Shown here: positions 1-64,000 of the stretch, one piece after another
Layout of the letters: each line of letters starts with the position of its first letter
Position numbering within the stretch: position 1 is the first letter of the stretch
Source: an uncultured bacterium
GTDB lineage: Bacteria > Omnitrophota > Omnitrophia > Omnitrophales > Abzuiibacteriaceae
Assembly (NCBI GenBank): GCA_964387845.1
Contig: CAYLXA010000011.1
Span: 1 to 64,000, forward strand
Length of the DNA stretch: 64,000 nucleotides
Direction of reading: 5' to 3'
Program-made: the position numbers and the translations under genes
The notes under the pieces: generated by a model
Databases searched by the model: none
Told to the model about the DNA's origin: nothing
What the model saw: only the letters and a program-made list of their open reading frames with translations

Positions 1-171
1 TTAATACCCGACTATTTTAACTCCAAGTGGTGCACTTGCTTATTGAACTTTTGCTAATACTTCACCTTATATTATTACTATTCAGTAATATAAATTAACT
101 TTAATAATACTTTTTATACCGTTTATATTGAAAAATGAGGATTTTTAGGTATACTTTTATCAATTCGCCAT

Positions 172-3100
172 TTGGAAGGAATGTCGAATTATCCTCCGGC
201 AAGAATAATGAGATCACAAATTATTTTCCTCAAAGTTGTCGCCATCACGCTTTGTTTTACATTTTCGGTTACCAGCACAATTGCCTATGGCGATTCGTCT
301 GTCATCATAGAATCTTTCAAGCATAATGCATGGCACGTCACGCCCGCATTTCCGGGGAATAAACCTGCCCAACTCCTTGATTTTGCCCGCAAAGCCGATC
401 TCGTTGTTGCCAGCGGACGTGCGGAGCTTCGTGCAAAAGAGCTGCAAGCTACAAGCCTCAAGCTGCAATCTGATCCGTCCGCGCTGAAAGTCTTGAAGCC
501 TGAAGCTGAAGAATCCCGATCTGAATTGAGGAACGAAGAAGGTGAACTTATGAAACGTCCTCGCGCGCGGCGTGACGCTCGGGAGGACGCCGCTGAGATT
601 GAGCCCGCAGTTGAAACTGAGGCGGTGGTCCAAGCCGAAGACGCTGAAATCAATTACAACCATTTTGCGCAAAGAATTATTAATGAACCGGTGGGGAAAT
701 TGCTGATCGATAAATCTATGGTTGAACAGATCGGCAAGTTAAACGTACCGCAATTCAAACAGATGTTTTATATGGATGTGGGGGCACTCAATGCGTATTT
801 CGTCTTGTATACAATGATCAAGGAAAATCGGGAATTAAATCCGGCTATTCATGACCATATTTTGACGGAAGAAGCAAAGGAAAGGGAAAAAACGGCCGCA
901 GCGGACAAGGCTGTTCAAGCCAAAGCCCAGGAACAAGAAGTTACTGCCCGAGATACAGCTTCAAAAGTGAAGTTGGTTGAGAAAAAGCGGGCAAAGTCTC
1001 AGAAGAAAGAAGCCGGTATAGATACGATTGAACGTGTACAGCTGGCGCCGGTTGAAGCCACAAAATTGACGCAGGGACTTTTTAGGCGGACGTTATCAAA
1101 ATATAAACAGCTCTGGAAACAGATCAGACAAAATAATCTGGATAAGAAGGACCGTGCGTTGGTCATGGCGACAAACATTATGTTGCTGGGCGGCGCTGCT
1201 TTCAGCACGATGCTTTGGGTATCGACTGATTTCGGCAAATATGCCGCGTGGTTTGGATATTTATCAACCGTTTTTTTGAGTGAAGCCGGCCTGCCGCTGT
1301 TTGTTAATTTTGTGGGAACGATCGATGAAATGGTTTTGGATGTGAAGGCAGTCAACGCGACCGAACGATTTATCGAATCACTTGATCGCTTTGAAGAATT
1401 TTTCCGCCGAATGCCGTTAAATCCGATCACGGAAAAAGGTTTGATCAAAGGAATCCGGAGTTTGCCGGCTGAGATTCAGCTTGAGTTGAAGAAAATCTCG
1501 GAAGGCAAAGATTGGGATTACCGGAATCTTGAGAAGTGGTACGAAATCCGAAGAAATCAGGTTATCCGGATTTTGAGAAAAGCGGATCTTGTTATTCCTG
1601 GCGAATTGGAAAATGCGCCGGCTTGGCAGGAGGAGGAAAATGGTGGCAACCCAAGGGTTCATCGCGGCAAACTTCTAAAATTGGTTTCAGAAGCGGTTAA
1701 TGATTCACGCAACGCGAATCGGGTCGAGGAATATCGGAAATGGGCGGAAAAATACAAGAAGGCGCGGACATTATTGCGTAAGATCAAGGGCTTGAATGAA
1801 GAAGAGATGCACTTGCTCGCTGTTCAACTCACCACAACATCGTTTTACGGGCATCCGGAACTTGAAAAACGTCTGGTACGCGCATTCTCGCGTATCGAGA
1901 AACGCCAAAAAAACGCGGATCAGGCGGTCTTTCTTGACCGGGAAGAAGGAAGCAGTTATACATTCAGTGCGCAGGGCCTTGTTGATTACGTGGCCGCGCG
2001 CTTCAGATTATCGGAATCAGACTATGATCTGGAAATTGATCCGGTGCCGCCTGATTTTGTTAATCAGGTCCGCATCCGTTCCGAATTGCGCATCTCATTT
2101 CTTCAAAAACTAGCAATTATCACAACGTTACTGACCGCATTCTTTATCCCGAACACATCAAAAGCTTCGACCATTCCTGTCGGATTTATGCCGCCCATTG
2201 ACAGCGCTTACCTTCATTCAGAAGGCGTCAGAGAAATCCGAGACGATGAAAAAAATGTTTGGCAATATCAAAAATATTCCAACCTCGATATTTTAACCGC
2301 CGCCGCAGTTTTAAATGCGACGAGAGAAAGTCCAAACGCTTCAGTTGATGCTGGTGTGATTGGCGTTTTCAGAAATGAAAGGAAACCGCTTGAGGAGCGG
2401 ATCTTGGCAGCGACCGTTTTAATGCTTAAACAGAAGGATTTTAAGAAAGAAGCGGGTGACTTCCTGGTCAAAATTCTGCATGACGAAACCAAGCCCGGTC
2501 TTGACCGTACGATGGCCGCAGCGGCTTACGCGCGGCTCATTGACGAGTCCTCTCATAAAAAAACACATAAATTTGCTATGGATTATTTGGTACGGGTTCT
2601 TTATGACGCCGACAAGCCTTATGCAGAACGTTTATATGCCGCGTCAGCCTATGCGTTGTTCAAAGCAGGAAGAGATTACATTGACGGGCCTAATTATAAA
2701 ACAACCATTGAATATGCCATGAGCATTCTGGTCAGCGCATTGCATGATGAGGAAGCGCCGGTTTCTCATCGGCTGATTGCCGCTGCTGCTTACGCCGGGC
2801 TTGATGATATGAATTTCGGCGATACGCATGAATATGCTATTCGGTATCTCAAGCAGGTTTATCAAAATCCGAAATCTCAATTTTCAAACCGTGTTACAGC
2901 TGCAGCGGCGCTGCTTGCGGCGGATGAATATGATTCAGAAGACAAATTTCTGGCTCTTATGCTTCGTTTGCCGTCGTTTGATAAAAAAGGAAATGTTGTT
3001 AATGAAAGGACGCCTGTTGATTTGCTTGATGCGATTCAGAACGGTGCGTTAACAGATGCCGGTGCGCATGCGGTAAAAGAGAAATTAAAAACCATACTTG

Positions 3101-6100
3101 ATGAAGGCCGTTTGAACCATGACGTGGGTCTTTTAGTGCGTTACGCGGAGGTATTGGAAAATCCGACCGCCGTTGATTTTGCGGAAATTGTGAAACTGGT
3201 TAGTGCTGTGCTGCCTGATGAAGAAAATCGACTTGAGTTTTGGTTTGATATCGCCAAGAAAGTTCAAGATCCGGAAAAGTTTAATTTTAATTCTTACGTC
3301 TTAAAAAATCTTCTGACCGATCCCGTTCTAGATCCCGCTCAGGTCCCCGATCAGGAAATCATGGAATTCCTGATTAAGAATCATCCCGACCAAGAACTGC
3401 GCAAGCAGTTGAAAGTTCGCATGAAAGAGTCGCAGTGGCAAATGGTTAAGGGGACGCAGGTGGTATACCTTGCGCTGGTTTTTATGGTGGGTGTCGGAAT
3501 CAGCATCCAGCAAATGAAAGCCCGCCGCCGTTCCGAACTCAGAAGTATTTTGATTGAATTGTGGAATTCAGTCCAAACTATTGCACGTGATCCTATTTAT
3601 GGCCCGTCGTATGCGATTTGTTTCGGTTTGATGGCTTATATGGTAATTAAGTTTGGGCCGAGACGCGGCAGTTTCTTCCCGGGAAGTTCGCGGAATATAG
3701 AAAGAATGATCCGCGCAAAATTCAAGAATGCATCTCCATCAGATTTAGATCAAGCCCGGACGATTGTCAAAGAACTTCGGGATAAAATCGAAAAAAACCT
3801 GGAACGGCCGCATTTCGAAATACGCTATGTGCTTCCTGCGATTATTCAAAGTGCAAACAGCGTTGAGCAATTGAGAAAGTTTGTGGAATCCTTGGGCGTC
3901 TGGAAGGATGCCGGATGGTTTGATCGATTAATTGGCGGAGTTCTGCCTTTATCTTTGGTTGGACGCCTTGGTGAAGCACCTCTTTTAGTCGGAAATCCTT
4001 ATGAAAAGCCGGCAATTGAAAAGGCGATGAAAGGGATTGCCCGGGCTATTCAGAGCTCCGATGAATTCCGAGAAGGGTTTGAAACCGTTGTCATTTTCTT
4101 TGAAAAATTGAAGCAGGCAACTGCAAGAAAAAAATATTTTCGAAACGAAAGTATTATTTCTCCTCAAGTTGCTTGGGAAGAACTGCTCCAGAAAGCGCAC
4201 CAAATTCGGATGCAGCACGGCGATTTTACCGTTTCTTTTCAGCCGGAAGAGCGGGAGATCATTAACAATCGCTACACTGACAAAGTTCTGCAACACCAAG
4301 TAATTTCTGTCAATGAACCGAGCGTGGCTTCTGCGCGTTCCGTCCCAACTCACAATAAAATGCCGGGAACGTCTATTGATGGGAAAGTTGGGACGGCTCA
4401 GACTTCCGATGAAAATTCGTCAGGTTCTTCAATGAAAGTCAGGGCCGAATTGCGGCAGGCGAGCAGCCGCATGCGCGCCAAGCAGGAACGTTTATTTACC
4501 GAGCGCGCGGCGAGCCGGCGTATTGCAAGAATTGACCGATGGTTTCAGCATTATCATGATGATTATGACATGAACTGGAACCCCGAATTTTTTGCGAGTA
4601 AGCACGAAACATTCCTGGACCGTATCAAAACACAATTGCGGGATTTTGAAATCGAGAACGAAGCTATTGATATCGCGATAGAACAATCCATGTCAATTTT
4701 AATAGCGGGCGTTCCCGGCGGCATCATCCGCGCTTTCCTCAAGCGTTTTACGAACATGGTGCATCGCCATATTTACGGCCCCGTGGCGGTAGAAGAAATC
4801 AATGACCGCATGCGGCATTTTAAAGAAAGAATTGATAGAAGTCTTGAATCCGCCGCCAGCCTCGATGAAAGGCGCCGCTTGATGAAAGGTTACCGCTTAA
4901 AGCACGGCTATCTTTGGATAGACAATGTGAGGACAAGTTTTGAGGAACTTCCGGTTGATCATTCTACCGCATCTACCGTGAAAGTGATCGGCCCGCGTGA
5001 AATGAAAATCCATCAAATTGCCGGCTACTTCGAAAATATTTTGCACCGCAAGAGAGGATTGCTGACGGATCAAAAAGACCATGAAATTCTCAAGTTTCTT
5101 GTCGGCCGTTTAACGGATTCTGACCCTTGGGTGGTAAAGGCGGCAGTGTGGGGGATTAACCGTATTGCGGACCGGATGGATCCCGTGCTCAAACAATTTA
5201 TTTTGGAGCGTTACTATGAAATTCTGAGCGGCAATCACAGTGAAGTTGCCCGGGGCTCTATTGCACGGTCCATCCGTGAAGTTTTTAACCCGCAAAGTTT
5301 GGATGTCGCACTTGAGATGTTGAAAACGGAGCAAACCGAATGGGTGCAGACTTACCTCGTTGAGGTCATTCAAACCATTGTGAGCCAATCCGATAAAAAA
5401 TCACTCCGCTACAAACATTCCCGCGACATTATCGAGCAGCTGCTTGAGAAGGCGGTCGGTGATCCTGACGCAAAAAGATCGCACATCATGCTGCGCGTCG
5501 GAAGCATTAAAGCATTGGCCGAGCTTTTATGGTATGACCCTGAAGTTTTGGACCGCTTGAAAGAAATGGTTTTAACCGAGCCGGATTCTACCATTCAAGA
5601 AGCTGCAATGTGGGCACTTGCAAGATTGCATGTGGCAACGCCGGAAGGGATGGCTCAGATCGATTCGTTGCTAGAAACTTTGACGGCATATCTGGAAAGC
5701 AGTCATGCAGGCCGAAAAAACGTTTTCTTAGAACAATATGCCAGACAGCTTCTTTTTTGGCTGCAGCGGCTTTCGTCCAATCGAGATCTGAAAGCAAAAA
5801 TTTTATCGATGAAGCGTACGAATCCTGATTTTTCTTTGACCGAGAAAATTATTTTAGGCGCACTGAACCAGATTGAAAAATATACAAAGAGATTGAAACT
5901 GCTGGAACATGCAAATTGGATTTTTGAGTTGTTCCAGAGTGCGATTTTTAGGCGCGCCCGCTCAGGCTCAGCCCGTACATTAACAGCGTATCATGACCGA
6001 TTGAAAGCACAGGCCAAACGTGACGCGGTTTATTTCAGCGGTCGCGCGATGAATCCGGTTATTTTACTCGACATCGATGCGATTCTTCCGAAAGAGGGCG

Positions 6101-9100
6101 ATGAAGCCGCAAAAGCATCTGAATCCGACCACGTTTTCGATATTTTAAAATCGTTTATGGATAGAGGCTGGAGCGTGGTCGCGACAGACCGGTATCGCGA
6201 AGAGCGTGATGCAGCTCACTTCAACGTTGCCCAGGGCGCCGAAATGAAATTAAAAAGCAAGGTGCTCAGGCAAGCCATCAAATTTTTGGCGTCAAACCGC
6301 CCGATCCGTATTCCTTCAAAAGACTGGTCGCGGGGCAAGCGGCATCAGCGCATGTCCGGCCTCTTGGTTCCTGTTCCGGACGAACCGATTGTCGTGCTTG
6401 TACACGGGCCGGAACTTTGGATGGTGAAAGACATCATGCCCGGCACTTTTTCGGGAATCGTATCGGTTGGTGATTATAAAGATGCTTCTAACGGTGTCTA
6501 TTTAGACAAACTCATTGACGCCATCGAAAAGAAAGCCAACGGCCGGATTGTTCAGCGTGAACCGTCACGTTCTGAGCTGCGGCATGGGCCTGAAGATTTT
6601 GTCAGAGACGAAACCGCGCGAATGGTTCGTGAGCTGGTCGGCACTTTCTACAAAAAATCTGTTTATCCTTTCGCGCACGAAATCGACAAAGGCAATATAC
6701 GCATTGAAGATCAAATTTTAGAGGAAGCGGCCCAGGCGGGGCTTTTCGGCCTCGCGATTCCGGAAGAGTTTGGCGGCTCGGGCCTCAGCCCTATTTTAAA
6801 AATCATTGCCGACATCATCGGCTGGTATATCAATCCTTCCGTTGCGCTTTCGATCGGTGTTCACAATAGCGTTGTCAAAGGGCCGATTCAAGATTACGGA
6901 ACGGAGGAGCAAAAAAAGAAATATCTCACGAAACTCGCGAGCGGTGAATTGATCGGCGGCTATGCGCTCACAGAATTGGAAGCCGGGTCCCAGGCATTGA
7001 GCAAGCGGTTTCCACTCCAGACGACCGCTGTCCCCGTGGAAGTCGACGGAAAACAATACTACAAACTAAACGGAACCAAACGGTTTATCACGAACGCCCG
7101 TTTTGCCGGTGTTTTTGTGGGTTTTGCGATGCTGGGTGACGAGCGAAGAGTATTTATCATTGATCGTGACTTGGAAGGTGTTTCGGTCGGAGAGGACGAG
7201 CAGAAAAGCGGTTTAAAAGGTTCTTCGACCGCGGATTTAATTTTGCAAGACGTTTTGGTTCCGGCTGAAAATCTGATCCCGGGAGACGGGATCAAAATCG
7301 GCATGTCTACCATGAGCCAGGGGCGCCTCAGCATCGCCGCAAGCGCTTTGGGCGGAAGCATGCGGATTTTTGATGATACGCTGGAATATTCGAAATTGCG
7401 CAAACAATTCGGCGGGCCAATTTGGCAATTCGGCGGCGTTAAGCAAACTCTGGCGGAAATGGCCGCGGATCTTTACGCGCAGGAGTCCGTTGTTTATGCG
7501 GTCGCATCTCTGCTGACCGAAGGCAAAGTGAATGCGGCATTTGAATCGGCGGTTGCCAAAGTTTTCGTGACGGAGAAATTTAACCACATTGCCCAGAAGG
7601 GCGTCAAAACACACGGCGGCGCCGGTTACATTTCGGATACGCCCACGGCGCGCATCGGCCAGGATGCGATTGTTACTGAAATTTTTGAAGGCATGAATGA
7701 TGTGCTTTATTCGAACGTGATTGCAGCCCTCTATCTTAAGAAATTGATGACGGAAGGCAATCAGGTGCTGAACATCTCGGATTACGGCCAGTTTTATCCG
7801 GAAATCCAAAAACTTTCGAGTTTAATCGGGCAAACCGGTAAAGTCATTCTCGGAAAATTCGGAACGCTCACGCCGGAGAATCAAGATGAGTACATGGCAT
7901 TCGGGAAAATGGCCTCCGAATTTTACGCAATTGTGTCCGCAGTGCGCAGGACCCGGAAAATAACATCAGAAATTAATCCGGATGACCCCAAACTGAAGCA
8001 TTTTTTGGATGTCACACGGCTGGTTGTAGCGAGAGGCACTAAACGGATCCGCGATGAGGCGTCTCATTTTGTAGATCCGGATGTGTTCGGCGTTTCTTCC
8101 GACCAGCGTAAGTATTTTGAATTAACCCGCGGCATTGCGGAACATCTCGTTGTCAATCCGCCGAAACGCATTGTTGAATTCAACGCCTCAAACGAAAGTC
8201 AGTCAAGCCGCGCCGAGCTTCGTCTCGATCCCGTTTATCTTGTCGATTTGACAGTGTTTGGCTTGCTTGCCATTTTACCGTCTTGGTTTGCGCTTAAACT
8301 GACAACCGAGCGCTATGCTAAGCGAACGATCGATCAGCTATATTCGCCGGCGGTTCAAGAAGAGATGGATGCGAATCGTTCTTTCAATGTCAATTTTTTA
8401 ACATTTTTTTATGACCGGGCAGTTCATTGGGTCCGGTTTCTTGTAATATCATTTTTGCACGGTTTTAGTGCATGGGTAGCCAGCTATTACGCTTTCGCCA
8501 TGTATTATCCGGCGGCTTCAATTTTTTGGCCTCTTGTTGCGGCTGCGGCTGCATTTGGCGCTTCCGGTGTTTCTTTATGGATTCGCGACAAAAAGCAGGT
8601 GCGGCAAAAAATAACTGTGGCTGCACAAATTCCGGCCAAGCAAATTCACGGAAAGTTTGAGCTGAATTTTGATTTGGTTTTTGGCTTTGATTTACGCGAA
8701 CTTTTAGACGGTAAAACAGGGGAAGAGCAAGCGCTTCAAAATTTACGGGCAAAAGTAGAAGAGCAGGTGGAGAGGATCGCCGCAAACAAGGGCGCCGTTC
8801 CCGCCGAGGTGGGAAAAGTTTTGGTTCCGGTGACGCCTGAAAGCTTTGCGAGCACAGGACCCAATTTCAAAGTGGAGGGCCTTCGCGGCCAGTTTACAGT
8901 TCGCATCCCTCGAAGCAATATCAATACTATGCACTCTTTTCCGCTCAATGTTACGTCCGTCTATTTGGGCGGCCAAAAAATCGCGGTCGGCACCGTGTTT
9001 TTCGAGAAAAATAAAGATGCGCGCTCAGAGTTGAGGTCCGAGGGTGCAGCAAAAAGTGCTTTTTCGAATTTCTTAGCGAGTGTGCCGGAAGATTCTGAAA

Positions 9101-12100
9101 AATGGAAGAGTTTTTTGCGCGAGCAGCTAGCGCTTTTTGCAGCCGAATGGGTTAAGCTGCCAGGGGAATTGCAAAATTTTTTCCCGGAAGAAACGCATTT
9201 ATTTCAGGAATTTACGGCTGATAATATTCCGGCGGTCAATTTAGACAATTTCTTTAAATTAGCTGCCGTGCGCGATGCCGTGGTTGATTTTATGCCGAAG
9301 CTTAACCAAAGCAGCTCTCTTCCGCAAAATGCCGAAGCCGTTCAGATCCCGGGTTTTAACGGTGCGCTTCTGGATGGCTGGGTGATTCGCGCGGCTGACA
9401 GCAAGCAAGAAAATCATCCGGCGTTTCTGATTTTGCCGCCATGGGGCGATGATATCTCAAAATACGGAAAGCTCGCCGAACTTCTTCATCAAGAGTTTCC
9501 ATCTTTTCATGTGATTGGTTTGGATTACACCAAAGATCCAAATCTCGAAACCATTTTGAATACCGGCGGAATCGCAGAAAGTTTTGATATTGAAGCGGTG
9601 ATTCGCGCGCTTTCCAGATTTTCCGATTTGAAGATTGATCCGTCCAAAATCACGGGCATCGGTTATTCGATGGGCGCTAATACTTTGGCGATCCTGCAAA
9701 AGCGCACCGGGCTTTTGTCTCATTTTGTGCCAATCGGGCTGCACGACAGTTACGCCTCCGTGCTTGCCGGCTATTATGAGAATGTCCATATTCCGCGCAT
9801 TGCAAGAATCGTTACACGCCGGGGCTATTCATTCATTGATTGGACTGACCCAATGATACGAGAGCATGCCAAGCGATTATTGATTGAAGCCAGGCTTCGA
9901 ATGAACCAATTTACTATCGCAAGAAGGGAAATTCCTGTTAAGCCGGAGGATGATCCGTTTTTAGATTTGGCAGAAACCGCATCATCGCTCCAAATTCCGG
10001 TTCATTTTGTATTTGAAGAGGAGTCTGATCTGTTACAGGAAAGCGTTCGTGATTTTTACCGCGCTCTGGCAGGGCAAATGAATGAATCAGGCCGAACGGC
10101 GCAATACAACACCTATCCCGGAAAGCACAACAAGATTGATCCGGCATCTTTGGTCAGCGATCTCAAAACTTTTCTGACCTCTCGTTCCGAATTGACTTCG
10201 GCTCGAGCGGAGCCGAAGACTATTTCGGCATCATCGCAGAGCGCGATGATGTCCGAATTGCGGAAGCAAAATCATTTTATTTTGTTTGTGGCTGGGAGCA
10301 TTTTGTTTTGGGCGGGCTGCTTAATGACGGAGCAAAAACCTGTCAGCGAAATGCCCGCGGAAACGCCAATTGAACAAATCGCCGAAACTTCCGAACCGGT
10401 TACAAACGCACCGGCCGATGATATAAGTGAGCCTGCCGAGATTCAGAAGCAGCCGCGCGCACCGCCCAAAAGTGAATTTGAGACTTTGCTTGAAGCTTTA
10501 GAAACAGGAAATGACGACGAGCGCTGGGATGCCGCCAAGACGCTCAGCCGTTCCGCCAACTCTGCCGCAAGCGGCACATTTTTAAAAGCGCTTCAGGATT
10601 CCAATAGTTTGGTCCGCCGCGAAGCCATTATTTTCTTCCGCTATCACCATGATCCGCGAGCACCGAAAGTTTTGATCGAGCTTTATCGCAAAGAACTCGA
10701 TTTGGGCATTCGATCCGACATTGTCGAAACATTGGGAATTTTGCAGAGCGCCGAAGCCGTTTCGTTTCTAATCCAACGGATCAAACGGGAAGACGGCGCC
10801 GCTTTCTATGTTTTAAAACGCGCGTTGGTCCGTATCGGCGTTCAAGCGATTGAGCCGCTTATCGATGCGATTCGCTTTGAATACAACAAAGAATTGGCCG
10901 CTAAATATGAAGAAACCCTTCGGGAAATCTTCAGAAATCCGGACGCTGCCGAACAGCGCAAAAAAGCGGAGAAACACTGGTACGAAGCCGTCCGCCGCGC
11001 CGCGCTCGGAATTACCAGCCGTTCAGAGCTTCGTAAATTTCACGAACCAAAACCGCAAGCAAGCGGCGTGGACGCGGGCATTTATATTGAAGGGTTAGAG
11101 AAAGTAATTCGGGCGAATCGGTTCAGCGCGCTTCGCTATGACCGAACGAAAAAGCGCTGGGTCATGACTTCCATTTTGATAGATGGAAAGAAGCGCAAGG
11201 GCCTTCTGCTGTCTAGGAAGCAACTCGATGGAGTTAATCTTGCTTTTAGTACGCTTCATCAAAAACTACAAAAGGAAATGACGGAAAAGTCGAATGCACG
11301 CATCATTTTTGTTAAAGGTTTGATGCCTATATTGGGAAACCACATGCCTTGGGTTCAGCGCCCGGCCGGCCTGAGCGGTTTTTCGAAGCCGGATTTTATT
11401 CTTGACCGCAATGCTGCTTACAATCCTCTGGCTTTGTTGGATCAATTTGAATATGAAATCCGGCGTAAGCGCTTGATGGCCGGTCAATTTTCTCCTGCGG
11501 AGAAAAGAGAATTAATCAGAAACCCAAACACTTTTGATTTGCGCGTTAAATTCAAGCAGGTTTATCTGGAAGCTCATGCTCAGTTGATTCAGGATAATGT
11601 TATAAATTCCAGAGATGAGCTTTCGTTCTACGATTCAACCCAGAGAACGCGCCTGCTTGAGCTTGTGATTTTGCAAGCTGCGCAGGAAGCGACCCAAGTT
11701 CGTTACCGGTCTGTCGAAAACGCTTTAAAAGCACTTGATGAGGCAGCCAAGGATGGAAATCATTCAGGACATCAAGTCGCAATTGGTATCTTGGCCTTGC
11801 ATGCATCTGACATTGCAGCCCGATTAATTAAAAAATCCGATAATGAGTCAATCAAGATCGCCGCACTGGACTATATTGCATCGGCGCTTATTGATCAAGA
11901 TACAGCTTCCCCAGCAATAGAGATTACTGGTGGCCTTCATCATGAAATCCGAAATATTCTAACCAATTCTAAAAACCCCCGGCTTAAAGCTGCCGCACTT
12001 CAACTTTTCACAGTCTTGATTTATGTTCAGCTAGTAGATTCGAACGAGAAGCTTAATGCGCTTGAATATCATTATGCCAATCTCGAACTGGTGATCAGAA

Positions 12101-15100
12101 GCCTGATTCCAACTATCCGTCAAATGGCGCTGACGGAGAAGAACGCGCTCTTAAGATCTCATGCCATTATTTTCTTTCTCGCTCTGTCTTTGCGGTATCC
12201 TCAGTTCAGAGGAAGCCGAAGGACGTTAAAACGCTTAGCGCCCGAATTGGAGCGGTATGTGCTCGAAGGGAAGGATTCCAACATGACTCAAACGGGTATT
12301 TTAGTTCTTGAGCATCTTTGGCGTCAGTTAGACAAAAATCCGGAGCGCTTCGAAACATTTATCAGCCGGTATATTTTCGGAGAAAACCATGCGCCGACCG
12401 GAATTCGGCGTACTGAAACTTATTGGGCGGGCAAATTAGCGCACTCCGAAATCTCGGAAAAGATGCCGACTCTGGACCGGATTCTGGCTAACAATGATCA
12501 GTTATCTCGTTTTCTCACTTTTCTTTCCGTTATGCGGCTTGCTTATCCTTATAGCATGATTAATGGTAGTTATGAGCGCCCGATTGCTTGGGCTAAGAAG
12601 AACCAAAAGATTTTTAAGCTCGACGAGCTCCGCATTGCGTTTGTCAGTGAATCATACCGCCGCCATATTATTTTTACGGAAGACCAAAGTCTTGCACTCG
12701 AAATAAAATTCCCAGGCGAACGCGCTTCAAGCGGCGATGTTTCGAAAATTCACGTGACATTGGCCGAAAAGTTGCGGCAGCAGCCTAAGGGTGAAACGGT
12801 GGTCAGCGAACCACTCTTTTTTATAGGTTTGAAAGGGTTATTCAATCTTTATGGCCCCCGGGAAACCTCGATTGAATATAAAGAATTTCCTTTGGGAATT
12901 GTGGGGTTCCGGTATCAAGACTCGAAACGTTTGCGTAATGTGCTTGAAGATAAAGAATTGTGGCAAGCATTTGTTGAGGAAGCTTATGGGCCATCGGACA
13001 AGTATCAACAAAAGGCCTATGTGCGGATTGCTGCGGATTTAATTATTTTTGCACTCAAGATTCATGAATTGGGTTATCAGGCCAGCACGCGCCGCCTAAC
13101 GGATCTTCACCTTGAAAATTTTGCGCTGTTGCCCGACGGCCACGTTTTTTCCGTGGCTGATTTCGGAATTTATTCCCGTAGCGGCAGCCGTTTAACCAAA
13201 TTCCGTAAAAGAAAAGAAACAAGCGGCCTGCTTGCTGCATTAACGGCTTACAAAAGCAGTCTCATTAGCGCTTGGGACAATCCGACATTTGTCATGGAGG
13301 TCGTTGACGCTGTTTTGGTTAAACTTTTAACAGGCGTTACCGATCCGGCAGAAAGAACAGAAATCATTCTGCGTGTCTTTGGGGAAGTGCGGGATATTTT
13401 TGAAAAAGTCGGCATTTCACCGCTATTCGAGGATGCGCTTGTGCGGGCTTGGGATGTTAATCAAGAGCCGGATGGATATGAAGTCCGTCAAAAAATTGCA
13501 AAATCCATCATTTCCAGATCGGTTATCGCTATTGGAATCGCATCCGATGCGTGGTCTGCGCTTCGATACGACAAAGATCAAGAAAGATTGATTACATCAC
13601 CGCTTCCGGACGATCTTGTGCATCGATTCTGGGATCATCCGGAATTGTTGCAACCGCTAGAACCGGTATTGCTAAGTGATAAAGAAGTTAATCTTCTCGA
13701 TAAAGCTTTCAAGCTTCTGCCTGAAGTGGATCGAAACCAGTTTACGTCGGATCCTAATTCTATGATCGTGTTAATGAAAGGAATGGATGCGCACATTGCA
13801 GAATCAACGATTGATTTCAAAAGATTGACGAACCCGCACGCCTATCACGACTTGGTGTCACCGCGTTTCTTTTTTGACCAGCGGCTGATCAAAGACCCGT
13901 TTGAATTCATGAAAATACTTCACAACGAGATCAAACTGCGGAATGCGATTCTTCAGAGTTTAACCGAAGATGAAATCGCGATGCTAAAAAACCGTCATTT
14001 GCCGGCTGAGCTTCAATCGAAAATCATGAAAAAAACACAGGAAACCAGAGATTTGCAGTGGGACACTTACTTTCGATCAGCCGGAAAGCAAGAACCCAAT
14101 CAAGAACAATTAAGTCTTTTGGAGGACCTTATTGTCTATGGTGCGCAGGATCATTTGCATAAAACATTCGAGTCTCCCGCAGAAGCTTTGTTGGCATTAG
14201 CAAAATCATTAGGAGAATTGAAAGGCGCTCAAAAGAAACGAACTCAAGATTTTCTATTTTACATTCACAACGAAATTTTATCTTTGATTCTGCTCAATCC
14301 AGATGCGGACTTAGATTTAAGAATATCGGCGGTTGTCTATGAGATAGAAAAGGCCAAGTTAGAATCGTTTGCGCTTTTGACTGCCGAGCCATTGGCACGG
14401 CATTTGGAGCGTATCTACGACCGGCATAAAAACGTCCGGCTGCGTGTTGTAATTCTTCGCTTCCTAGCAATTGTTCATGAGCAAGTTGAGCGGGAGATGA
14501 GAGATAATTTAAAGTCAGGGGACAATTTAGTTAAAACTCGTTACGTCGTCGAATCGATTGCCTGGAGGATGGCAGTCGGCGTTTTGAAAAACAATAAAAG
14601 CAAACGTGTCGAAAAGGAGATCGTTAAACTTTTGCTGCAGCTTTTACGGCCTTATGCCGCGGTCTCTCAAAAACCGAATCATGGGCAGTTACGTCTGCTT
14701 CTTGAGGAGGCTGTGATTTACATAAACCAGAATATCGAAAAAGATCCTTCAAAGGAAAAAAACAAGCTGCTTGCCCTGGCAATTTTAAGCAGGCAGATTC
14801 CGATTGCAAGCGACTATTTGGAAGCTGCGCTATTGCGGTATATTTTCGATTCAGATGACATTAAAGGAATACGGATGCGAAAGTCTGGCTATCCGGCGAG
14901 CGATGCTATTCAGCCTTTTGAACAAAGCATGCCCACGCTTATTCAAATATTGAAAAACAAGCAGTATTTAGCGCGTTTCATGGTTGCGCTCAGTATTTTG
15001 CGTGAAGCTTTTCCGTACCACGTCCCCAATTCGCATGATTTTAATGAAGACCTGCTTGAAACCGTAGAAACCAGTGGCGCCGTGCGGCTGAAAGAGCTCT

Positions 15101-18100
15101 TAATCGCGCCGCTTATGCATGAATATTCAAGCCACTTGGTTTCCACAGAGGACGGCCGCAATGTTTTGCGGCTGGTGATTCCGGGCGATTCTGTGCGGCA
15201 TTTTAGTAACCATCTTCGGAAAAATCATGTAGGCAAAAGAAATTTATTATTTTTTATTCCCATCCTCGGCGTCCCATTTTTGTATGGAGCTCTGGATTCC
15301 CATCGACTTTCGGGGTTTGCGGGTTACCGGGAACGCGCCAGTGAAGGTTTGACCATGAAAGAAATCAGAAGGCGTGAAATGATGAATGATCGGATTCCAT
15401 CGTTGGTCAGGACGATCTTGACGCACTTTGGCCAGAAGTATGATGCATCGGCGCTTCATGAAGCATTGGTTCGTCAGGATGTCAATCAGATCACAAAACT
15501 CATCTTCAGCGATGAATATTATCAAGATTTCAAGCAATGGCTGCTCAATTATATGCGGAACGTTTTTCATATGGAAGAAAGCGAAGTTCCGGATGCCTTC
15601 CGGCGTGCTTTAAAACAATACTTTGAGAAGAAAGAATCGCTAGGCCGCACAGAAGCAGCCGTAAAAAAATCAGCAGAAGGAAGCGACGCTCAATCAAAAT
15701 CCCGTTCAGAGCTCAGGGCAGGTGAGTTGTCCGCGGAAGTCCAATTGGCCAATGAGATCACCAAAGCCGTCACAAATTTTGCATTGTGGAAATCATCGGA
15801 ACACAAAATGTCGGTCTCTCGTCAGCAAATGCAAGGCTATAGAGATGCGCATCGGGAAGCGGATGCTTTGGTTAAGGCCGGAATCAAAACTTTGTTACTT
15901 TCCAGGGAAAGGGCAAAGCTCATTCAAGCTCGAACTGCAGTTCAACAGGCTATGAACCAGAGCGGCGTGACGGCAAAGGCAAAGAAAAGATACGAGTTTT
16001 ATATTGGGTTGCTCAATCAAGCCACCGAAAATCGTTCCGTCCCGACTCACAATAAAACGCCGGATCAGACTTCCGTTGAATATCCTCGCAATTCTTCAAT
16101 GAAAGCCAGAGCCGAGTTGCGTTCGAATCAAGCGTATCTTTGGAAATCGAAAATTACATTGGAATTGGCAAGCCCGGCCGGGAAGCCGGACGCTCCTAAA
16201 CGGTATATATTTGAAATAGAAGGCCGCAAATTCATGACGTTCGATGATCCTGATTCGGCCATTGAAATTGTGGGCGAAAGAGCGACCGATCTTGGTGTGC
16301 ACGATCCTTTTCTCAGTATTATGATCACCGAATTGCTGCCGTGGATTTTTGTTGAAAGCTTCAAAAATAGGAGGGTACGCCAACCAGACGGAAATTTTGC
16401 GCTTCAATTTCCGGAACTTGATTCCGGAGAAAAAGATATATTGGAAAGCGAAGTGCAGGTTGCTTTTGGTATTGGGAGTCAGCCGAGTTATGTTGCGTTT
16501 GGCCCCCGATGGTATCGCTTACCCGAGCGCGAATCGATTAATCAGATTGTCAATCAGGCCACCGATAGTTTTGCAGGTGATGATTCAATCGAAAAGCGTG
16601 CAGTGCCGGCTTTGGTGACTTTGGTCAAAGTTTTGAATGACGAAAGCCGAAGCGATGTTGAAACTTACATCGAACAGAAATTTGGTCCGCATGAATTCTT
16701 AAAACGTATGCTGACTTCCGAGAGAGTTACAAAAAACACTTTTTTTGATTTTGTCCGCCGTAATTTATTTTTGGAGCGGATCGGTGAAAAGTGGTTTCCC
16801 TACGGCCTATATACAGATACTAGGCGGTCTGAGCTAAGGCATGATTTTCGCTTTCTCCTAGGAATAGAGCGCGAAGAAGAAATGCAGAAAATCTTCGACA
16901 AGATTAAGCGGGGAGATTCCAACGACATCGAGCAAGCCTTAGGTTCCTTGATTGATTTTATCGGTACGATTCCCAATTTTTTAGATGACCGAAAGTGGGC
17001 GGAATTAAGGAAGTGGATTGCCCGGAATGTGGTTGGCAGCATCAATGTTTCATCTTTTAATACAGCCGGTATTCAAGATTTACTTATCCGTTTTTACAAT
17101 ATCCTGCCGGGCCCTACGACATTGGCTCTGTCTGCTTCGCTGGATGATGAAACCGAATTTGGTGAGCGCATATTTATATTAACTTTCTTATTAGCGGGTA
17201 TTCAAGAATCCGAAAACATAGCAAAGGTTGTATTGCGCAATCGTGTTTTTCAACGAGAAGCAAGCCGGCCAAAAACCGATAATGAAGCCCAGCTTTTTAA
17301 TCAAATTCACCAAGCAATCGATAGAAAAATTAAAGATCAGGCTTCGCCTAGCCCGGCTGCCGGGGAATTATCCGACCCACGATCTGAGCTTCGGATTGCG
17401 TTTACGGATGAGCTTCATCCGGAATTGTTAAGCAGGGAATTTGCAGACGAAAATTCGATCCGAAACAATTTAATAGAGGTTATGAGCGAGCCCAAGACTC
17501 GTGTGGAACTGTTGGGAATTAAAACAGGCGAGTTCATTCAGCGCACGATGGGCAAGATGCAGGTTGTTTTCGAGAAAACCGGCGAACGGGTCGATTCCCT
17601 GACGGGTGAACATGTTATAGAAATCGAATTTAATGTGATTGCGACAAAAGTTCATACCGAGTCCGGAACTATCGAAGCGCGAACGAAACCAAACAGCCGG
17701 TTGTTTGAAGGGCTAAATGCCGGTATCGTGCCGGAAATTAAAATTCGTTTTAACACGGCAATGACGAACGGGATTCGTGCGGTCAATGCGCGCCACGGGG
17801 AAATGGACGAAATTTTCGCTTCTCAAGTTCCGGATTTGGCGAGCGGTTTGGAACGTGTCGGACCCATTGCGGGCCATGATCTTATTTTCGGTGAGGATGG
17901 ATCGCCGCTTTTTGCGGAATATTTTCTTAAAAGATTCGGCGTTCTGGCCGTCGTTACGAGTTCACAAGCTGAAGAAGACTTTTTAGATCCGATCCGGGAT
18001 GACTTACAAAACGGGGAAGTGTTGATTGTCGCTCAAAGTTTTGAAGAAGCGCGCTTGGAACTTAGGAAAAGGGGATTTACGAATCAATTATTGCTTGTTT

Positions 18101-18249
18101 CCGAGTTTGATTTCGTTTCTGATTCGGTTAAGTCACGGGCCTATCAAATGAAAGTCTTCAGCAGGTCTGAAATGCGGCGGTTGCTTTCGGTTGTGGAAGA
18201 GGCAGCCATTCAAATCCGTTCGGAGCTCCGGACAGCCGTTTCGGCGTAA
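172..18249 (+). CDS. giant multi-domain membrane protein (6025 aa): N-terminal signal/TM, HEAT-like repeat arrays, acyl-CoA dehydrogenase-like domain, alpha/beta-hydrolase domain, APH/kinase-like motif, multiple TM clusters; recurrent SRSELR motif
   Basis: Single uninterrupted ORF from the six-frame track. Domain-level similarity in one frame throughout: ACAD motifs (PEEFGGSGLS, LNGTKRFITN, FEGMNDV), hydrolase GYSMG nucleophile elbow, HEAT-like AAAAYA repeats. The likely true start is ATG at 181, preceded by GGAAGGA; the TTG at 172 is the track start. A hydrophobic N-terminus (IIFLKVVAITLCFTFSVTSTIAYG) suggests a signal peptide or anchor. Stop is TAA at 18247-18249. Confidence 0.8.
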   Translation: MEGMSNYPPARIMRSQIIFLKVVAITLCFTFSVTSTIAYGDSSVIIESFKHNAWHVTPAFPGNKPAQLLDFARKADLVVASGRAELRAKELQATSLKLQSDPSALKVLKPEAEESRSELRNEEGELMKRPRARRDAREDAAEIEPAVETEAVVQAEDAEINYNHFAQRIINEPVGKLLIDKSMVEQIGKLNVPQFKQMFYMDVGALNAYFVLYTMIKENRELNPAIHDHILTEEAKEREKTAAADKAVQAKAQEQEVTARDTASKVKLVEKKRAKSQKKEAGIDTIERVQLAPVEATKLTQGLFRRTLSKYKQLWKQIRQNNLDKKDRALVMATNIMLLGGAAFSTMLWVSTDFGKYAAWFGYLSTVFLSEAGLPLFVNFVGTIDEMVLDVKAVNATERFIESLDRFEEFFRRMPLNPITEKGLIKGIRSLPAEIQLELKKISEGKDWDYRNLEKWYEIRRNQVIRILRKADLVIPGELENAPAWQEEENGGNPRVHRGKLLKLVSEAVNDSRNANRVEEYRKWAEKYKKARTLLRKIKGLNEEEMHLLAVQLTTTSFYGHPELEKRLVRAFSRIEKRQKNADQAVFLDREEGSSYTFSAQGLVDYVAARFRLSESDYDLEIDPVPPDFVNQVRIRSELRISFLQKLAIITTLLTAFFIPNTSKASTIPVGFMPPIDSAYLHSEGVREIRDDEKNVWQYQKYSNLDILTAAAVLNATRESPNASVDAGVIGVFRNERKPLEERILAATVLMLKQKDFKKEAGDFLVKILHDETKPGLDRTMAAAAYARLIDESSHKKTHKFAMDYLVRVLYDADKPYAERLYAASAYALFKAGRDYIDGPNYKTTIEYAMSILVSALHDEEAPVSHRLIAAAAYAGLDDMNFGDTHEYAIRYLKQVYQNPKSQFSNRVTAAAALLAADEYDSEDKFLALMLRLPSFDKKGNVVNERTPVDLLDAIQNGALTDAGAHAVKEKLKTILDEGRLNHDVGLLVRYAEVLENPTAVDFAEIVKLVSAVLPDEENRLEFWFDIAKKVQDPEKFNFNSYVLKNLLTDPVLDPAQVPDQEIMEFLIKNHPDQELRKQLKVRMKESQWQMVKGTQVVYLALVFMVGVGISIQQMKARRRSELRSILIELWNSVQTIARDPIYGPSYAICFGLMAYMVIKFGPRRGSFFPGSSRNIERMIRAKFKNASPSDLDQARTIVKELRDKIEKNLERPHFEIRYVLPAIIQSANSVEQLRKFVESLGVWKDAGWFDRLIGGVLPLSLVGRLGEAPLLVGNPYEKPAIEKAMKGIARAIQSSDEFREGFETVVIFFEKLKQATARKKYFRNESIISPQVAWEELLQKAHQIRMQHGDFTVSFQPEEREIINNRYTDKVLQHQVISVNEPSVASARSVPTHNKMPGTSIDGKVGTAQTSDENSSGSSMKVRAELRQASSRMRAKQERLFTERAASRRIARIDRWFQHYHDDYDMNWNPEFFASKHETFLDRIKTQLRDFEIENEAIDIAIEQSMSILIAGVPGGIIRAFLKRFTNMVHRHIYGPVAVEEINDRMRHFKERIDRSLESAASLDERRRLMKGYRLKHGYLWIDNVRTSFEELPVDHSTASTVKVIGPREMKIHQIAGYFENILHRKRGLLTDQKDHEILKFLVGRLTDSDPWVVKAAVWGINRIADRMDPVLKQFILERYYEILSGNHSEVARGSIARSIREVFNPQSLDVALEMLKTEQTEWVQTYLVEVIQTIVSQSDKKSLRYKHSRDIIEQLLEKAVGDPDAKRSHIMLRVGSIKALAELLWYDPEVLDRLKEMVLTEPDSTIQEAAMWALARLHVATPEGMAQIDSLLETLTAYLESSHAGRKNVFLEQYARQLLFWLQRLSSNRDLKAKILSMKRTNPDFSLTEKIILGALNQIEKYTKRLKLLEHANWIFELFQSAIFRRARSGSARTLTAYHDRLKAQAKRDAVYFSGRAMNPVILLDIDAILPKEGDEAAKASESDHVFDILKSFMDRGWSVVATDRYREERDAAHFNVAQGAEMKLKSKVLRQAIKFLASNRPIRIPSKDWSRGKRHQRMSGLLVPVPDEPIVVLVHGPELWMVKDIMPGTFSGIVSVGDYKDASNGVYLDKLIDAIEKKANGRIVQREPSRSELRHGPEDFVRDETARMVRELVGTFYKKSVYPFAHEIDKGNIRIEDQILEEAAQAGLFGLAIPEEFGGSGLSPILKIIADIIGWYINPSVALSIGVHNSVVKGPIQDYGTEEQKKKYLTKLASGELIGGYALTELEAGSQALSKRFPLQTTAVPVEVDGKQYYKLNGTKRFITNARFAGVFVGFAMLGDERRVFIIDRDLEGVSVGEDEQKSGLKGSSTADLILQDVLVPAENLIPGDGIKIGMSTMSQGRLSIAASALGGSMRIFDDTLEYSKLRKQFGGPIWQFGGVKQTLAEMAADLYAQESVVYAVASLLTEGKVNAAFESAVAKVFVTEKFNHIAQKGVKTHGGAGYISDTPTARIGQDAIVTEIFEGMNDVLYSNVIAALYLKKLMTEGNQVLNISDYGQFYPEIQKLSSLIGQTGKVILGKFGTLTPENQDEYMAFGKMASEFYAIVSAVRRTRKITSEINPDDPKLKHFLDVTRLVVARGTKRIRDEASHFVDPDVFGVSSDQRKYFELTRGIAEHLVVNPPKRIVEFNASNESQSSRAELRLDPVYLVDLTVFGLLAILPSWFALKLTTERYAKRTIDQLYSPAVQEEMDANRSFNVNFLTFFYDRAVHWVRFLVISFLHGFSAWVASYYAFAMYYPAASIFWPLVAAAAAFGASGVSLWIRDKKQVRQKITVAAQIPAKQIHGKFELNFDLVFGFDLRELLDGKTGEEQALQNLRAKVEEQVERIAANKGAVPAEVGKVLVPVTPESFASTGPNFKVEGLRGQFTVRIPRSNINTMHSFPLNVTSVYLGGQKIAVGTVFFEKNKDARSELRSEGAAKSAFSNFLASVPEDSEKWKSFLREQLALFAAEWVKLPGELQNFFPEETHLFQEFTADNIPAVNLDNFFKLAAVRDAVVDFMPKLNQSSSLPQNAEAVQIPGFNGALLDGWVIRAADSKQENHPAFLILPPWGDDISKYGKLAELLHQEFPSFHVIGLDYTKDPNLETILNTGGIAESFDIEAVIRALSRFSDLKIDPSKITGIGYSMGANTLAILQKRTGLLSHFVPIGLHDSYASVLAGYYENVHIPRIARIVTRRGYSFIDWTDPMIREHAKRLLIEARLRMNQFTIARREIPVKPEDDPFLDLAETASSLQIPVHFVFEEESDLLQESVRDFYRALAGQMNESGRTAQYNTYPGKHNKIDPASLVSDLKTFLTSRSELTSARAEPKTISASSQSAMMSELRKQNHFILFVAGSILFWAGCLMTEQKPVSEMPAETPIEQIAETSEPVTNAPADDISEPAEIQKQPRAPPKSEFETLLEALETGNDDERWDAAKTLSRSANSAASGTFLKALQDSNSLVRREAIIFFRYHHDPRAPKVLIELYRKELDLGIRSDIVETLGILQSAEAVSFLIQRIKREDGAAFYVLKRALVRIGVQAIEPLIDAIRFEYNKELAAKYEETLREIFRNPDAAEQRKKAEKHWYEAVRRAALGITSRSELRKFHEPKPQASGVDAGIYIEGLEKVIRANRFSALRYDRTKKRWVMTSILIDGKKRKGLLLSRKQLDGVNLAFSTLHQKLQKEMTEKSNARIIFVKGLMPILGNHMPWVQRPAGLSGFSKPDFILDRNAAYNPLALLDQFEYEIRRKRLMAGQFSPAEKRELIRNPNTFDLRVKFKQVYLEAHAQLIQDNVINSRDELSFYDSTQRTRLLELVILQAAQEATQVRYRSVENALKALDEAAKDGNHSGHQVAIGILALHASDIAARLIKKSDNESIKIAALDYIASALIDQDTASPAIEITGGLHHEIRNILTNSKNPRLKAAALQLFTVLIYVQLVDSNEKLNALEYHYANLELVIRSLIPTIRQMALTEKNALLRSHAIIFFLALSLRYPQFRGSRRTLKRLAPELERYVLEGKDSNMTQTGILVLEHLWRQLDKNPERFETFISRYIFGENHAPTGIRRTETYWAGKLAHSEISEKMPTLDRILANNDQLSRFLTFLSVMRLAYPYSMINGSYERPIAWAKKNQKIFKLDELRIAFVSESYRRHIIFTEDQSLALEIKFPGERASSGDVSKIHVTLAEKLRQQPKGETVVSEPLFFIGLKGLFNLYGPRETSIEYKEFPLGIVGFRYQDSKRLRNVLEDKELWQAFVEEAYGPSDKYQQKAYVRIAADLIIFALKIHELGYQASTRRLTDLHLENFALLPDGHVFSVADFGIYSRSGSRLTKFRKRKETSGLLAALTAYKSSLISAWDNPTFVMEVVDAVLVKLLTGVTDPAERTEIILRVFGEVRDIFEKVGISPLFEDALVRAWDVNQEPDGYEVRQKIAKSIISRSVIAIGIASDAWSALRYDKDQERLITSPLPDDLVHRFWDHPELLQPLEPVLLSDKEVNLLDKAFKLLPEVDRNQFTSDPNSMIVLMKGMDAHIAESTIDFKRLTNPHAYHDLVSPRFFFDQRLIKDPFEFMKILHNEIKLRNAILQSLTEDEIAMLKNRHLPAELQSKIMKKTQETRDLQWDTYFRSAGKQEPNQEQLSLLEDLIVYGAQDHLHKTFESPAEALLALAKSLGELKGAQKKRTQDFLFYIHNEILSLILLNPDADLDLRISAVVYEIEKAKLESFALLTAEPLARHLERIYDRHKNVRLRVVILRFLAIVHEQVEREMRDNLKSGDNLVKTRYVVESIAWRMAVGVLKNNKSKRVEKEIVKLLLQLLRPYAAVSQKPNHGQLRLLLEEAVIYINQNIEKDPSKEKNKLLALAILSRQIPIASDYLEAALLRYIFDSDDIKGIRMRKSGYPASDAIQPFEQSMPTLIQILKNKQYLARFMVALSILREAFPYHVPNSHDFNEDLLETVETSGAVRLKELLIAPLMHEYSSHLVSTEDGRNVLRLVIPGDSVRHFSNHLRKNHVGKRNLLFFIPILGVPFLYGALDSHRLSGFAGYRERASEGLTMKEIRRREMMNDRIPSLVRTILTHFGQKYDASALHEALVRQDVNQITKLIFSDEYYQDFKQWLLNYMRNVFHMEESEVPDAFRRALKQYFEKKESLGRTEAAVKKSAEGSDAQSKSRSELRAGELSAEVQLANEITKAVTNFALWKSSEHKMSVSRQQMQGYRDAHREADALVKAGIKTLLLSRERAKLIQARTAVQQAMNQSGVTAKAKKRYEFYIGLLNQATENRSVPTHNKTPDQTSVEYPRNSSMKARAELRSNQAYLWKSKITLELASPAGKPDAPKRYIFEIEGRKFMTFDDPDSAIEIVGERATDLGVHDPFLSIMITELLPWIFVESFKNRRVRQPDGNFALQFPELDSGEKDILESEVQVAFGIGSQPSYVAFGPRWYRLPERESINQIVNQATDSFAGDDSIEKRAVPALVTLVKVLNDESRSDVETYIEQKFGPHEFLKRMLTSERVTKNTFFDFVRRNLFLERIGEKWFPYGLYTDTRRSELRHDFRFLLGIEREEEMQKIFDKIKRGDSNDIEQALGSLIDFIGTIPNFLDDRKWAELRKWIARNVVGSINVSSFNTAGIQDLLIRFYNILPGPTTLALSASLDDETEFGERIFILTFLLAGIQESENIAKVVLRNRVFQREASRPKTDNEAQLFNQIHQAIDRKIKDQASPSPAAGELSDPRSELRIAFTDELHPELLSREFADENSIRNNLIEVMSEPKTRVELLGIKTGEFIQRTMGKMQVVFEKTGERVDSLTGEHVIEIEFNVIATKVHTESGTIEARTKPNSRLFEGLNAGIVPEIKIRFNTAMTNGIRAVNARHGEMDEIFASQVPDLASGLERVGPIAGHDLIFGEDGSPLFAEYFLKRFGVLAVVTSSQAEEDFLDPIRDDLQNGEVLIVAQSFEEARLELRKRGFTNQLLLVSEFDFVSDSVKSRAYQMKVFSRSEMRRLLSVVEEAAIQIRSELRTAVSA
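2395..2950 (+). other. tandem ~47-aa HEAT/ARM-like repeats (motif R..AAAAYA.L.D....YA..YL..VL.D...P, 4-5 copies) inside giant ORF
   Basis: Repeated protein motifs AAAAYARL / AASAYALF / AAAAYAGL / TAAAALLAAD at regular ~46-47 aa spacing in the translation. Confidence 0.5.
4336..4455 (+). repeat. intragenic direct repeat copy 1 (encodes SVPTHNKMP...SSMKVRAELR) in giant ORF
   Basis: About 90% nucleotide identity to 16034-16122 over ~90 nt (cgttccgtcccRactcacaataaaaYgccgg ... cagacttccgWtgaa ... ttcttcaatgaaagYcagRgccgaRttgcg). Copy 1 has a ~30-nt insertion. Confidence 0.75.
6655..7745 (+). other. acyl-CoA dehydrogenase (ACAD)-like domain embedded in giant ORF
   Basis: The translated segment KSVYPFAHEIDKG...FEGMNDV carries canonical ACAD N-, middle- and C-domain motifs: GLFGLAIPEEFGGSGL, GGYALTELEAGSQ, LNGTKRFITNA, GGAGYISD, FEGMNDV. 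It begins directly after SRSELR copy 4. Confidence 0.75.
9350..10140 (+). other. alpha/beta-hydrolase fold domain (serine hydrolase, GYSMG nucleophile elbow at 9661-9675) embedded in giant ORF
   Basis: HPAFLILPPWGDD...HVIGLDY...GIGYSMGANTLAIL... followed later by Asp/His candidates (HFVFEEESD..., PGKHNK). Typical order of an a/b hydrolase with a G-X-S-X-G motif. Confidence 0.6.
10500..10870 (+). other. PBS-lyase/HEAT-like repeat module in giant ORF
   Basis: ERWDAAKTLSRS...LVRREAIIFF...PKVLIELY...IRSDIVETLGIL...AVSFLIQRI resembles E-Z type HEAT repeats. Confidence 0.4.
12990..13180 (+). other. protein-kinase-like (APH/LPS-kinase/ELK superfamily) catalytic-loop + DFG motif in giant ORF
   Basis: ...ADLIIFALKIHELGYQASTRRLTDLHLENFALLPDGHVFSVADFGIY. 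DLHLEN (13102-13119) matches the HGDLHPGN/HRDLKPEN catalytic loop (D...N). ADFG (13156-13167) matches the DFG metal-binding motif at canonical spacing. Confidence 0.4.
16034..16122 (+). repeat. intragenic direct repeat copy 2 (encodes SVPTHNKTP...SSMKARAELR) in giant ORF
   Basis: See copy 1 at 4336-4455. Near-identical nucleotide stretch despite otherwise unrelated flanking sequence. Confidence 0.75.
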
Positions 18250-18254
18250 GATTA

Positions 18255-18332
18255 GTGGTAAGTGGTAAGTTGTAAGTAGTAAGTGATAAGCAATTCGAAT
18301 AACTTAAAACTTACCACTTATCACTTACAACT
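18255..18332. terminator. heptamer-tandem inverted-repeat hairpin (gtggtaa gtggtaa gttgtaa gtagtaa gtgataa ... cttaccacttatcacttacaac) between convergent genes; probable bidirectional terminator/structured element
   Basis: Five tandem GTNNTAA heptamers at 18255-18290, a ~20-nt loop, then the reverse-complementary degenerate heptamers at 18310-18332. It lies 6 nt after the giant ORF stop and 5 nt before the stop of the convergent minus-strand gene. Confidence 0.55.
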
Positions 18333-18336
18333 GAGA

Positions 18337-18666
18337 TTACCGACGCGCTTCAACTGCAGTCAATCGATTGGCAATAACGCCAATATTTTCAGTCAATTCA
18401 CTGCGTGTGTCTTTCAAGTCTTTTGTGAGTTTCAAAAGCCCATCTTCAAGTCTAACGACTTTACTTTTTACGACATCAATGCCTAACTCTACCAAGTCTA
18501 AACGGCGATTAACGCCATGGAGCTCCGTTTCGACATTGGCTAGCCGCCTGTCTGTTGATACTTGGCTTTCGGCAATGAGATTGATTTTTTGATCCATCGA
18601 CTCGAGCAAAGTACCCACTTCAGTGACGGTGAACTTATCTGATTTAATAGCTTTTTCTTTTTTCAT
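18337..18666 (-). CDS. small coiled-coil hypothetical protein (109 aa)
   Basis: ORF with a strong SD (RC of 18670-18684 gives AAAGAGGAGAATGTT-ATG). Heptad-rich sequence consistent with coiled coil. Contains TRSELT, resembling the giant-protein motif. Confidence 0.55.
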   Translation of the reverse strand: MKKEKAIKSDKFTVTEVGTLLESMDQKINLIAESQVSTDRRLANVETELHGVNRRLDLVELGIDVVKSKVVRLEDGLLKLTKDLKDTRSELTENIGVIANRLTAVEARR

Positions 18667-18917
18667 AACATTCTCCTCTTTGGTTTGGCGTGGAGGAGAG
18701 GAGAGGTTTATAACAGAAAAGCCGGGCTATGTCAATGAAGTAAATATAGAAATATAAAAATTAATATGATTAATATTTATTTTTAATCCTGGACGGCCTT
18801 GCGCAACAAATTTCGTGCTTTTTTTGTCAATTTTAGGTAAAATAACTTCTCTTTCGGCTTCCCCTGATAGTTTCGTATGGGTTATGTCTCAGTAGTTTGT
18901 GCGGTTTTTTAATTGAT

Positions 18918-18976
18918 AAATTCAAAATTCAAATATCAAATCTCAAAATTTTGAATTTTTAATTTTGAAATTTGAG
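18918..18976. repeat. left arm of ~55-bp perfect inverted repeat flanking permease gene
   Basis: The reverse complement of 18918-18976 (…ttcaaaattcaaatatcaaatctcaaaattttgaatttttaattttgaaatttgag) matches 19905-19960 essentially perfectly. Confidence 0.8.
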
Positions 18977-18994
18977 TTTACGGTCATTAATTAC

Positions 18995-19897
18995 ATGAAC
19001 GGTATTAAAAGCAGGACCAAAGAAGCGATTGCGGCGTATTTGTTTCTTGCGCCCAACCTGATCGGCTTCCTGATCTTTACTTCCATTCCGGTCTTAGCAT
19101 CCCTCGTCCTCAGTTTTATGAAGTGGGACCTTTTTTCACCCCCTCAGTTTGTCGGTTTTGAAAATTTCAACGCGCTGTTTCACGATTCCTACTTTTGGCA
19201 ATATTGCTGGAACACGGTTTATTTGATGATGGCAATTCCGTTCAGCATTGCCGGCTCGCTGATTTTGGCGCTGGCGCTGAATCAAAAGTTGAAAGGCATG
19301 ACTTTCTTCCGGACTCTTTACTTTTTGCCGACGATTTGCTCCGGCGTTGCGATTTATATGCTGTGGCGGCTGGTTTATAACCCGGATTTCGGCATTTTCA
19401 ATATGCTGATCGCCAAATTCGGCGATTTGATCGGCGTGCCGCTTCAGGGGCCGTTTTGGCTGACGGATGAAGCATGGGCAAAGCCGGCGCTGATTATCAT
19501 GAGCGTGTGGCAGACGGTCGGCGGCTACAACATGATTTTGTATTTGGCGGCGCTGCAGGGCGTTCCGCGCGATTTATATGAAGCGGCAGAAATCGACGGT
19601 GCTAACAGCTGGCAAAAATTTTGGGCTGTGACGTGGCCGCAAATTTCGCCGACCACTTTTTTTATTGCCACGATGTCCGTGATCGGCGGCTTTCAGGCTG
19701 GATTCGATCCGGCCTACATCATGACGGGCGGCGGGCCGAACGGTTCAACCACGACCGTGATTTATTACATTTTCAACAACGCCTTCAAGTGGCATCAAAT
19801 GGGTTATGCGGCTGCCATTTCGTGGGTTTTGTTCCTGGTGATTTTTGTGGTGACGCTCGGTAAGTGGAAATTATTCAGTAAAACAGTGCACTATTAA
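18995..19897 (+). CDS. sugar ABC transporter permease (MalF/UgpA-type, binding-protein-dependent inner-membrane component)
   Basis: Track ORF 18965-19897. The likely start is ATG 18995 (MNGIKSRTKEAIAAYLFLAPNLIGF...). Contains the EAA-loop region (EAAEIDGANSWQKFWAVTWP) typical of MalF/UgpA. Confidence 0.85.
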   Translation: MNGIKSRTKEAIAAYLFLAPNLIGFLIFTSIPVLASLVLSFMKWDLFSPPQFVGFENFNALFHDSYFWQYCWNTVYLMMAIPFSIAGSLILALALNQKLKGMTFFRTLYFLPTICSGVAIYMLWRLVYNPDFGIFNMLIAKFGDLIGVPLQGPFWLTDEAWAKPALIIMSVWQTVGGYNMILYLAALQGVPRDLYEAAEIDGANSWQKFWAVTWPQISPTTFFIATMSVIGGFQAGFDPAYIMTGGGPNGSTTTVIYYIFNNAFKWHQMGYAAAISWVLFLVIFVVTLGKWKLFSKTVHY

Positions 19898-19900
19898 CGC

Positions 19901-19962
19901 AAATTCAAATTTCAAAATTAAAAATTCAAAATTTTGAGATTTGATATTTGAATTTTGAAATT
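19901..19962. repeat. right arm of ~55-bp perfect inverted repeat (intergenic between the two permease genes)
   Basis: Reverse complement of the 18918-18976 arm. Confidence 0.8.
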
Positions 19963-19967
19963 AAATT

Positions 19968-20849
19968 ATGAAATCAAAAGACTCCGCAAGGCATCAGCTG
20001 ACGGCTCGCAAAAAGAAGCCGCTGACGATTAAGGACCTCGGGATTTATATCGTGCTGATCATTGGCGCGATTACGATGGTGGCGCCTTTTCTGTGGATGA
20101 TCACGACATCGCTCAAAAATCCGGGCGATGTGTTTTCCTACAAGAAAATTTGGTGGCACGACTGGGTGCCGATGTCGTTTGTGTGGCGCAATTATATTGA
20201 AGCGTGGAATGTCGTGCCGTTTGCGCGCTTCTATTTAAATTCGATTTTGGTTGTTTTGCTGACCACATTCGGGCAGGTGGCGACGAGCGCGATGGCGGCT
20301 TATGCATTTGCGCGTCTCCAATTTCCCGGGCGCAATCAAATCTTTTTTTCCTATTTGGCAACCATGATGATCCCGGGTGCCGTCACGATGATCCCGGTTT
20401 TTATTTTGCTGCGTCAGCTCGGATGGATTGATACGTACAAGGCCATGATCTTGCCCGGCATTTTTACGGCGTACGGAACTTTCATGCTCCGGCAATTTTT
20501 CCTGACGCTGCCGAAAGACCTGGAAGATGCGGCGATGATTGACGGCTGTTCTTATTTTGGAATTTTCTGGCGGATTTTGCTCCCGCTTTCGCAGCCGGCA
20601 CTCGCAACGCTGACGATTTTTACGTTCATGGGCTCCTGGATGAATTTCATGTGGCCTTTGATCGTCATGAATTCCGAAGAAAAATTTCCGCTGCCGGTGG
20701 GCTTGGCGTATTTCCAAAGCTTGCACCATACGGATTGGACATTGTTGATGGCAGGTTCTGTGATGATGATTCTGCCGATTCTGCTTGTCTTCATGTTCGG
20801 CCAGCGCTATTTCGTGGAAGGTATTAAGCTGACGGGAATTAAAGGTTGA
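19968..20849 (+). CDS. sugar ABC transporter permease (MalG/UgpE-type)
   Basis: 293-aa ORF with 6 predicted TM segments and an EAA loop (EDAAMIDGCSYFGIFWRILLP). Confidence 0.85.
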   Translation: MKSKDSARHQLTARKKKPLTIKDLGIYIVLIIGAITMVAPFLWMITTSLKNPGDVFSYKKIWWHDWVPMSFVWRNYIEAWNVVPFARFYLNSILVVLLTTFGQVATSAMAAYAFARLQFPGRNQIFFSYLATMMIPGAVTMIPVFILLRQLGWIDTYKAMILPGIFTAYGTFMLRQFFLTLPKDLEDAAMIDGCSYFGIFWRILLPLSQPALATLTIFTFMGSWMNFMWPLIVMNSEEKFPLPVGLAYFQSLHHTDWTLLMAGSVMMILPILLVFMFGQRYFVEGIKLTGIKG

Positions 20850-20931
20850 TGAAGCGCCCCGTTGCGGCCCTGATTTTCATTGAAGCATCCAAGCGGTTAT
20901 TAATTGGAAATCAGGACCGTCGTGACTACCA

Positions 20932-22209
20932 ATGAATAAACGGCAGGGAAATAATAGGAAAGTCACGGCGGCTCTGATTTTAGCAGCGGGTAAGGGCGTC
21001 CGGATGAATTCGGATTTGCCCAAAGTACTTCATCCGGTTAGCTGTAAACCATTGCTAGGACATATTTTAGAAGCAGTTGAAGGAATCAGCGCAAGATCGA
21101 TCTTTGTAATTGTCGGGCACGGCGAAAAAGAAGTCCGCCAATATATCGGAAGCCGTGCGCAAGGAATCCGGCAAATGCCGCAGCTGGGGACGGGCCATGC
21201 GGTTTTATGCGCAAAGCCCAAACTCAAAAGCTGGAAAAACGATCTTTTGATTTTGCCGGGTGATGCACCCTTTGTGGAACCTGCGATGCTCCGCGAATTG
21301 GTTGCGCGGCATCAAAAGAGCGATGCCGGCGCCACGGTGCTGACGGCGCAAGTTTCGGACCCGAAAGGTTACGGTCGGATTTTGAAAGAGCACGGCAGTA
21401 TTTATGCGATCCGAGAAGAGCTCGACGCGTCGGAATCTGAACGCGCGATCACTGAAGTCAATACCGGCGTTTATGTGTTTGACACCGTGCGTCTTTTTGA
21501 ACACCTCGGGCGCCTGAAAGCAGACAATCAGAAAAAAGAATATTATTTAACGGATGTGATCGATTCGTTCGTCAGTTCCGGCATTGAAGTCCAGAGTTTT
21601 GAAATCAAATTATCGGGTGATGCGTTGGGCGTTAATTCGAGAATAGATTTGGCCAAAATGGAAAAAGCAATCAATCAAAGAGAAATTGAAAAACATCAGC
21701 GAAACGGCGTGACGGTCGTATCGCCCGAGAACACATGGATCGCATCGGGCGCTAAAATCGGAAAAGACACGACCATTTTTCCTTTTTGTTGGATTGAAGA
21801 CGGCGTTGTGATCGGCGAAAAATGTCAAATCGGCCCGGCGGCGACAATCCGGAAAAATACGAAAATCGAAAGCGGCGTTGTGATCGGCAATTTTGTGGAA
21901 GTGACACGTTCGAAAATCGGCAAAAAAACACGGATCAAACATTTGTCCTACATCGGCGATGCGCAGATCGGTAATGACGTCAATATCGGCGCAGGGACGA
22001 TTACGGCGAATTTTGACGGGAAAAATAAGAATAAAACCGTTATCCAGAACGGCGCTTCGGTCGGCTCCGGGACCACGCTGGTAGCGCCGGTGAAGCTTGC
22101 GAAGAAATCAAAAACAGGCGCGGGATCTGTTTTGTTAAAAGGAACTTCCGTGAAATCCGGTGAAACATTCGTCGGAATTCCGGCTCGAAAAGTGACACGA
22201 AAAAAATAA
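20932..22209 (+). CDS. glmU: bifunctional UDP-N-acetylglucosamine pyrophosphorylase / glucosamine-1-phosphate N-acetyltransferase
   Basis: N-terminal LILAAGKGVRM nucleotidyltransferase motif; C-terminal left-handed beta-helix hexapeptide repeats (IGxxVxIG...). Confidence 0.9.
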   Translation: MNKRQGNNRKVTAALILAAGKGVRMNSDLPKVLHPVSCKPLLGHILEAVEGISARSIFVIVGHGEKEVRQYIGSRAQGIRQMPQLGTGHAVLCAKPKLKSWKNDLLILPGDAPFVEPAMLRELVARHQKSDAGATVLTAQVSDPKGYGRILKEHGSIYAIREELDASESERAITEVNTGVYVFDTVRLFEHLGRLKADNQKKEYYLTDVIDSFVSSGIEVQSFEIKLSGDALGVNSRIDLAKMEKAINQREIEKHQRNGVTVVSPENTWIASGAKIGKDTTIFPFCWIEDGVVIGEKCQIGPAATIRKNTKIESGVVIGNFVEVTRSKIGKKTRIKHLSYIGDAQIGNDVNIGAGTITANFDGKNKNKTVIQNGASVGSGTTLVAPVKLAKKSKTGAGSVLLKGTSVKSGETFVGIPARKVTRKK

Positions 22210-22228
22210 TCAAAGAAAGAACTTATCC

Positions 22229-23185
22229 ATGAAAAATAATATCGCTGTGATATCGGGAAATTCAAACATTAACCTCGCCAAATCCATTTGCCGAGGGCTC
22301 GGTGTTCCGCTTGACCGCGTTGAAGTGGGCCGGTTTCCGGGCGGGGAAATCCGCGTCCAGATCGATGAAAATGTGCGCGGAAAAGACGTCTTCATTATTC
22401 AGTCCATTTGCACGCCGCCGAATGATCATTTGATGGAGCTTTTGATTTTGATTGACGCCGCACGTCGCGCATCTGCCGAGCGCATCACGGCTGTGCTTCC
22501 TTATTATGGATATGCCCGTCAGGACCGAAAAGACCGTCCGCGTGTTCCGATTTCGGCAAAGTTGATCGCCAATTTGCTGGTGACGGCCGGTGCGAACCGG
22601 ATTTTGACGATGGACCTTCACTCCGGGCAAATTCAGGGTTTCTTTGATATTCCGGTGGACCATCTTTATTCGGTCAATGTGCTTCGTCCGTATTTTATGA
22701 AAAAGAAACTGAAGAATTTAACGGTCGTATCGCCGGACGTGGGCGGCATCAAAATGGCGCGTGCTTACGCAAAGCTCCTGAGCGCACCTTTGGCGATCGT
22801 TGATAAGCGCCGGGAGGATGCTCAAAAGACTTCCGTGATGAATATCATCGGCGATGTGAAAAATCGAAACGTTGTTTTGGTGGACGACCTTGTTTCAACG
22901 GCCAGTTCGCTTGTGGAAGCGGTCGCGGCACTCAAAAAGGCAGGCGCCATCAACGTTTATGCCGGAATTGTGCACCCGGTTTTGGCCGATCCGGCCTTAG
23001 AGCGCATCAAAAAATCGGACTTGAAAGAATTGGTCGTTACGGATACTATACCCATCCCCGCGTCTCGGAAGATCTCCAAGATTAAGGTCCTATCGGTTGC
23101 CGGATTATTAGGGGAAGCCATTAAACGTATTCATGGTAATCAGTCAGTGAGTTCGCTTTTTAGAACATCAGAAGTTGAGGCGTAG
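22229..23185 (+). CDS. prs: ribose-phosphate pyrophosphokinase
   Basis: MKNNIAVISGNSN...GGEIRVQI...; PRPP-binding motif VVLVDDLVSTASSL. Confidence 0.9.
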   Translation: MKNNIAVISGNSNINLAKSICRGLGVPLDRVEVGRFPGGEIRVQIDENVRGKDVFIIQSICTPPNDHLMELLILIDAARRASAERITAVLPYYGYARQDRKDRPRVPISAKLIANLLVTAGANRILTMDLHSGQIQGFFDIPVDHLYSVNVLRPYFMKKKLKNLTVVSPDVGGIKMARAYAKLLSAPLAIVDKRREDAQKTSVMNIIGDVKNRNVVLVDDLVSTASSLVEAVAALKKAGAINVYAGIVHPVLADPALERIKKSDLKELVVTDTIPIPASRKISKIKVLSVAGLLGEAIKRIHGNQSVSSLFRTSEVEA

Positions 23186-23223
23186 TAAGGGTTTACATTG
23201 AATTTAAAGGAGAAACGCAGGTC

Positions 23224-23946
23224 ATGAAATCAGTAGAATTAGAAGCAAATTTGAGAGAAAAAATAGGCAAAACGGCTGTGAAGAAGATCCGCGCCCAAAA
23301 GCGGATTCCGGCGGTTGTTTACGGTCATCAGGTCAAAAAGCCGATTTCGGTCGATTTTGATTATAAGCAGTTTGAAGCGGCGCTTCATACAAAAGCCGGC
23401 GAAAACGTGCTGATCAATCTTAAGATTTCGGGCAAAGAAAAGCTCGATAAGACCGTGATCATCAAGGATATTCAGCATCATCCGGTGACTGATTTCATCG
23501 AGCATGTGGATTTAAACGTTATTTCGCTGACTGAAAAAATCAAAGTGAACGTTCATGTGACTGTCGCTGGCGAAGCTCCGGGCGTTAAAGAAGGCGGCGT
23601 GCTGGATTTGGTCCGTCACGAAATCGAAGTCGAATGTTTGCCGACTCACATTCCGGAAAAGCTCGAAGTGAATATTGAAAAACTTGGAATCGGCGATTCG
23701 ATTCACATCAAAGATATGAAGTTCCCGTCTGATGTGCATTGCATGCTCGATCCGGACGAAGTGGTGGTCGCAGTTCATGCGCCGAAGGCCGAAGAAACGC
23801 CTGCTGCCGAAGGTGAGGCTCCGACGGAACCTGAAGTGATCGCAAAAGGCAAGGAAGATAAAGAAGGCGAAGAAGGCGCAGCTCCGAAAGCAGAAGCGAA
23901 GGCCGACAAACCTGCGGCGGAGAAGGCTGAAAAACCCGCGAAGTAG
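23224..23946 (+). CDS. rplY: 50S ribosomal protein L25 / general stress protein Ctc, with Ala/Glu/Lys-rich C-terminal tail
   Basis: N-terminus MKSVELEANLREKIGKTAVKKIRAQKRIPAVVYG is typical of L25/Ctc. Conserved rplY-pth adjacency. Confidence 0.85.
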   Translation: MKSVELEANLREKIGKTAVKKIRAQKRIPAVVYGHQVKKPISVDFDYKQFEAALHTKAGENVLINLKISGKEKLDKTVIIKDIQHHPVTDFIEHVDLNVISLTEKIKVNVHVTVAGEAPGVKEGGVLDLVRHEIEVECLPTHIPEKLEVNIEKLGIGDSIHIKDMKFPSDVHCMLDPDEVVVAVHAPKAEETPAAEGEAPTEPEVIAKGKEDKEGEEGAAPKAEAKADKPAAEKAEKPAK

Positions 23947-23951
23947 TTTGA

Positions 23952-24536
23952 ATGAAATGCATCGTTGGGCTTGGAAATCCCGGAAGCGATTACGAAAACA
24001 CCAGGCACAATGTCGGATTTATGGTCATCGATTTATTGCGGCGCGGATCGGTCAGCCGTGAGAAAGATTCAAAATTGTATTGGCACGCTCTTTTAAAAGT
24101 TGAGAATTCCGAAACGGTTTTGGTTAAACCCAAAACCTTCATGAATTTAAGCGGTCAAGCGGTGCTGGAAGTTTTCAGCGAATTTTGCGAAGCCAAACCG
24201 GAAAATTTGCTCGTTGTTGTTGACGACGTAAACCTGCCTCTCGGTCAAATCCGAATCAGATCCAAAGGAAGTTCAGGCGGCCATAACGGCCTCGAATCCA
24301 TTATCGGTATGCTAGGTACCAGTCATTTTCCACGTTTAAGAGTTGGTATCGGTAAGGAAGGTCTGGCAGGGCAGGATTTAACAGATTATGTGCTGGGCAA
24401 GTTCACGAAGTTGGAAAGCGAAAAGCTTTCCGATAGTTTACGCCGGGCCGAGATGGCTTGCAAAGCATGGACGGCTGAGAATATCGTAGCGGCGATGAAT
24501 TTGTTTAATCAGAAGGATGTTCCGGATCAGGAATAG
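23952..24536 (+). CDS. pth: peptidyl-tRNA hydrolase
   Basis: MKCIVGLGNPGSDYENTRHNVGF motif. Confidence 0.9.
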   Translation: MKCIVGLGNPGSDYENTRHNVGFMVIDLLRRGSVSREKDSKLYWHALLKVENSETVLVKPKTFMNLSGQAVLEVFSEFCEAKPENLLVVVDDVNLPLGQIRIRSKGSSGGHNGLESIIGMLGTSHFPRLRVGIGKEGLAGQDLTDYVLGKFTKLESEKLSDSLRRAEMACKAWTAENIVAAMNLFNQKDVPDQE

Positions 24537-24624
24537 CAGTTTAAAACTTAACGTTGTGCAATGATTGGGTTTGTGTTAAATTAGCACCTTTAAAAGTAAA
24601 CATTGACGGAAGCGAGGGAATGAA

Positions 24625-24993
24625 GTGAGTTCAACTAGGCAATATGAAGCAATTTTGATCTATCCGCCGGTTTTTGCGGGTGAAAAGTTAAACGAGGCAG
24701 TCCATGCTTTTCAGGATTTGGCGGGAAAATTTGGAGCCAAAGTCGCCGCACATCAGGATATGGGTAAACGTTCGATCGGTTTTCGCATTAAGAAAAATTC
24801 AGAAGGCAATTATGTGCATATCGATTTAAATATGGATCCTGCCAAAGTTTCCGAACTCAAAAAAGCGCTGACGCTCAATGGCGATATTCTCCGTTATTCG
24901 ATTTTTTTAAAGCCGGTCATTACACGAGTTTCCACTTATAAGAAACCCGCAACGCCGCCTCAGCATTCCGCTACCAGCTCAGCAAAAGGATAA
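24625..24993 (+). CDS. rpsF: 30S ribosomal protein S6 (GTG start)
   Basis: YEAILIYPPVF... S6 signature; conserved rpsF-ssb-rpsR-rplI order. Confidence 0.9.
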   Translation: MSSTRQYEAILIYPPVFAGEKLNEAVHAFQDLAGKFGAKVAAHQDMGKRSIGFRIKKNSEGNYVHIDLNMDPAKVSELKKALTLNGDILRYSIFLKPVITRVSTYKKPATPPQHSATSSAKG

Positions 24994-25016
24994 AATCAGG
25001 GATAGGAAGGTGAATC

Positions 25017-25493
25017 ATGGCCGCTTCATTTAACAAAGTTTTCTTAATGGGAAATTTAACGCGCGATCCGGAACTTCGCTACATTCCTTCCGGCCAAGCC
25101 GTGACTGGTTTTACAATTGCCGTCAACAGGGTCTATTTATCGCAGTCAGGCGAGAAAAAAGAAGAAGTCAGTTTTCTTAAAGTTGTTGTGTGGGGCAAGC
25201 GCGCGGAAGTTTGCAATGAATATTTGAAAAAAGGTTCCCCAGTTTTTGTGGAAGGAAGGCTGCAAACCCGTTCATGGGATGCGCCGGACGGCACAAAGCG
25301 CAGCGCGGTGGAAGTTGTGGCACAGAGTGTTCAGTTTTTAAGCCGTGGCACATCAGGTGGCGCAAAATCACAGGCATCTGACGCGCCGGCAGCAGGCGAT
25401 GATTCGATCATCGATGATTCATTTGGTGCTCCGCCTGAGGCAAGTGCCAAACATTCTAATGAGCCCCAGCACGACGAAGAAGTTCCGTTTTAA
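25017..25493 (+). CDS. ssb: single-stranded DNA-binding protein
   Basis: OB-fold N-terminus (FNKVFLMGNLTRDPELRY...); acidic C-terminal tail ending DEEVPF. Confidence 0.9.
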   Translation: MAASFNKVFLMGNLTRDPELRYIPSGQAVTGFTIAVNRVYLSQSGEKKEEVSFLKVVVWGKRAEVCNEYLKKGSPVFVEGRLQTRSWDAPDGTKRSAVEVVAQSVQFLSRGTSGGAKSQASDAPAAGDDSIIDDSFGAPPEASAKHSNEPQHDEEVPF

Positions 25494-25524
25494 TAACCAA
25501 AATTAATCTAGAAAGAGGTAAGAC

Positions 25525-25902
25525 GTGTTTAAACCAAGAAAAACATTCGGTGGCGGCGGACGTTCAGGCGGCCGTTCAGATTCTGCAGGAGGCCGCGGTG
25601 GTTATGGCGGCGGACGTTCAGGCGGCCGTTCGGCCGATTCGCGCGGCGGGCGTGATTTTCAAGAAGGCCGGGAAGGCCGTGGTGGCGGAAAGTTTTTCCG
25701 CAAGAAAACATGCCGCTTTTGTGAGGAACGCGTTTCTTTGATTGATTTCAAGGAAATCGACCGGCTGGCGAAATTCATGACCGAAAAAGGAAAAATCATT
25801 CCGCAGCGTATTTCAGGCAATTGCGCAAAACATCAAAGGATGTTGTCGCGTGCCGTGAAACGCGCGCGTCACGCAGCGCTTGTTCCGTTTCAAGCTGCTT
25901 AA
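25525..25902 (+). CDS. rpsR: 30S ribosomal protein S18 with ~55-aa RGG/Gly-Arg-rich N-terminal extension
   Basis: C-terminal [63 protein letters not shown] is canonical S18. The N-terminus carries GGRSGGRS repeats encoded by an in-frame 25-nt direct repeat (25556-25580 / 25610-25634). Confidence 0.85.
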
Positions 25903-25916
25903 TTCAGGATTCAAAC

Positions 25917-26369
25917 ATGAAAGTTATTTTACTGAAAGACGTTGAAAATATCGGCAAGGCCGGCGATACCGCCGATGTCAAAGAAGGTTATTTCCGCAAT
26001 TTCTTAAGCCCGCGTAAATTGGCGCAGGAATCATCCGTTTCCGGCCTCAGGTTTCTAGAAGCCAAGCGGAAGCAGTCTCAGTTGAAAGCCGCGAAAGAGA
26101 AAGAAGAAGCGCTCAAGGTTTTAACCAAGCTTGAAAAAATAAAGATCGTGTTTGAGCGCAGAGTCAGCCAAGAAGGAAAATTGTTCGGTTCTGTTACGAA
26201 TCGTGACGTCGAAGAAGAGCTCCATAAGCAGGGTTTTGCGGTTGATCGCAAACACATCGAGCTGGTTACGATGCATCAGGTTGGTGAAGGTGTCGCAAAA
26301 GTCAAGCTTCACCCTGAAGTCGAATTGAAACTTGCGGTTTCTGTCGTGGCTTCCGCGGCTAAATCGTAA
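25917..26369 (+). CDS. rplI: 50S ribosomal protein L9
   Basis: MKVILLKDVENIGKAGD... start at ATG 25917. The track ORF starts earlier in frame but overlaps rpsR. Confidence 0.9.
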   Translation: MKVILLKDVENIGKAGDTADVKEGYFRNFLSPRKLAQESSVSGLRFLEAKRKQSQLKAAKEKEEALKVLTKLEKIKIVFERRVSQEGKLFGSVTNRDVEEELHKQGFAVDRKHIELVTMHQVGEGVAKVKLHPEVELKLAVSVVASAAKS

Positions 26370-26442
26370 GACCAAGTTTCATTCTAAGATTAATCAGAAT
26401 TAAAACGATCACAAGGCTTTATACAAAAAACCGATCCCATCC

Positions 26443-27807
26443 ATGCCGTCAAATTCTGACCTCAATCTTGTCGAGAAGATTCCCCCTCAAAATATTGAAG
26501 CTGAAACAAGCGTATTGGGCTCAATGCTGTTTGAGTCTGATGTCATTCCGCTTGCGATCGAACTTCTGAACGAATCATATTTTTATATCGAAGCGCACCG
26601 GAAAATTTTTAACTGCCTGATTTCGCTTTTTGACTTGAACCGGCCGGTCGATATCATCACTGTCACCGAAGAGCTCCGGAAGCGCAAGCAGCTGGAAGAA
26701 ATCGGCGGCGCAAGTTATCTTACACAGCTCACCGCTAATGTACCGACAGCCGCCAATTTTGAGCAACATGCACACATCGTCAAGGAAAAAGCGATTTTGC
26801 GCGATTTGATTCAAACTGCGACACAAATTGTGCAGGATAGTTTCGACGCGGCTGCCGATGTTTCTGACGTGTTAGACCGCTCGGAACAATCTATTTTCAA
26901 GATCAGCCAGCGCCGCGTTGAAGGCAAGTTTTTTGGCATGAAGGAAATTATCAAAAGCAGCATTGAAACCATCGATCAGCTTTATCAGCGCAAAGAGCAT
27001 GTGACCGGCGTTGCGACCGGCTTTCATGAATTTGATATTAAAACTGCAGGGCTTCAGCCCTCGGACTTGATTATTGCCGCAGGCCGTCCGTCAATGGGAA
27101 AATCAGCGTGGGTGACTTGCATCTGCGAACATGTCGGCATCACACTCAAAAAACCGGTTGCATTTTTCTCGCTTGAAATGAGCAAAGAGCAGTTGGTCCA
27201 ACGTATGTTGTGTTCTCATGCGCGTGTTGATGCGCAAAAAGTGAGAACGGGTTATTTGTCGCATTCCGATTGGCCAAAGCTGACGAGCGCGGCCGGAAAA
27301 TTATCGGAAGCGCCGATTTTTATAGATGATACCCCGGGTCTGAGCGCGCTTGAAGTGCGCGCAAAAGCCAGGCGCCTGAAAGCGCAATTCGGAATTGAGA
27401 TGGTTGTGATTGATTATTTGCAGCTCATGCGCGGTAATACGCGTTCTGAAAACCGCCAGCAGGAAATTTCCGAAATTTCGCGCTCACTCAAGGCGCTGGC
27501 GCGTGAATTGCGCGTTCCGGTAATTGCAGTCAGTCAGTTATCGCGCGCGGTTGAGGCGCGTACAGGAAATCGGCCGCAGCTTTCCGACCTCCGCGAATCA
27601 GGCGCAATCGAACAAGATGCCGACGTTGTTGTGTTTCTTTACCGCGAAGAGTATTACCGGCCGACCGAAGATAACCGCAACAAAGCGGAAGCCATTTTGG
27701 CCAAGCAGCGCAATGGCCCCACAGGCACGGTTGATCTCGTTTTCTTGAAGGAATGGACACGTTTTGATAACCCGGAATTTCATCGTGAAGAAGAACCTGT
27801 CGCTTAA
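26443..27807 (+). CDS. dnaB: replicative DNA helicase
   Basis: N-terminal DnaB domain (PPQNIEAETSVLGSML); Walker A (AAGRPSMGKSAW), SQLSRA and arginine-finger motifs. Confidence 0.95.
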   Translation: MPSNSDLNLVEKIPPQNIEAETSVLGSMLFESDVIPLAIELLNESYFYIEAHRKIFNCLISLFDLNRPVDIITVTEELRKRKQLEEIGGASYLTQLTANVPTAANFEQHAHIVKEKAILRDLIQTATQIVQDSFDAAADVSDVLDRSEQSIFKISQRRVEGKFFGMKEIIKSSIETIDQLYQRKEHVTGVATGFHEFDIKTAGLQPSDLIIAAGRPSMGKSAWVTCICEHVGITLKKPVAFFSLEMSKEQLVQRMLCSHARVDAQKVRTGYLSHSDWPKLTSAAGKLSEAPIFIDDTPGLSALEVRAKARRLKAQFGIEMVVIDYLQLMRGNTRSENRQQEISEISRSLKALARELRVPVIAVSQLSRAVEARTGNRPQLSDLRESGAIEQDADVVVFLYREEYYRPTEDNRNKAEAILAKQRNGPTGTVDLVFLKEWTRFDNPEFHREEEPVA

Positions 27808-30139
27808 TTTTTTAGTAGCGGCTTTGCTGCTTTCGTCGATGCTTTGCATACCTGCATATGCAGAAGACCAAAATCCGCCGCCGGCGGATCCTCAAACCGC
27901 TCAACCCGCTCCGCAACCGGCGCAGAATTTGACGGTGCTTTCGGTTAATGTCCGAGGCAATCAGGTTGTGAGCACCAACACGGTCCTCAATAAAATCATC
28001 ACCCGCGAAGGCCAAACGCTTTCACAAGAAGCCATTAATGAAGATATCAAGCGCCTTTATGCAACCGGTTTTTTCCGGGATATCCGGTTTGACGTTGACC
28101 CGCAGCAGAGCGGCGTCAATGTGATCCTGGTTGTGGACGAGAAGCCGGTAGTGAAGAAAATTACGATCCAAGGCGCCAAGGCTTTCAAAGAAGACAAGCT
28201 TCGTAAGGAAATTAATATTCTGGAGGGCCAGATTCTTGATGAAAAATTTGTTGTCGAGGGCGTCCAAAAAATCGAACAAAGGTATTTGAATAAAGGATTT
28301 CGTTTTGCCAAGGTGACTTACGAAATCAATGTAAATGAAGCAAGTAAAGAAGCTATTGTTACCATCCGGATCGACGAAGGGCAAACTTATCTAGTCCGGA
28401 AAGTCAGCTTTTCCGGAAATCAGACCTTTCCAAGCCGGCAGCTTCGTAAAATCATGAGAACCAAAATTCGAAACCTTTGGATGCTCCGCAAAGGCGTATT
28501 TAAAGAAGATGTATTTAACGACGATTTAGACCGGCTCAGCTTGTTTCATCAGGATGAAGGCTTTTTGGATGTCAAAGTAGCGCCCGATTTTGAATATGAT
28601 GAAGGCAAGAACCGGATGCATGTTTCGATTATCATTGAAGAAGGCCCGCGCTACACAACAGGCGACGTAAAGTTTCAAGGCAATAAGCTTTTCGCCGACA
28701 GTGACATCTGGCAGCGCATGACCATGCTTCCGGGCACGGTTTATTCGCAGCGCAATTTGGCAAACGACATAGATTCAATCCGAAAATTCTATTACTCGAA
28801 GGGTTATATGGATGCCCGCGTAATTCCCGAAACCAAACTGAATCGCGGGACAACGAAAGTGGACGCAATCTACACGATCACGGAAGGGGATTTGTATTTT
28901 GTCGATAAAGTCAAAATCCGCGGCAACAACAAAACAAAAGATATTGTGATCCGCCGGGAACTCCGCGTTTATCCGGGCGAACGTTTTGACCTTGAAAAGC
29001 TGGAGAAATCAAAGGAACGCCTCACCAATCTGGGTTATTTTGAGGAAATCACTTACGATACCGAACCAAGCACAACGCCGAACCGTAAAGACATCGTGTT
29101 CCGCGTAAAGGAAAAACAGACGGGCGAACTTTCTTTTGGTGCAGGCTTTAGCTCCGTTGACCAGTTCATAGGATTTGCTGAAATTGCGCAGCGGAATTTC
29201 GATTTGACCAATTGGCCGCGCTTCACGGGCGGCGGACAAAGTGTGTCGCTTCGGGGCCGTTTGGGATCAATCAGCCGCAATGTCGAGTTTAATTTTACCG
29301 AACCTTATCTTTTTAACTCAAAATATTCATTTTCGCTCGATGCGTACAATACGCGGTTTGAGAACCGGAACGTCGACTTTAGCCATGACCGCCTGGGCGC
29401 CGGCGTAACATTTGGCAGGCGGCTGAATGACCGTGTGGCGGTGGGTACCGGATACACGCTTGAAAATGTCGAAGTAGATGACATTGCAGACAGCGCTGCT
29501 CAGATTATTAAAGATTTCGCGGGTGACAATCTTTTGAGCCGTGCACGGGTGTTTGTGACGCGCGATACCCGGAACAACGTCTATAATCCGACCAAAGGCT
29601 CTTTTGCACGTGCCGTTGCGGAATTGGTCGGCACATTTTTAGGCGGTGATCACGACTACTATATATTGCAAGCCGGCGGTACGAAATATTGGACAGTTTT
29701 CAAGAAATCGGTTATCGAGTGGCGCAATCAATTTGCCGCAGCGGGCGGTATTAGTTCCACGGAAGACGTTCCGATTTTTGACCGGTTCTTTGCCGGCGGT
29801 CTTGGCACGATCAGGGGCTACAATTATCGCCGCGTCAGCCCGAAGGAAAATAACCGTCCGATCGGCGGTGAAACGCTGTTTATTACCAGTATCGAATACA
29901 CGTTTCCGATCCCCATTTTGGACAATTTTAAGGGAGCTGTGTTTATAGATGCCGGTCAGGTTTCGAGCGAAAGCTTTGATTTTTTCGGCTCCGATGATTT
30001 TGTAGTTTCAATCGGCCCCGGCGTTAAAATCAATACGCCGATCGGCCCGATTGCTTTCTATTACGGTCTTCCGATTTTAAATCGCGATACGGAAGATGAA
30101 AACGGACGTTTTGAATTTAGTTTAAGCCGCAGTTTCTAA
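27764..30139 (+). CDS. bamA: outer membrane protein assembly factor BamA (POTRA repeats + Omp85 beta-barrel)
   Basis: Signal peptide, multiple POTRA-like segments, C-terminal barrel ending ...FEFSLSRSF. The start is either ATG 27764 or GTG 27785; both overlap the dnaB 3' end. Confidence 0.9.
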   Translation: MITRNFIVKKNLSLNFLVAALLLSSMLCIPAYAEDQNPPPADPQTAQPAPQPAQNLTVLSVNVRGNQVVSTNTVLNKIITREGQTLSQEAINEDIKRLYATGFFRDIRFDVDPQQSGVNVILVVDEKPVVKKITIQGAKAFKEDKLRKEINILEGQILDEKFVVEGVQKIEQRYLNKGFRFAKVTYEINVNEASKEAIVTIRIDEGQTYLVRKVSFSGNQTFPSRQLRKIMRTKIRNLWMLRKGVFKEDVFNDDLDRLSLFHQDEGFLDVKVAPDFEYDEGKNRMHVSIIIEEGPRYTTGDVKFQGNKLFADSDIWQRMTMLPGTVYSQRNLANDIDSIRKFYYSKGYMDARVIPETKLNRGTTKVDAIYTITEGDLYFVDKVKIRGNNKTKDIVIRRELRVYPGERFDLEKLEKSKERLTNLGYFEEITYDTEPSTTPNRKDIVFRVKEKQTGELSFGAGFSSVDQFIGFAEIAQRNFDLTNWPRFTGGGQSVSLRGRLGSISRNVEFNFTEPYLFNSKYSFSLDAYNTRFENRNVDFSHDRLGAGVTFGRRLNDRVAVGTGYTLENVEVDDIADSAAQIIKDFAGDNLLSRARVFVTRDTRNNVYNPTKGSFARAVAELVGTFLGGDHDYYILQAGGTKYWTVFKKSVIEWRNQFAAAGGISSTEDVPIFDRFFAGGLGTIRGYNYRRVSPKENNRPIGGETLFITSIEYTFPIPILDNFKGAVFIDAGQVSSESFDFFGSDDFVVSIGPGVKINTPIGPIAFYYGLPILNRDTEDENGRFEFSLSRSF

Positions 30140-30167
30140 AATAATCACCAGACGAAAGGATGCAGCC

Positions 30168-30689
30168 ATGAAGTTGAATCAAAAATTATTGTCAGTGTTT
30201 TTATTATTCGTGTTTGTTTTTGGATTGGCCAAGGCGGGTTTTTCGGCTGAACAGAAAATCGCTTATATCGATATCGGCAAAGTGTTCGATGAATACGAAA
30301 AAACCAAAAAGTTTGACCAAGAACTTCAGGAAGAAGGGAAAATCAAGCAAAAGGAGCGCGATGAAAAGGTATTGGCGATCCGAAAGCTGAAAGATGAGCA
30401 GGCTATTTTGTCGGATGAAAAGAAGAAAGAAGCCGACGTTAATATTGAAAAGAAACTCAGAGAGCTCGAAGAGTTTGATCAATCAATCGGGCGCGAACTA
30501 AATGCAAGACGCGACAAGGTTGTTAAGGAAATTTTTCAGGATATCGACGGGCTTCTCAAACAATACGGAGAGCGCAAAGGTTATGACTTTATTTATAACG
30601 ACCGCGCACTCGTGTACCGCAATCCGAAATATGATAAGACCGACGAAGTGCTCAAAGAATTGAACGAGTCGTATAAGAAGAAAAAGTAA
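30168..30689 (+). CDS. skp: periplasmic chaperone Skp/OmpH
   Basis: Signal peptide plus a Lys/Glu-rich coiled-coil body; position between bamA and the lpx genes. Confidence 0.85.
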   Translation: MKLNQKLLSVFLLFVFVFGLAKAGFSAEQKIAYIDIGKVFDEYEKTKKFDQELQEEGKIKQKERDEKVLAIRKLKDEQAILSDEKKKEADVNIEKKLRELEEFDQSIGRELNARRDKVVKEIFQDIDGLLKQYGERKGYDFIYNDRALVYRNPKYDKTDEVLKELNESYKKKK

Positions 30690-32050
30690 TGAGTGAACAC
30701 CAGAAGACCATTCGCAAGCCGATTTCCTTAGAAGGTAAAGGGATTCACTCCGGGAAATTAGTCCATATTTCGCTGAAACCGGCGCCCGCCAAAAGCGGTA
30801 TCCGTTTTACGCGGACGGATATTGACCGCTCCGAACAGGTTGCCGCATCGGTGGAAAATGTTCATCAAGATCACGGCCGTCAGACGTCAATCGGCACAAA
30901 GCGATGGAAAATCCTGACAATCGAGCATCTGATGGCGACGCTGCACGGTTTACAGGTCGATAACTTATTAATAGAAGTCGACAGCGAGGAATTGCCGGCA
31001 TTGGATGGAAGCTCCAAGCTTTATGCCGATGAGATATTGAAGGCCGGCCTCGAAGAGCAGGATGCCGTTCGCGAATATCTGAACCTTACGATCCCGATAT
31101 TTATTCAGGGGAAAGACTACTCGCTTGCGCTTTTTCCGGCTTCTGAGTTATCAATTTCTTACACGCTCAGCTACGGTCATTCCGATTTGAGCGAACAATT
31201 TTACACAACCCTCATCACACCCGAGATTTTCCAGAAAGAAATCGCGCCGGCGCGCACGTTTTGCCTCAAGGAAGAAGCTGAAATGCTCCGCAAAAGCGGT
31301 TATGGAAAAGGTGCCGACTTTGACAACACGCTTGTTTTCGAGAACAATAAACCGATGAATAACCAGCTTCGGTTTCCAAACGAAGCGTGCCGTCACAAAA
31401 TTTTAGATTTGCTGGGTGATTTATATTTGGTCGGGCAGCCGTTTAAAGCGCATGTGATCGCTTGCCGCACCGGCCATGCACAGAATTACGAATTAGTCCA
31501 AAAGCTTTATGATTTACGCCTGACGGCTGCGAGGTCTGTGCCCGCTGCTTGCAATCAGCCGATTTCGGAAAGCGGCAAATGCGGCCAGGCCATGATTAAA
31601 AAGATCCTCCCGCATCGCGATCCATTTTTGTTTATCGATCAGATTCTCGAAATGGAACCCGGAAAGCGGATTGTCGGCATCAAGAAAGTGAAGCCCACCG
31701 AATTTTTCTTTCAAGGGCATTTTCCGGGCCATCCCGTAATGCCCGGCGTGTTGATTATTGAAGCGCTTGCACAGTGCGGCGGATTTTTGATGTTGTCGAA
31801 GCCGGAAAATCTCGGAAAAATTGCATACTTTATGACTATCGAAAAAGCAAAATTCAGAAAACCCGTGTTTCCCGGCGAGGAGCTTCGGTTAGAAGCGGAA
31901 GTGATCCGCGACCGTATCCGCACCGGCGAATGTTCGGGCAGGGCCTATGTCGGCGAGAATTTGGTCTGCGAAGCCAGCGTGCGCTTTGCGGTTGTGGAAG
32001 CAAACACCAACGGGAGCCCTGAATCCGAGCCGAGCATTAAAGGTGATTGA
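30689..32050 (+). CDS. lpxC-fabZ: bifunctional UDP-3-O-acyl-GlcNAc deacetylase / 3-hydroxyacyl-ACP dehydratase (LpxC-FabZ fusion)
   Basis: N-terminal LpxC (KTIRKPISLEGKGIHSG..., HxxxD zinc site) fused to C-terminal FabZ hot-dog (ILPHRDPFLFIDQI...GHFPGHPVMPGVLIIEA). Confidence 0.9.
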   Translation: MSEHQKTIRKPISLEGKGIHSGKLVHISLKPAPAKSGIRFTRTDIDRSEQVAASVENVHQDHGRQTSIGTKRWKILTIEHLMATLHGLQVDNLLIEVDSEELPALDGSSKLYADEILKAGLEEQDAVREYLNLTIPIFIQGKDYSLALFPASELSISYTLSYGHSDLSEQFYTTLITPEIFQKEIAPARTFCLKEEAEMLRKSGYGKGADFDNTLVFENNKPMNNQLRFPNEACRHKILDLLGDLYLVGQPFKAHVIACRTGHAQNYELVQKLYDLRLTAARSVPAACNQPISESGKCGQAMIKKILPHRDPFLFIDQILEMEPGKRIVGIKKVKPTEFFFQGHFPGHPVMPGVLIIEALAQCGGFLMLSKPENLGKIAYFMTIEKAKFRKPVFPGEELRLEAEVIRDRIRTGECSGRAYVGENLVCEASVRFAVVEANTNGSPESEPSIKGD

Positions 32051-32059
32051 TAGCCAATT

Positions 32060-32851
32060 ATGGAAATCATGACAAACAAAACCAGCATTCATCCGACAGC
32101 CATTGTTCACCCTGGCGCCAAGTTGGGCGCCGGAGTTGAAGTGGGGCCGTATTCCATTATTGAAGGCACGGTCCAAATTGGCGACGGAACCAAAATCGAC
32201 TCGCACGTGGTGATCAAAGGCCACACGACAATCGGCCGTGAAAATGAAATTTTTACTGGCGCTGTTGTCGGAAGTTTAACACAGGATAAAAAATACAAAG
32301 GCGGCGTCACTTATCTAAAGATTGGCGACCGGAATAAAATCCGCGAGTATGTCACAATCAATCCCGGCACGGGCGACGGAACGGAAACTGTTATCGGTAA
32401 CGATAATTTAATCATGGCTTACGCACACATTGCGCATGATTGCATTTTAGGCAGTAACATTACACTCGCAAATAATGGCACGCTTGCAGGTCACGTGATT
32501 GTTGAAGACCGTGCCATTATTGGCGGCTTAAGCGCGGTACACCAATTTGTTCGCATTGGATATTTGTGCATTGTCGGCGGTTGTTCGAAAGTCGTGCAGG
32601 ACATTCCGCCTTTTATGATGGTGGATGGCCATCCGGCCGAAGCATACGGACTTAATTCCGTCGGCCTGGAACGTGCAAAGGTTTCGAAATCAGACCGGTC
32701 TAATTTAAAGAAAGCTTTCAAAATTCTTTTTCGTTCTAAATTGACACTTCCTTCTGCGCGCGAGCGCATCAAAAAAGAAGTTCCGAAGTGCCCATCCATT
32801 GATACTCTCCTGGAATTTCTTTCCAAGTCAGAACGCGGTATTTGTAACTAA
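32060..32851 (+). CDS. lpxA: acyl-ACP--UDP-N-acetylglucosamine O-acyltransferase
   Basis: IHPTAIVHPGAKLG hexapeptide beta-helix plus LpxA C-terminal helical domain. Confidence 0.9.
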   Translation: MEIMTNKTSIHPTAIVHPGAKLGAGVEVGPYSIIEGTVQIGDGTKIDSHVVIKGHTTIGRENEIFTGAVVGSLTQDKKYKGGVTYLKIGDRNKIREYVTINPGTGDGTETVIGNDNLIMAYAHIAHDCILGSNITLANNGTLAGHVIVEDRAIIGGLSAVHQFVRIGYLCIVGGCSKVVQDIPPFMMVDGHPAEAYGLNSVGLERAKVSKSDRSNLKKAFKILFRSKLTLPSARERIKKEVPKCPSIDTLLEFLSKSERGICN

Positions 32852-32968
32852 TTCATTTTAAATCACTTACGCTAATTCCGATAGAAACTTTGAAATAGTT
32901 GTATACATTTTTGTAACAGTCATATACCATACCGCTCTTAACAATTTTGTAATATAGAGAAAAATCAA

Positions 32969-33772
32969 ATGGCAAAAATTGGGCTCATAGCAGGAAACGG
33001 AAAACTGCCGATCGCAATTGCTCGGGAAGCAAAGTCATCGGGTTTTGAAGTGCATGTGTGCGCGATTAAAGGCGAAGCGCTTCAGGATTTAGAAAAAATA
33101 GCGGACTCTATTGAATGGGTAAAGCTCGGCCAACTCGGAAAACTCATTCATTATTTTCACGCTCAAGATGTTCGTGACGCTGTAATGGCGGGCAAGATTA
33201 CGAAAACCAATATTATGAAAGGCGACATCATTCCGGACGTTGAAATGGTGAAGATGGTTGCCGGAATCAAAGACCGGAAAGACGATACGCTGCTTGGCGC
33301 TGTCGCCGATTATTTGGGCCGGAAAGATATCCGAATTTTAAGTTCCGTAAAATTTCTTGAAGATTCGCTACCGAAAACCGGTGTTCTGAGCAAGCGCAAG
33401 CCCAAAAAAAGCGACGAAGAGGAAATTGATTTTGCGTGGCAATTGGCCAAACAAATCGCCGGGTTTGATATCGGCCAGACGGTTGTTACCAAAAACAAAG
33501 CCGTCCTTGCCGTTGAAGCGATCGAGGGAACTGACGAAGCCATTTTACGCGGCGGAGAATTGGGCGGCGGCAGCGTCGTGGTTGCGAAAGTCGCCAAACC
33601 GAATCAAGACATGCGGTTTGATGTTCCGACAATCGGGCTTCAAACTTTGGATGCCATGGTGCGTGCCAAGGTCGATATTCTCGCAATCGAAGCGGGGAAA
33701 ACGATCCTGCTTGAAAAGGACGAATTTTTGAAGAAAGCGGATCAGTATCACATGCTGGTCGTCGCGAGGTAA
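32969..33772 (+). CDS. lpxI: UDP-2,3-diacylglucosamine hydrolase LpxI (DUF1009 family)
   Basis: MAKIGLIAGNGKLP... N-terminus and ~270-aa size are typical of LpxI; lipid A gene neighbourhood. Confidence 0.7.
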   Translation: MAKIGLIAGNGKLPIAIAREAKSSGFEVHVCAIKGEALQDLEKIADSIEWVKLGQLGKLIHYFHAQDVRDAVMAGKITKTNIMKGDIIPDVEMVKMVAGIKDRKDDTLLGAVADYLGRKDIRILSSVKFLEDSLPKTGVLSKRKPKKSDEEEIDFAWQLAKQIAGFDIGQTVVTKNKAVLAVEAIEGTDEAILRGGELGGGSVVVAKVAKPNQDMRFDVPTIGLQTLDAMVRAKVDILAIEAGKTILLEKDEFLKKADQYHMLVVAR

Positions 33773-33778
33773 AAGAAG

Positions 33779-35335
33779 ATGAAAAAAGACGATTTAAGCG
33801 GGTTAAAGCGCGAGGTTAAGGAATTAACAGCGCTCAACGAAATTTCGAAAGCCATTTCGTCTTCCCTCAATTTAGAAGAAGTGGTCCAGAAAATGATGGA
33901 CGTGCTCCATCAGCATTTGGGCATGGAGCGGGGCACGCTGACGCTTCTTGACCCCAACACACAAGAGCTGACAATCGAAGTTGCGCGCGGCCTTGACCGG
34001 CATGCCATTGAGCGGGGAAAATACAAGCTCGGCGAAGGCATTACCGGAAAAGTGGTGCAATCCGGCAAGCCGATCGTGGTTCCCAATATCGGTGAAGAGC
34101 CGCTTTTTCTTGACCGTACAAAATCACGAGGTGATTTAAAAAAGGCTAACATTGCTTTTATTTGTATTCCCATCCGTCTCGGCCAGCGAGTTGTCGGAGC
34201 GCTGAGTGTCGACCGCTTGTTCCAGGAAGACATTTCATTTGAAGAGGATTTGCGCCTTCTCAACATTATTGGTTCGATGGTGGCGCAAGCCGTCCGAGTC
34301 CACGAACTCGTCGAAGAAGAAAAGCGGTCACTTACCATTGAAAATCAACAGCTTCGTACGGAACTCAAGAAAAAATTCAGGCCGGATAACATCATCGGCG
34401 ACAGCAAGCGGATGAGTGATGTTTATTCGGCGATCCAGCTTGTCTGTAAAACCAAAGCCACGGTTTTAATCCGCGGCGAAAGCGGTACCGGAAAAGAACT
34501 TGTGGCGCATGCGATTCATTATCAAAGCGACCGTGCGAACAAACCGTTTATCAAAGTATCCTGCGCTGCACTTCCCGAAACCCTGCTTGAGAGCGAGCTC
34601 TTCGGCCATGAAAAAGGGGCATTTACTGGCGCCAATGCCATGAAAATGGGCCGGTTTGAACTCGCCAATGAAGGAACGATTTTCTTGGACGAAGTCGGTG
34701 AAATGAGCCGCGCGACGCAGGCGAAGCTGTTGCGCGTTCTTCAGGAACGAGAATTTGAACGCGTCGGCGGCGTCGAAACAATCCGCATCAATGTGCGTTT
34801 GATTACGGCTACGAACCGTGATCTTGAAAAAGAAGTCAGGGAAGGGCGTTTCCGGGAAGATCTTTATTACCGTTTGAATGTGGTTCCGATCTTTATGCCG
34901 CCGCTTCGGGAGCGGAAGGAGGATTTAACCCTGCTTGTGAAATATTTTCTCGAGAAGTTTAATAAAGAAAATAATAAACAAGTGAAGCATTTAAGCGAAG
35001 ACGCTTGGGATCATGTGATGGGTTATTCGTGGCCGGGCAATGTCCGGGAGCTTGAGAACGCAATCGAGCGCGCGATGATCATGTGCCAAACTGATACGAT
35101 TTCACGTGAACATTTTCCGATTGATTTACAAGCACGCATTTCACCTATTCAGGAAATCATCAATAGCACCAATGCGGATTCTGGGCCTGATTTACTGAAA
35201 GCGGTCGAAGCGCTTGAAAAGCGCATGATTATGGATGCGCTCCAAAAAACTGCGGGCAATAAGCGCAAAGCGGCGCAGACGCTGGGGATCACAGAACGAA
35301 TTCTGGGCTATAAGGTTAAAAATTATAATTTGTAA
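33779..35335 (+). CDS. sigma-54-dependent transcriptional activator with N-terminal GAF domain (NifA/NtrC-like) and C-terminal Fis-type HTH
   Basis: AAA+ sigma54-interaction motifs [33 protein letters not shown]; C-terminal HTH ([19 protein letters not shown]). Confidence 0.9.
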
Positions 35336-35452
35336 GAATCGCCCTTTTTTATCTGAAATTCTTCCTTTTATTTCCCCCTTGCTTGCAAAAGGCGTTGCAG
35401 TACAATAAGTCCTTCATGTTTAATAGCCCTTCTAAATTCTAATACGAGCTTA

Positions 35453-37183
35453 TTGATGCAAACACTCATTAAACGTGTTGACCGCCCCAGAGAATTAAGC
35501 TGGTTTCAGGCCGGCGCCATGCTGTACGGTGACTGGGGGACGAGCAAAGCCTACGTGCTCGGTATCGCATTTGCGCTTTCAGGCCACGCATCCTGGTTCT
35601 TTCTCGGGTTGATGTCCGGGCTTACGGCTTTGGTGGGCGTTTGTTATATCATCATCTGCCGTATTTATCCGGACGGCGGCGGCGTTTATTCTTCCGTCAA
35701 ACATCGCTCTAAGAATTTGGCCGTGGTCGGCGCTCTTCTATTGGTGGCTGATTATGTGATTACGGCTTCACTGAGCGCGCTTGAAGCGTTTCACTATTTC
35801 AATGTACCGCACCCGGAAATTTGGGCAATTTGCGTCATTATTTGTATCGGAATTGTGAATTGGGTCGGTCCGACAAAAAGCGGAAGCGTTGCGGTCTTTA
35901 TTGGCCTTACCGCATCAATAACCGCCGGCGTTTTGTTTTTCTGTACACTTCCTTCTTTGCCGCACGTTGAGTTAAGTTGGCCGCAGGGTGATTGGTTTCA
36001 AAATTGGGCGAATTTTACGGGAATCGTTTTAGCGTTATCCGGAGTTGAAGCCGTCGCTAATATGACGGGCATCATGAAAAATCCGGTTGATCAAACAGCC
36101 AAAAAGGCCATTTGGCCGGTCTTGTTAGAAGTATCGGTATTAACTTTTTTGCTCGGTGTTGCCATGAATGCAATACCGGGACTGACGGGCCACACCGAAG
36201 ATATGTTGAGAGCGCTCGGCAGTCACTTTGTGGGTCCCTGGTATGGCCAATTGATTTCCATCGTTTTCGGATTTTTGCTGCTGTCAGCAACCAATACGGC
36301 AATCGGAAGTTTGGCAAGCCTTCAATTTTCGCTCGCTAAAGACGGGGAGCTGCCGCATGTTTTTGCAAAACTAAACCGTTTCGGCATGCCGTTTGTAGGG
36401 TTGATGGTTGCAACCGCACTTCCTGTTTTGATCCTTATCTTAGAGCATGATGTTCTGCATTTGGCCGCGCTTTACGCGATCGGTGTTGTGGGCGCGATTA
36501 CGCTCAATATCGGTGCTTGTGCGACCAATTTTCAAATTCAAATCGGCAAGAAAGAAAGATTATTATTAACGATTGCTGCCATTATTCTTTTGTTGATTGA
36601 GCTGACTATTGCTTATCAAAAACACCACGCCCTCATCTATGTTTTGAGCGTGATTGGTATCGGTTTATCTCTCCGATATCTTGCAAAACTGGTCTTGCCG
36701 GCTCCTGTGGTTGAGCAGATTCCCGAAGTTAATGTGTTAACCGTTGCCGAGGCAAAGGAAATTGCGCCGCTTTATAAAAGTTCATCGCTCGTAGCGCTTA
36801 AATCCTTAAATCCATTATTGCTCGAAGAGGCTGCCTTAAGACTGAAAGCGCGGAAAGAAAATTCTATCTATTTAACCTACGTTGAAGAAAGTCCCGCAGG
36901 CCGTGAACTGCCGACGGAACTTGCACCTTCGATTGAATCGATGGCACTTTTGGAGCAAGCGCAGAAGGCTTTGGAAGAGCGCGGCATTACCGCAGTTCCG
37001 ATTTGGCGGTTCGGTGAAGACCCGGGTAAATTAATTGCCGATGCCGCGCGCGAGTTGAATGTCAATACGGTTATGATCGGCGCAACCCGTAGGAGCGCTC
37101 TCATTAGTCTGTTAAGAGGCGATGTGCTTCGAACTCTTGCCAAACATCTTCCCACAGGTTGTCATCTCCTCATTAGCGGATAA
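35453..37183 (+). CDS. APC-family permease fused to a C-terminal universal stress protein (UspA) domain
   Basis: About 12 TM segments with an APC-like N-terminus, then a C-terminal ~140-aa Usp-like alpha/beta domain (…NVNTVMIGATRRSALISLLRGDVLRTLAKHLP). Confidence 0.7.
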   Translation: MMQTLIKRVDRPRELSWFQAGAMLYGDWGTSKAYVLGIAFALSGHASWFFLGLMSGLTALVGVCYIIICRIYPDGGGVYSSVKHRSKNLAVVGALLLVADYVITASLSALEAFHYFNVPHPEIWAICVIICIGIVNWVGPTKSGSVAVFIGLTASITAGVLFFCTLPSLPHVELSWPQGDWFQNWANFTGIVLALSGVEAVANMTGIMKNPVDQTAKKAIWPVLLEVSVLTFLLGVAMNAIPGLTGHTEDMLRALGSHFVGPWYGQLISIVFGFLLLSATNTAIGSLASLQFSLAKDGELPHVFAKLNRFGMPFVGLMVATALPVLILILEHDVLHLAALYAIGVVGAITLNIGACATNFQIQIGKKERLLLTIAAIILLLIELTIAYQKHHALIYVLSVIGIGLSLRYLAKLVLPAPVVEQIPEVNVLTVAEAKEIAPLYKSSSLVALKSLNPLLLEEAALRLKARKENSIYLTYVEESPAGRELPTELAPSIESMALLEQAQKALEERGITAVPIWRFGEDPGKLIADAARELNVNTVMIGATRRSALISLLRGDVLRTLAKHLPTGCHLLISG

Positions 37184-37314
37184 AAATTCTTCCGGCACAT
37201 TTTTGTGAAAAACCGACAAAAATGTAGTTTTGAGGCTGTTTCTAGCCTGACTTTTTAGGGCCTGTCAGTTTTATTACCTCTAATATCCCGTCTTTTATTT
37301 TGAGAGCAAGCGGA

Positions 37315-37331
37315 TTGGCATGACGCTTGCT
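37315..37331 (+). promoter_or_regulatory. sigma-54 (-24/-12) promoter TGGCAT-N6-TTGCT upstream of amt-glnK; flanking direct repeats agagcaagcg (37302-37311, 37372-37381) are candidate activator sites
   Basis: Sequence tTGGCAtgacgcTTGCt gives GG-N10-GC with correct spacing, ~95 nt upstream of the amt ATG. A sigma-54 activator gene lies two genes upstream. Confidence 0.5.
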
Positions 37332-37426
37332 ATTCAAGCCGCTAATTGAAAGTCCGCCCTCTATCCTATTTAGAGCAAGCGCTGGCAATCAAAATCAAAA
37401 AAACCCTGATAAGGGAGGATAAAATT

Positions 37427-38809
37427 ATGGAAATCTCAGAAGTCAAAATAATGGCAGATACAATATGGGTGCTGCTGGCAGCCATGTTGGTGTTCTGGAT
37501 GAATGCCGGATTCGGATTGGTGGAATCGGGCTTTGCACGCGCAAAAAACTGCGTGAACATCCTGTCGAAAAATTTCATCGTATTCGCAGTCTCCAGTATC
37601 GCGTTTTATTTCTTAGGCTGGGGCTTAATGTTCGGCGATGGCAATCCGTTTATGGGTTTGCAGGGCATTTCGATGTTGGGCGGCGCTGATAATAGCCCGG
37701 CGTCTGGAGATGCTTATCAAGGTGTTTACAGCGCAATTAGTTGGGCCACCGTTCCTTTGTTGGCAAAATTTTTCTTTCAGCTCGTGTTTGCAGGAACGGC
37801 GGCAACGATTGTTTCCGGAGCGGTAGCGGAAAGAATCAAGTATGTTTCCTTTATTGTGTTTTCATTTATTCTTGTCGGGTTAATTTATCCGATCGTCGGC
37901 CATTGGATTTGGGGCGGCGGATGGCTGGCAAGCGCAGGCATGTGGGATTTTGCAGGTTCAACGGTTGTGCACTCAGTGGGTGGCTGGGCGGCACTGGCCG
38001 GTATTTTGGTGTTAGGTCCTCGCTTTGGAAAATATGGAAAAGATGGCAAAGTTCATCCGATTCCGGGCCACAACATGAGCACCGCAACGCTTGGTGCTTT
38101 TATTCTTTGGCTCGGCTGGTTTGGATTTAATCCGGGCTCCACAATGGCAGCTGCTGTGAATGATATTGCGCGTATCTGCGTGACCACAAACAGTGCTGCG
38201 GCTGCGGCAATTTTGAGCGCAACCATCGTTTCCTGGATTTTGCTCGGAAAACCGGATCTTGGCATGACCATCAATGGTTGCTTGGCAGGTTTGGTTGCCA
38301 TCACGGCACCTTGCGCATTTGTGAGTGTTAACAGCTCGCTTATTATCGGAGCACTTGCAGGTGCATTGGTGGTTGTGGCAGTTATTTTCTTTGACAAGGT
38401 TAAAATAGACGATCCCGTTGGTGCTTTGTCAGTTCATTTGGTGAACGGCGTATTTGGTACCATTTGTGTCGGCCTTTTTGCGCAAGCGGATATATTGCCG
38501 AATACCACCGGAAACGGGTTATTTTATGGCGGCGGCGCCACACTTTTAATGGCACAATTAAAAGGCATTGCTGCAACCGGCGCGTTTGTGTTCATCGGTT
38601 CGCTCGTTGCATGGTTTATCATTAAGGCGCTCATGGGTATCCGCGTGACCTTGCATGAAGAAATCGAAGGTCTTGATATCGGCGAACATGGCAATGCGGC
38701 CTATCCGGAATTTGCGGGCAGAAAGCAAAGCTACACTTTTCTCGGGCTTGGCAACCGCAGTGAATTGACGTCGGAAGCTGAGAAAAAAGAAGAGTACGCA
38801 AAAGTTTAA
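37427..38809 (+). CDS. amt: ammonium transporter
   Basis: Track ORF 37346-38809. The true start is ATG 37427 with SD GGGAGG. Amt/MEP/Rh signatures and 11 TM segments. Confidence 0.9.
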   Translation: MEISEVKIMADTIWVLLAAMLVFWMNAGFGLVESGFARAKNCVNILSKNFIVFAVSSIAFYFLGWGLMFGDGNPFMGLQGISMLGGADNSPASGDAYQGVYSAISWATVPLLAKFFFQLVFAGTAATIVSGAVAERIKYVSFIVFSFILVGLIYPIVGHWIWGGGWLASAGMWDFAGSTVVHSVGGWAALAGILVLGPRFGKYGKDGKVHPIPGHNMSTATLGAFILWLGWFGFNPGSTMAAAVNDIARICVTTNSAAAAAILSATIVSWILLGKPDLGMTINGCLAGLVAITAPCAFVSVNSSLIIGALAGALVVVAVIFFDKVKIDDPVGALSVHLVNGVFGTICVGLFAQADILPNTTGNGLFYGGGATLLMAQLKGIAATGAFVFIGSLVAWFIIKALMGIRVTLHEEIEGLDIGEHGNAAYPEFAGRKQSYTFLGLGNRSELTSEAEKKEEYAKV

Positions 38810-38851
38810 GCGCATATTCGCACCATAAACTTCTTAAAGAAAGGAACGAAA

Positions 38852-39193
38852 ATGAAAAAGATTGAAGCAATAATTCGGCCCGAAAGGCTGGAAGAAGTGG
38901 TCGAGGCGCTTGAGCGCGCAGGATATCCCGGTATCATGATTACCGAGATCGAAGGCCATGGGCTCCAGAAGGGCGTACGCCAGCAATGGCGCGGTGAAGA
39001 GTTTCAGGTTAACTTTCTGCCGAAAGTGAAGGTCGAGATCGTCGCCAATGAAAAAGAAGTGGATAGTATTGTTGACGCGATCATTCGGTCGGCCTCTACA
39101 GGCGGAGTCGGTGATGGGAAGATATTTGTTTCCAACGTTGATGAAGCGATCCGGATCCGCACGAAAGAACGCGGCGTCAAGGCGCTCAGTTAA
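38852..39193 (+). CDS. glnK: P-II nitrogen regulatory protein (GlnK-type, amt-linked); Tyr51 of T-loop replaced by Phe
   Basis: Aligns along its length to GlnB/GlnK (…GHGLQKGVRQQWRGEEFQVNFLPKVKVEIV…DGKIFVSNV…IRIRT). The T-loop is RGEEF rather than RGxEY. Confidence 0.85.
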   Translation: MKKIEAIIRPERLEEVVEALERAGYPGIMITEIEGHGLQKGVRQQWRGEEFQVNFLPKVKVEIVANEKEVDSIVDAIIRSASTGGVGDGKIFVSNVDEAIRIRTKERGVKALS

Positions 39194-39220
39194 TTCGGTT
39201 AACTGAAGTTACAAAATTTA

Positions 39221-39253
39221 GGGGCAGTCCTTCGGGGCTGCCCCTATTTTTTT
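39221..39253. terminator. rho-independent terminator (ggggcag-N10-ctgcccc + T8) after glnK, abutting the lpxB 3' end
   Basis: GC-rich 7-8 bp stem followed by tattttttt. A second perfect small hairpin cagttaa-ttcgg-ttaactg (39187-39205) spans the glnK stop. Confidence 0.7.
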
Positions 39254-39255
39254 CT

Positions 39256-40398
39256 TTAGAGGTTGTTGAGGATGGCTAGGGCCGCTCGCTCGGCAGCGCC
39301 TGAAGGCCCGATGTTGTTTCGGATTTCTTCCAAGTCGCGGATTATGCGGCTTCTTGATTCTGGATTCTGGATTAAATCCAAAATTGCTTTTGAGATTGCC
39401 GCAGGTTTTGCGTCATGCTGGATGAATTCCTGGATAATTTTCCGGCCCGCTGCGACATTGGCGAGGCCGATGTAGGGGATTTGAATCAGCATTCGCCCCA
39501 ATAGGTAAGTCGTCCAATGCGTCTTATAAAGAATCACAAAAGGCGTGAGTGTCAGTGCCGTTTCAAGTGTAGCAGTTCCGGATGTGACAATTGCGGCATC
39601 GGAGGCGTGCAGCATGGGTTCTACCGCCTTGCCGCGTATCCGCTTAATCGATAGCATAGGCTCGTAATTTTTGAGAATTGAATCGTAGATTTCGAGGCCT
39701 ACATTTTCACTTTCAGGAAGTAGAAACGAAACCGATTTGGTTTCTTGTGAAATAAGCCGGGCAGATTCCAGAATGACGGGCAAAATCCTTTCGATTTCTG
39801 TTTTGCGTGAGCCGGGCAGAAGTGCAATCACTTTTTCGGCGTTTTCCACGCCGAATTCTTTCTTTAACGCCTCTTTTGATTTTGTAACCGGCGCGCGCTC
39901 TGCGAGCGGATGGCCCACCCAAGTGACGGGAACGCCGGCTTCCTGATACATTTTCTCTTCGAAATGAAATAAAACAAGCATCCGGTCGACCGTTTCCTTG
40001 ATGAGATGAATCCGGTGCTTGGCCCAAGCCCAAAGCTGCGGTGAGACATAATAAAAAGTTTTGATCCGCCGGTTGATTTGTTTTGCAAAGCGCAGATTGA
40101 AGCCGGGGTAATCAATCAGGATGAGGCAGTCGGGCTTTAACTTCAAAACATGCTGCAGTGTGGCATAGAAAATTTTCCGGATTTTGAAATATTTAGCCAG
40201 CACGTCGCCAAATCCGATGGCAGCCAGCGCGCAAAGGTCATCAAAGAGCTTGACGCCCTCGGCTTCCATTAATTTTCCGCCGAGGCCTTCAAATTTTAAA
40301 CCGGGATTTTGCTTTTTAAGCGCACGGACAAGCTCGGCACCGCGTTGGTCGCCTGAAGGTTCCCCCGCGATGAGAAAAATGGTCTTAGATTCAGGCAT
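39256..40398 (-). CDS. lpxB: lipid-A-disaccharide synthase
   Basis: …IFLIAGEPSGDQRGAELV… is the LpxB N-terminal signature. The likely start is ATG 40396-40398 (MPESKTIF...), giving an ATGCCTGA overlap with the upstream gene. The track ORF extends to 40518. Confidence 0.85.
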   Translation of the reverse strand: MPESKTIFLIAGEPSGDQRGAELVRALKKQNPGLKFEGLGGKLMEAEGVKLFDDLCALAAIGFGDVLAKYFKIRKIFYATLQHVLKLKPDCLILIDYPGFNLRFAKQINRRIKTFYYVSPQLWAWAKHRIHLIKETVDRMLVLFHFEEKMYQEAGVPVTWVGHPLAERAPVTKSKEALKKEFGVENAEKVIALLPGSRKTEIERILPVILESARLISQETKSVSFLLPESENVGLEIYDSILKNYEPMLSIKRIRGKAVEPMLHASDAAIVTSGTATLETALTLTPFVILYKTHWTTYLLGRMLIQIPYIGLANVAAGRKIIQEFIQHDAKPAAISKAILDLIQNPESRSRIIRDLEEIRNNIGPSGAAERAALAILNNL

Positions 40399-41335
40399 TG
40401 GAGTACTTTGGGGAATTTTTTTTGATATCGTCAACGATCTGAAGCCCGATTTTGAGCGCATCGCGGGCTTCCACATCAACTTTTCCGTCGGTTTTTCCGG
40501 AGAGAACCGCCTGGACAAAACTTTCGAGTTCGGCTTTGAGCGGTTCGCCTTTTTGGATTTCCAATTTTTCGCTCGTGATGCCCAAGATTCCTTTTTTAAA
40601 GATCTGGGCGGTTTGCGCTTGATAATCGAGAGAGATGTAAGCGTCTTCCTGAAAGATCCGGATTTTGCGCTGTTTGTCGGGCGTTAGGCGCGAGGCCGTT
40701 AAATCAGCAACAGTGCCGTTTTTGAACCGGATTCGCACATTGGCGATGTCTTCGTGCGGCGTGAGCACATTGATGCCGACACAGTCCATGAACGCAATTT
40801 CGGATTTGACGAGCTGAAGCACGATATCGATATCGTGAATCATCATGTCGAGCACAACGCCGCAGTCTTTGACACGGTCGGTGAAAGCGCTTAGGCGGTG
40901 AATTTCGAGGAAACGGATGTTTCTTGCAATTTTTTGAATTTTTTGAAGCCCGGCGTTGTGCCGTTCTACGTGACCGACTTGGAGAACGAGTTTCTTTTGC
41001 TTTGCGATTTCAATTAATTCATCCGCTTCACCCAGTTCAAGCGTGATTGGTTTCTCGATCAAGACATGCGTCCCGGCTTCCATAAAAGGTTTTGCTACTT
41101 CATAGTGGTAAGCGGTCGGTACGACAACGCTGACGGCGTCGACTTTTCCGATCAAATGGCGGAAATCGGTCGTAAATTGTGTTCCAAGCTCCCTGGCTTT
41201 TTCTTCTTTGGATTTATCGCGGTCGCAAAGAGCAATCAAGTCAACATTGGGAAGGGAGGCGTAAATCCGGGCGTGTTCTTTGCCCAGATGCCCGATTCCG
41301 ATAACAGCAACTTTCAATTTTTTACCTGTATTCAT
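40391..41335 (-). CDS. Gfo/Idh/MocA-family NAD(P)-dependent oxidoreductase
   Basis: N-terminal Rossmann KVAVIGIGHLGKEHARIY…; EKP motif. Commonly found next to lpxB. Confidence 0.8.
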   Translation of the reverse strand: MNTGKKLKVAVIGIGHLGKEHARIYASLPNVDLIALCDRDKSKEEKARELGTQFTTDFRHLIGKVDAVSVVVPTAYHYEVAKPFMEAGTHVLIEKPITLELGEADELIEIAKQKKLVLQVGHVERHNAGLQKIQKIARNIRFLEIHRLSAFTDRVKDCGVVLDMMIHDIDIVLQLVKSEIAFMDCVGINVLTPHEDIANVRIRFKNGTVADLTASRLTPDKQRKIRIFQEDAYISLDYQAQTAQIFKKGILGITSEKLEIQKGEPLKAELESFVQAVLSGKTDGKVDVEARDALKIGLQIVDDIKKNSPKYSNA

Positions 41336-41476
41336 AACCGAGTCGGCATTTTATCAGACGGGGCTTGAAAAGCAAATTGATAAAGTTTGCCGCAATTGAC
41401 TTTCGTTTTTGAATTGGTTAGTATGGCTCGTTTTCTCTAAAATGTGATGTGACCTTCATTTAGAAAGTTTTAGGAT

Positions 41477-43231
41477 ATGGGCGTCTATAAGCGGCTTTTA
41501 GGATATGTTTACCCGCACCGGCACAGGCTGGCGATGGCTGTGGTGTGCATGTTTTTCCTTTCTATATCGCAGGTACTGGTTTCGGCCGTGCTTTATATCG
41601 TCGTTAACGGCTTTTACAACGAAGGTTACGTTATTATAGAAAATATTCCCCACGCGCCGGATTTTGTGCAAGGAATCCGGTTTCCGGTCACCTGGATTCC
41701 CATTATAGTTGTCGGCGTCTTTTTATTTCGCGGTGTTTTTGATTACGCCTCCAATTACCAGATGGCAGCTGTTGGTATCCGCGCAATCCGGAAAGTGCGC
41801 GATGATTTGTATGAAAGGCTGGTTCATCTGTCGCTTGATTTTTATTCGCGCGGGCGTACCGGCGAATTGATGAGCCGCATCTTAAACGACGTCGGATTTA
41901 TCCAGGGCGGTATTACGGATGTGCTGGTCGACCTTGTCAAACAACCCTTCGTTATTTTGTTCAACATCCCCATGATTTTCATTTGGGGCGGGCCGGTTGC
42001 GATCGCGGCAGTTTTGGTATTTCCGATTGTGGTGATTCCGATTGCCGCACTCGGTAAGCAGCTGCGCGGACTGACGCGGAAAATGCAGGAACGCACCGCC
42101 GATATTTCATCGATGCTCGAAGAAACTTTTACCGGCATCCGAATCGTCAAAGCGTTTAACATGGAACAGCGGGAAATCGAAAAATTCAAAGGCGTTAACC
42201 GCAGCGTTTTCGAGTTTTTCAAAAAAACAATTCGTGTGACCGTGATTCAGCGCCCGATCATCGAAGTGTTTGCCGCAATCGGTGCCGGCACGGCAATTTG
42301 GTTTGGCTATCAACATTTGACCCCTGACCGTTTCGTAGCGCTCATCGGATCGCTTTTTATTTTCTACGAGCCGTTTAAAAAACTGAGCAAGGTCAATAGC
42401 ACGATTCAACAATCTATTGCGGCCGGAAACCGGATTTTTGAAGTGATGGATCAAGTGCCTTCCGTGCAGAGCAAGCCCAATGCGGCGAAACTCGCGGCGC
42501 CGATTCAATCGGTTTTGTTCGACAACGTTCATCTTTCCTATGAAACCGGCAGTGAAATATTGAGCGGCATCTCAATCGAAGTGAAAGCAGATCAAGTTTT
42601 GGCGATCGTGGGTCCGAGCGGTTCCGGGAAAACTTCCTTGGTGAATATGATTCCGCGTTTTTATGATCCGACCAAAGGAAGCATCAAGATCAACGGGATT
42701 GATATCCGTGATTGTGAATTGAAATCACTCCGTGAACAAATCGGCATTGTGTCGCAAGAAACTGTTTTGTTTAACACAACGGTCATGGAAAACATTGCTT
42801 ACGGAAAACCTTCCGCAACTTTAGAGCAGGTGATTGAAGCCGCTAAAGCTGCGTTTGCTGACGAATTTATACGAGCACTGCCGAATGGATACGGAACGAT
42901 CGTGGGCGAAAAGGGCGTCAAGCTTTCCGGCGGTCAGCGTCAACGGCTTTCGATTGCGCGCGCGCTTCTCAAAAATCCGCCTATTTTAATTTTGGACGAA
43001 GCTACGTCACAGCTGGATACTGAAAGCGAAAGACAGGTTCAGGCCGCGATTGACCGCCTGATGCAGGGAAGGACCGTTTTTGTGATTGCGCACCGGCTTT
43101 CGACCATTCAGAGCGCAGACCGGATTATTGTATTGGAACGGGGAAAGATTGTGCAGTCCGGAACAAACGACCGGTTGCTGCAAGAAGAAGGTCCCTACAA
43201 ACGCCTTTACAACCTACAGTTTAATATTTAG
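41477..43231 (+). CDS. msbA: ABC transporter permease/ATPase, MsbA-like lipid A/lipid exporter
   Basis: 6-TM ABC exporter domain plus NBD with Walker A GPSGSGKTS, signature LSGGQRQR, Walker B ILILDEATS. Confidence 0.85.
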   Translation: MGVYKRLLGYVYPHRHRLAMAVVCMFFLSISQVLVSAVLYIVVNGFYNEGYVIIENIPHAPDFVQGIRFPVTWIPIIVVGVFLFRGVFDYASNYQMAAVGIRAIRKVRDDLYERLVHLSLDFYSRGRTGELMSRILNDVGFIQGGITDVLVDLVKQPFVILFNIPMIFIWGGPVAIAAVLVFPIVVIPIAALGKQLRGLTRKMQERTADISSMLEETFTGIRIVKAFNMEQREIEKFKGVNRSVFEFFKKTIRVTVIQRPIIEVFAAIGAGTAIWFGYQHLTPDRFVALIGSLFIFYEPFKKLSKVNSTIQQSIAAGNRIFEVMDQVPSVQSKPNAAKLAAPIQSVLFDNVHLSYETGSEILSGISIEVKADQVLAIVGPSGSGKTSLVNMIPRFYDPTKGSIKINGIDIRDCELKSLREQIGIVSQETVLFNTTVMENIAYGKPSATLEQVIEAAKAAFADEFIRALPNGYGTIVGEKGVKLSGGQRQRLSIARALLKNPPILILDEATSQLDTESERQVQAAIDRLMQGRTVFVIAHRLSTIQSADRIIVLERGKIVQSGTNDRLLQEEGPYKRLYNLQFNI

Positions 43232-43277
43232 CCTCAGTTTTCTTTGTTTTTATCTGTAAATAAGCTATAAATCCTGC

Positions 43278-43306
43278 TTGCTCCCATCAGGCGATATTGA
43301 TATAAT
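43278..43306 (+). promoter_or_regulatory. candidate sigma-70-type promoter for rpsB-tsf (TTGCTC -17- TGaTATAAT)
   Basis: -35-like hexamer at 43278-43283, 17-nt spacer, extended -10 TATAAT at 43301-43306. A hairpin cttcatgtt-tcacgacaa-catgaag (43345-43370) lies in the leader. Confidence 0.4.
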
Positions 43307-43481
43307 TTCCTACTTTTTGGTTTCCCGCTCGTTCCGCAGGTCTTCATGTTTCACGACAACATGAAGGGCTTGAAAGTGAAGATGCGACAGGCGATTGTCC
43401 CGCCTATTTTTCCTGAAAAACAATCATTGGATTGAGCAGGTTGTAAAAAATAGTTTGTTCACTAGGAGGTTTATTTTGTCA

Positions 43482-44336
43482 ATGTCAGTAACTTTGAAGC
43501 AATTGTTGGAAGCAGGCGTTCATTTTGGCCATCAAACGCGCCGGTGGAATCCCAAAATGGCGAAGTATATTTTTGGCGAGAAGAACGGAATTTATATCAT
43601 CAATCTCGAGAAAACGCTCACAGCGCTTCAGTCTGCCTGCGAATATGTGAAGCAGGCGGTTTCGCGCGGCGAAGTGATTCTCTTTGTCGGTACCAAAAAG
43701 CAGGCGCAGGAATCCATCCGCACCGCAGCCGACGAGCTGCAAATGCCTTACGTCAATCAACGCTGGCTGGGCGGCATGCTGACCAACTATGAAACAATCC
43801 GCAAAAGTCTCCACAAGCTTGATGAAATCGATACGATGGAAAGAGAAGGCACCTATCAATTTCTTGCCAAGAAAGAAGTGAACCGGATCAAGAAAAAAGG
43901 CGAGAAGCTCAACAAGGTGCTTTCCGGAATCCGCAACATGAAGCGTTTGCCTGGCGCCGTTTTCATTATTGATCCCACAAAAGAAGAAATCGCAGTCCAA
44001 GAAGCCCGCAAGCTGGGCATTCCGATCGTTGCATTGATCGATACCAATTGCGATCCGGATTTGATCAATCATCCGATTCCAGGCAATGACGATGCGATCC
44101 GCTCCATCAAGCTGATTGTCGAAGCTGTGAAGCAAAGCGTGATTGAAGGCCGTAACGAACATCAACGCATTGCCGACGAAAAGGCACTTGCCGAAGCGGC
44201 CGAGACCGCTAAGCAGATGCAAGAATCCAGCGAAGAAGCTCAGGAAGAAATCTTGGAAATTGCAGATGAAGTTGTCGCAAAATTAGATGATGAAGACAAA
44301 CCCCGCGCCAAGAAAGCGCGCGTTAAAAGCGATTAA
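43482..44336 (+). CDS. rpsB: 30S ribosomal protein S2
   Basis: [26 protein letters not shown]; SD AGGAGG before ATG 43482. Confidence 0.9.
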
Positions 44337-44348
44337 GGAATTTAGATC

Positions 44349-45185
44349 ATGACTACTAATGTACATTCTTCTCAAGTGAAAGAACTCCGCGATATTACCG
44401 GAGCCGGCATGATGGACTGCAAGCAGGCGCTGCTTGAAACCGGCGGTGATATCGAAAAAGCAAAAGACTATCTCCGGAAAAAAGGCGTTGCCTCAGCCGA
44501 TAAGCGTGCGTCGAAAGAAGCTAAAGACGGTATGATTTTTATCCAGAACGACGGAAAAACCGGCGCCATGGCCGAAGTCAATTCCGAAACTGATTTCGTT
44601 GCACGGACAGATGATTTTCAAAAACTAGGCGCAGCAGCAGTCAAAGCAGTTGCCGAGAAAGGCGAAGCTGCGATTGAGTCGGATGCGATTCAAACACAGG
44701 CAAAAGAAGTCAGCGGAAAAATAGGCGAGAAGATTTCGGTCCGCCGCGCTGTCCGTTTTCAAACGAACGCAGGCCTCGTGGTTTCGTATCGCCACCACAA
44801 TCAAAAAATCGGTGTGATGGTTGAGCTTGCATTTTCGAATGCGGCACTGGCCCAAAATGCGGAAGTAGAAAAGCTGGGCAAAGATATCGCCATGCAGTCC
44901 GCCGCTCTTCGGGCTCCGTTTTTGAGCAAAGATCAAGTATCTGCCGAATTTTTAGAGCGTGAAAAATCGATTTTCAGGGATCAAGTCAAGGACAAACCGG
45001 CCAATGTGCAGGATAAAATTATTGACGGCAAATTACAGAAGCGCTTCGAAGAAGTTTGTCTGCTCGAGCAGAAATCCGTGATTGATCCGGCAAAATCCAT
45101 CGCGCAATTGGTGGATGCGCTCGGGAAAAAACTTGGAAGCCCGATCACCGTAAAACGTTTTCAGCGCTTTGAAATCGGTACTTGA
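44349..45185 (+). CDS. tsf: elongation factor Ts
   Basis: VKELRDITGAGMMDCKQAL UBA-like N-terminus; rpsB-tsf-pyrH-frr synteny. Confidence 0.9.
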   Translation: MTTNVHSSQVKELRDITGAGMMDCKQALLETGGDIEKAKDYLRKKGVASADKRASKEAKDGMIFIQNDGKTGAMAEVNSETDFVARTDDFQKLGAAAVKAVAEKGEAAIESDAIQTQAKEVSGKIGEKISVRRAVRFQTNAGLVVSYRHHNQKIGVMVELAFSNAALAQNAEVEKLGKDIAMQSAALRAPFLSKDQVSAEFLEREKSIFRDQVKDKPANVQDKIIDGKLQKRFEEVCLLEQKSVIDPAKSIAQLVDALGKKLGSPITVKRFQRFEIGT

Positions 45186-45329
45186 TATCATTGAAAATTT
45201 CAAAGCGTTTATTAATATGAATCAAGTACCGCACTTACTACGCATCGGACCTTATTTGTTTATTAATGAGGTAAGTGCGGCGCTGAATAATCAATAGAAC
45301 ACAGCCTGAAACCAACGGAGCCTGTCTCT

Positions 45330-46049
45330 ATGAAAAGTAAAAGAGCCGCGTTTAAGCGCGTTGTTCTGAAAATCAGCGGTGAAGCACTGCAGGGAAGCCA
45401 GCATTACGGCATTGACCACAAAGTGGTTCTCACCATCGCCAAACAAATCAAAACCGTCAACGATTCCGGCGTTGAAATCGCTTGCGTTATCGGTGCGGGC
45501 AATATTTTCCGCGGCATGCAGGCTGTTCGTCAAGGGATGGACCGCGTTAATGGTGACTACATTGGCATGCTGGCGACGATGATCAATTCGCTTTCACTGC
45601 AAGATGCGCTCGAAAAGTTGGGCGTGCATACCCGCGTGATGACGGCCATCCCGATGGAAAAGCTAGCGGAGCCTTACATTCGCCGCCGCGCACTCCGGCA
45701 CTTGGAGAAACGGCGTGTGGTTATTTTCGCCGCCGGAACCGGCAATCCTTATTTCACGACCGACACCGCCGCTGCACTGCGCGCCATTGAAATCAATGCC
45801 GATGCGGTATTAAAAGCAACGCGGGTCGACGGTGTTTATTCGGGCGATCCATTGAAGGACAAAAAGGCTAAAAGATTTGTCCGGCTTAAATATTTAGATG
45901 TTCTGAAAAAACAGCTGCAGGTCATGGATGCGACCGCAGTGTCATTGTGTATGGAAAACAAGCTTCCGATTGTCGTATTTAATTTAAATACGCCGGGCAA
46001 TATTGAAAAAGTAATGCGCGGCGATTCGATCGGAACCGTCGTTAGTTAA
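45330..46049 (+). CDS. pyrH: UMP kinase
   Basis: [12 protein letters not shown]… amino-acid kinase fold. Confidence 0.9.
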
Positions 46050-46069
46050 TTCAGCAAGCGAGGATTATT

Positions 46070-46642
46070 ATGCAAACCGCAACTTCTGCCAAATCTGTTC
46101 TCGATGAAACCCAGAACCGCATGCAAAAATCCGTTGATGCGACCCATAGCGAATTCCGCAGTATCCATACGGGCCGTGCTTCCATTGCATTGGTCGAAGC
46201 TATTCCGGTTGAGTGCTACGGATCATCCAAGCCGCTAAAAGGTATCGCGTCCATCACAACGCCGGATGCTAAGACGATCAATATTCAACCTTGGGATCCG
46301 TCGATCATTAGCGCAATCGATAAGGCCATCGTCAAAGCCGAGCTTGGCTTGGTTCCTTCAAATGACGGCCGCGTGGTTCGGATTAAAATTCCGTCACTGA
46401 CGGCAGAGCGGCGCAAAGAATTGGATAAAATTATTCGCAAAATCGCAGAAGACGGGCGCGTTTCAATCCGCAACATCCGCCACGAAGCAAATGAAGCGGT
46501 GAAGCGGCTTGAAAAAGCGAAGACGGTCAGTGAAGATGAATCGCGGGGTACTCAGAAAAAAGTTCAGGAGGCCACCGATCGCTTTACGAAAATGGTTGAT
46601 GAGCTTCTGGCGAAGAAGGAAGTTGAAATTCAGGAAGTTTAA
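46070..46642 (+). CDS. frr: ribosome recycling factor
   Basis: Canonical RRF sequence (…IRNIRHEANEAVKRLEK…). Confidence 0.9.
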   Translation: MQTATSAKSVLDETQNRMQKSVDATHSEFRSIHTGRASIALVEAIPVECYGSSKPLKGIASITTPDAKTINIQPWDPSIISAIDKAIVKAELGLVPSNDGRVVRIKIPSLTAERRKELDKIIRKIAEDGRVSIRNIRHEANEAVKRLEKAKTVSEDESRGTQKKVQEATDRFTKMVDELLAKKEVEIQEV

Positions 46643-46647
46643 AGACA

Positions 46648-46778
46648 CAGTATCTAGTATCTCGTATCTAGTATCTAGTTGAACTTATTATTATATGAAT
46701 AGATATTGTTTCTTTCACGTTTTCCTTCCGTTCAATTCTTTACTAGATACTAGATACCAGATACAAGATACGAGATAC
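46648..46778. repeat. large imperfect palindromic element built from tandem GTATCT-N heptamers (arm 46648-46678; inverted arm 46743-46778)
   Basis: Arm agtatct agtatct cgtatct agtatct; inverted arm actagat actagat accagat acaagat acgagat. Same architecture as 18255-18332 and 55337-55414. Confidence 0.6.
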
Positions 46779-46787
46779 GGAAATAAC

Positions 46788-46861
46788 GGGCCCATAGCTC
46801 AGTCTGGTAGAGCACTGCCCTTTTAAGGCAGGTGTCGTTGGTTCAAATCCAACTGGGCTCA
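46788..46861 (+). tRNA. tRNA-Lys (anticodon UUU)
   Basis: Cloverleaf GGGCCCATAGCTCAGTCTGGTAGAGCA-CTGCC-CTTTTAA-GGCAG…GGTTCAAATCC…; anticodon loop CTTTTAA. Confidence 0.85.
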
Positions 46862-46865
46862 ATTT

Positions 46866-46958
46866 GATTTCGGATTGTGGAGTGCAGATTGAGAGAATAG
46901 ATTGATGATTGTTGATTCCGAAATCCGAAATTAACAATCCGAAATTGTATAATTTGTT
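46866..46958. repeat. inter-tRNA inverted repeat with tandem TCCGAAA heptamers (gatttcggattg ... caatccgaaatt)
   Basis: atttcggattg at 46866-46877 pairs with caatccgaaat at 46934-46945. Tandem tccgaaa tccgaaa ttaacaa tccgaaa. Confidence 0.45.
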
Positions 46959-46961
46959 AAT

Positions 46962-47035
46962 GTCCCCATCGTCTAGCCTGGTCAGGACAAGAGCTTTTCA
47001 AGCTCTCGGCAGGGGTTCAAATCCCCTTGGGGACA
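46962..47035 (+). tRNA. tRNA-Glu (anticodon UUC)
   Basis: GTCCCCATCGTCTAGCCTGGTCAGGACA-AGAGC-TTTTCAA-GCTCT…GGTTCAAATCCCC…; anticodon TTC. Confidence 0.8.
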
Positions 47036-47051
47036 CTTTTCTCCGGTATTC

Positions 47052-48266
47052 ATGCCAAAATTTATTCGCTCAAACCTGATTATTTTTGCTGCGGGGTTTT
47101 TGCTCATCTCTATTTTTTCCACTATTCGTTACGAACGGTTTGCATCGAAACGCCAGTACGGGGATTTTCACGTTTACTATGTAACCGGTGAACGGATGCT
47201 GGCAGGCCAATCGATTTATGTCGATGAAACCGAAAAAGTAACGCCCTATAAATATTCACCGCTCACTGCATCTTTCTTTTCCTTACTCGCACTTTCAAAC
47301 GAAAGAACCGCAGCCGGTGTTTGGCACTGCCTCAATCTGGTCTTTTTGCTGGTAAGCGTAATCGCCGGGGGAGGGCTTGCGCGAAAAATTTCAGACGGTC
47401 ACGGAAAATATTTCGTTGCATGGTCTTCGATTTTAGCCGTTATCGGAATTTCGCCGGCCATTCTCCATTGCATGAATTCGGGGCAGGTGGGAATCGCGAT
47501 TTTATTTTGCTATGTGCTGGGCGTTTATTTCACCTCCCGCGATCGGGACATCGCCGCCGGATTTTTCTTTGCGCTATCGTGCATGTTTAAATATCTTCCG
47601 ATTTTGATTTTGCCTTATTTTATATGGCAGAAAAAATGGAAACTGGTTTGGTCTATGATCGGCTGGCTGTTTGTGCTTCATTTTTTGCCGGCGCTTTGGC
47701 TCGGCTGGGATATCAATCTTCGGTATCTCCGGCAATTTCTTCCGTTTTTGACCGGAACCACGCTGGATCATATTTCTCTCCTGGATTTCAAAAATCAGTC
47801 CATGTGGGCGTATTTATACCGGCTGTTTTTCTATGATTTGGGCTTGTTTGAAATCAGAAATCACCCGCACTGGATCTTAGCTTTCGGGGCAATCCTATTC
47901 ACCGCGCTTTACGGACTTGTGATTTCTAGGACGCGTAGAGGATTTCTAGTGCTAGGCTGTTCGTTGCTGGCAATTTTGATCGTGATCTTCAACCCTAATG
48001 CTTGGAAGCATAATTTTGTCCTCTTTTTGCTTCCATATCAAATTTTACTTGCCGCGGCGCTGCAGCTTGGTTGGCAAAGCCGGCAAGCCACGCTTTTGAT
48101 GCTGGTCAGCATCTTATTTTTCGCCTCAAACCAGTCTCTGGTCGGTTGGGGCGGCCGGTTGGAACTGATGTCTTTATCGATTTTGCTTCTGGCCGGGCTG
48201 GTTCTATTCGCCGGATTGCTTCTCAGCCGGTTCCCTCAGGATCCTGCCCCAAAACACAACCTTTAG
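47052..48266 (+). CDS. polytopic membrane protein, DUF2029/GT87-like glycosyltransferase family (tentative)
   Basis: About 11 TM helices. N-terminal GDFHVYYVTGERMLAGQSIY motif resembles GT87/DUF2029 mannosyltransferase-like proteins. No SD. Confidence 0.5.
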   Translation: MPKFIRSNLIIFAAGFLLISIFSTIRYERFASKRQYGDFHVYYVTGERMLAGQSIYVDETEKVTPYKYSPLTASFFSLLALSNERTAAGVWHCLNLVFLLVSVIAGGGLARKISDGHGKYFVAWSSILAVIGISPAILHCMNSGQVGIAILFCYVLGVYFTSRDRDIAAGFFFALSCMFKYLPILILPYFIWQKKWKLVWSMIGWLFVLHFLPALWLGWDINLRYLRQFLPFLTGTTLDHISLLDFKNQSMWAYLYRLFFYDLGLFEIRNHPHWILAFGAILFTALYGLVISRTRRGFLVLGCSLLAILIVIFNPNAWKHNFVLFLLPYQILLAAALQLGWQSRQATLLMLVSILFFASNQSLVGWGGRLELMSLSILLLAGLVLFAGLLLSRFPQDPAPKHNL

Positions 48267-48405
48267 GGCTTTATCTGACCCTTTAACCCAATATCTAGTA
48301 TTACCCAAAAAGTCTTTCTAAAGCCGTTAAGTTTCTCTAAGTTGTTGACGTACTTGTTGTTTAGGCGATATCGGTGATTCAAAAGTCGCATTTTGGAGGT
48401 GGCTC

Positions 48406-48549
48406 ATGATCACTAAAATGTTAAAAGTATTTGTTCTGACTGTTGCCATGACCTCAACTGTGGTAACCGCATCTTTCGCTTTTGACGGGAAAGATGCGCT
48501 TTCTGGTGTAGTTGTCAAATCAACACTTAAAGCAACGACTTGTCTTTGA
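48406..48549 (+). CDS. unannotated small secreted/membrane peptide (47 aa) with signal-peptide-like N-terminus
   Basis: ATG 48406 preceded by SD GGAGGTGG (48395-48402). MITKMLKVFVLTVAMTSTVVTASFAFDGKD… Below the track's 60-aa cutoff. Confidence 0.35.
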   Translation: MITKMLKVFVLTVAMTSTVVTASFAFDGKDALSGVVVKSTLKATTCL

Positions 48550-49177
48550 CTATCTCTTGAAACCTTCCCGATCTTTTTTCTTCATAACAGCAGCAGGCTT
48601 TTTACTCTTTATTTTGATTTCACACCATCCAGCGGTTCATAGTTTGGATGTTTATTGGATGGGCATATTATACCGTAGCGATATTTCGTTCTTTAATATT
48701 GTGTTTATTCCGTTTATTTTGTGGGGATCGCCTCAAATTATAATCCCCGCGTTTCTTTTGTTATCATTCTGGTTTTATCAGCAAAAGAACTTTAAAGCGG
48801 CTTATTTATGTCTTGCGTCTCTTATAATCGCAACAGGCCTTGAGTTTGTGCTTAAGAATATTTTATGGGTTCCCAAGCCTTCCACAGAGTCATTCGGATC
48901 GCGGTTTCCATTTAAATGGACAGTTGCTTCTTACAAAACCCAGTCGTCATTGCCTAGCGGGCATGTTCTTAGAACGGTTCTTTTTATCTTATTCCTCGTT
49001 CATTGGATTCCTGCGATTCGTAACCGCAAGGCCCTGAAAGTATTTTTAATGTTCTTGCCCTTCATTACAGCTTTTGCTGCAGTCTATTACGGTGCGCACT
49101 GGACAAGAGATGCCGTCGCAGGAGCGTGGCTTGCGGTCTTGGCTTTTCTAGTCTGTGATAGATACGTTGCCTCTTGA
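48512..49177 (+). CDS. PAP2-family (type 2 phosphatidic acid phosphatase) membrane phosphatase
   Basis: PAP2 motifs KPS…, LPSGHV, GAHWTRDAVAG. The true start may lie downstream of 48512. Confidence 0.75.
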   Translation: MSNQHLKQRLVFDYLLKPSRSFFFITAAGFLLFILISHHPAVHSLDVYWMGILYRSDISFFNIVFIPFILWGSPQIIIPAFLLLSFWFYQQKNFKAAYLCLASLIIATGLEFVLKNILWVPKPSTESFGSRFPFKWTVASYKTQSSLPSGHVLRTVLFILFLVHWIPAIRNRKALKVFLMFLPFITAFAAVYYGAHWTRDAVAGAWLAVLAFLVCDRYVAS

Positions 49178-49306
49178 ATGTTCGGCTGCCTTGACACTCT
49201 ACTTTCCTTATGATAATTTAAGCCCACTTTTTAAAAATCAAACTCATGTAGTTTGATTTTTAGCGTTAGTTTCCGGACGCTAAATTCCAAAAGGAGGGAC
49301 TTCAGC

Positions 49307-49825
49307 ATGGCAAAAAAGCTGGAAGAAAAGATTTTAGACGTTGATGCGAGTATGCAGGGAACGATCACATTTCGTGATCCTGTTAACCTGCGTATTAACG
49401 GAAGTTTTGAAGGCCGTTTGGATGTCCGAGGGAATTTGACCATTGGTGAAAATGCTAACGTGAAAGCCGATATCAGAGGCGATAAAATCTTAGTTGCAGG
49501 AAAAGTGACCGGTAATATCACGGCGTCTGCCAGTCTGGCGGTTATATCGCCTGCGGTGATTCGCGGCAACATTAAGTCCCCGATTTTCAGTGTTGCTGAA
49601 GGTTCCGTTATTGAAGGTCAAGTATCGATGACAAATTTACAAAATTTAGATGCCAATAGCACGCTGTCGTTGCGCGATTTAGCCCAGTACCTTGAAGTTG
49701 AGATGCGCGTCATTGAAGAGTGGGCGCGTGAGAAAAAAATTCCCGGCCGTCAAGAAAACGGCGAGTGGCGGTTTAATAAAGCCACGATTGATAAATGGGT
49801 GCAGGACGAAAAAGTAAAATTGTAA
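49307..49825 (+). CDS. bactofilin-domain protein fused to C-terminal excisionase/MerR-type HTH (HTH_17) DNA-binding domain
   Basis: SD AGGAGG then ATG 49307. Beta-helical bactofilin repeats (INGSFEGRLDVRGNLTIGENANVKADIRGDKILVAGKVTGNI…IRGNIKSPIFSVAEGSVIEGQV). C-terminal LSLRDLAQYLEVEMRVIEEWAREKKIPGRQENGEWRFNKATIDKWV. Confidence 0.7.
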   Translation: MAKKLEEKILDVDASMQGTITFRDPVNLRINGSFEGRLDVRGNLTIGENANVKADIRGDKILVAGKVTGNITASASLAVISPAVIRGNIKSPIFSVAEGSVIEGQVSMTNLQNLDANSTLSLRDLAQYLEVEMRVIEEWAREKKIPGRQENGEWRFNKATIDKWVQDEKVKL

Positions 49826-49876
49826 AGTTGATCCGATTCTTTCCGATTTTGTTCCACCAAAGATTTTGCATTTGAA

Positions 49877-50170
49877 ATGCTGCTAACCGAAGAAGAAGTC
49901 CAGAATTATTTAGGAGTTGACCGTTCTCATATTGAAAGGTTGATGAAACGCGGGAAACTCACGGCTTTTCGTGTCGGCGGCTCCTATCTCCGATTCCGCA
50001 AAGAGGAAGTCATTGCACTTAAAGCAGGTAAGCGCTTTGTGCCGGCCGAACAAATGGGCCGCAGGAGTTGGCTGGATCGTGCGCGTGATTTTTGGAAGTT
50101 TTACAGTTTTTATGTCCTCTCGTCGATTTTGATTGCACTCGCGGTTCTCCTGATTATCCAATACATCTAA
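49877..50170 (+). CDS. HTH_17 (excisionase-family) DNA-binding protein with C-terminal transmembrane helix
   Basis: LLTEEEVQNYLGVDRSHIERLMKRGKLTAFRVGGSYLRFRKEEV; hydrophobic C-terminus FYVLSSILIALAVLLIIQYI. Confidence 0.6.
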   Translation: MLLTEEEVQNYLGVDRSHIERLMKRGKLTAFRVGGSYLRFRKEEVIALKAGKRFVPAEQMGRRSWLDRARDFWKFYSFYVLSSILIALAVLLIIQYI

Positions 50171-50175
50171 TATTC

Positions 50176-50556
50176 ATGACCGTTCCGTTCCAAATTGGCG
50201 TTGATATCGTGAGCGTGCGCCGGATGGAAGAATCCATCAAGCGTCACGGAAAATCCTTTCTCGATAAAGTATTCACGGCCGGCGAGCAATCTTATTGCGA
50301 AAAAAAGCGCAATAAGTATGAAAATTACGCTGCACGGTTTGCTGCCAAAGAAGCAGTGATTAAAGCCAAGGGCGGCGGTGCGGGCCGGATGCGTTTTAAA
50401 GATATCGAAGTCAAACGAGGCAAGAACGGCAAGCCATTTATTTCGATTACTCCTCAAGTCCGGCGTGAAATGTTCATCAAACCAAAAGCCGAATTTGAGC
50501 TGACTATGGCGCACGAACGGGAATTTGCGATCGCAACCGTCCTGATGTCAGCCTAG
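50176..50556 (+). CDS. acpS: holo-[acyl-carrier-protein] synthase
   Basis: MTVPFQIGVDIVSVRRM… is the AcpS 4'-phosphopantetheinyl transferase signature. Confidence 0.85.
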   Translation: MTVPFQIGVDIVSVRRMEESIKRHGKSFLDKVFTAGEQSYCEKKRNKYENYAARFAAKEAVIKAKGGGAGRMRFKDIEVKRGKNGKPFISITPQVRREMFIKPKAEFELTMAHEREFAIATVLMSA

Positions 50557-50560
50557 CGCT

Positions 50561-51268
50561 ATGCGTTATCTGATCGTTAACGCCGACGATTTTAATCTCA
50601 CCCAAGGTATTTCCCGCGCGGTTTTTTGCGCGCATGACCGCGGCATTGTGAATTCCACAAGCGTGATGATTAATTTTCCGCTGTCCTCATATCAAATATC
50701 GGGCCTCAGTAAACGCCCGGGCCTTAGCGTTGGGCTTCATTTGAATGTCACATCGGGTTCTCCGAAATTCAAAAAGGCAAGCGCATACCTATCCGGCAAA
50801 TTTGACCCGCATGTTTTATTCGCTGAATATGAATCACAGATCAAAAAGTTTCAAACAGTGTTTAAAAGGAAGCCGGATCATTTAGATACGCATCATCACA
50901 TTCATGCATCGCCAAAAGTTGCGTTGGTCTTATCCAAAATTTCGAGAAAATATAAAATCCCGGCCCGTCGGTCGGCTACGCTTCGAAGCGCAGCGACAAC
51001 CGATTATTTTTTTGGGAATTTATCGCCGCAAAAATATTGGACTCACACAAGTTTGCTGACGATTCTTGAAAACTTACCGCAGGGGACGAGCGAAATTATG
51101 TGTCATCCCGGTTTTGTTGATTCCGACCTGCGTTCCAAAAGTTCGTTCTTAAAGGGGCGCGAATGCGAGCGCAAGCTTTTTTCGAAACGATCATGGCGCT
51201 TGTTTTTGCGCCGCCACGGCATTCAACAGGTAAAATTTTCAAGCCTGCTTCCGGGCTCTGTGTTATAA
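50561..51268 (+). CDS. YdjC/ChbG-family carbohydrate deacetylase-like protein
   Basis: MRYLIVNADDFNLTQGISRAV…VNSTSVM…DTHHHIH is the YdjC signature. Confidence 0.75.
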   Translation: MRYLIVNADDFNLTQGISRAVFCAHDRGIVNSTSVMINFPLSSYQISGLSKRPGLSVGLHLNVTSGSPKFKKASAYLSGKFDPHVLFAEYESQIKKFQTVFKRKPDHLDTHHHIHASPKVALVLSKISRKYKIPARRSATLRSAATTDYFFGNLSPQKYWTHTSLLTILENLPQGTSEIMCHPGFVDSDLRSKSSFLKGRECERKLFSKRSWRLFLRRHGIQQVKFSSLLPGSVL

Positions 51269-51278
51269 TACGCGGCTT

Positions 51279-52049
51279 ATGAGAGTCCTGATTACCAATG
51301 ACGATGGTATTCACTCGCCGGGGTTAAGGGCGATTGTGGATGCGATCCACAAAGAAGCCGAATGCCTGGTAGTAGCACCGCACAAGGAAAGGTCGGCGAC
51401 GGCGCATTCTATTTCTCTTTATGATGAAATTTGGGTCGAATCGGTTCACATCGGGGACGGGCTAAAAGGATATTCGGTCGAAGGAACGCCGGCTGATTGT
51501 GTGAAATTTGCGTTTGCGGAGCTTTTGAAGAAGAAAGTCGACCTCATTATATCGGGCATTAACCTGGGGTTAAATACGGGTATCAGCGTTTATTATTCAG
51601 GGACTGTGTCGGCGGCGCGTGAAGGATTGATCAACGGCGTTCCGTCGATCGCCATTTCGCAAGGCAAGCAGCAAACGCGCGATTTCGCATATGCCGGGAA
51701 GCTCGTATCAAAGTTGGTGCATGGCTATAAAAATTTACATTTTCCGAAAGATACATTTTTAAATATCAATGTACCTCCCGTCGAATCTCAGCAGGTGAAA
51801 GGGATTCGAGTGACGAAACAGGCGCATTCACGGTTTGACGAATGGTTTGAGGAAATTAAAAAATCCGGATCTAACGGCCGGAAACCGTATCAAGTCCGCG
51901 GCGATATCGAAATTTTAAGTCCGGACGGCACGAGCGATGAAGAAGCGATTCGAGAAGGTTATGTGTCGATGACGCCACTTCTTTTGGATTCAACGCATTA
52001 CAAGCAGATGTCCCATTTTGAGAAATGGGTGAGGGATAACGGAATTTAG
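51279..52049 (+). CDS. surE: 5'/3'-nucleotidase SurE
   Basis: MRVLITNDDGIHSPGL… plus SurE core motifs. Confidence 0.9.
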   Translation: MRVLITNDDGIHSPGLRAIVDAIHKEAECLVVAPHKERSATAHSISLYDEIWVESVHIGDGLKGYSVEGTPADCVKFAFAELLKKKVDLIISGINLGLNTGISVYYSGTVSAAREGLINGVPSIAISQGKQQTRDFAYAGKLVSKLVHGYKNLHFPKDTFLNINVPPVESQQVKGIRVTKQAHSRFDEWFEEIKKSGSNGRKPYQVRGDIEILSPDGTSDEEAIREGYVSMTPLLLDSTHYKQMSHFEKWVRDNGI

Positions 52050-52066
52050 TTTTTTGGAAATTTGAA

Positions 52067-52258
52067 TTATTTCGGAACGGCGCCGTCAAGTGTCTCGAAC
52101 ACAATGGTGACGAGGCTGTGGCAGCGCGGGCACTTGATTTGCTTGAAAGCTTGGATGTTGTCGTGTTTGGGCCGGTACATAATGCTCAAGATCTTGGTTG
52201 AGAACTTGGCTTCTTCGCCGGACCACTGACAGGATGTACAAGCGTATGTCTGTTTCAT
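52067..52258 (-). CDS. small zinc-ribbon protein (CxxC…CxxC), hypothetical
   Basis: 63-aa ORF convergent with surE. Cys pairs CTSC and CPRC. No clear SD. Confidence 0.35.
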   Translation of the reverse strand: MKQTYACTSCQWSGEEAKFSTKILSIMYRPKHDNIQAFKQIKCPRCHSLVTIVFETLDGAVPK

Positions 52259-52469
52259 CGTGTAGAGTTGTATCGGCAGCGGGTTAGCGAACTTAAGAAA
52301 TTTGCAGGAAATTTTTAAGATTTTTTATCAGTAATACTAGATTTAGTGGTATCTAAGGTAAAATACCACAGGATTATGGGTAGCCCCGCGTCGCTGACTT
52401 TGTCAGCTCCTGGGGCGAACATCTTCCTTTATGAATAAGCACCTGAGACTTTTAAGGCAGAAGATATTC

Positions 52470-52542
<73 letters not shown>

Positions 52543-52594
52543 AATTTAGTTTTTGATATGTTGTTGTTTGTTATCACGTTGTACTAATCCTTGT

Positions 52595-52680
52595 GCCGAA
52601 GTGGCGGAACTGGCAGACGCGCTGGACTCAAAATCCAGTGGTGCTCAAACACCGTGTGGGTTCGATTCCCTCCTTCGGCA
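52595..52680 (+). tRNA. tRNA-Leu (anticodon CAA), long variable arm
   Basis: GCCGAAGTGGCGGAACTGGCAGACGC…CTCAAAA anticodon loop…GGTTCGATTCCC…CTTCGGCA; 86 nt. Confidence 0.8.
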
Positions 52681-52719
52681 CTGATTTTCATTAAAAATTA
52701 AATAACACTATTTGGGAAT

Positions 52720-52857
52720 CAGCGCTGCCCCTGAATCTCGATAAAACACGTTTTTTCGTTTCTTGATATTCAGGGGCGGCACTGACTTTCATTAAAGTGT
52801 TCCATTCGATTATTAATCAAAGTCAGCGCCTGCACTTGAGTGGCAAAACTCAAGTGC
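52720..52857 (+). promoter_or_regulatory. structured leuS leader: inverted repeat cagcgctgcccctgaat/attcaggggcggcactg (52720-52784) and hairpin gcacttgagt-ggcaaa-actcaagtgc (52832-52857)
   Basis: Two strong stem-loops between tRNA-Leu and the leuS start. No T-box consensus seen. Confidence 0.45.
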
Positions 52858-52872
52858 GGCACGTGTAAAGTT

Positions 52873-55329
52873 ATGACCGACAAACACAAACCCTATCCAT
52901 TCGACCAAATTGAACCCAAATGGCAAAAGCATTGGGTTCAAAATAAAACTTTTAAGACGCCGGATCCGGGAGAGCCGGGAAGCGAAAAGCCGAAATTTTA
53001 CATTCTCGACATGTTTCCGTATCCTTCGGGTGCGGGGCTTCATGTCGGCCACCCGGAAGGCTACACTGCCACCGACATTCTCGCACGCTATAAACGTATG
53101 CGTGACTTCAATGTCCTGCATCCGATGGGCTGGGATGCGTTTGGACTTCCGGCCGAGCAGCACGCACTTGAAACCGGCACGCACCCCAAAGCCACCACCG
53201 AGAAAAACATTGGTGTTTTCCGCAGGCAAATCCAATCGATCGGTTTCAGCTACGACTGGGACCGCGAAGTCGATACAACCGATCCCGATTATTTCAAATG
53301 GACACAATGGATTTTTCTCCAACTGTACAAAAAAGGGCTCGCTTACGAAGCGGAAGTTCCGGTGAATTGGTGCGAAGCGCTTGGGACTGTGCTCGCCAAC
53401 GAAGAAGTGATTGACGGCAAATCGGAGCGCGGCGGCCATCCGGTTGTGAGAAAGCCGATGCGGCAGTGGATTTTAAAAATCACGGAATATGCGGACCGGC
53501 TGCTGGAAGATTTGGAAGAACTGGATTGGTCGCCTGCTATTAAAGAAATGCAGCGCAACTGGATCGGAAAGTCCGTCGGTGCTGAAGTGGATTTTCAAGT
53601 AGCGGGTTCGAATGAGAAAATCCGCGTATTTACAACTCGTCCCGATACTTTATTTGGCGCGACTTACATGGTTTTAGCGCCTGAGCATCCGCTTGTCAAA
53701 AAAATGGCAACCGCTGATCAGAAAAAATTTGTTGAAGCTTACATTGATCAGACCGCGCGTAAAACTGACTTGCAGCGCACAGACCTAGCCAAAGAAAAAA
53801 CGGGTGTCTTTACCGGCGCTTACGCCATCAATCCCGTCAATCAAAAACAAATTCCGATTTGGATTGCGGATTACGTTTTGATCAGTTACGGCACAGGAGC
53901 CATCATGGCAGTTCCTGCGCACGATGAGCGCGACTTTGAATTTGCGACAAAATTCAAACTCCCGATTGTCGAAGTGATTTCAGGCGGCAATATTTCGAAC
54001 GAAGCTTTCACCGGTATCGGAAAATGCATCAACTCAACCACGCCGGATAAATCATTTTCTATCGACGGACTTCCGAGTGACGCTGCAAAGGAAAAAATCA
54101 CAAAATGGCTCGAAGATAAAAAAATCGGCGAGAAATCAATTCAGTACAAGCTGCGCGACTGGCTTTTCTCGCGCCAGCGGTATTGGGGCGAGCCGATTCC
54201 GGTGATTCATGTCGACGGCAAACCAAAACCGCTTTCTGAGAAAGATTTGCCCATCATGCTTCCAGAAACTAAATCTTACAAACCAACCGGAACCGGCGAA
54301 AGTCCGCTCGCCGGGATTCCGGATTGGGTCAACACCAAAGATCCTGAAACAGGGAAGCCGGCGAAACGCGAAACCAATACGATGCCGCAATGGGCCGGTT
54401 CCTGCTGGTATTATTTGCGCTACCTGGATCCGAAAAATGGCAAACAACTCGTTGATCCCAAAAAAGAAAAATATTGGATGCCGGTCGACCTTTATGTCGG
54501 CGGTGCCGAGCACGCGGTGCTTCATTTATTGTACGCACGCTTTTGGCATAAAGTGCTTTACGATGCCGGCGTGGTTTCAACAAAGGAACCTTTTCAAAAA
54601 CTTGTTAATCAAGGAATGATTTTGGGCGAGGACAATCAGAAAATGTCCAAATCGCGCGGCAATGTGATCAATCCCGATGACGTGATCCGCGAATATGGCG
54701 CAGACAGTCTGCGGCTTTATGAAATGTTCATGGGCCCGCTTGAAATGGTGAAGCCGTGGTCCATGCGCGGGGTGGAAGGTGTTTCACGGTTTTTGGCGCG
54801 TGTTTGGCGCCTTTTTGTTGATCGTGACGACAAGCTTCAAAAAACGATTGAAAACCGGCAGCCGACGAATGATGAATTACGCGTTCTGCATCAAGCGATT
54901 CAAAAGGTGACGGACGATCTGGACAACATGCGTTTCAACACAGCGATTTCAGCGCTGATGGTGTTTGTGAACGAAATGACAAAAGCTGCAACGCAGCCAA
55001 AATCAATGCTCGAAACCTTTCTGCTGCTTTTGGCGCCGTTTGCGCCGCACATTGCCGAAGAACTTTGGAGCCGGCTGGGGCATTCGCAAACACTGGCTTA
55101 TGAAAAGTGGCCTTCTTACGATAAGAAGTACTTAGTTCAGGACGAGGCCGAAATTGCCGTTCAAGTATTGGGTAAAATCAAGGCACGCATCGTCGTTTCG
55201 CGCAATATATCGGAAGATGAATTAAAGGCAAAAGTACTCGAACTTCCTGATATTAAACCCCTTATCGACGGCAAAAAGATAAATAAAATCTTTATAGTCC
55301 CCGGGAGATTGGTTAATATCTTAGTCTAA
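52873..55329 (+). CDS. leuS: leucine--tRNA ligase
   Basis: [12 protein letters not shown] (HIGH) and KMSKSRGN (KMSKS) motifs. The likely start is ATG 52873 ([10 protein letters not shown]…); the track ORF begins at 52840. Confidence 0.9.
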
Positions 55330-55336
55330 CAGCGAT

Positions 55337-55414
55337 GCTTCAAGCTACAAGACTCAAGCTTCAGGCTTCAAGATAGTGCGTTTCTGCTTGTAGCTTGTAG
55401 CCTGTAGCTTGCAG
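55337..55414. terminator. heptamer-tandem inverted-repeat hairpin (cttcaag ctacaag actcaag cttcagg cttcaag … cttgtag cttgtag cctgtag cttgcag) immediately after the leuS stop
   Basis: Same architecture as 18255-18332 and 46648-46778; 13-nt loop. Confidence 0.55.
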
Positions 55415-55430
55415 TTTGAAATTTGAAACT

Positions 55431-57467
55431 ATGCGACACATCCAGGTTAAAGATCGTCAGCTTCAGTTCGGCAACAAAAAAATCCCCCTTATCAGCGGCG
55501 AAGTTCATTACTGGCGCCTCAATCCCAGCTACTGGAAAGCCATTCTTACCAAAGTCAAGGAAATGGGCCTTGATATTGTTTCTACCTATGTGCCGTGGGA
55601 TTATCACGAATACAAGCAAGGCAAATTCGATTTTCATGGCAAAACGGATGAAACCCGCAATCTCGTAAGCTTTCTGGAGTTAACACGCAAGATGGGTTTT
55701 TGGGTCATCATCCGGCCCGGTCCTTATATTTACAGCGAATGGCCGAATGACGGCATTCCTTCTTACGCCTATAAATATCACCGCCTTCATCCCAAGTTCC
55801 TGGGATACGCCGAAAATTATTTAAGAAAAGTCACCGCCGTCATCAAACCATATTTGGCATCGCGTTCCAAAGGCCACATTGTTCTTGTCCAAGCCGACAA
55901 CGAAATCGATCCGTGGCCGGATGCATTCGGGCATCAATACGGACTTGCCGGAAAACCCGGCATGTTCCAGGAATTTTTGAGCCGGCGTTACGGCGGCGAT
56001 ATTGATTTGCTCAACCGAAACTGGAAAACCGAATACAAAAGCTTCAACGAGGCCGGCCCGTTTATTGCTTGCATGATGAAAGATGAGCGCGGGCTTCCTT
56101 TAAAGGGTGATAAAGAACTCCGCCGAAATCTTGATTATTTTGAATTCAAATATGATTACGCACATCAGTGTGCCAAATGGAATATCGAGATATTCCGCAA
56201 GCTCGGCGTCGATGTTCCGCTCTATTTGAACCTGTATCCGTTTTTTTATGCCCACGATTGGGCGCGCATGCAGTCTGAAAGCGATATGGTCGGAGTCGAT
56301 CTTTATCCTTCCAATGAATTAATGGAAGATGAGCATGAACACCGCAAGATGGTTGACAAGATCCGATATTTAAAGAGCATTTCGAAAGTTTCTTATATTG
56401 CCGAATTTGCCGCAGGTGTCTGGCATGCGCGGCATTATGAATCCGGTGTCCTGATGCCGAATCACTACCGCCTGATCACACTTTCCGCTTTGCAGGGCGG
56501 TGCGGCCGGATGGAATTGGTATATGCTCGTCAATCGCGACAATTGGTACATGTCGCCCATTAACGAATGGGGAAGGCCGCGCGCCGAGCTTTATCACGTT
56601 TTCAAAGACTTGGTTCATCTTTATCGCGAACTTGATCCGCCGTCATTGGAAAAATTAACGAACATCGCTGTGACGTTCAATCCCATTCAATATGCGGCGC
56701 GCACGATGCCGGTCGAAAGCCAGATTTTGACGGCGCTTTATGAAGCTGACCTGGATTATGAATTTATCAACCCCGAAATTGGATTGAGCGACAAGCCGAT
56801 TCTGTTTTATTCCGGTAATCAATGGCTCGGCAGGAAAGCGCAGAATAATTTAAGAAAGTACGTGGAGAAAGGCGGTATTTTGGTGGCATTCCGCAATTTT
56901 CCGAGAAAAGATGATAATTTCGAAACCTGCGATATTTTGGGCTTTGAGGAACCCTCCCGGATTTTATTTGAATTCCGTAGGAAGTTTGTCATCAAGCTTG
57001 ATAAAAAATCCAGCGCAGAAGCGAATAGCTCGGTTTTTAGTTATGATCACTGCAGCGGCAAACCGGTCAAGGTGGATTTTGGCAATTACGGTTCCCATAT
57101 CATCGGTTATGAGAAAAAAGTAGGGAAAGGCACGATTTTCCACTTGGGCGTGGAACCGACGAAGGAAATTATTCTGGCTATCCTTAGCTATTTCGGAATT
57201 GCGATTTATACCCATACGACTACGCGCGATGTTAAAACCAGCTTATTTCGGAAAGGGAAACGTTTTTATTTGATCGCGGTCAATAACGGAAAAGAAGACA
57301 AAAGCGCCGTGGTCGAATTGGGCCTCCCCAACGGGCGGGTCAGGCGCGTCAAAGCTACCGACCTTCAAACGCACGAAGAAAAAGAATATGTTTGCCATCA
57401 AGGTGTTTCGGTAAATGTCGATATTCCTAGAAAGGACGGCAAGGTCTTAGAAATCACTATTAAATAA
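55431..57467 (+). CDS. GH35-like beta-galactosidase family glycoside hydrolase
   Basis: TIM-barrel GH35-like motifs (…VSTYVPWDYHE…, …IIRPGPYIYSEWPNDGIP…, …QADNE…). Start ATG 55431 (MRHIQVK…). Confidence 0.6.
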   Translation: MRHIQVKDRQLQFGNKKIPLISGEVHYWRLNPSYWKAILTKVKEMGLDIVSTYVPWDYHEYKQGKFDFHGKTDETRNLVSFLELTRKMGFWVIIRPGPYIYSEWPNDGIPSYAYKYHRLHPKFLGYAENYLRKVTAVIKPYLASRSKGHIVLVQADNEIDPWPDAFGHQYGLAGKPGMFQEFLSRRYGGDIDLLNRNWKTEYKSFNEAGPFIACMMKDERGLPLKGDKELRRNLDYFEFKYDYAHQCAKWNIEIFRKLGVDVPLYLNLYPFFYAHDWARMQSESDMVGVDLYPSNELMEDEHEHRKMVDKIRYLKSISKVSYIAEFAAGVWHARHYESGVLMPNHYRLITLSALQGGAAGWNWYMLVNRDNWYMSPINEWGRPRAELYHVFKDLVHLYRELDPPSLEKLTNIAVTFNPIQYAARTMPVESQILTALYEADLDYEFINPEIGLSDKPILFYSGNQWLGRKAQNNLRKYVEKGGILVAFRNFPRKDDNFETCDILGFEEPSRILFEFRRKFVIKLDKKSSAEANSSVFSYDHCSGKPVKVDFGNYGSHIIGYEKKVGKGTIFHLGVEPTKEIILAILSYFGIAIYTHTTTRDVKTSLFRKGKRFYLIAVNNGKEDKSAVVELGLPNGRVRRVKATDLQTHEEKEYVCHQGVSVNVDIPRKDGKVLEITIK

Positions 57468-57484
57468 GAAAGCATCCGCCCGAT

Positions 57485-58375
57485 ATGTACGAATCGTTTT
57501 TCGGATTTAAAGAGTGCCCCTTCAACGTTACCCCAGATCCCAGGTTTATCTTCTTTAGCCGTCAGCACACCGAAGCTTTTTCGAGCTTGCTTTATGGAAT
57601 TGAATCCCGGAAAGGTTTTATTGCCGTTACCGGCGAAATCGGAGCCGGAAAAACTACGCTTTGCCGCCTTTTGCTTGAGAAATTAAAAGGCCGCGCGAAA
57701 ACATCGTTGATTTTAAATCCGAATTTATCGGAATCCGAGATTTTGCTTTCGGTGGTTGAAGATTTCGGCGTGGGTGTGCGCAGAAGCCTTTATCCGCAGA
57801 ATGTAGAGAAAGATTCAAATCTGGTGATCTTGCCGCCCGTTTCGGGAAATAAAAAAAGATACTTTGATTTATTAAACCGCTTTTTGCTTCACGAGTTTGA
57901 ACAGGGGTCGAACGCCGTATTGATCGTGGATGAAGCGCAGGATTTAAAACCAAGAGCGCTTGAGCAAATCCGCCTGCTTTCGAATTTAGAAACAGACAAG
58001 CACAAACTGATTCAAATCATTCTGGTCGGCCAGCCCGAACTTCGAGATACCTTGAACAGCCCGAATTTGGAGCAGCTCCGTCAGAGAATCGTGGTTTCCT
58101 ATCATCTGCGTAATCTCGATTTGAACGATACCAAAGCCTACATCATCCATCGTCTTCGTGTGGTGGGCTGGATGGAAGAAATGCTTTCGATCGATGCGTC
58201 TGCGTTTGAAGCAATTTACCGCTGCACGGAAGGCATTCCGCGGCTCATCAATGTTTTGTGCGACCGGACGCTTTTGTCGGCTTATGCAAAAGGCGCGCGG
58301 GCCGTGAACGCTTCCAATGTGGAAGAAGCCAGAAGTGATTTGGCATGGATACCGGAGATGGCCGCCGCTGCTTGA
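57485..58375 (+). CDS. ExeA/GspA-like AAA ATPase
   Basis: Walker A GEIGAGKTTL and Walker B ILIVDEAQ in the AAA_22 arrangement typical of ExeA. Confidence 0.6.
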   Translation: MYESFFGFKECPFNVTPDPRFIFFSRQHTEAFSSLLYGIESRKGFIAVTGEIGAGKTTLCRLLLEKLKGRAKTSLILNPNLSESEILLSVVEDFGVGVRRSLYPQNVEKDSNLVILPPVSGNKKRYFDLLNRFLLHEFEQGSNAVLIVDEAQDLKPRALEQIRLLSNLETDKHKLIQIILVGQPELRDTLNSPNLEQLRQRIVVSYHLRNLDLNDTKAYIIHRLRVVGWMEEMLSIDASAFEAIYRCTEGIPRLINVLCDRTLLSAYAKGARAVNASNVEEARSDLAWIPEMAAAA

Positions 58376-58384
58376 GGTCATGAC

Positions 58385-59068
58385 ATGAGCATTATCAACG
58401 ATGCCCTTAAAAGGGCCGAGCAGTTTCGAAAGTGGACCAGCAGCGAAGTTTCAGCCGCCACTCATTCAGCAAGCCGTTCCGAAGTTGCGGTTTTAGACGA
58501 GCCGCCGCCTCCAAAAGTTCAACCGGTTACGCCGCGCCCCAAAATCAAAGTCGAGGCGCCAACCGAAATTCCGAAACCGCTTCCTGAGAAGAAAGCCAAA
58601 ACTCAGGCTGCTTCTCCGAATTCATTCTTAATTGTTTCATTGGTCGGATTATCAGTCTTGATTGTGGTGGCGCTCTTCCTGCTTTTATCTCGTTTTTCTG
58701 TCAGCCATGACTCGATTTTGAACCAAACAATCGCAGAACCTGTTTCCGGCATTCAGGCCGATGCAGCTCTCTTGACGGAAATTCAAGCGCCGGCGGTTGT
58801 TAGTCAAGCGCAAGCTCCCGCGATCCAGGCGCCCAAACCGGAATCTAAACGCATCATCCGCAAAGAACGAAAAACACCGCGGCCTCTGAAGTCTCAATAT
58901 CAATTGACCGGTGTTTACGGGATCGGCGGGTCAGAACGCTATGCGTTCATCAACGGCAAGATCGTGCAAACCGGCGGAATCGTGAATGATGCTTCCGTGG
59001 TGTCGATCGATCAAAATTCCGTGACGCTCAAGCGCGGAAGCCGTGTTTTTGTTTTGACGATGCCCTGA
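58385..59068 (+). CDS. GspB-like bitopic membrane protein with Pro-rich linker (partner of the ExeA-like ATPase)
   Basis: N-terminal cytoplasmic segment, Pro-rich region, single TM (LIVSLVGLSVLIVVALFLLL), C-terminal periplasmic domain. Gene-order inference. Confidence 0.4.
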   Translation: MSIINDALKRAEQFRKWTSSEVSAATHSASRSEVAVLDEPPPPKVQPVTPRPKIKVEAPTEIPKPLPEKKAKTQAASPNSFLIVSLVGLSVLIVVALFLLLSRFSVSHDSILNQTIAEPVSGIQADAALLTEIQAPAVVSQAQAPAIQAPKPESKRIIRKERKTPRPLKSQYQLTGVYGIGGSERYAFINGKIVQTGGIVNDASVVSIDQNSVTLKRGSRVFVLTMP

Positions 59069-59110
59069 GTTTTTGATATAAACCCGAATATTCCCTCCAC
59101 GCAATTTCCT

Positions 59111-59253
59111 ATGAAGCCATACTCTGTCTACGAAAAGATTATTTTCCTGATTTTCCTGATTTTGCTACTTGTGTGGACGGCTTGGGGGCGTTGGGATGAC
59201 CTGAAGTTTGAAAGTTTCGGCCTCATTCAGTCTTTGCGGGATTTTCTGATAAA
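59111..59253 (+). CDS. unannotated small membrane peptide (47 aa), hypothetical
   Basis: ATG 59111; MKPYSVYEKIIFLIFLILLLVWTAWGRWDDLKF… with a single TM. Contains tandem ttcctgatt repeats. Low confidence. Confidence 0.25.
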
Positions 59254-59263
59254 ACCCGATTGA

Positions 59264-59292
59264 TTGACATTCCTTTCAGCGGATGGTAGAGT
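59264..59292 (+). promoter_or_regulatory. candidate sigma-70-type promoter TTGACA-17-TAGAGT for the rfaE-kdsB-pyrG-kdsA-kdsD operon
   Basis: Perfect -35 hexamer at 59264-59269, 17-nt spacer, TAGAGT at 59287-59292. Confidence 0.35.
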
Positions 59293-59337
59293 ACGCACCC
59301 ATGTTAATTGTCATCCATCCAAACCGTATTCATTAAC

Positions 59338-60369
59338 ATGGCGATCAAGAGCAAGACACCTAAAACTCCTAAAACATCGATTCCCAAGAGCCGTTTTACC
59401 AGTCTCATTCGGCACTTCAACAAAAATCACCTCATCATTATCGGCGATTTCATATTAGATGAATTTGTCTGGGGAACGGTAGACCGCATTTCTCCCGAAG
59501 CGCCGGTTCCGGTTGTGCGTGTAGACCGTGAATCATTCATGCCGGGCGGGGCGCTCAATGTGGCGCATAATATCCGTTCGCTGAAAGGCATCGTGTATCC
59601 GTGCGGCGTCGTGGGCCGTGATCTTTACGGTAGAATGCTGCTGAAAGTTATGCGCCGCGAAAAAATCGAAACCGGCGGCGTGATTTACGATAAGGCCCGC
59701 CCGACAACCTTAAAAACACGTGTGATTGCGCATTCGCAGCAAGTGGTCCGCTTCGACCGCGAAAAGTCTGGGAATATCAGCGAAGCCGACTCCAAACAAA
59801 TCCTCAAATTTGTCCGCGAAACTCTCAATCATTCACATGTTTTAATTATCGAAGATTACGGAAAAGGCGTTGTCACGCCCGAGCTTTTGCGTGAAATCAT
59901 TCAACTGGCCCGTTCGCGTAAAGTTCCGATCCTGGTGGACCCAAAAGAGAAAAACTTTTCATACTATAGAGGCGTCACTGCCATTACGCCGAACAAAAAA
60001 GAAGCACTGGCGGCTTATGGCGCCCGAACTTCGGATGAACAACCGTCGCTCGAAAAAGTCGGCGAGCGGTTGCTTGAAAAATTTGAATGCGATGCCGTGT
60101 TAATGACGCTCGGCGAAGAGGGAATGATGCTGTTTGAAAAAAATGGCGACATCACGCGGATTCCGACCGCCGCGCGCGAAGTGTATGATGTTTCCGGAGC
60201 GGGCGACACCGTGATTTCCGTTTTCGGTTTGGCATTGGCATCCGGCGCCACGATGAAAGAAGCCGCGTTTTTAGCGAACGCAGCCGCGGGCGTTGTGGTC
60301 GGCAAACTCGGAACCGCAACACTTTCGCAGGAAGAATTGCTGGATGCGCTGAGCGGGAAAAGCACATGA
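59338..60369 (+). CDS. rfaE: D-glycero-beta-D-manno-heptose-7-phosphate kinase (RfaE domain I / HldE kinase domain; PfkB family)
   Basis: …LIIIGDFILDEFVWGTVDRISPEAPVPVV… matches the HldE N-terminal kinase signature. DVSGAGDT PfkB motif. The track ORF starts at TTG 59308. Confidence 0.8.
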   Translation: MAIKSKTPKTPKTSIPKSRFTSLIRHFNKNHLIIIGDFILDEFVWGTVDRISPEAPVPVVRVDRESFMPGGALNVAHNIRSLKGIVYPCGVVGRDLYGRMLLKVMRREKIETGGVIYDKARPTTLKTRVIAHSQQVVRFDREKSGNISEADSKQILKFVRETLNHSHVLIIEDYGKGVVTPELLREIIQLARSRKVPILVDPKEKNFSYYRGVTAITPNKKEALAAYGARTSDEQPSLEKVGERLLEKFECDAVLMTLGEEGMMLFEKNGDITRIPTAAREVYDVSGAGDTVISVFGLALASGATMKEAAFLANAAAGVVVGKLGTATLSQEELLDALSGKST

Positions 60370-61100
60370 AAGCAATTTGCGTGATTCCGGCCCGGCTTGA
60401 ATCCACAAGACTTGCGCGCAAACTTTTAAGGCCTCTTGCTGGCAAACTTTTGATACAATACGCCTACGAAAATGCAAAGCGCGCCAAAAAATGTGCAAAA
60501 GTTTTAGTGGCCTGTGATCACGAAGATTTGATAAAGGCCGTCGAAGCGTTCGGCGGCGAAGCGGTGCTGACGAGTGAGTATCACCAAAGCGGTACCGAAA
60601 GAATTGCGGAAGTGGCGGAAAAATTTCCGGCCGATGTGTATGTGAATTTACAGGCGGACGAGCCGCTCCTTCATTCGAGCGCAATCGATGATCTGATTTC
60701 CGCTTTTGAAGTCGAGCCGGATTTGAAAATGGCGACGGCTTGCATCCGGATGCGCGAAGAATCCGATTTTCTGAACCCGAATGTCGTAAAAGTGGTCAAA
60801 AATCAGAAGGATGAAGCGCTTTATTTTTCGCGTTCGCCGATTCCGCATGACCGCGAAAAGGCATCGACAGATTTTTTTAAGCATCTCGGGATTTACGCGT
60901 ATGAGCGTCAGTTTTTGATTAAAATTCCGAAGCTGACGGCGTCGAATTTAGAAAAACGCGAGAAATTAGAACAACTGCGCGTACTCGATAACGGTTTTAC
61001 GATCAAAGTTTTGGAAACGGCTTACGATTCGATCGGCGTTGATACGGAAGAGGATTTGAAAAAAGTGGAGAAAATATTGAAAGAAGGCGCCCGTGCCTAA
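60366..61100 (+). CDS. kdsB: 3-deoxy-manno-octulosonate cytidylyltransferase (CMP-Kdo synthetase)
   Basis: [19 protein letters not shown]… is the KdsB signature. Confidence 0.9.
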
Positions 61101-62775
61101 GTATATTTTTGTGACCGGCGGCGTGGTTTCATCGCTCGGCAAAGGCATTGCTTCCGCGTCCATCGGCAAGCTGCTCGAAACCAAAGGGCTTAAAGTCATG
61201 ATGCAAAAGCTGGATCCTTACATCAACGTGGATCCCGGCACGATGAATCCTTACGAGCACGGCGAAGTTTACGTGACGGATGACGGCGCCGAAACGGATT
61301 TGGATTTGGGCCATTACGAGCGCTACACACATTCACCGCTCGGAAAGTTCAGCAACGTCACGACCGGCCAGGTTTATTACAGCGTGATTTCAAAAGAGCG
61401 GCGCGGCGATTATTTGGGCAGCACCGTTCAAGTAATTCCGCACATCACGGATGAAATCAAGGAAAGAATCCGCGCAGTGTCGAAAGGCAAACGCTGCGAT
61501 GTCGTGATTTCCGAAATCGGCGGAACGGTCGGCGATATCGAATCGCTTCCGTTTTTGGAAGCCGCGCGCCAATTCCGCCACGAAGTCGGGCGCGACAATG
61601 TGATTTTCATTCACCTCACACTTCTTCCGTTTATCCGGGCAGCCGGAGAACTCAAAACAAAACCGACTCAGCACAGCGTCGGCCGTTTGCGCGAAATCGG
61701 TATTCAGCCCGACATTTTGCTTTGCCGGACGGAACGCCGCCTGGGAAATGACTTGAAACGTAAGATCGCGCTTTTCTGCGACGTGGATACCGACGGCGTC
61801 ATCGAAGCGCGCGACGTTCGGACGATTTATGAAGTCCCGCTGATGTTTAAAGAGCAAGGACTCGACAAAGCGATTTGCCGCTTTTTGGGAATCGATTATA
61901 AAGCCGGCAATTTGCAGGATTGGAAATCGAACGTTGTGGATAAGGTCCTTAATCCGAAGCATCGCGTCAGAATCGCGGTGGTCGGAAAATACATCGAACT
62001 GAAAGACGCCTATAAATCAATTTATGAGGCGCTTACGCATGCCGGTATTGCAAGTAATACGGAAGTGATCATCCGCCGCTACAACGCTGAGCGGATGATG
62101 AAGGGGAATTTGGACCGCTTTCTCTGGAATATTGACGGTATTTTGGTTCCGGGTGGATTCGGCAGCCGCGGCATCGAAGGAAAAATCCGCGTGATTCAGT
62201 ACGCGCGTGAAAATAAAGTGCCGTTTTTCGGCATTTGTTTGGGGATGCAATGCGCTGTGATTGAATTTGCGCGCAACGTTGCCAATCTCAAAAATGCAAA
62301 CTCCACCGAATTCAATAAAAAGACCCCGCATCCCGTGATCAGCATGCTGGAAGAGCAGGAGGGCGTTAAAGACCTGGGCGGCACCATGCGCTTGGGTGCA
62401 TATCCGTGCGATTTGAAAAAAAATACGAAAGCGCATGACGCGTACCGCGCAGACCAAATTTCAGAGCGCCACCGCCACCGTTACGAATTCAATAACAAAT
62501 ACCGTGAAACGCTCGAGTCACACGGGCTGCGCGTTTCGGGAACCTATCAAAATAATAAGCTGGTTGAAATCGTTGAGTTGCCGGAACATCCGTGGTTTGT
62601 GGCCGGCCAGTTTCATCCGGAGTTTCAATCAAAGCCTGACGTGCCGCACCCATTGTTCAAATCATTTGTAGCCAAGGCGCTTCAATTTAAGCGCTCGGTT
62701 GATTTAGCGGATCATGAACAAGACGACGATAACCAAAACACCGAAACCATCCATGAAACCAGTACGCTTGCTTGA
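61093..62775 (+). CDS. pyrG: CTP synthase
   Basis: [19 protein letters not shown]…; C-terminal glutamine amidotransferase domain (GICLGMQ). Confidence 0.95.
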
Positions 62776-63574
62776 CATTACTTTCGGAAGCCCGAACGAG
62801 TTTGTGTTGATCGCGGGCCCCTGTGTCATTGAAAACGAGAAAAGCGCGCTGCGCCACGCCGAGAAAATTTCGCAGGTCGCACGCGAACTTCAGATTCCGT
62901 ACGTGTATAAATCCAGTTTCGACAAAGCCAACCGCTCTTCCGGAGATTCCTTTCGCGGTCCTGGTATCAAAAAAGGCTTGGCAATTCTGAAGAAAATCAA
63001 AAAGGAATTTGATGTTCCGATTTTAAGCGACATTCACGAAATTGCGCAGGTGAAGCCGGCTGCTGAAGTGATCGACATTCTGCAAATCCCGGCGTTTTTG
63101 TGCCGTCAGACGGATTTGGTGGTTGCGTGTGCCAAGACGAAAAGAATTGTGAACGTGAAGAAAGGCCAGTTTTTGGCGCCGTGGGATATGAAAAATATCG
63201 TCCGAAAAATTGAGGCCGCCGGAAACCGCAATATTTTACTCACGGAGCGCGGCGTTTCGTTCGGCTACAATTATTTGGTGAGCGATTTCCGCGCGATCCC
63301 GGTCATGCGCGAACTGGGTTATCCGGTTGTGTTCGACGCAACGCATTCCGTACAGCTTCCGGGCGGCTTGGGGCATGCTTCAGGCGGTAACGCCGAATTT
63401 ATTCCGACGCTTGCACGCTGCGCGATTGCGAGCGGTGCCGATGCGATTTTCATGGAAGTCCACGAAAATCCGAAGGAAGCCAAATCCGACGGGCCAAACA
63501 ATTTGCCGCTTTCAGAACTCAAGTCGCTTCTTACGGTTTTAAAACACATCCGCCGGGTAGCGCCTGTCCACTAA
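62756..63574 (+). CDS. kdsA: 2-dehydro-3-deoxyphosphooctonate aldolase (Kdo-8-phosphate synthase)
   Basis: …[11 protein letters not shown]…; DAHP/KDO8P synthase fold motifs. The likely start is ATG 62756; the track ORF starts at 62714. Confidence 0.85.
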
Positions 63575-63575
63575 A

Positions 63576-64000
63576 ATGAAATCCGACCGCACGCTGGCCA
63601 AAAAAATCATCAAAGTTGAAGCTGACGCGATCAAAGCGCTTTTGTCGCGCATTGACCAAAAGTTTGAGAAAGCGCTCAGCTTGCTCGAAAATGCCTCAGG
63701 CCGTGTCATCATCACGGGAATGGGCAAGCCCGGTTTGATCGGCCGAAAAATCGCGGCAACACTTGCTTCGACGGGAACGCCGAGTCTTTTTTTACATCCG
63801 GCCGAAGCCATTCACGGTGATTTGGGGATGGTGACGAGGCATGACGTTGTGCTAGCGATTTCAAACAGCGGGGAAACGGAAGAAATCACAAAACTGCTTT
63901 CCACGATTAAAAAAATCGGCTCCAAATTAATCGCGTTAACGGGGAATTTGAAATCCACTTTGGCGCGCCATGCGGACGTGGTTCTGGATGTCGGCGTTCA
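63576..64000 (+). CDS. kdsD: arabinose-5-phosphate isomerase KdsD/KpsF (SIS domain), 3'-truncated by window end
   Basis: ATG 63576. SIS-domain sequence …GRVIITGMGKPGLIGRKIAATLASTGTPSLFLHPAEAIHGDLGMV… runs off the window. Confidence 0.8.
   Translation, partial: MKSDRTLAKKIIKVEADAIKALLSRIDQKFEKALSLLENASGRVIITGMGKPGLIGRKIAATLASTGTPSLFLHPAEAIHGDLGMVTRHDVVLAISNSGETEEITKLLSTIKKIGSKLIALTGNLKSTLARHADVVLDVGV

Follow-up and report, generated by a model that had tools for sequence, protein, structure and literature searches.

The 18-kb gene described here encodes a chain of about 14 protein-sized modules, and the boundaries between these modules are marked by one short peptide, R-[S/A]-E-L-R, which is hugely over-represented in the protein and has been selected at the peptide level. 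This punctuation – missed by the first-pass annotation of the DNA – tells more about the gene than any other of its features, and the same punctuation, in lineage-specific variants, is present in related multi-module proteins. We are confident, if short of certain, that the motif not only marks the boundaries but is also read by some specific factor.

The gene and its setting

The gene lies at one end of a 64-kb window (the whole stretch of DNA that was analysed, 64,000 nucleotides) and is framed by two candidate signals:

128..155, + strand: sigma-70-like promoter match, TTGAAA-16-TATACT, 10/12 to consensus (a consensus match only)
172..18249, + strand: giant open reading frame, 6025 codons from TTG 172 to a TAA stop, 18,078 nt
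18246..18340, no strand assigned: very stable hairpin past the stop (-37 kcal/mol, z=-7.7), lying between convergent genes and probably their terminator

Two in-frame codons, ATG 181 and ATG 208, are likelier starts than TTG 172, and the public gene call of the same protein (P0121, 6013 aa) starts at ATG 208. That call is the sole public copy, a singleton on one NCBI contig. An exhaustive protein search recovered it; word-indexed queries with the C-terminal 856 aa and with module S9 plus its flanks found nothing, not even P0121, a limit of sensitivity or indexing. Residues 2685-5177, back-translated, were also scanned against 185,579 genomes and against JGI metagenomes, and no relatives came up.

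The first-pass annotation took the frame for one giant gene rather than a string of genes, and one genuine gene it almost certainly is. At the per-codon stop probability set by base composition (0.055), 6025 open codons would arise by chance with P ~1e-149; each of the five alternative frames across it is interrupted by 195-387 stops. Under a codon model trained on 36 neighbouring genes the frame scores best in 118/118 sliding 450-nt windows, its codon frequencies correlate with those of the neighbours at 0.91 (0.43 off frame), and GC1>GC3>GC2 holds in every segment. Codon reassignment had been discounted as an explanation, and rightly so: the neighbouring genes end in TAA (23), TGA (9) and TAG (7), and with all three stops in use reassignment does not account for the open frame. 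A separate assembly, Logan contig L001 from a 94.5%-identical strain, also contains the 3′ end of the gene: its nucleotides 1-88 encode KSEMRRLLSVVEAAAIQIRSELRTAISA followed by the stop, at the same place, with the last RSELR kept despite a synonymous change; that strain lacks a ~550-nt segment that includes the 18246..18340 hairpin. An artefact of chimeric assembly, of frameshifts that compensate one another or of neighbouring genes fused by sequencing errors – prompted by the metagenomic origin of the sequence, its single public contig and the breakage of Logan contigs close to the 3′ end – is scarcely credible against one-frame coding with host-like codon usage in every window, the vanishing probability of a chance open frame, the same stop and motif in a separate assembly, and the recurrence of the punctuated architecture in unrelated assemblies (ENA, JGI, NCBI, Logan).

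The gene is chromosomal and sits among core housekeeping genes, with no viral genes. Its host is a deep-branching, uncultivated member of Omnitrophota, placed to phylum level: the best relatives of its GlmU (41-49% identity), none of them close, are nearly all from Omnitrophota MAGs; 73 GlmU loci checked for synteny showed neither a related giant nor motif enrichment. The first-pass annotation set the protein apart from known adhesin/RTX/PKS architectures; taken as a claim that no known architecture applies, this did not hold, given that giant, multi-TM, HEAT-scaffolded multi-enzyme proteins have been described in Omnitrophota (10.1101/2023.11.21.568195; 10.64898/2026.06.07.730766; PMC10066038): the gene is a small member of this class. 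The accompanying statement that Ig/cadherin repeats and KS and condensation domains are lacking agrees with our Pfam/NCBIfam searches, which found no RTX domain either.

The 'Archaeovorins' of West-Roberts et al. 2023 reach >90 kb of gene and >30,000 aa of protein, have many TM helices with HEAT as the commonest domain, lie near carbohydrate import or type II secretion genes, and contain glycosyltransferases, methyltransferases, glycoside hydrolases, C39/S8 peptidases near the N-terminus, NUDIX and SecA-DEAD domains (10.1101/2023.11.21.568195). The 'multi-enzyme metabolic cluster' class of Nielsen & Lui 2026 comprises proteins of at least 10,000 aa with many tiled Pfams, HEAT scaffolding and TM segments or a signal peptide (10.64898/2026.06.07.730766). 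Such long Omnitrophota proteins are singletons in 80% of cases (10.1101/2023.11.21.568195; 10.64898/2026.06.07.730766), and neither of these two studies mentions pentapeptide punctuation, as judged for the 2026 preprint from a term search without hits. The present giant shares with them the phylum, one huge open reading frame, many TM segments, HEAT repeats, assorted enzymes, large unannotated stretches and orphan sequence. Two BPD_transp_1 ABC permeases, putatively of a sugar-type importer, lie directly downstream; type II secretion genes are absent from the 64-kb window, which extends mainly downstream of the gene. It differs in size, its 6,025 aa falling far under the >30,000 and >=10,000 aa cut-offs, and in content, having an ACAD and a kinase-like module in place of SecA-DEAD, C39, S8, glycosyltransferase, NUDIX and radical-SAM domains; Pfam/NCBIfam searches (E<=1 / 0.1) found no glycosyltransferase, methyltransferase, glycoside hydrolase, peptidase, NUDIX or SecA-DEAD in the giant. 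To the multi-enzyme metabolic clusters it is alike in kind (ACAD, HEAT, TM and signal), although only two Pfam families are recognisable in it.

Modules and the peptide between them

Along the chain, modules and motif copies are laid out as follows:

220..276, +: N-terminal signal-peptide-like hydrophobic segment, aa 17-35
418..432, +: RAELR, aa 83-87
517..531, +: RSELR, aa 116-120
532..2076, +: module S2, aa 121-635, no known domain (Pfam/NCBIfam); TM hairpin aa 330-384 (TM analysis)
2077..2091, +: RSELR, aa 636-640, then directly the signal-peptide-like segment ISFLQKLAIITTLLTAFFIPNTSKAS
2092..3528, +: module S3, aa 641-1119, N-terminal signal/anchor, alpha-helical repeat region, C-terminal TM aa 1094-1112
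3529..3543, +: RSELR, aa 1120-1124
3544..4440, +: module S4, aa 1125-1423, no known domain (Pfam/NCBIfam)
4336..4455, +: junction cassette copy 1 (RSVPTHNKMP...SSMKV-RAELR), including RAELR aa 1424-1428
4456..6567, +: module S5, aa 1429-2132, HEAT repeats aa ~1639-1845 (Pfam)
6568..6582, +: RSELR, aa 2133-2137
6583..8208, +: module S6, aa 2138-2679, complete FadE-type acyl-CoA dehydrogenase (ACAD; Pfam, NCBIfam)
8209..8223, +: RAELR, aa 2680-2684; a TM segment begins 5 residues on
8224..9021, +: module S7, aa 2685-2950, three TM segments aa 2690-2802
9022..9036, +: RSELR, aa 2951-2955
9037..10248, +: module S8, aa 2956-3359, putative alpha/beta hydrolase, weak support
9661-9675, +: GYSMG nucleophile elbow in S8, aa 3164-3168
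10249..10263, +: variant MSELR, aa 3360-3364, opening a lipoprotein-type signal (MSELRKQNHFILFVAGSILFWAG-C)
10264..11019, +: module S9, aa 3365-3616, lipobox signal and HEAT_2 repeats (1e-17; Pfam)
11020..11034, +: RSELR, aa 3617-3621
11035..13506, +: module S10a, aa 3622-4445, helical N-part and kinase-like domain aa ~4085-4425 (nt 12424-13521 modelled)
13507..15702, +: module S10b, aa 4446-5177, ancient tandem duplicate of S10a (24% identity, E=3e-27)
15703..15717, +: RSELR, aa 5178-5182
15718..18216, +: modules S11-S14, aa 5183-6015, four orphan segments of 130-274 aa without detectable homologues
16033..16122, +: junction cassette copy 2 (RSVPTHNKTP...SSMKA-RAELR), including RAELR aa 5313-5317
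16825..16839, +: RSELR, aa 5552-5556
17380..17394, +: RSELR, aa 5737-5741
18217..18231, +: RSELR, aa 6016-6020, 5 residues from the C-terminus

Much of the domain content proposed in the first-pass annotation was recovered. The HEAT arrays correspond to Pfam HEAT_2 matches in S5 and S9 (1.6e-12 and 1e-17), the only repeated Pfam domains in the chain. The ACAD is S6, with its three Pfam domains in N, middle, C order (PF02771 7e-26, PF02770 3.5e-14, PF00441 6.7e-32) and a match to positions 18-538 of the 586 of NF058590 (9.6e-93); the 311 bits of that match are below the model's 600-bit equivalog cut-off, and S6 thus belongs to the ACAD family without qualifying as a named FadE orthologue. Its closest relatives, ~40% identical, are standalone proteins of 380 or 590 aa. 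As an anchor to diverged giants S6 was rejected, for it matches standalone ACADs, the 784-aa top match being a double ACAD. The several TM clusters are there too (~10 TM-like segments), yet the alternation of modules with TM hairpins describes the N-terminal 56% of the chain and not the last ~2640 aa, which have no convincing TM segment. For the a/b-hydrolase the case is weak: beyond the GYSMG elbow, S8 gave an Abhydrolase_3 match at E=0.27 over 36 residues only, and no sequence match in the PDB.

The kinase-like module proved firmer. S10a has the beta-3 Lys, the catalytic-loop D-x-H-x-E-N and the DFG Asp, and in a 25-sequence alignment K95, N232 and D246 are invariant and D227 and H229 near-invariant. 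The AF2 model of the domain (pLDDT 86.3) found 250 Foldseek matches in the PDB at E<=1e-3, of which the best 50 are all kinases or PKL enzymes. S10a is thus apparently an active kinase-like domain, catalytically intact as judged from conserved residues and the model. The family nonetheless stands apart from the PKL superfamily in its TM-scores of only 0.3-0.48, in matching no Pfam/NCBIfam model, in its own SESFRRH and MPTL...YPY motifs, and in the second copy in the window, S10b, which has lost the catalytic residues; a PDB sequence search with the S10 profile gave no meaningful match. A zincin peptidase in the N-terminal sub-module of S10 was considered and rejected: the relatives have HExxE, not HExxH, and the two copies in the window have degenerated. 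P0123, P0131 and P0132 contain HEIAHI segments, which share no homology with this sub-module.

R[SA]ELR occurs 14 times in the giant against ~0.03 expected, and not once in the other five frames or elsewhere in the 64-kb window; even the shorter [SA]ELR is not found once in 13,477 residues of the neighbouring genes. RSEL and SELR are each found 11 times, where the commonest 4-mer of shuffled sequences averages 3.5 copies and never exceeds 5. Position 2 is Ala in four of the 14 copies and otherwise Ser; a degenerate RSELT lies inside S8 at aa 3338. Among the copies every one of the six Arg codons occurs, along with five for Leu and several for Ser, and identity between their flanking nucleotides is 26%, no more than random. 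Scrambled codons and random flanks rule out an origin at the DNA level, be it a repeat, a restriction-site scar or an RNA signal. The cassette pair (4336-4454 and 16033-16121) is a DNA-level repeat, at 79-94% identity.

That these copies mark module boundaries is clearest around the ACAD. The ACAD alignment begins 2 residues past RSELR, and from its end to the next RAELR there are 71 residues, against 70 remaining in standalone homologues: agreement to within 1 residue. Ser is 2.4-fold enriched upstream of the motif, where the linkers are Ser-rich. Signals of the kind found at N-termini, one with a lipobox, follow the motif immediately at aa 641, 2685 and 3365, and the charges flanking the TM segments of S7 fit the positive-inside rule only if the N-terminus of S7 is free. 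At the S10a/S10b junction AF2 confidence collapses and there is no intact motif.

Relatives with the same punctuation

Five relatives and one metagenome contig carry equivalent punctuation in lineage-specific variants (NSESR/RSEAR, RSEVR, RPEAR, RSELR). P0122 has 13 motifs against 0.85 expected (NSESR, RSESR, KSEAR), P0157 five against 0.6 (RSEVR, RSEMR), P0158 four against 0.45 (RPEAR) and P0172 three against 0.3; P0192 has RSELR x4, and L091 four motifs in 685 aa. Across the family positions 3 (E) and 5 (R) never vary, and the variant is uniform inside each protein and differs from protein to protein; in P0122 the motif codons are likewise scrambled. The motif frames whole enzymes in the relatives – methyltransferases of 255 and 376 aa, a metallophosphoesterase of 364 aa, a HAD protein of ~210 aa – and lies on both sides of the kinase-like module in each of the five proteins. 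The large genes adjoining P0192 and P0158 have one copy each and do not share their neighbour's punctuation. Another family member, P0182, is punctuated by repeated hydrophobic and lipobox-like cassettes.

All four motif-bearing relatives found by protein search begin with a TIKI-fold hydrolase domain. The TIKI superfamily is defined by a parallel beta-sheet core with flanking helices and a conserved His-Glu pair (PMC6254334), features found in the N-domains of P0122, P0157, P0158, P0192 and others. These domains depart from the TIKI/TraB/erythromycin-esterase/ChaN superfamily in scoring below threshold for every Pfam/NCBIfam model and in a ~200-aa helical insertion. The association with the motif is weak (4/8 vs 1/14, one-sided Fisher p ~0.04, with many of these proteins partial), the S-E-x-R motif being missing from four TIKI-bearing relatives (P0129, P0171, P0179, P0183). 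Moreover, the fold also takes in esterases and haem binders, so that the N-domain is a candidate protease only.

The nature of the probable reader

A critical issue is what the factor that reads the motif does. That it is a protease, so that cleavage occurs, falls somewhat short of an even chance in our judgement; that the product is a polyprotein, cut at the R-[S/A]-E-L-R sites to release its modules as separate proteins, we rate marginally higher, close to evenly balanced. On this proposal the gene would encode a ~670 kDa precursor of ~14 modules: signal/anchor pieces, two HEAT scaffolds, the FadE-type ACAD, the 3-TM module, the putative alpha/beta hydrolase, a lipoprotein-like HEAT protein, the apparently active kinase-like module followed by its degenerate second copy, and the orphan modules. 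Each would meet the next through a Ser-rich linker ending in the pentapeptide, the presumed recognition site of a sequence-specific endopeptidase. Cutting would give co-expression at fixed stoichiometry, and S3, S7 and S9, once released, could be exported or anchored by the signals at their own N-termini. The N-terminal TIKI-fold domain would probably be the reader in the relatives; for the giant in the window the reader would act in trans or be an unrecognised module.

Several observations argue against cleavage. One copy lies 5 residues from the C-terminus and two fall in the first 120 residues, with nothing obvious to separate, and the S10a/S10b junction has no intact motif. For the giant there is no TIKI domain, protease signature or nearby protease gene: a TIKI-domain profile matched none of the six frames of the window, HExxH, GDSGG and DTG signatures are absent from the giant, and the 64-kb window holds no protease genes. 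Finally, the signal-like segments would need to be cut free before membrane insertion, which is mechanistically demanding.

Some of these observations also suit a chain that stays whole, in which the motif is a docking or regulatory short linear motif shown in the linkers. The HEAT arrays of the chain itself, or a partner, could bind it and so fold the chain into a defined super-assembly, or the Ser of position 2 could be a substrate of the built-in kinase-like module. The Ser-rich linkers are probably flexible, HEAT/ARM-type repeats are classic peptide binders and two are present, and an apparently active kinase-like module is on board; copies near the termini (aa 83, 116, 6016) suit a tag better than a cut site, no protease was found in cis, and uniformity within a protein with divergence between proteins is also expected of a motif co-evolving with a binding domain. 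We nevertheless consider this reading unlikely. Ala replaces Ser in 4/14 copies, so phosphorylation cannot be the general role, and docking leaves unexplained the N-terminus-type module signals, lipobox included, the need of S7 for a free N-terminus, and motif-bounded units that equal standalone enzymes to within 1 residue.

It is improbable that the motif has no reader at all and is a favourable linker or helix cap kept uniform by cassette duplication and gene conversion. One linker cassette was indeed duplicated at the DNA level, and S-x-x-E resembles a helix N-cap box. The other flanks, however, are at random identity and the codons are scrambled in two independent genes, which excludes recent conversion and calls for long-term purifying selection on five exact residues; nor would a structural cap be lineage-specific and homogeneous per protein. 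Less probable again is a topogenic role, the motif serving as a positively charged n-region that orients the next hydrophobic segment of one polytopic chain, possibly with signal peptidase I/II cuts. Copies at aa 636, 1120, 2680 and 3360 do have a TM or signal-like segment within 25 residues (one with a lipobox), and the cassettes of P0182 recall such an arrangement, but soluble sequence follows 11 of the 15 copies (the ACAD, the kinase-like module and the C-terminal 5 residues among them), the C-terminal 2640 aa have six copies and no TM segment, and charge alone would not account for the fixed Glu and Leu of positions 3 and 4. Separate synthesis of the modules by internal translation initiation, the frame being an operon without stop codons, is highly implausible: a Met lies 3-5 residues upstream of three copies (MKV-RAELR, MKA-RAELR, MKARR-RSELR) and replaces the first Arg in MSELR, yet near most copies a start codon or Shine-Dalgarno-like sequence is missing, conservation is at the peptide rather than the RNA level, and promoter/terminator scans within the frame are at or below shuffle expectation.

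The polyprotein proposal has parallels elsewhere. Viral polyproteins of the flavivirus/picornavirus type likewise combine a single open reading frame and complete proteins with a short, repeated, sequence-specific motif between them, at which cleavage is here predicted from sequence; internal signal/anchor sequences directly past junctions are flavivirus-like. MARTX toxins are cut at a Leu-small site, as against R-S-E-x-R here. The giant and its neighbours differ further from MARTX in lacking RTX/glycine-rich repeats, a cysteine protease domain and type I secretion genes, and the giant's modules resemble housekeeping-type enzymes and membrane proteins rather than host-directed effectors. Stoichiometric co-expression is the rationale of engineered 'fuse-and-cleave' nif polyproteins (PMC6130400). 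From these and from viral polyproteins the giant differs in its chromosomal place among housekeeping genes, and in that no protease was found for it. A literature search on RSELR and on bacterial polyproteins found nothing relevant.

More tentatively, we suggest that Omnitrophota, together with neighbouring uncultivated lineages, have a family of polyproteins encoded on the bacterial chromosome, with the site [R/K/N]-[S/A/P]-E-x-R and a dedicated endopeptidase – an N-terminal TIKI-fold domain in most, a protein acting in trans here – whose specificity co-evolves with its sites. Such co-evolution would make x uniform within a protein and different between lineages.

Omnitrophota giant genes rank among the largest known. 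Post-translational cleavage of their products has been suspected and cleavage points have been lacking, so that whether they work as one chain or as cut pieces is a stated open question, the missing points blocking structural and functional analysis (10.1101/2023.11.21.568195). A boundary motif, together with a protease-type fold in relatives, makes that question testable: the motif shows where to split sequences for structure prediction, which peptides to seek in proteomics and which enzyme/site pairs to try in vitro. Two uncharacterised families without a Pfam/NCBIfam model, the divergent kinase-like domain and the TIKI-like N-domain, are defined along the way. Were the polyprotein family real, its site would be the first concrete cleavage code for Omnitrophota giants; and if cleavage occurs, it would reveal a new family of sequence-specific proteases and show virus-style polyprotein expression to be a normal strategy of bacterial chromosomes.

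A giant gene and its punctuation

That the giant ORF is a real gene, described correctly by the first-pass annotation, is supported by open-frame statistics, a coding-frame model, an independent 3' end and the public record.

172–18249, plus strand: giant ORF of 6025 codons, TTG start, TAA stop (ORF listing; extent and strand as originally reported)

The in-frame ATG at 181 or at 208 is a more plausible start than the TTG, and the public call of the same protein (P0121, 6013 aa) begins at ATG 208. Over this stretch each of the five other frames carries 195–387 stop codons; given a stop probability of 0.055 per codon from base composition, 6025 open codons have P ~1e-149. Under a codon model trained on 36 neighbouring genes, 118 of 118 sliding 450-nt windows score best in the ORF's own frame, while codon frequencies correlate with those of the neighbours at r = 0.91 in frame (0.43 off frame) and the position-specific GC pattern is identical in every sub-segment. 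Coding in one frame throughout, along with this uniformity of codon usage and GC, indicates that the ORF hides no frameshift, non-coding spacer or foreign block. In another sample, a Logan assembly with 94.5% identity closes with the gene's last 28 codons and the same stop, and the identical protein is recorded in public data on a 98.7-kb NCBI contig. Codon reassignment had been discounted, and rightly so: neighbouring genes end in TAA (23), TGA (9) and TAG (7), and since all three stops are used the genetic code is standard.

What the first-pass annotation overlooked is a pentapeptide punctuation of the protein. The motif R-[S/A]-E-L-R occurs 14 times – against ~0.03 copies expected – together with the variants MSELR and RSELT; there is no copy in other frames or elsewhere within the 64-kb window, and no [SA]ELR in 13,477 residues of neighbouring proteins. 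RSEL and SELR are found 11 times each, where the commonest 4-mer in composition-matched shuffles reaches a mean of 3.5 and a maximum of 5. Among the copies Arg is written with all six of its codons, Leu with five and Ser with several, and identity of the flanking nucleotides is 26%, no more than random, the sole exception being a linker cassette of ~100 nt present in two copies (4336–4454 and 16033–16121). Scrambled codons and random flanks thus indicate that it is the peptide that is conserved, and that every site has kept it independently.

The position of the motif is telling. Ser is enriched 2.4-fold in the 12 residues upstream. Alignment of the acyl-CoA dehydrogenase module (S6) to full-length standalone homologues begins 2 residues after RSELR, and 71 residues separate the last aligned residue from RAELR, compared to 70 between that point and the C-terminus of the standalone enzymes. 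Three motifs are followed directly by sequences of N-terminus type: a signal-peptide-like sequence at aa 641, a TM segment at aa 2690 and, at aa 3360, a lipoprotein signal with the lipobox M-SELRKQNHFILFVAGSILFWAG-C. For the three TM segments of module S7 to follow the positive-inside rule, the module must begin at a free N-terminus; were it a continuation of the cytoplasmic dehydrogenase, two Lys/Arg-rich loops would face outward. AlphaFold confidence drops sharply in the last ~25 residues of the model of the kinase-like module S10a, at its junction with S10b. Given the boundary position, the N-terminus-type signals and the S7 topology, the ORF reads like ~14 complete proteins joined in frame.

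Modules, kinase-like family and genomic setting

The modules first proposed for this frame largely stand. A complete FadE-type acyl-CoA dehydrogenase occupies aa 2138–2679 (three ACAD domains in Pfam; NCBIfam NF058590, positions 18–538 of 586, 9.6e-93), and HEAT repeats lie at aa ~1639–1845 and ~3437–3535 (Pfam/NCBIfam). The putative alpha/beta-hydrolase (aa 2956–3359) is less secure, with a GYSMG elbow and a sub-threshold match to Abhydrolase_3 (E = 0.27). The kinase-like assignment proved right, as judged by invariant catalytic residues and an AlphaFold model that matches kinases in the PDB. The remaining modules are orphans in Pfam, NCBIfam, homology searches and genome and metagenome scans. 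Hydropathy gives ~10 credible TM segments, all within the N-terminal 3,400 residues, and the C-terminal 44% of the protein looks soluble.

The kinase-like region, aa 3622–5177, is an ancient tandem duplication of S10a and S10b (24% identity, E = 3e-27), in which S10a has kept the catalytic residues and S10b has lost them. A profile of the two copies recovered 71 cluster representatives at E <= 1e-3 among 1.84 billion proteins; in the family alignment the beta-3 Lys, D-x-H-x-E-N and DFG of the shared core are invariant, and neither Pfam nor NCBIfam holds a model of the family. The S10a core (window 12424–13521) was modelled with pLDDT 86.3 and pTM 0.86. Its best 50 PDB matches are all kinases and its 250 matches at E <= 1e-3 comprise protein kinases and kinase-like enzymes only, at TM-scores of only 0.3–0.48. 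The family signature (S10a core, P0122–P0191) is MPTL..IL...RFL..LS.LR..YPY / SESFRRH / A[VI]E[IL]K[MI]PG / DGKR / D[ML]HxEN / [AG]DFG, and the domain is found standalone (280–1100 aa) as well as within giants. The N-terminal sub-module of S10 (window 11035–11720 and 13507–14150) belongs to a repeat family shared with the relatives P0171 (4 copies), P0180 and P0188; its H-E-x-x-E-[RC], conserved in relatives, is degenerate in both window copies.

Its genes identify the remainder of the window as core chromosome from a diderm bacterium. Of 185,579 species representatives, those with the nearest GlmU genes are nearly all Omnitrophota, at an identity of only 41–49%, which marks the host as a deep-branching member of the phylum with no close sequenced representative. 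The organism occurs in samples SRR15237816, SRR35204281 and SRR36519111. Genes and other features outside the giant ORF are as follows.

Genes: two ABC permeases, GlmU, Prs, L25, Pth, SSB, L9; DnaB, BamA, Skp, LpxC-FabZ, LpxA, LpxI, LpxB, MsbA; S2, EF-Ts, PyrH, RRF, LeuRS, CTP synthase, KdsA/B, others
18250–18803: ~550-nt segment right after the giant's stop, absent from the 94.5%-identical strain (Logan contig L001) and evidently a strain-variable insert; a second Logan contig (L003), 100% identical, starts at 18300
18246–18340: very stable hairpin after the giant's stop (-37 kcal/mol, z -7.7)
18337–18666, minus strand: small ORF of 109 aa, coiled-coil-like, without a Pfam match
18918–18980 and 19887–19977: AT-rich palindromic repeats (AAATTCAAAATT.. 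/ ..AATTTTGAATTT; repeat family D1) on both sides of the first ABC permease gene
25551–25577 and 25605–25631: perfect 27-nt direct repeat (TGGCGGCGGACGTTCAGGCGGCCGTTC; repeat family D19), 54 nt apart, downstream of ssb, probably coding a Gly/Arg-rich repeat or intergenic
30689–32050: one ORF joining LpxC (UDP-3-O-acyl-GlcNAc deacetylase) and a FabA/FabZ-like dehydratase domain

Punctuated relatives and a candidate reader

Punctuation extends beyond the giant protein: four other large proteins with the kinase-like module show strong enrichment of [RKN][SAP]E.R.

Motif copies in relatives found by protein search with the kinase-like module
P0122, 4156 aa: 13 observed, 0.85 expected; NSESR, RSESR, KSEAR, RSEAR
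P0157, 2101 aa: 5 observed, 0.6 expected; RSEVR, RSEMR
P0158, 2036 aa: 4 observed, 0.45 expected; RPEAR
P0172 / P0192, 1642 / 2696 aa: 3 observed, 0.3 expected (P0172); RSELR (four copies in P0192, plus one RSEVR)

JGI metagenomes, scanned with a degenerate DNA pattern of the cassette end, added a protein in which 685 residues hold four copies of R[SA]ELR and which is unrelated to the giant protein except at the junction; its ORF lies at 1–2055, minus strand, within the 2-kb portion read of a 41-kb metagenome contig (OBEQ012820259.1). Whole enzymes are framed by the motif here too. P0122 has a SAM methyltransferase of 255 aa and a metallophosphoesterase of 364 aa set off in this way, P0172 a methyltransferase of 376 aa, and the metagenome protein a HAD-type phosphatase unit of ~210 aa between two copies. 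The kinase-like module is bracketed on both sides by the motif in five of five proteins. Positions 3 (Glu) and 5 (Arg) never vary. Position 4 is uniform inside one protein and different between proteins, and the motif codons of P0122 are scrambled too. A motif that is homogeneous inside each protein, diverges from lineage to lineage and has scrambled codons points to co-evolution with a specific reader, as opposed to a generic linker.

A candidate for this reader is the TIKI domain, a hydrolase fold at the N-terminus of motif-bearing relatives. Members of the TIKI superfamily use a His-Glu pair and include sequence-specific endopeptidases (PMC6254334). The domain is followed closely by the first motif copy in the relatives, as expected of a self-releasing protease. 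In P0122 it occupies aa ~40–540, with His30 and Glu58 of the domain as candidate residues. The fold also covers esterases and haem binders, and four TIKI-bearing relatives have no S-E-x-R motif, among them P0179 and P0183, which carry other recurrent linker peptides. The main caveat is that the giant protein has no TIKI domain, nor has any frame of the window; classical protease signatures are absent from the protein, and the 64-kb window holds no protease gene.

Several further observations concern the relatives and their surroundings. The linker peptide of P0179 is AAPAAP (6–7 copies) and that of P0183 is G-A-R-M-A (4 copies, enrichment marginal). In P0182 (MBU1869039.1, Candidatus Omnitrophota, 5861 aa, partial) repeated hydrophobic cassettes end in lipobox-like ...GAPGAGVAC(A)AAP instead of S-E-x-R. 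The cassettes resemble internal lipoprotein signals and are possible signal-peptidase-II sites. Directly upstream of P0192 is a gene for 4009 aa (1–7344 of JAHZTO010000885.1, GCA_020049755.1) with a single RSELR in its last 2448 aa. Downstream of P0122 (contig L096, 13396–21459) are a patatin-like lipase, a ShlB/TPS two-partner secretion pair, a CHASE2-GGDEF protein and a Peptidase_MA_2 gene.

Proposed processing and relation to known giants

On the best-supported reading the gene codes a polyprotein: one precursor chain would be cut at each pentapeptide by site-specific cleavage, releasing the modules as separate proteins. This reading draws on the whole-protein units, the N-terminal-type signals, the topology, the position of the linker and co-evolving variants associated with a protease-type fold. 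We are confident that the motif delimits modules and is read by some specific factor; that cleavage takes place at it is a tentative proposal, whose prospects we judge to fall slightly short of even. The main rival, which we consider unlikely, is that the chain stays uncut as a scaffold and the motif acts in docking or regulation; the copies that lie 5 residues before the C-terminus or in the first 120 residues are easier to explain as such a tag than as cut sites. A topogenic signal, a pure linker, internal initiation and artefact are each contradicted by specific results.

The view that the architecture is an unknown one is mistaken: in kind, the gene resembles described giant proteins of Omnitrophota. 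It is a small cousin of these (Archaeovorins, 'multi-enzyme metabolic cluster' class), the latter class being marked by HEAT scaffolding and many TMs, with 80% sequence singletons (10.64898/2026.06.07.730766). The Archaeovorins number 46, and the Nielsen & Lui catalogue has 916 proteins. Phylum, architecture in kind and orphan status are shared, and the two ABC permeases directly downstream may correspond to the sugar-type import genes near such giants; however, the gene falls below the size thresholds and has no SecA-DEAD, C39/S8, glycosyltransferase or NUDIX domains. Given its size and the missing signature domains we describe it as working like these giants and do not file it among them. 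Its nearest mechanistic analogues are viral polyproteins and the MARTX toxins, in which a built-in protease cuts in linkers to free enzyme modules, and whose effector RRSP has a TIKI fold. The defining RTX and CPD features of MARTX are absent from the giant protein. A recurrent inter-module motif goes unmentioned in three papers on Omnitrophota giant proteins (10.1101/2023.11.21.568195; 10.64898/2026.06.07.730766; PMC10066038). What draws attention to the gene is its punctuation: for proteins of this class, with their admittedly unsettled processing, it amounts to a putative cleavage code that is concrete and can be tested.

Follow-up and report, generated by a model that had tools for sequence, protein, structure and literature searches.

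Does a giant bacterial protein remain one chain, or does it give rise to many products? This question, which applies to the giant proteins found in Omnitrophota and their relatives, is raised by an open reading frame on the plus strand (172..18249) of the window, i.e. the whole 64-kb stretch of DNA that was analysed. The giant ORF comprises 6025 codons if counted from the TTG at 172, and encodes a protein of about 6,000 residues and about 670 kDa whose start is likely the ATG at 181 or at 208. In the NCBI call of the same ORF (P0038) the protein begins at 208, and a signal-peptide-like hydrophobic segment (IMRSQIIFLKVVAITLCFTFSVTS) is found at the N-terminus (205..276, plus strand). P0038, listed as a relative at '92% identity', is the window protein itself (100% identity) and therefore provides no evidence of conservation.

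The protein is characterized by a recurrent pentapeptide, R-[S/A]-E-L-R. Strict R[SA]ELR occurs 14 times, whereas 2000 shuffles of the residues gave 0.04 on average and never more than one; this is the kind of comparison that an earlier note on this DNA had proposed, and the enrichment amounts to about 300-fold. Three near-copies (RSELT, MSELR and RSEMR) are found beside the strict ones. No R[SA]E[LM]R could be identified in the other five frames or in the 46 kb of the window outside the ORF, and 80 other bacterial loci, 1.28 Mb in total, contain only nine R[SA]ELR sequences among their ORFs of 100 or more residues. The 14 positions given in the earlier note were all correct (nine RSELR, three RAELR, RSELT and (M)SELR), but its list had overlooked RAELR at 418-432, RSELR at 2077-2091 and RSEMR at 18163-18177. 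Its near-motif DELRIAF (at about nt 12622) is ruled out as a degenerate copy, since it belongs to the core that is conserved in the kinase-like domain described below (family consensus ELxIxPxSESFRRHI), and a WAELR at about 16999 is probably due to chance. A literature search on 'RSELR' returned a sole match, the R package varSelRF.

The 16 copies compared all differ in their DNA, and all six arginine codons are in use, which implies selection on the peptide, as the earlier note had claimed. A DNA repeat or scar is ruled out by this codon variation, and internal translation starts are ruled out by the Arg codon that, with one exception, precedes SELR. The motif as a compositional quirk, an assembly artefact or a nucleic-acid signal (recombination scar, internal start or recoding) is thus effectively refuted by the enrichment, the absence elsewhere in the window, the rarity in other loci and the variation in codons; moreover, the same protein is present on the NCBI record, and analogous architectures occur in independent assemblies. 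Nothing beyond a single linker repeat at the DNA level speaks for such an origin.

The motif scan places the copies along the giant ORF, all on the plus strand, as follows. RAELR at aa 83 (418..432) and RSELR at aa 116 (517..531) are followed by RSELR at aa 636 (2077..2091), with a signal-peptide-like segment (ISFLQKLAIITTLLTAFFIPNTSKAS) directly after it, by RSELR at aa 1120 (3529..3543), with a hydrophobic segment on either side, and by RAELR at aa 1424 (4441..4455), which closes the first copy of the linker repeat. The next copy, RSELR at aa 2133 (6568..6582), lies 14 residues N-terminal of the N-domain of an acyl-CoA dehydrogenase (ACAD) module (aa 2133-2679), in which the ACAD N, M and C domains (aa 2147-2520; 6610..7731) were recognized with scores above the thresholds of Pfam (PF02771, 92.7 bits; PF02770, 54.2 bits; PF00441, 111.4 bits). 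This module aligns with stand-alone ACADs at 30-40% identity and begins at the position of their Met1. It is ended by RAELR at aa 2680 (8209..8223), after which a TM segment follows (LDPVYLVDLTVFGLLAILP). RSELR at aa 2951 (9022..9036) stands ahead of a putative alpha/beta-hydrolase module; the hydrolase had been proposed in the earlier note, and its basis is limited to a GYSMG elbow and a Pfam match with an E-value of 0.24. The degenerate RSELT at aa 3338 (10183..10197) is followed by MSELR (10249-10263), which together with a lipobox-like signal (KQNHFILFVAGSILFWAGC) opens the HEAT module (10249..10323).

RSELR at aa 3617 (11020..11034) forms the N-terminal border of the kinase-like module. 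Further copies are RSELR at aa 5178 (15703..15717), RAELR at aa 5313 (16108..16122), closing the second copy of the linker repeat, RSELR at aa 5552 (16825..16839) and at aa 5737 (17380..17394), and the degenerate RSEMR at aa 5998 (18163..18177). The last RSELR and the five-residue C-terminal tail TAVSA (18217..18246) are followed by the stop codon, and this tail is conserved in the family as [RKH]-x-A-x-[SAQ]-A. That the motif marks module borders, as had been stated earlier, is thus borne out by the copies flanking the ACAD module and by those ahead of the HEAT block, the TM segments and the lipobox-like signal. The single ORF contains units that look autonomous: ACAD, HEAT, a kinase-like fold, a putative hydrolase, and units led by a signal or TM segment. 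As to topology, a multi-pass arrangement without cleavage could also accommodate a cytoplasmic-type ACAD together with signal-bearing modules, which counts against processing.

The kinase-like module of the earlier note proved to be real. Residues 4030-4440 (12259..13491, plus strand) contain the motifs LEIKFPG, DLHLEN and ADFG, and their AF2 model (pLDDT 86) gave Foldseek matches in the PDB of which the top ones are all kinases or atypical kinases, including SelO- and COQ8-type atypical kinases, with E-values down to 2.5e-5 and TM-scores of only 0.25-0.35. The bilobal fold, the beta3 Lys, a D-x-H-x-x-N catalytic loop and DFG are all present, and the family motifs are EIK(M/F)PG, D(L/M)HxEN and DFG. 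No Pfam family matched the module, so that it represents a new family within the fold. Among the modules without assignment, only HEAT and ACAD were matched in Pfam, NCBIfam and PDB sequence searches. Within module 11 a tandem duplication was identified (aa 3648-4195 and 4458-5020; 11113..15231, plus strand; 24% identity, E 3e-22). No copy of the motif is present at its internal junction near aa 4440, an observation that does not favour processing.

No close orthologue of the window protein was found in the sequence searches. Distant relatives were found via the shared kinase-like module, the only one to match when every window module was compared with all fetched relatives by jackhmmer. A word-indexed protein search with the C-terminal 850 residues and with aa 2133-3342 gave nothing or only distant ACADs, but this search yields no protein longer than about 1,100 residues, even the window's own, so that its negatives are uninformative on giant orthologues. 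A contig scan with aa 3617-5182 and an exact look-up of the neighbouring Prs gave no match, and synteny via Prs in 80 genomes revealed neither a giant gene nor the motif. The window's Prs is closest (63-65%) to that of Planctomycetia, Omnitrophota and FCPU426 MAGs, and those relatives with a named source come from Candidatus Omnitrophota/Omnitrophica MAGs.

Each motif-bearing relative has its own homogeneous pentapeptide, with varied codons: R[SA]E[AV]R 22 times in L089, RAEVR 15 times in L090, xSE[SA]R 12 times in P0039, RSE[VM]R five times in P0079, RPEAR four times in P0091, [RH]SE[VMI]R four times in P0108, [SA]GFG[AVTH] eight times in L086 and [AG]GFG[AVS] seven times in L084. For the four metagenome ORFs (L089, L090, L086 and L084) the shuffle means of the own pentapeptide are at most 0.13; L086, L089 and L090 come from JGI samples (Ga0209515). 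The local motif marks the N-terminal edge of the kinase-like module in nine instances across eight proteins, i.e. apart from the window copy in eight instances in seven relatives, each with the relative's own motif. In addition, the window copy at aa 2133 has its positional counterpart in L089, namely RSEAR at aa 459. The position of the motif is thus conserved despite turnover of its sequence: the earlier note had looked to orthologues for the same motif, and RSELR is missing in the relatives, but their own pentapeptides stand at equivalent borders. Module content varies from relative to relative, and includes methyltransferase, metallophosphatase, CrtO, 2-hydroxyacid dehydrogenase, GNAT, AAA and HATPase modules. 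Downstream of the giant gene in L083 lie additional, uncharacterised ORFs that are separate from it, one of which ends in the C-terminal tail of the family.

These variants bear on whether the pentapeptide could be a repeated modification site, for instance for phosphorylation or AMPylation of its serine by the protein's own kinase-like module. The Ser is invariant in P0039 and P0079, SelO- and COQ8-type kinases are among the structural matches, and a kinase-like module is present in every motif-bearing protein, although this last association arises by construction, the proteins having been found through the module. Conversely, the Ser is replaced by Ala in five of the about 17 window copies and in 14 of the 15 copies of L090, and by Pro in P0091, which makes a phosphorylation site unlikely; no fixed acceptor residue exists in the [SA]GFG variant, a motif of this kind is missing from many giants that share the kinase-like domain, and the second kinase-like copy of the window protein lacks the catalytic region. 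The basophilic-kinase consensus R-x-S invoked in the earlier note does not fit either, since the motif reads R-S, with Arg at -1, and the acceptor is often Ala or Pro. We consider a modification site very improbable.

The surroundings of the copies are those of linkers. None of 75 copies falls within a Pfam envelope, where 4.95 would be expected; the distance to a copy is 14-25 residues for ACAD, CrtO, AAA_16 and GNAT domains and 33-47 residues for methyltransferase and 2-hydroxyacid dehydrogenase domains, and the median spacing of copies is 215-370 residues. In the pooled flanks of 78 copies, small residues are over-represented at -1 (40 versus 18.7 expected) and at +1 (38 versus 18.7), L/F/W/Y are depleted at +1 (3 versus 15.7, p 3e-5), and positions +2 to +4 are enriched in acidic residues, a composition that fits an exposed site or linker. 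Hydrophobic segments resembling signals or TM segments follow just downstream of nine of 91 copies (3.15 expected, p 0.004), and are not enriched upstream. Sorting signals of the Tat SRRxFLK, LPXTG and PEP-CTERM types were rejected as an identity for the motif, as the copies are internal, mostly without an adjacent hydrophobic stretch, and of another consensus.

Polar, linker-like flanks would also suit a passive linker or helix cap, spread by linker duplication and kept by gene conversion, with no dedicated reader. The linker repeats, copy A (RSVPTHNKMP...SSMKVRAELR, 4336..4454) and copy B (RSVPTHNKTP...SSMKARAELR, 16033..16121), both on the plus strand, are 79-94% identical in DNA, so that linker duplication or conversion does occur; they are also the only motif flanks alike at the DNA level. 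In all other cases the codons differ and the flanks are unconserved around five invariant residues, and a passive linker has no need for an invariant Arg and Glu. The full swap of RSELR for SGFGA at the same borders fits a changed reader better than drift. A purely passive role is therefore improbable.

A reader need not cut. The main rival to cleavage is that the pentapeptide might be a short linear docking motif that is not cleaved and to which a single reader binds repeatedly. Such a reader, for which a HEAT-repeat module, the kinase-like module, a chaperone and a factor for targeting or secretion are candidates, would organise or assemble the chain and co-evolve with the motif. Docking would account for strict and homogeneous copies, a lineage-specific sequence, exposed polar flanks and inter-domain positions; HEAT and kinase-like modules are at hand within the same chain, a copy beside the C-terminus would be natural, and no protease was detected in the window. 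It leaves unexplained the autonomous-looking modules that begin, directly behind the motif, with a signal or anchor segment of their own, the reshuffled module sets between relatives, and the internal signals, similar to peptidase sites already known, that recur in giants of the same family, lipobox-like ones four times in P0096 and prepilin-like ones three times in P0062. Judging from these sequence features, we regard docking as unlikely, though clearly less so than a passive or a modified site.

The explanation to which we lean, tentatively and as nearly an even call, is that a bacterial polyprotein is processed at these pentapeptides by an endopeptidase specific to the lineage. The cleavage-site and inter-module-linker readings of the earlier note both remain viable and are strengthened by the evidence from the family as a whole. 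We propose that the giant ORF joins units with the character of individual proteins (the ACAD, the putative hydrolase, the HEAT-repeat units, the kinase-like unit, and units opening with a membrane or signal-like segment), and that a single sequence-specific endopeptidase would recognise R-[S/A]-E-L-R within exposed linkers, where small and acidic residues abound, and would release the units by its cuts. The cut would most likely fall after the last Arg, with R at P5, S/A at P4, E at P3, a hydrophobic residue at P2, R at P1 and a small residue at P1'. Protease and sites would co-evolve, and such co-evolution could be the reason why each lineage has one homogeneous but different pentapeptide. 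As regards the spacing of sites, the last copy lies five residues from the C-terminus and some pairs are 15-33 residues apart, which speaks against processing; spacers are possible in such places, but not required.

The enzyme would, in the case of the window protein, have to act in trans, as Pfam and NCBIfam scans identified no protease domain in it. A candidate is suggested by the relatives, the N-terminal domain of which has the alpha/beta fold of the TIKI superfamily and can be assigned to it, with conserved motifs containing His and Glu (HIQxAHxNY, EG and TGGFH); this domain could be the processing enzyme. An HMM profile from three relatives did not match the giant protein, nor did a 14-sequence profile match any ORF of the 64-kb window. 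Some giants (P0045, P0105 and L095) have the TIKI-like N-terminus but no recurrent pentapeptide, so the link between TIKI domain and motif is loose. A stand-alone protein with the TIKI fold, P0129, bears a single RSELR as well as the ...SA tail. The upstream neighbours of three relatives have no protease in common, and an S33 alpha/beta hydrolase adjoins L086 only.

A broader proposal, possible rather than probable, is that an Omnitrophota-like lineage uses chromosomal polyproteins in place of operons to encode various enzymes and membrane proteins, and that these polyproteins are cut by a co-evolving dedicated endopeptidase at a pentapeptide that would differ by lineage (RSELR, RAEVR, SESR, RPEAR or SGFG). 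If true, ordinary cellular enzymes would be expressed as polyproteins in bacteria, with a protease-site code evolving in concert. In practice, the motif already offers a way of splitting giant ORFs into units for structure prediction, and a strict lineage-specific pentapeptide at conserved borders provides concrete sites at which the question of one chain or many products can be addressed.

Of the known systems, viral polyproteins come to mind first, which are cut at sites of virus-specific proteases, e.g. Q|G by picornavirus 3C, or by potyvirus NIa. Common to both are a single ORF of unrelated units, a short and strict site at unit borders that is homogeneous per genome and differs by lineage, a small P1' residue and exposed linkers. 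Unlike these, the window gene is chromosomal and cellular and adjoins housekeeping genes, no protease module was identified in its protein, its modules are metabolic or regulatory, and cleavage is here only putative. The Factor Xa site I-E-G-R| and the proprotein-convertase site R-x-x-R| resemble the motif by analogy only, in an x-E-x-R core with an invariant Glu two positions before an invariant Arg, followed by a small residue; no trypsin- or subtilisin-like protease was detected, however, and the [SA]GFG variant of the closest relatives does not fit.

Among bacterial proteins, MARTX and large clostridial toxins undergo autoprocessing, in which a cysteine protease domain of the toxin cuts at Leu within the unstructured stretches that separate the effectors (PMC2900308). 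These toxins are likewise giant (3,500-5,200 residues) and modular, with lineage-variable effectors freed by cleavage of linkers, and one MARTX effector, RRSP, has a TIKI fold (PMC6254334). The window protein differs in having no RTX or glycine-rich repeats and no recognisable CPD (Pfam and NCBIfam, all modules), in a strict pentapeptide instead of a single Leu, and in modules that are membrane-anchored or of the ACAD type and not host-directed toxins; activation by InsP6 is inapplicable. The TIKI superfamily includes site-specific endopeptidases (Tiki acting on Wnt, RRSP on Ras) as well as esterases and haem-binding proteins (PMC6254334). The likeness to these endopeptidases lies in the fold and His/Glu motifs of the relatives' N-domain, the activity of which is only predicted, whereas the window protein lacks the domain.

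Finally, giant proteins of Omnitrophota have been described in the passages searched of two preprints (West-Roberts et al., bioRxiv 10.1101/2023.11.21.568195; 10.64898/2026.06.07.730766) as multi-TM and mostly unannotated; cleavage into several products is hypothesised there, with C39 and S8 peptidase domains invoked, and the cleavage points are stated as not known. According to the passages searched of the first preprint, this lack blocks further analysis (bioRxiv 10.1101/2023.11.21.568195). A recurrent border motif, a TIKI-like N-domain or a kinase-like core does not appear in those passages, and the window protein differs from the Archaeovorin/Dockerin-type giants in having no C39, S8, SecA-like or dockerin/CBM domains (Pfam, NCBIfam). 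The likeness is confined to giant size, multiple TM segments and an Omnitrophota-like lineage. The pentapeptides described here are candidates for the first cutting sites in giant proteins of Omnitrophota-like bacteria, and, if they are indeed cut, would represent a cellular parallel to the way viruses express polyproteins, and the first cleavage code to be defined for giant proteins of bacteria.

The giant protein (window ORF 172-18249 on the + strand, 6025 codons, with the ATG at 181 or 208 as the likely start) contains 14 copies of the pentapeptide R[SA]ELR, ten reading RSELR and four RAELR, together with the near-copies RSELT, MSELR and RSEMR. Translation showed all motif coordinates in an earlier note to be correct, while its list had overlooked copies at nt 418, 2077 and 18163. 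In 2000 residue shuffles of the protein, the motif occurred 0.04 times on average and once at most. R[SA]E[LM]R was not found in other frames or other genes of the whole 64-kb window, and the ORFs of at least 100 aa from 80 other bacterial loci (1.28 Mb) contain just 9 copies of R[SA]ELR. Chance or artefact is excluded as the origin of the motif. As had been proposed, conservation acts on the peptide, since the DNA encoding differs in every copy and the copies draw on the full set of six Arg codons; within this protein no flank conservation extends beyond the five residues. One pair of linkers ending in RAELR (4336-4454 and 16033-16121; RSVPTHNK[MT]P...SSMK[VA]RAELR) shares 79-94% DNA identity, suggesting a recent linker duplication or gene conversion, and no other linker pair in the protein is alike at the DNA level. 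This single repeat agrees with a passive linker whose likeness is maintained by conversion, an explanation that we consider improbable because the residues are invariant while the codons are free.

Pfam and NCBIfam recognize only two kinds of domain in the window protein, HEAT repeats in two stretches (aa ~1640-1845 and aa 3437-3535) and one acyl-CoA dehydrogenase (ACAD, aa 2147-2520). For aa 4030-4440, structure prediction with AF2 (25 homologues, pLDDT 86) gave a model whose Foldseek PDB matches are all protein-kinase-like folds, albeit with modest TM-scores, and this kinase-like module carries EIKxPG, DxHxEN and DFG motifs. The claim that motif copies precede modules was borne out for the ACAD and for TM/signal segments, which follow copies 2133, 2680 and 3360 (aa positions). 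Copy 2133 is located 14 residues upstream of the ACAD N-domain, at the start point of stand-alone ACADs, and copy 2680 closes this module. Copies 636, 1120, 2680 and 3360 have a signal/TM-like segment next downstream, that after copy 3360 being lipobox-like (FILFVAGSILFWAGC). Module 11, at aa 3617-5177, is internally duplicated in tandem. The junction of its duplicated kinase-like modules (13480-13560, aa ~4428-4450) has no motif copy and reads ...SIISRSVIAIG..., where the relative P0039 carries NSESR; it may be a decayed copy.

Giant proteins were entirely missing from the results of a word-indexed protein search, whose negatives are therefore of little value as evidence. With aa 3617-4816 as query, a full HMMER scan yielded 87 proteins, the best match of which (P0038) is the window protein itself, so that no close orthologue is among them. 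Several relatives possess a recurrent pentapeptide of their own: xSE[SA]R in P0039 (4156 aa, 12 copies), RSE[VM]R in P0079 (2101 aa, five), RPEAR in P0091 (2036 aa, four) and [RH]SE[VMI]R in P0108 (partial, from an Omnitrophota MAG, four). Four further ORFs came from metagenomes scanned with the kinase-like core, with R[SA]E[AV]R in L089 (at least 6922 aa, 22 copies), RAEVR in L090 (at least 5028 aa, 15), [SA]GFG[AVTH] in L086 (at least 5200 aa, eight) and [AG]GFG[AVS] in L084 (at least 5200 aa, seven), and in each of them codons vary between copies and the shuffle mean does not exceed 0.13. Of the relatives found, L086 is closest to the window protein, its kinase-like core being 58% identical; for L084 the value is 50%. 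The named relatives all come from Candidatus Omnitrophota/Omnitrophica MAGs, and a recurrent motif of this kind is missing from several other giants that share the kinase-like domain.

Other kinds of repeats were seen in further giants. P0090 (3291 aa, TIKI-led) carries GARM[AS] at aa 801, 1205, 1794 and 2290 and ends in ASRMASIAA; this further motif variant, like the motif of the window protein, has a copy adjoining the C-terminal tail. P0096 (5861 aa, same kinase-like domain) has four internal ...GAPGxGV[AV]-C-A[AM]AP repeats (aa 3066, 4098, 4683 and 5467), whose lipobox-like sequence suggests internal signal-peptidase-II-type sites. In P0062 (6939 aa) R-PGFALV[ST] occurs internally at aa 782, 1294 and 2325, each time followed by a TM segment, and is like prepilin-peptidase (G|F) leader sites. 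The H..(W)NALALW[KR]G.T.AS sequence of P0045 (5665 aa; aa 2040, 2933 and 3882) may be the last motif of putative CPBP/CAAX-type intramembrane protease modules.

Motif positions at orthologous borders are retained while the pentapeptide changes between lineages. At the N-terminal edge of the kinase-like module, the local motif is present nine times (window 3617; L086 1139; L084 1366 and 3408; L089 3018; L090 2398; P0039 1323; P0079 1189; P0091 649). Likewise, L089 aa 1-408 align to window aa 1702-2079, and copy 459 of L089 is the counterpart of window copy 2133. The motif also brackets Pfam domains in P0039 (methyltransferase, metallophosphatase), L089 (CrtO, 2-hydroxyacid dehydrogenase), L090 (AAA_16, GNAT) and L086 (Methyltransf_28, HATPase_c); none of 75 copies lies within a Pfam envelope (4.95 expected), and the median copy-to-copy spacing is 215-370 aa. 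In 78 pooled R-x-E-x-R-type copies from seven proteins, small residues are frequent directly before (40 vs 18.7 expected) and directly after the motif (38 vs 18.7), where L/F/W/Y are depleted (3 vs 15.7, p 3e-5); Asp/Glu are enriched at the three positions after +1. In the 45 residues downstream of copies, hydrophobic 15-mers are more frequent than expected (9/91 vs 3.15, p 0.004), but there is no such enrichment upstream. Taken together, these flanks place the copies in exposed polar linkers, and modules with a membrane/signal segment carry it at their start.

A motif that is strict and homogeneous within each protein, differs between lineages and keeps its border during turnover points to one sequence-specific reader that evolves together with its sites, in the manner of viral polyproteins. 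An uncleaved docking motif would fit this argument equally well, but would leave the autonomy of the modules unexplained, and we regard it as possible rather than probable. The earlier suggestion of a modification or kinase site is at odds with copies that have Ala or Pro in place of the Ser, making a phospho-acceptor very unlikely. We tentatively favour endoproteolytic release of the modules, predicted from sequence, as the best-supported mechanism, because the modules resemble separate proteins, and some have an N-terminal signal segment of their own; because module sets are reshuffled between relatives; because at locus L083 a giant gene is followed by separate ORFs, one with the family C-terminal tail; and because sister giants contain internal lipobox-like (P0096) and prepilin-like (P0062) signals. 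The putative cut would fall after the last Arg, with R at P5, S/A at P4, E at P3, a hydrophobic or small residue at P2, R at P1 and a small residue at P1'; we infer that the SGFG and GARMA variants retain both the small P4 and the hydrophobic P2. A candidate reader is the TIKI-like domain at the N-terminus of relatives, as the TIKI superfamily includes site-specific endopeptidases (Tiki, RRSP; PMC6254334), and this domain precedes the first motif copy in the three complete relatives. This link is weakened by the absence of the domain from the window protein and the whole 64-kb window, and of an obvious pentapeptide from some TIKI-led giants.

The family C-terminal tail follows the pattern [RKH]-x-A-x-[S/A/Q]-A-COOH, with small residues last. 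It is present in the window protein (18232-18246), P0079, P0039, P0125, P0126, P0129, P0130, P0090, P0045, P0062, L092 and L083 (10485-13904), for example as TAVSA, LLASA, FVQSA, LAVSA, TAASA, IARSA, VAASA, SIAA, MIQA, KQAA, KAAA or VASSA, and resembles an ssrA/Tsp-type or PDZ-ligand-type C-terminus. In L083, 3' of P0091, three ORFs of 1139, 140 and 622 aa (10485-16240) have no recorded Pfam match. The first of them terminates in the family tail (LVASSA), which gives the impression of a giant divided into separate genes in this lineage.

The rest of the window carries housekeeping genes usual for Gram-negative bacteria: ABC permeases, GlmU-like, Prs, L25, Pth, SSB, L9, DnaB, BamA, Skp, an LpxC-FabZ fusion (30689-32050), LpxA, LpxI, S2, EF-Ts, LeuRS and others. 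There are also a bactofilin-HTH_17 fusion (49253-49825) and four tRNA genes (46788-47036 and 52470-52681; Lys-TTT, Glu-TTC, Ala-GGC, Leu-CAA). The + strand carries all but two or three of the large ORFs, and the window has a positive GC skew. MAGs with the labels Planctomycetia, Omnitrophota and FCPU426 hold the nearest Prs sequences (60-65% identical). L25 and Pth genes lie directly 5' of the giant gene in L090 (383-1742) and 5 kb downstream of it in the window (23224-24536); the giant-gene locus may occupy the same neighbourhood in both genomes.

The closest analogues of the window protein are viral polyproteins and MARTX/large clostridial toxins. These toxins are cut at Leu in the unstructured stretches between effectors (PMC2900308); Pfam and NCBIfam scans found none of the defining features of MARTX in the window protein. 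In the passages searched, work on Omnitrophota giant genes suspects cleavage and states the cleavage points to be unknown (bioRxiv 10.1101/2023.11.21.568195), and the passages searched in this literature mention no border motif. With the motif described here, the suspected cleavage of Omnitrophota giant proteins becomes directly testable.

Follow-up and report, generated by a model that had tools for sequence, protein, structure and literature searches.

Two related cassettes at module boundaries of a giant bacterial gene and their kinship with a palindromic element found between genes

How does a short coding segment come to stand twice in one giant open reading frame (ORF), 11.7 kb apart and each time at a boundary between modules? 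The question is raised by a 64-kb stretch of bacterial DNA, analysed here as a whole and referred to as the window. The initial annotation had pointed to two look-alike segments of one ORF, had read them as a recent duplication or gene conversion, and had seen in them a way by which a modular gene can grow or shuffle. The two segments are present where they had been placed, except that the second begins one base earlier, at 16033, and each closes with RAELR exactly at a module boundary marked by the motif R[SA]ELR, as had been noted. It is the source of the repeated unit that calls for a different account.

The giant ORF and its cassette pair

172..18249, plus strand: giant multi-module ORF, 6,025 aa from TTG 172
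4336..4455, plus strand: cassette copy A, 120 nt, 40 codons, peptide RSVPTHNKMPGTSIDGKVGTAQTSDENSSGSSMKVRAELR
16033..16122, plus strand: cassette copy B, 90 nt, 30 codons, peptide RSVPTHNKTPDQTSVEYPRNSSMKARAELR
4336..4366 (partner 16033-16063), plus strand: block 1, 31 nt, present in cassettes A and B only
4366..4395, plus strand: ten codons specific to copy A and missing from copy B
4441..4455, plus strand: RAELR closing cassette A, AGG GCC GAA TTG CGG, with AGG GCC inside the outer arm of the element described below
16108..16122, plus strand: RAELR closing cassette B, AGA GCC GAG TTG CGT

Read from ATG 208, the giant ORF encodes 6,013 aa identical to database protein P0001, its only close database relative. 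The protein resembles many unrelated, apparently complete proteins joined end to end, and R[SA]ELR marks the boundaries of these modules. The motif occurs 14 times where 0.04 would be expected and stands about 230-fold above background. The codons for its first Arg start at 418, 517, 2077, 3529, 4441, 6568, 8209, 9022, 11020, 15703, 16108, 16825, 17380 and 18217; an MSELR variant stands at 10249. It is strict (R-[SA]-E-L-R) and shows no flanking preference. The first Arg is written AGG or AGA only in the two cassette motifs, and the remaining 12 motifs use varied codons, in agreement with the divergence that had been reported for them. A complete acyl-CoA dehydrogenase (ACAD) module is bounded by two motifs and begins 4-5 residues after the motif, and signal-peptide and lipoprotein-type leaders are found directly after motifs.

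The host-gene family is confined to three singleton proteins among the 1.84 billion cluster representatives searched. Two distant relatives, from two independent assemblies, share the motif-bounded architecture and carry other cargo, and scans of genomes and metagenomes found no relatives of the central modules. No peptidase domain was found in the giant ORF, its neighbours or the loci of the relatives. The conserved C-terminal module yields a confident model with a generic alpha/beta fold that matches no protease or other fold significantly, and autoprocessing by this module was rejected on that ground. An internal translation start at every module was rejected as well: for half of the motif sites, no start codon in frame lies within 12 codons. 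Shine-Dalgarno sequences are hardly used in this genome and offer no basis for scoring such starts.

Aligned by codons, cassettes A and B agree at 74 of 90 nt (82%) and differ further by a 30-nt indel. That the repeat lies far beyond chance is clear from blastn of copy A against the 64-kb window, which returns two blocks (E 2.2e-10 and 3.3e-8), but its description as near-identical, at about 90%, was overstated. Block 1 is identical at 29 of 31 positions (94%), whereas block 2 (4394-4454 / 16061-16121) aligns without gaps at 79%. The cassettes also form the only short high-identity pair in a self-blastp of the giant protein, done on tiles (55%, 40 aa, E 1e-5). Their homology has sharp limits, CGTTCC on the left side and the final Arg codon on the right side; beyond these points the flanks do not align, which bears out the statement that the surrounding sequence is unrelated.

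Both cassettes have a length that is a multiple of three, are free of stops and share the frame of the ORF at 172..18249. Their ends are conserved while the middle drifts freely: pN is 0.04 at both ends and 0.35 in the middle, where pS is 0.29. With a pS of about 0.28, a middle pN of about 0.35 and the 30-nt indel, the duplication can be called recent in a relative sense only. An assembly artefact, whether by collapse or expansion of a repeat or by a chimeric join, appears extremely improbable. Nothing positive speaks for it; the sequence is probably that of a metagenome assembly. Of the 90 aligned positions 16 differ between the copies, the in-frame indel comes in addition, and assemblers do not create diverged in-frame repeats; moreover, both copies keep the frame of an 18-kb ORF between unique flanks, and the same architecture is seen in two independent assemblies.

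Copy A contains a perfect 11-nt inverted repeat (CCGTCCCAACT at 4340-4350 and AGTTGGGACGG at 4386-4396) made up of block 1 and the A-specific codons. This first hairpin is missing in copy B; copy A can form two adjacent hairpins, the second of which belongs to the element considered next.

A palindromic element within the cassettes and between genes

The 3' portion of each cassette, about 60 nt, reproduces, in frame and antisense, a palindromic repeat that also occurs between genes of the window.

4389..4453, minus strand: element copy in cassette A, running antisense to the ORF, with arms GGCCCTGACTT / AAGTCTGAGCC
16057..16115, minus strand: element copy in cassette B, antisense to the ORF, more degraded
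20856..20924, plus strand: intergenic element flanked by genes for an ABC permease and a GlmU-like protein, ending 8-11 nt before ATG 20932
52669..52731, plus strand: intergenic element directly adjoining the tRNA (52595-52680) at its 3' end; z -3.6
52770..52833, plus strand: intergenic element whose end lies about 8 nt ahead of leuS (start at 52840); z -3.9

The window holds three to four intergenic and two genic copies in its 64 kb. A 19-nt element core occurs six times against 0.04 expected, the sixth match (52812-52830, minus strand) being the right arm of the copy at 52770..52833. The consensus consists of arms GCAGyRCTGAyTT / AArTCAGyRCwGy, which form terminal inverted repeats of 12-15 nt around a loop of about 28 nt, and each arm contains a small CAGnnCTG palindrome. 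The intergenic copy at 20856..20924 folds with a dG of -21.7 (z -3.9). One arm pair is U-A in ten copies and C-G in six, and unpaired in none; overall, 83% of cells pair in the element arms as against 26-43% in slid controls, and the score is reached by 2 of 500 shuffles. The palindromic element is therefore a real family with a hairpin and covarying arms.

That block 2 is homologous to the intergenic elements was established by nhmmer. A profile built from the three intergenic copies of the window matches cassette A with E 1.7e-6 and cassette B with E 5.9e-4, and a 17-sequence profile free of cassettes matches them with E 9.8e-12 (40 bits) and 2.7e-7, over the full element length and on the minus strand. 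About 14 further distinct copies were collected from metagenome contigs, with 2-4 per contig; the search pattern that found them owed part of its form to the cassettes, while the three intergenic window copies alone give the 1.7e-6. Among the good copies in these contigs, 15 of 18 are intergenic, and one of the contigs is syntenic with the window at 65-68% aa identity. Given how widely the element occurs between genes of related contigs, a passage from intergenic sequence into the gene is far more likely than the reverse. Palindromes also occur in tandem, three of them between the tRNA and leuS and a pair in one further contig (L110).

Nothing intergenic was detected that corresponds to block 1 or to the 30 nt specific to copy A, and a third of the cassette therefore stays unexplained by the element. 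Hairpin 1 of copy A was considered as a second element copy and dismissed, as the element profile does not detect it. Rfam returned tRNAs only, and the element matches no known RNA family. A promoter reading of the element (TTTCAT-17 nt-TATTAAT) and a terminator reading found no support in consensus scans, and a sigma-54 promoter was discarded on direct reading of the sequence, the -12 GC being missing.

Could the cassette instead be kept for a function of its nucleic acid, such as an antisense promoter or operator, a ribosome-pausing hairpin or an RNA-processing mark before the motif? Such a function would agree with the near absence of synonymous change in block 1 (1 difference in 10 codons), with the two adjacent hairpins open to copy A, and with the two intergenic window copies that end 8-11 nt before start codons and hint at regulation. 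However, the hairpins of the cassettes have decayed in comparison with the intergenic ones: z is -1.1 to -2.6 in the former (on the minus strand -2.6 in cassette A and -1.5 in cassette B) and -3.6 to -3.9 in the latter. Copy B does not form the plus-strand hairpin, and it has lost hairpin 1 entirely. The cassette is found at only 2 of 14-16 boundaries, the metagenome copies keep no fixed distance to gene starts, and the consensus scans find neither promoter nor terminator. Taken together, a nucleic-acid function is quite unlikely. Most likely, the cassette has no function of its own beyond serving as a linker that is tolerated and leaves the boundary motif intact.

Junctions with the boundary motif and the origin of the cassettes

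Each cassette is exactly bracketed by RS and ELR, and removal of its interior would leave a plain RSELR. The junction pattern runs from CGTTCC through the cassette to GAATTGCGG, where an intact motif elsewhere reads CGTTCCGAATTGCGC; an emptied RSELR site would read CGTTCCGAATTGCG. It is the outer arm of the element (AGG or AGA followed by GCC) that supplies the RA, so that the 3' junction retains a valid R[SA]ELR. The trinucleotide CCG borders both cassettes, in the form CGTT[CCG]...GGG[CCG]AATTG, and overlaps the hairpin arms. Since hairpin 1 takes in the TCC of the RS codons with its left arm (4340-4350), RS may have come with the inserted DNA and not be part of an older motif, which would weaken the reading of a split motif.

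Cassettes A and B are each other's closest relatives and block 1 is unique to them in the window, both of which point to descent from one ancestral cassette. In their element parts they are 77% identical to one another and 56-70% identical to other copies, the upper value applying to copy A and the intergenic copy at 20866. The earlier proposal of intragenic duplication or conversion thus holds as far as the relation between A and B is concerned; it fails in taking the repeated unit as purely genic, because block 2 belongs to the intergenic element family.

A plain intragenic duplication or conversion of a coding boundary cassette, whose likeness to intergenic palindromes would be secondary or coincidental, is accordingly the rival that has to be weighed most directly. 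That A and B are the closest pair, that block 1 is absent from the intergenic copies and that the flanking CGTTCC is identical would all fit. So would the sequence AATGAAAGYC (MK[AV]), which stands just upstream of two more motifs besides those of the cassettes, in the same frame, as if an older cassette had spread, and the enrichment that Met shows in the family as a whole directly ahead of the motif (8 of 29 sites, background 11%, p 0.012). On the other hand, the cassette-free profile matches both cassettes at full length (in round figures E 1e-11 and 3e-7), the identity of copy A to the intergenic copy at 20866 (70%) compares with 77% to copy B, and the giant genes of the relatives have no such cassettes. 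Plain duplication is on this evidence unlikely. The two places at which AATGAAAGYC recurs are the following.

3513..3543, plus strand: possible older remnant, AATGAAAGCC (M K A), then RR-RSELR
18147..18179, plus strand: possible older remnant, AATGAAAGTC (M K V), then FS-RSEMRR, a degenerate motif

Neither is detected by the element profile. The shared AATGAAAGYC could reflect an older coding cassette of the form MK[AV]-R[SA]ELR instead of repeated insertion of the element. The idea that other boundaries carry decayed copies of the element was abandoned, as the profile is silent there and only the 10-mer recurs.

It has also to be asked whether the cassettes are relics of gene fusion, former intergenic spacers with a resident palindrome that are now translated as linkers. 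The look of the modules as whole proteins, the start of the ACAD module 4-5 residues past its motif, the leaders directly behind motifs and the occurrence of ATG AAA, the commonest gene start here, just before four motifs are in keeping with such fusions. Yet two independent old spacers would not share a 31-nt block at 94% together with identical junctions; the element runs antisense to the ORF, unlike its orientation upstream of glmU and leuS; and the profile finds no trace of it at the other 12 boundaries. A fusion relic is very unlikely.

The explanation that we regard as probable is that A and B are sister cassettes at module boundaries, derived from an intergenic palindrome of the REP/REPIN or MITE kind taken up in frame and antisense. 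The element, probably as a two-hairpin composite like that of copy A, would have entered one RSELR-coding boundary, a place where extra linker sequence would be tolerated. The whole unit from RS through the element to RAELR would then have been copied to a second boundary 11.7 kb away, either through transposition of the composite or through microhomology or gene conversion between stretches that encode the motif. The CGTTCC identical in A and B agrees with copying of the entire unit and does not separate transposition from conversion. Copy B would subsequently have lost 30 nt, and the remainder of the cassette would be translated as a polar linker of 25-35 residues.

With this origin, the repeat informs on mobile or repetitive DNA and not on the shuffling of modules. 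The suggestion that the gene grows or shuffles by means of it finds no footing, in that no module travelled with the cassette and the two distant family members do without it. For the same reason the cassettes were rejected as a family-wide trait, being absent from both relatives (L001 and L002).

Comparison with known repeats and giant proteins

By analogy, the cassette appears to join an already known kind, that of in-frame palindromic repeats, much like the Rickettsia palindromic elements (RPEs). RPEs are small palindromic repeats that occur between genes as well as within ORFs; their genic copies keep the frame and add to the host protein a stretch of peptide that it can accommodate (PMC10969869). 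As with RPEs, the same palindromic family is here found both between genes and inside an ORF, and the genic copies keep the reading frame and add a translated peptide. No sequence relationship to RPEs is expected. RPEs measure about 100-150 bp as against about 60 nt for the element here (90-120 nt with block 1). Unlike in RPEs, the lineage is PVC/Omnitrophota-like, and there are only two genic copies, in one gene, both of which split and regenerate a boundary pentapeptide. The locus would thus offer a clean case outside Rickettsia of a small intergenic palindrome absorbed in frame into a protein, with the insertion sitting where a giant modular protein best tolerates extra sequence and the boundary motif left intact.

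REP and REPIN elements are mobilised by RAYT (IS200/IS605-like) transposases, and REPs are by definition extragenic. The present element resembles them in being short, dispersed, mostly extragenic and often clustered or paired, and in forming an imperfect hairpin palindrome whose arm pairing is maintained (z -3.6 to -3.9, with covariation). It differs in that two of its copies are coding and that it has no conserved GT[AG]G. This 5' tetranucleotide is absent from the 16-copy alignment, where the consensus outer arm reads GCAGyRCTGA. No transposase or RAYT gene occurs among the annotated genes of the 64-kb window. As to the abundance of dispersed copies that marks REP/REPIN, the 64 kb seen of this genome contain 3-4 and related contigs 2-4 each. 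Bacterial MITEs (ERIC, Correia, BOX, Chunjie) share with it the terminal inverted repeats of about 12-15 nt, the non-coding and multi-copy nature and the occasional intragenic copy with in-frame fusion. Among MITEs the element would stand at the very small end of the size range, with no parent IS known, and as a candidate target-site duplication only the 3-nt CCG is seen, flanking both cassettes and overlapping the hairpin arms.

The host-gene setting, with rare giant ORFs and a strict pentapeptide between modules, outweighs the cassette in importance. In this context, and not in that of the cassette, viral polyproteins, the modular autoprocessed MARTX toxins and the giant genes of Omnitrophota come to mind, the common picture being one huge ORF whose unrelated, apparently complete modules are parted by a short recurring peptide. 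Some modules of flavivirus polyproteins begin with internal signal sequences, and the same is seen for some modules here. In contrast to processed polyproteins, no protease domain was found in the ORF, the C-terminal module or nearby, and R[SA]ELR is a candidate cleavage site; unlike MARTX toxins, the giant protein has no MARTX repeats, and unlike the Omnitrophota giants, it has none of their described domains.

A speculative and rather unlikely extension of the preferred origin is that the R[SA]ELR motifs would be processing sites of a polyprotein encoded on a bacterial chromosome, and that the hairpin element would enter the DNA for these sites by preference, or be tolerated nowhere else, and regenerate the site with its own arm. 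If true, putatively mobile palindromes would create and move cassettes of linker plus cleavage site within a giant gene, and the four boundaries with AATGAAAGYC would represent successive generations of cassette formation. The cleavage of giant bacterial proteins is an open question, for which known cleavage points are lacking (West-Roberts et al., bioRxiv 10.1101/2023.11.21.568195). A defined candidate cleavage site such as R[SA]ELR makes their cutting testable.

The cassette pair and its divergence

Cassettes A (4336-4455) and B (16033-16122) lie in one reading frame of a single giant ORF (172..18249; 6,025 aa), and blastn of copy A against the whole window returns matches far beyond chance (E 2.2e-10 and 3.3e-8). 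The initial annotation had described the pair as near-identical, at about 90%; the repeat itself stands, but its identity was overstated, the codon-aligned copies agreeing at 74/90 nt (82%).

Segments of the two cassettes
4336-4366 / 16033-16063: block 1 (5'), 31 nt, 94% identity between A and B
4366-4395: ten extra codons, copy A only
4394-4454 / 16061-16121: block 2 (3'), 61 nt, 79% identity between A and B

The edges of the homology are exact, CGTTCC (Arg-Ser) on the left and the final Arg codon of RAELR on the right; beyond them the flanks, when compared, do not align, as the initial annotation had held. In a tiled self-comparison of the ORF product, no short pair of high identity other than the cassettes appears. 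Apart from them, the protein resembles itself only in an ancient duplication within the largest module (1,561 aa, without a Pfam match), at about 30% identity between 11107-12855 and 13537-15288 (aa 3646-4228 and 4456-5039; best segment blastp E 3e-17).

At the protein level, both cassette ends are conserved (pN about 0.04 at each) and the middle changes freely (pN 0.35, pS 0.29). An overall synonymous p-distance of about 0.28 fits related copies of no great recency, so that the duplication is recent only in a relative sense. The divergence between the copies, their common frame and their unique flanks make it very unlikely that the pair is an assembly artefact.

A palindromic element within the cassettes

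The blastn search with copy A also matched three intergenic window sites in reverse complement. The window contains six occurrences of a 19-nt core, GGCNCTGAYTTTCATTRAA, where 0.04 would be expected: on the minus strand in both cassettes, on the plus strand at 20866, 52677 and 52778, and on the minus strand at 52812. Since the 52812 match forms the right arm of the element at 52778, the window holds three intergenic elements.

Intergenic element copies in the window
20856-20924, core on plus strand: ends 8-11 nt before a glmU-like start codon
52669-52731 and 52770-52833, cores on plus strand: one abuts a tRNA 3' end, one ends 8-11 nt before the leuS start

Between the latter two lies an extra palindrome, GCCCCTGAAT...ATTCAGGGGC (52715-52775; 31-nt loop), so that three tandem hairpins separate the tRNA from leuS. 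The window copies have in common two inverted arms, GGCnCTGAyTT ... AArTCAGnGCC, which enclose some 28-35 nt of loop; the element consensus spans about 58 nt (arms GCAGyRCTGAyTT / AArTCAGyRCwGy), with TCATTrAA and TATTwAT conserved in the loop.

In a test independent of the cassettes, nhmmer with a profile of only the three intergenic copies recovered cassette A (E 1.7e-6) and cassette B (E 5.9e-4), both antisense, with no further matches in about 1.3 Mb of the window and fetched loci. A gapped-pattern metagenome scan returned 45 loci, in which about 14 further distinct copies score well, at 2-4 per contig; these conserve positions that the search pattern left free, namely the outer arms and the TATTwAT box. 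One such contig (L092) is syntenic with the window at 65-68% protein identity, and another (L110) carries a tandem pair 106 nt apart. Among good copies, 15/18 are intergenic. A second profile of 17 sequences, without any cassette sequence, gave E 9.8e-12 (40 bits) for cassette A and E 2.7e-7 for cassette B, the window intergenic copies scoring 42, 42 and 60 bits.

Hairpin folding is strong in the intergenic copies (z -3.6 to -3.9) and weaker in the cassettes (z -2.6 in A, -1.5 in B). In the arms, 83% of cells pair, compared with 26-43% for slid controls; at one arm pair, 10 copies have U-A, 6 have C-G and none is unpaired, and the covariation score was reached by 2/500 shuffles. No Rfam family matches the element. 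These results make the element an undescribed palindromic repeat of this lineage, REP/REPIN- or MITE-like in kind, and each cassette carries, as block 2, a genic copy of it that has degraded somewhat. The likeness to these families lies in the element itself: the defining GT[AG]G of REP is absent, no RAYT gene was established among the window genes, and no clear target-site duplication was established at the cassettes. Nearest among known phenomena are the Rickettsia palindromic elements, small palindromic repeats that have inserted into ORFs in frame (PMC10969869). What is unusual here is mainly the host gene.

The remainder of the window (18965-63574) carries ordinary Gram-negative chromosome genes: lpxA, lpxB, lpxI, an LpxC-FabZ fusion, bamA, dnaB, prs, rplY, pth, rpsB, tsf, pyrH, leuS, pyrG and four tRNAs. 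Shine-Dalgarno sequences are largely absent from host genes. For Prs, the best matches reach no more than 61-65% identity (Planctomycetia, Omnitrophota and FCPU426 MAGs), and the host is therefore a deep-branching PVC/Omnitrophota-like bacterium without a close species representative.

History of the copies and the boundary motif

Over the element region, identity is 77% between A and B, compared with 70% (A) and 67% (B) to the intergenic copy at 20866 and 56-64% for the remaining pairs. This identity, the private block 1 (absent from every intergenic window copy) and the identical CGTTCC at the left edge mark A and B as sister copies of one longer cassette. The proposed duplication of a boundary cassette thus survives in that sister copies sit at module boundaries, but it missed the origin of the unit in a hairpin repeat of intergenic DNA; for module shuffling by the cassette there is no evidence. 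Two hairpins follow each other in copy A: first a perfect 11-nt inverted repeat (4340-4350 / 4386-4396), built from block 1 and the A-specific 30 nt, then the element hairpin. Copy B has no right arm of this first hairpin, for which a 30-nt deletion would be the simplest route.

Deleting 4343-4447 (105 nt) or 16040-16114 (75 nt) would leave CGT TCC GAA/G TTG CGN, a plain RSELR; for comparison, one intact motif, at 2077, reads CGTTCCGAATTGCGC. The outer arm of the element (..TCAGGGCC) gives AGG GCC, encoding 'RA', and among motif copies an AGR first-Arg codon occurs only in the two cassettes. We infer that the DNA inserted into an RSELR-coding site, or directly beside one, and regenerated a valid R[SA]ELR. 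Hairpin 1 reaches with its left arm into the Ser codon, so 'RS' may belong to the inserted DNA itself. The second copy could have arisen by transposition of the composite or by short-homology copying between motif sites.

The cassette core AATGAAAGYC has five window copies against 0.78 expected. Four lie in the same frame of the giant ORF, encoding M-K-A/V 0-2 residues upstream of RSELR, RAELR or RSEMR.

AATGAAAGYC sites
4431 and 16098: in the cassettes
3513-3522 and 18147-18156: ORF sites outside the cassettes, before RSELR-like motifs
52784: intergenic

The element profile does not detect the two non-cassette ORF sites, which may be old decayed insertions, start-codon relics from genes that were formerly separate, or a coding boundary cassette of greater age. 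Across the giant-ORF family, Met directly before motifs is enriched (8/29 sites, p 0.012).

Modules, relatives and the polyprotein question

R[SA]ELR occurs 14 times in the frame of the ORF and in no other frame of the 64 kb, against 0.04 expected from composition and at about 230-fold the rate in 709,000 aa of other ORFs. As the initial annotation observed, its codons vary, and constraint therefore acts on the peptide, a strict pentapeptide without flanking preference. It separates unrelated modules, HEAT-repeat proteins among them; in a complete acyl-CoA dehydrogenase module, residue 2 of the free-standing enzymes aligns 4-5 residues past the motif. Signal-peptide-like or transmembrane stretches directly follow 6/29 motifs (9% background, p 0.04), including a Sec-like signal peptide inside the giant ORF, ISFLQKLAIITTLLTAFFIPNTSKAS, and, in modules not homologous to each other, two leaders of lipoprotein type with a terminal Cys, MSELRKQNHFILFVAGSILFWAGC in the giant ORF and RAELRRPARDFLAAGILSIAASLTVSSC in a relative. 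The same polypeptide also holds a cytoplasmic-type FAD enzyme (ACAD, 6583-8208).

Sequences after motifs and double motifs
2092-2170; 8224-8300; 10249-10320; relative's locus L001 (P0003 residues 1215-1242): internal targeting-type sequences (Sec-like signal peptide, TM segment, lipoprotein-type leaders)
418-531: RAELR-28 aa-RSELR, near the N-terminus
10180-10263: RSELT-17 aa-MSELR
L001, P0003 residues 54-82 and 2592-2654: double motifs, including RADLR-19 aa-RAELR

The cassette (RS...35 aa...RAELR) is shaped like these short-spacer double motifs, which would release small peptides if the motif were a cleavage site.

An exhaustive HMMER search with the C-terminal 842 aa against 1.84 billion representatives found only three proteins, all singletons, which makes this a very rare family. 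One (P0001) is the giant ORF protein itself, identical from residue 13. The two distant relatives share its N-terminal leader (..A[ST]GN.SR[SA][ED]LR) and last ~190 aa, carry different cargo and, like it, sit in ordinary chromosomal contexts. A word-index protein search missed P0001, and its negatives for the giant protein are therefore uninformative.

Family ORFs and R[SA]ELR counts
172-18249, window: 14 (0.04 expected)
L001 10001-23167, 4,388 aa: 10 (0.03 expected)
L002 10001-13753, 1,250 aa: 3 (0.008 expected)

With its apparently complete modules separated by the motif, the giant ORF is an attractive but unproven candidate for a bacterial polyprotein; no protease was found in the ORF, its conserved C-terminal domain or nearby genes. 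The predicted structure of that domain is an alpha/beta model of high confidence, without a significant match to any fold. Internal initiation was rejected as a general alternative to the polyprotein reading. For giant bacterial proteins, West-Roberts et al. (bioRxiv 10.1101/2023.11.21.568195) count the lack of information on cleavage points among the gaps.

In all three proteins the C-terminus carries the motif or a variant within a long helix, and a small nonpolar tail closes the chain: RSELRTAVSA (18217-18249), QAELRIAYAA (P0002) and QADLAVAYSA (P0003). These C-termini resemble ssrA-type C-terminal degrons.
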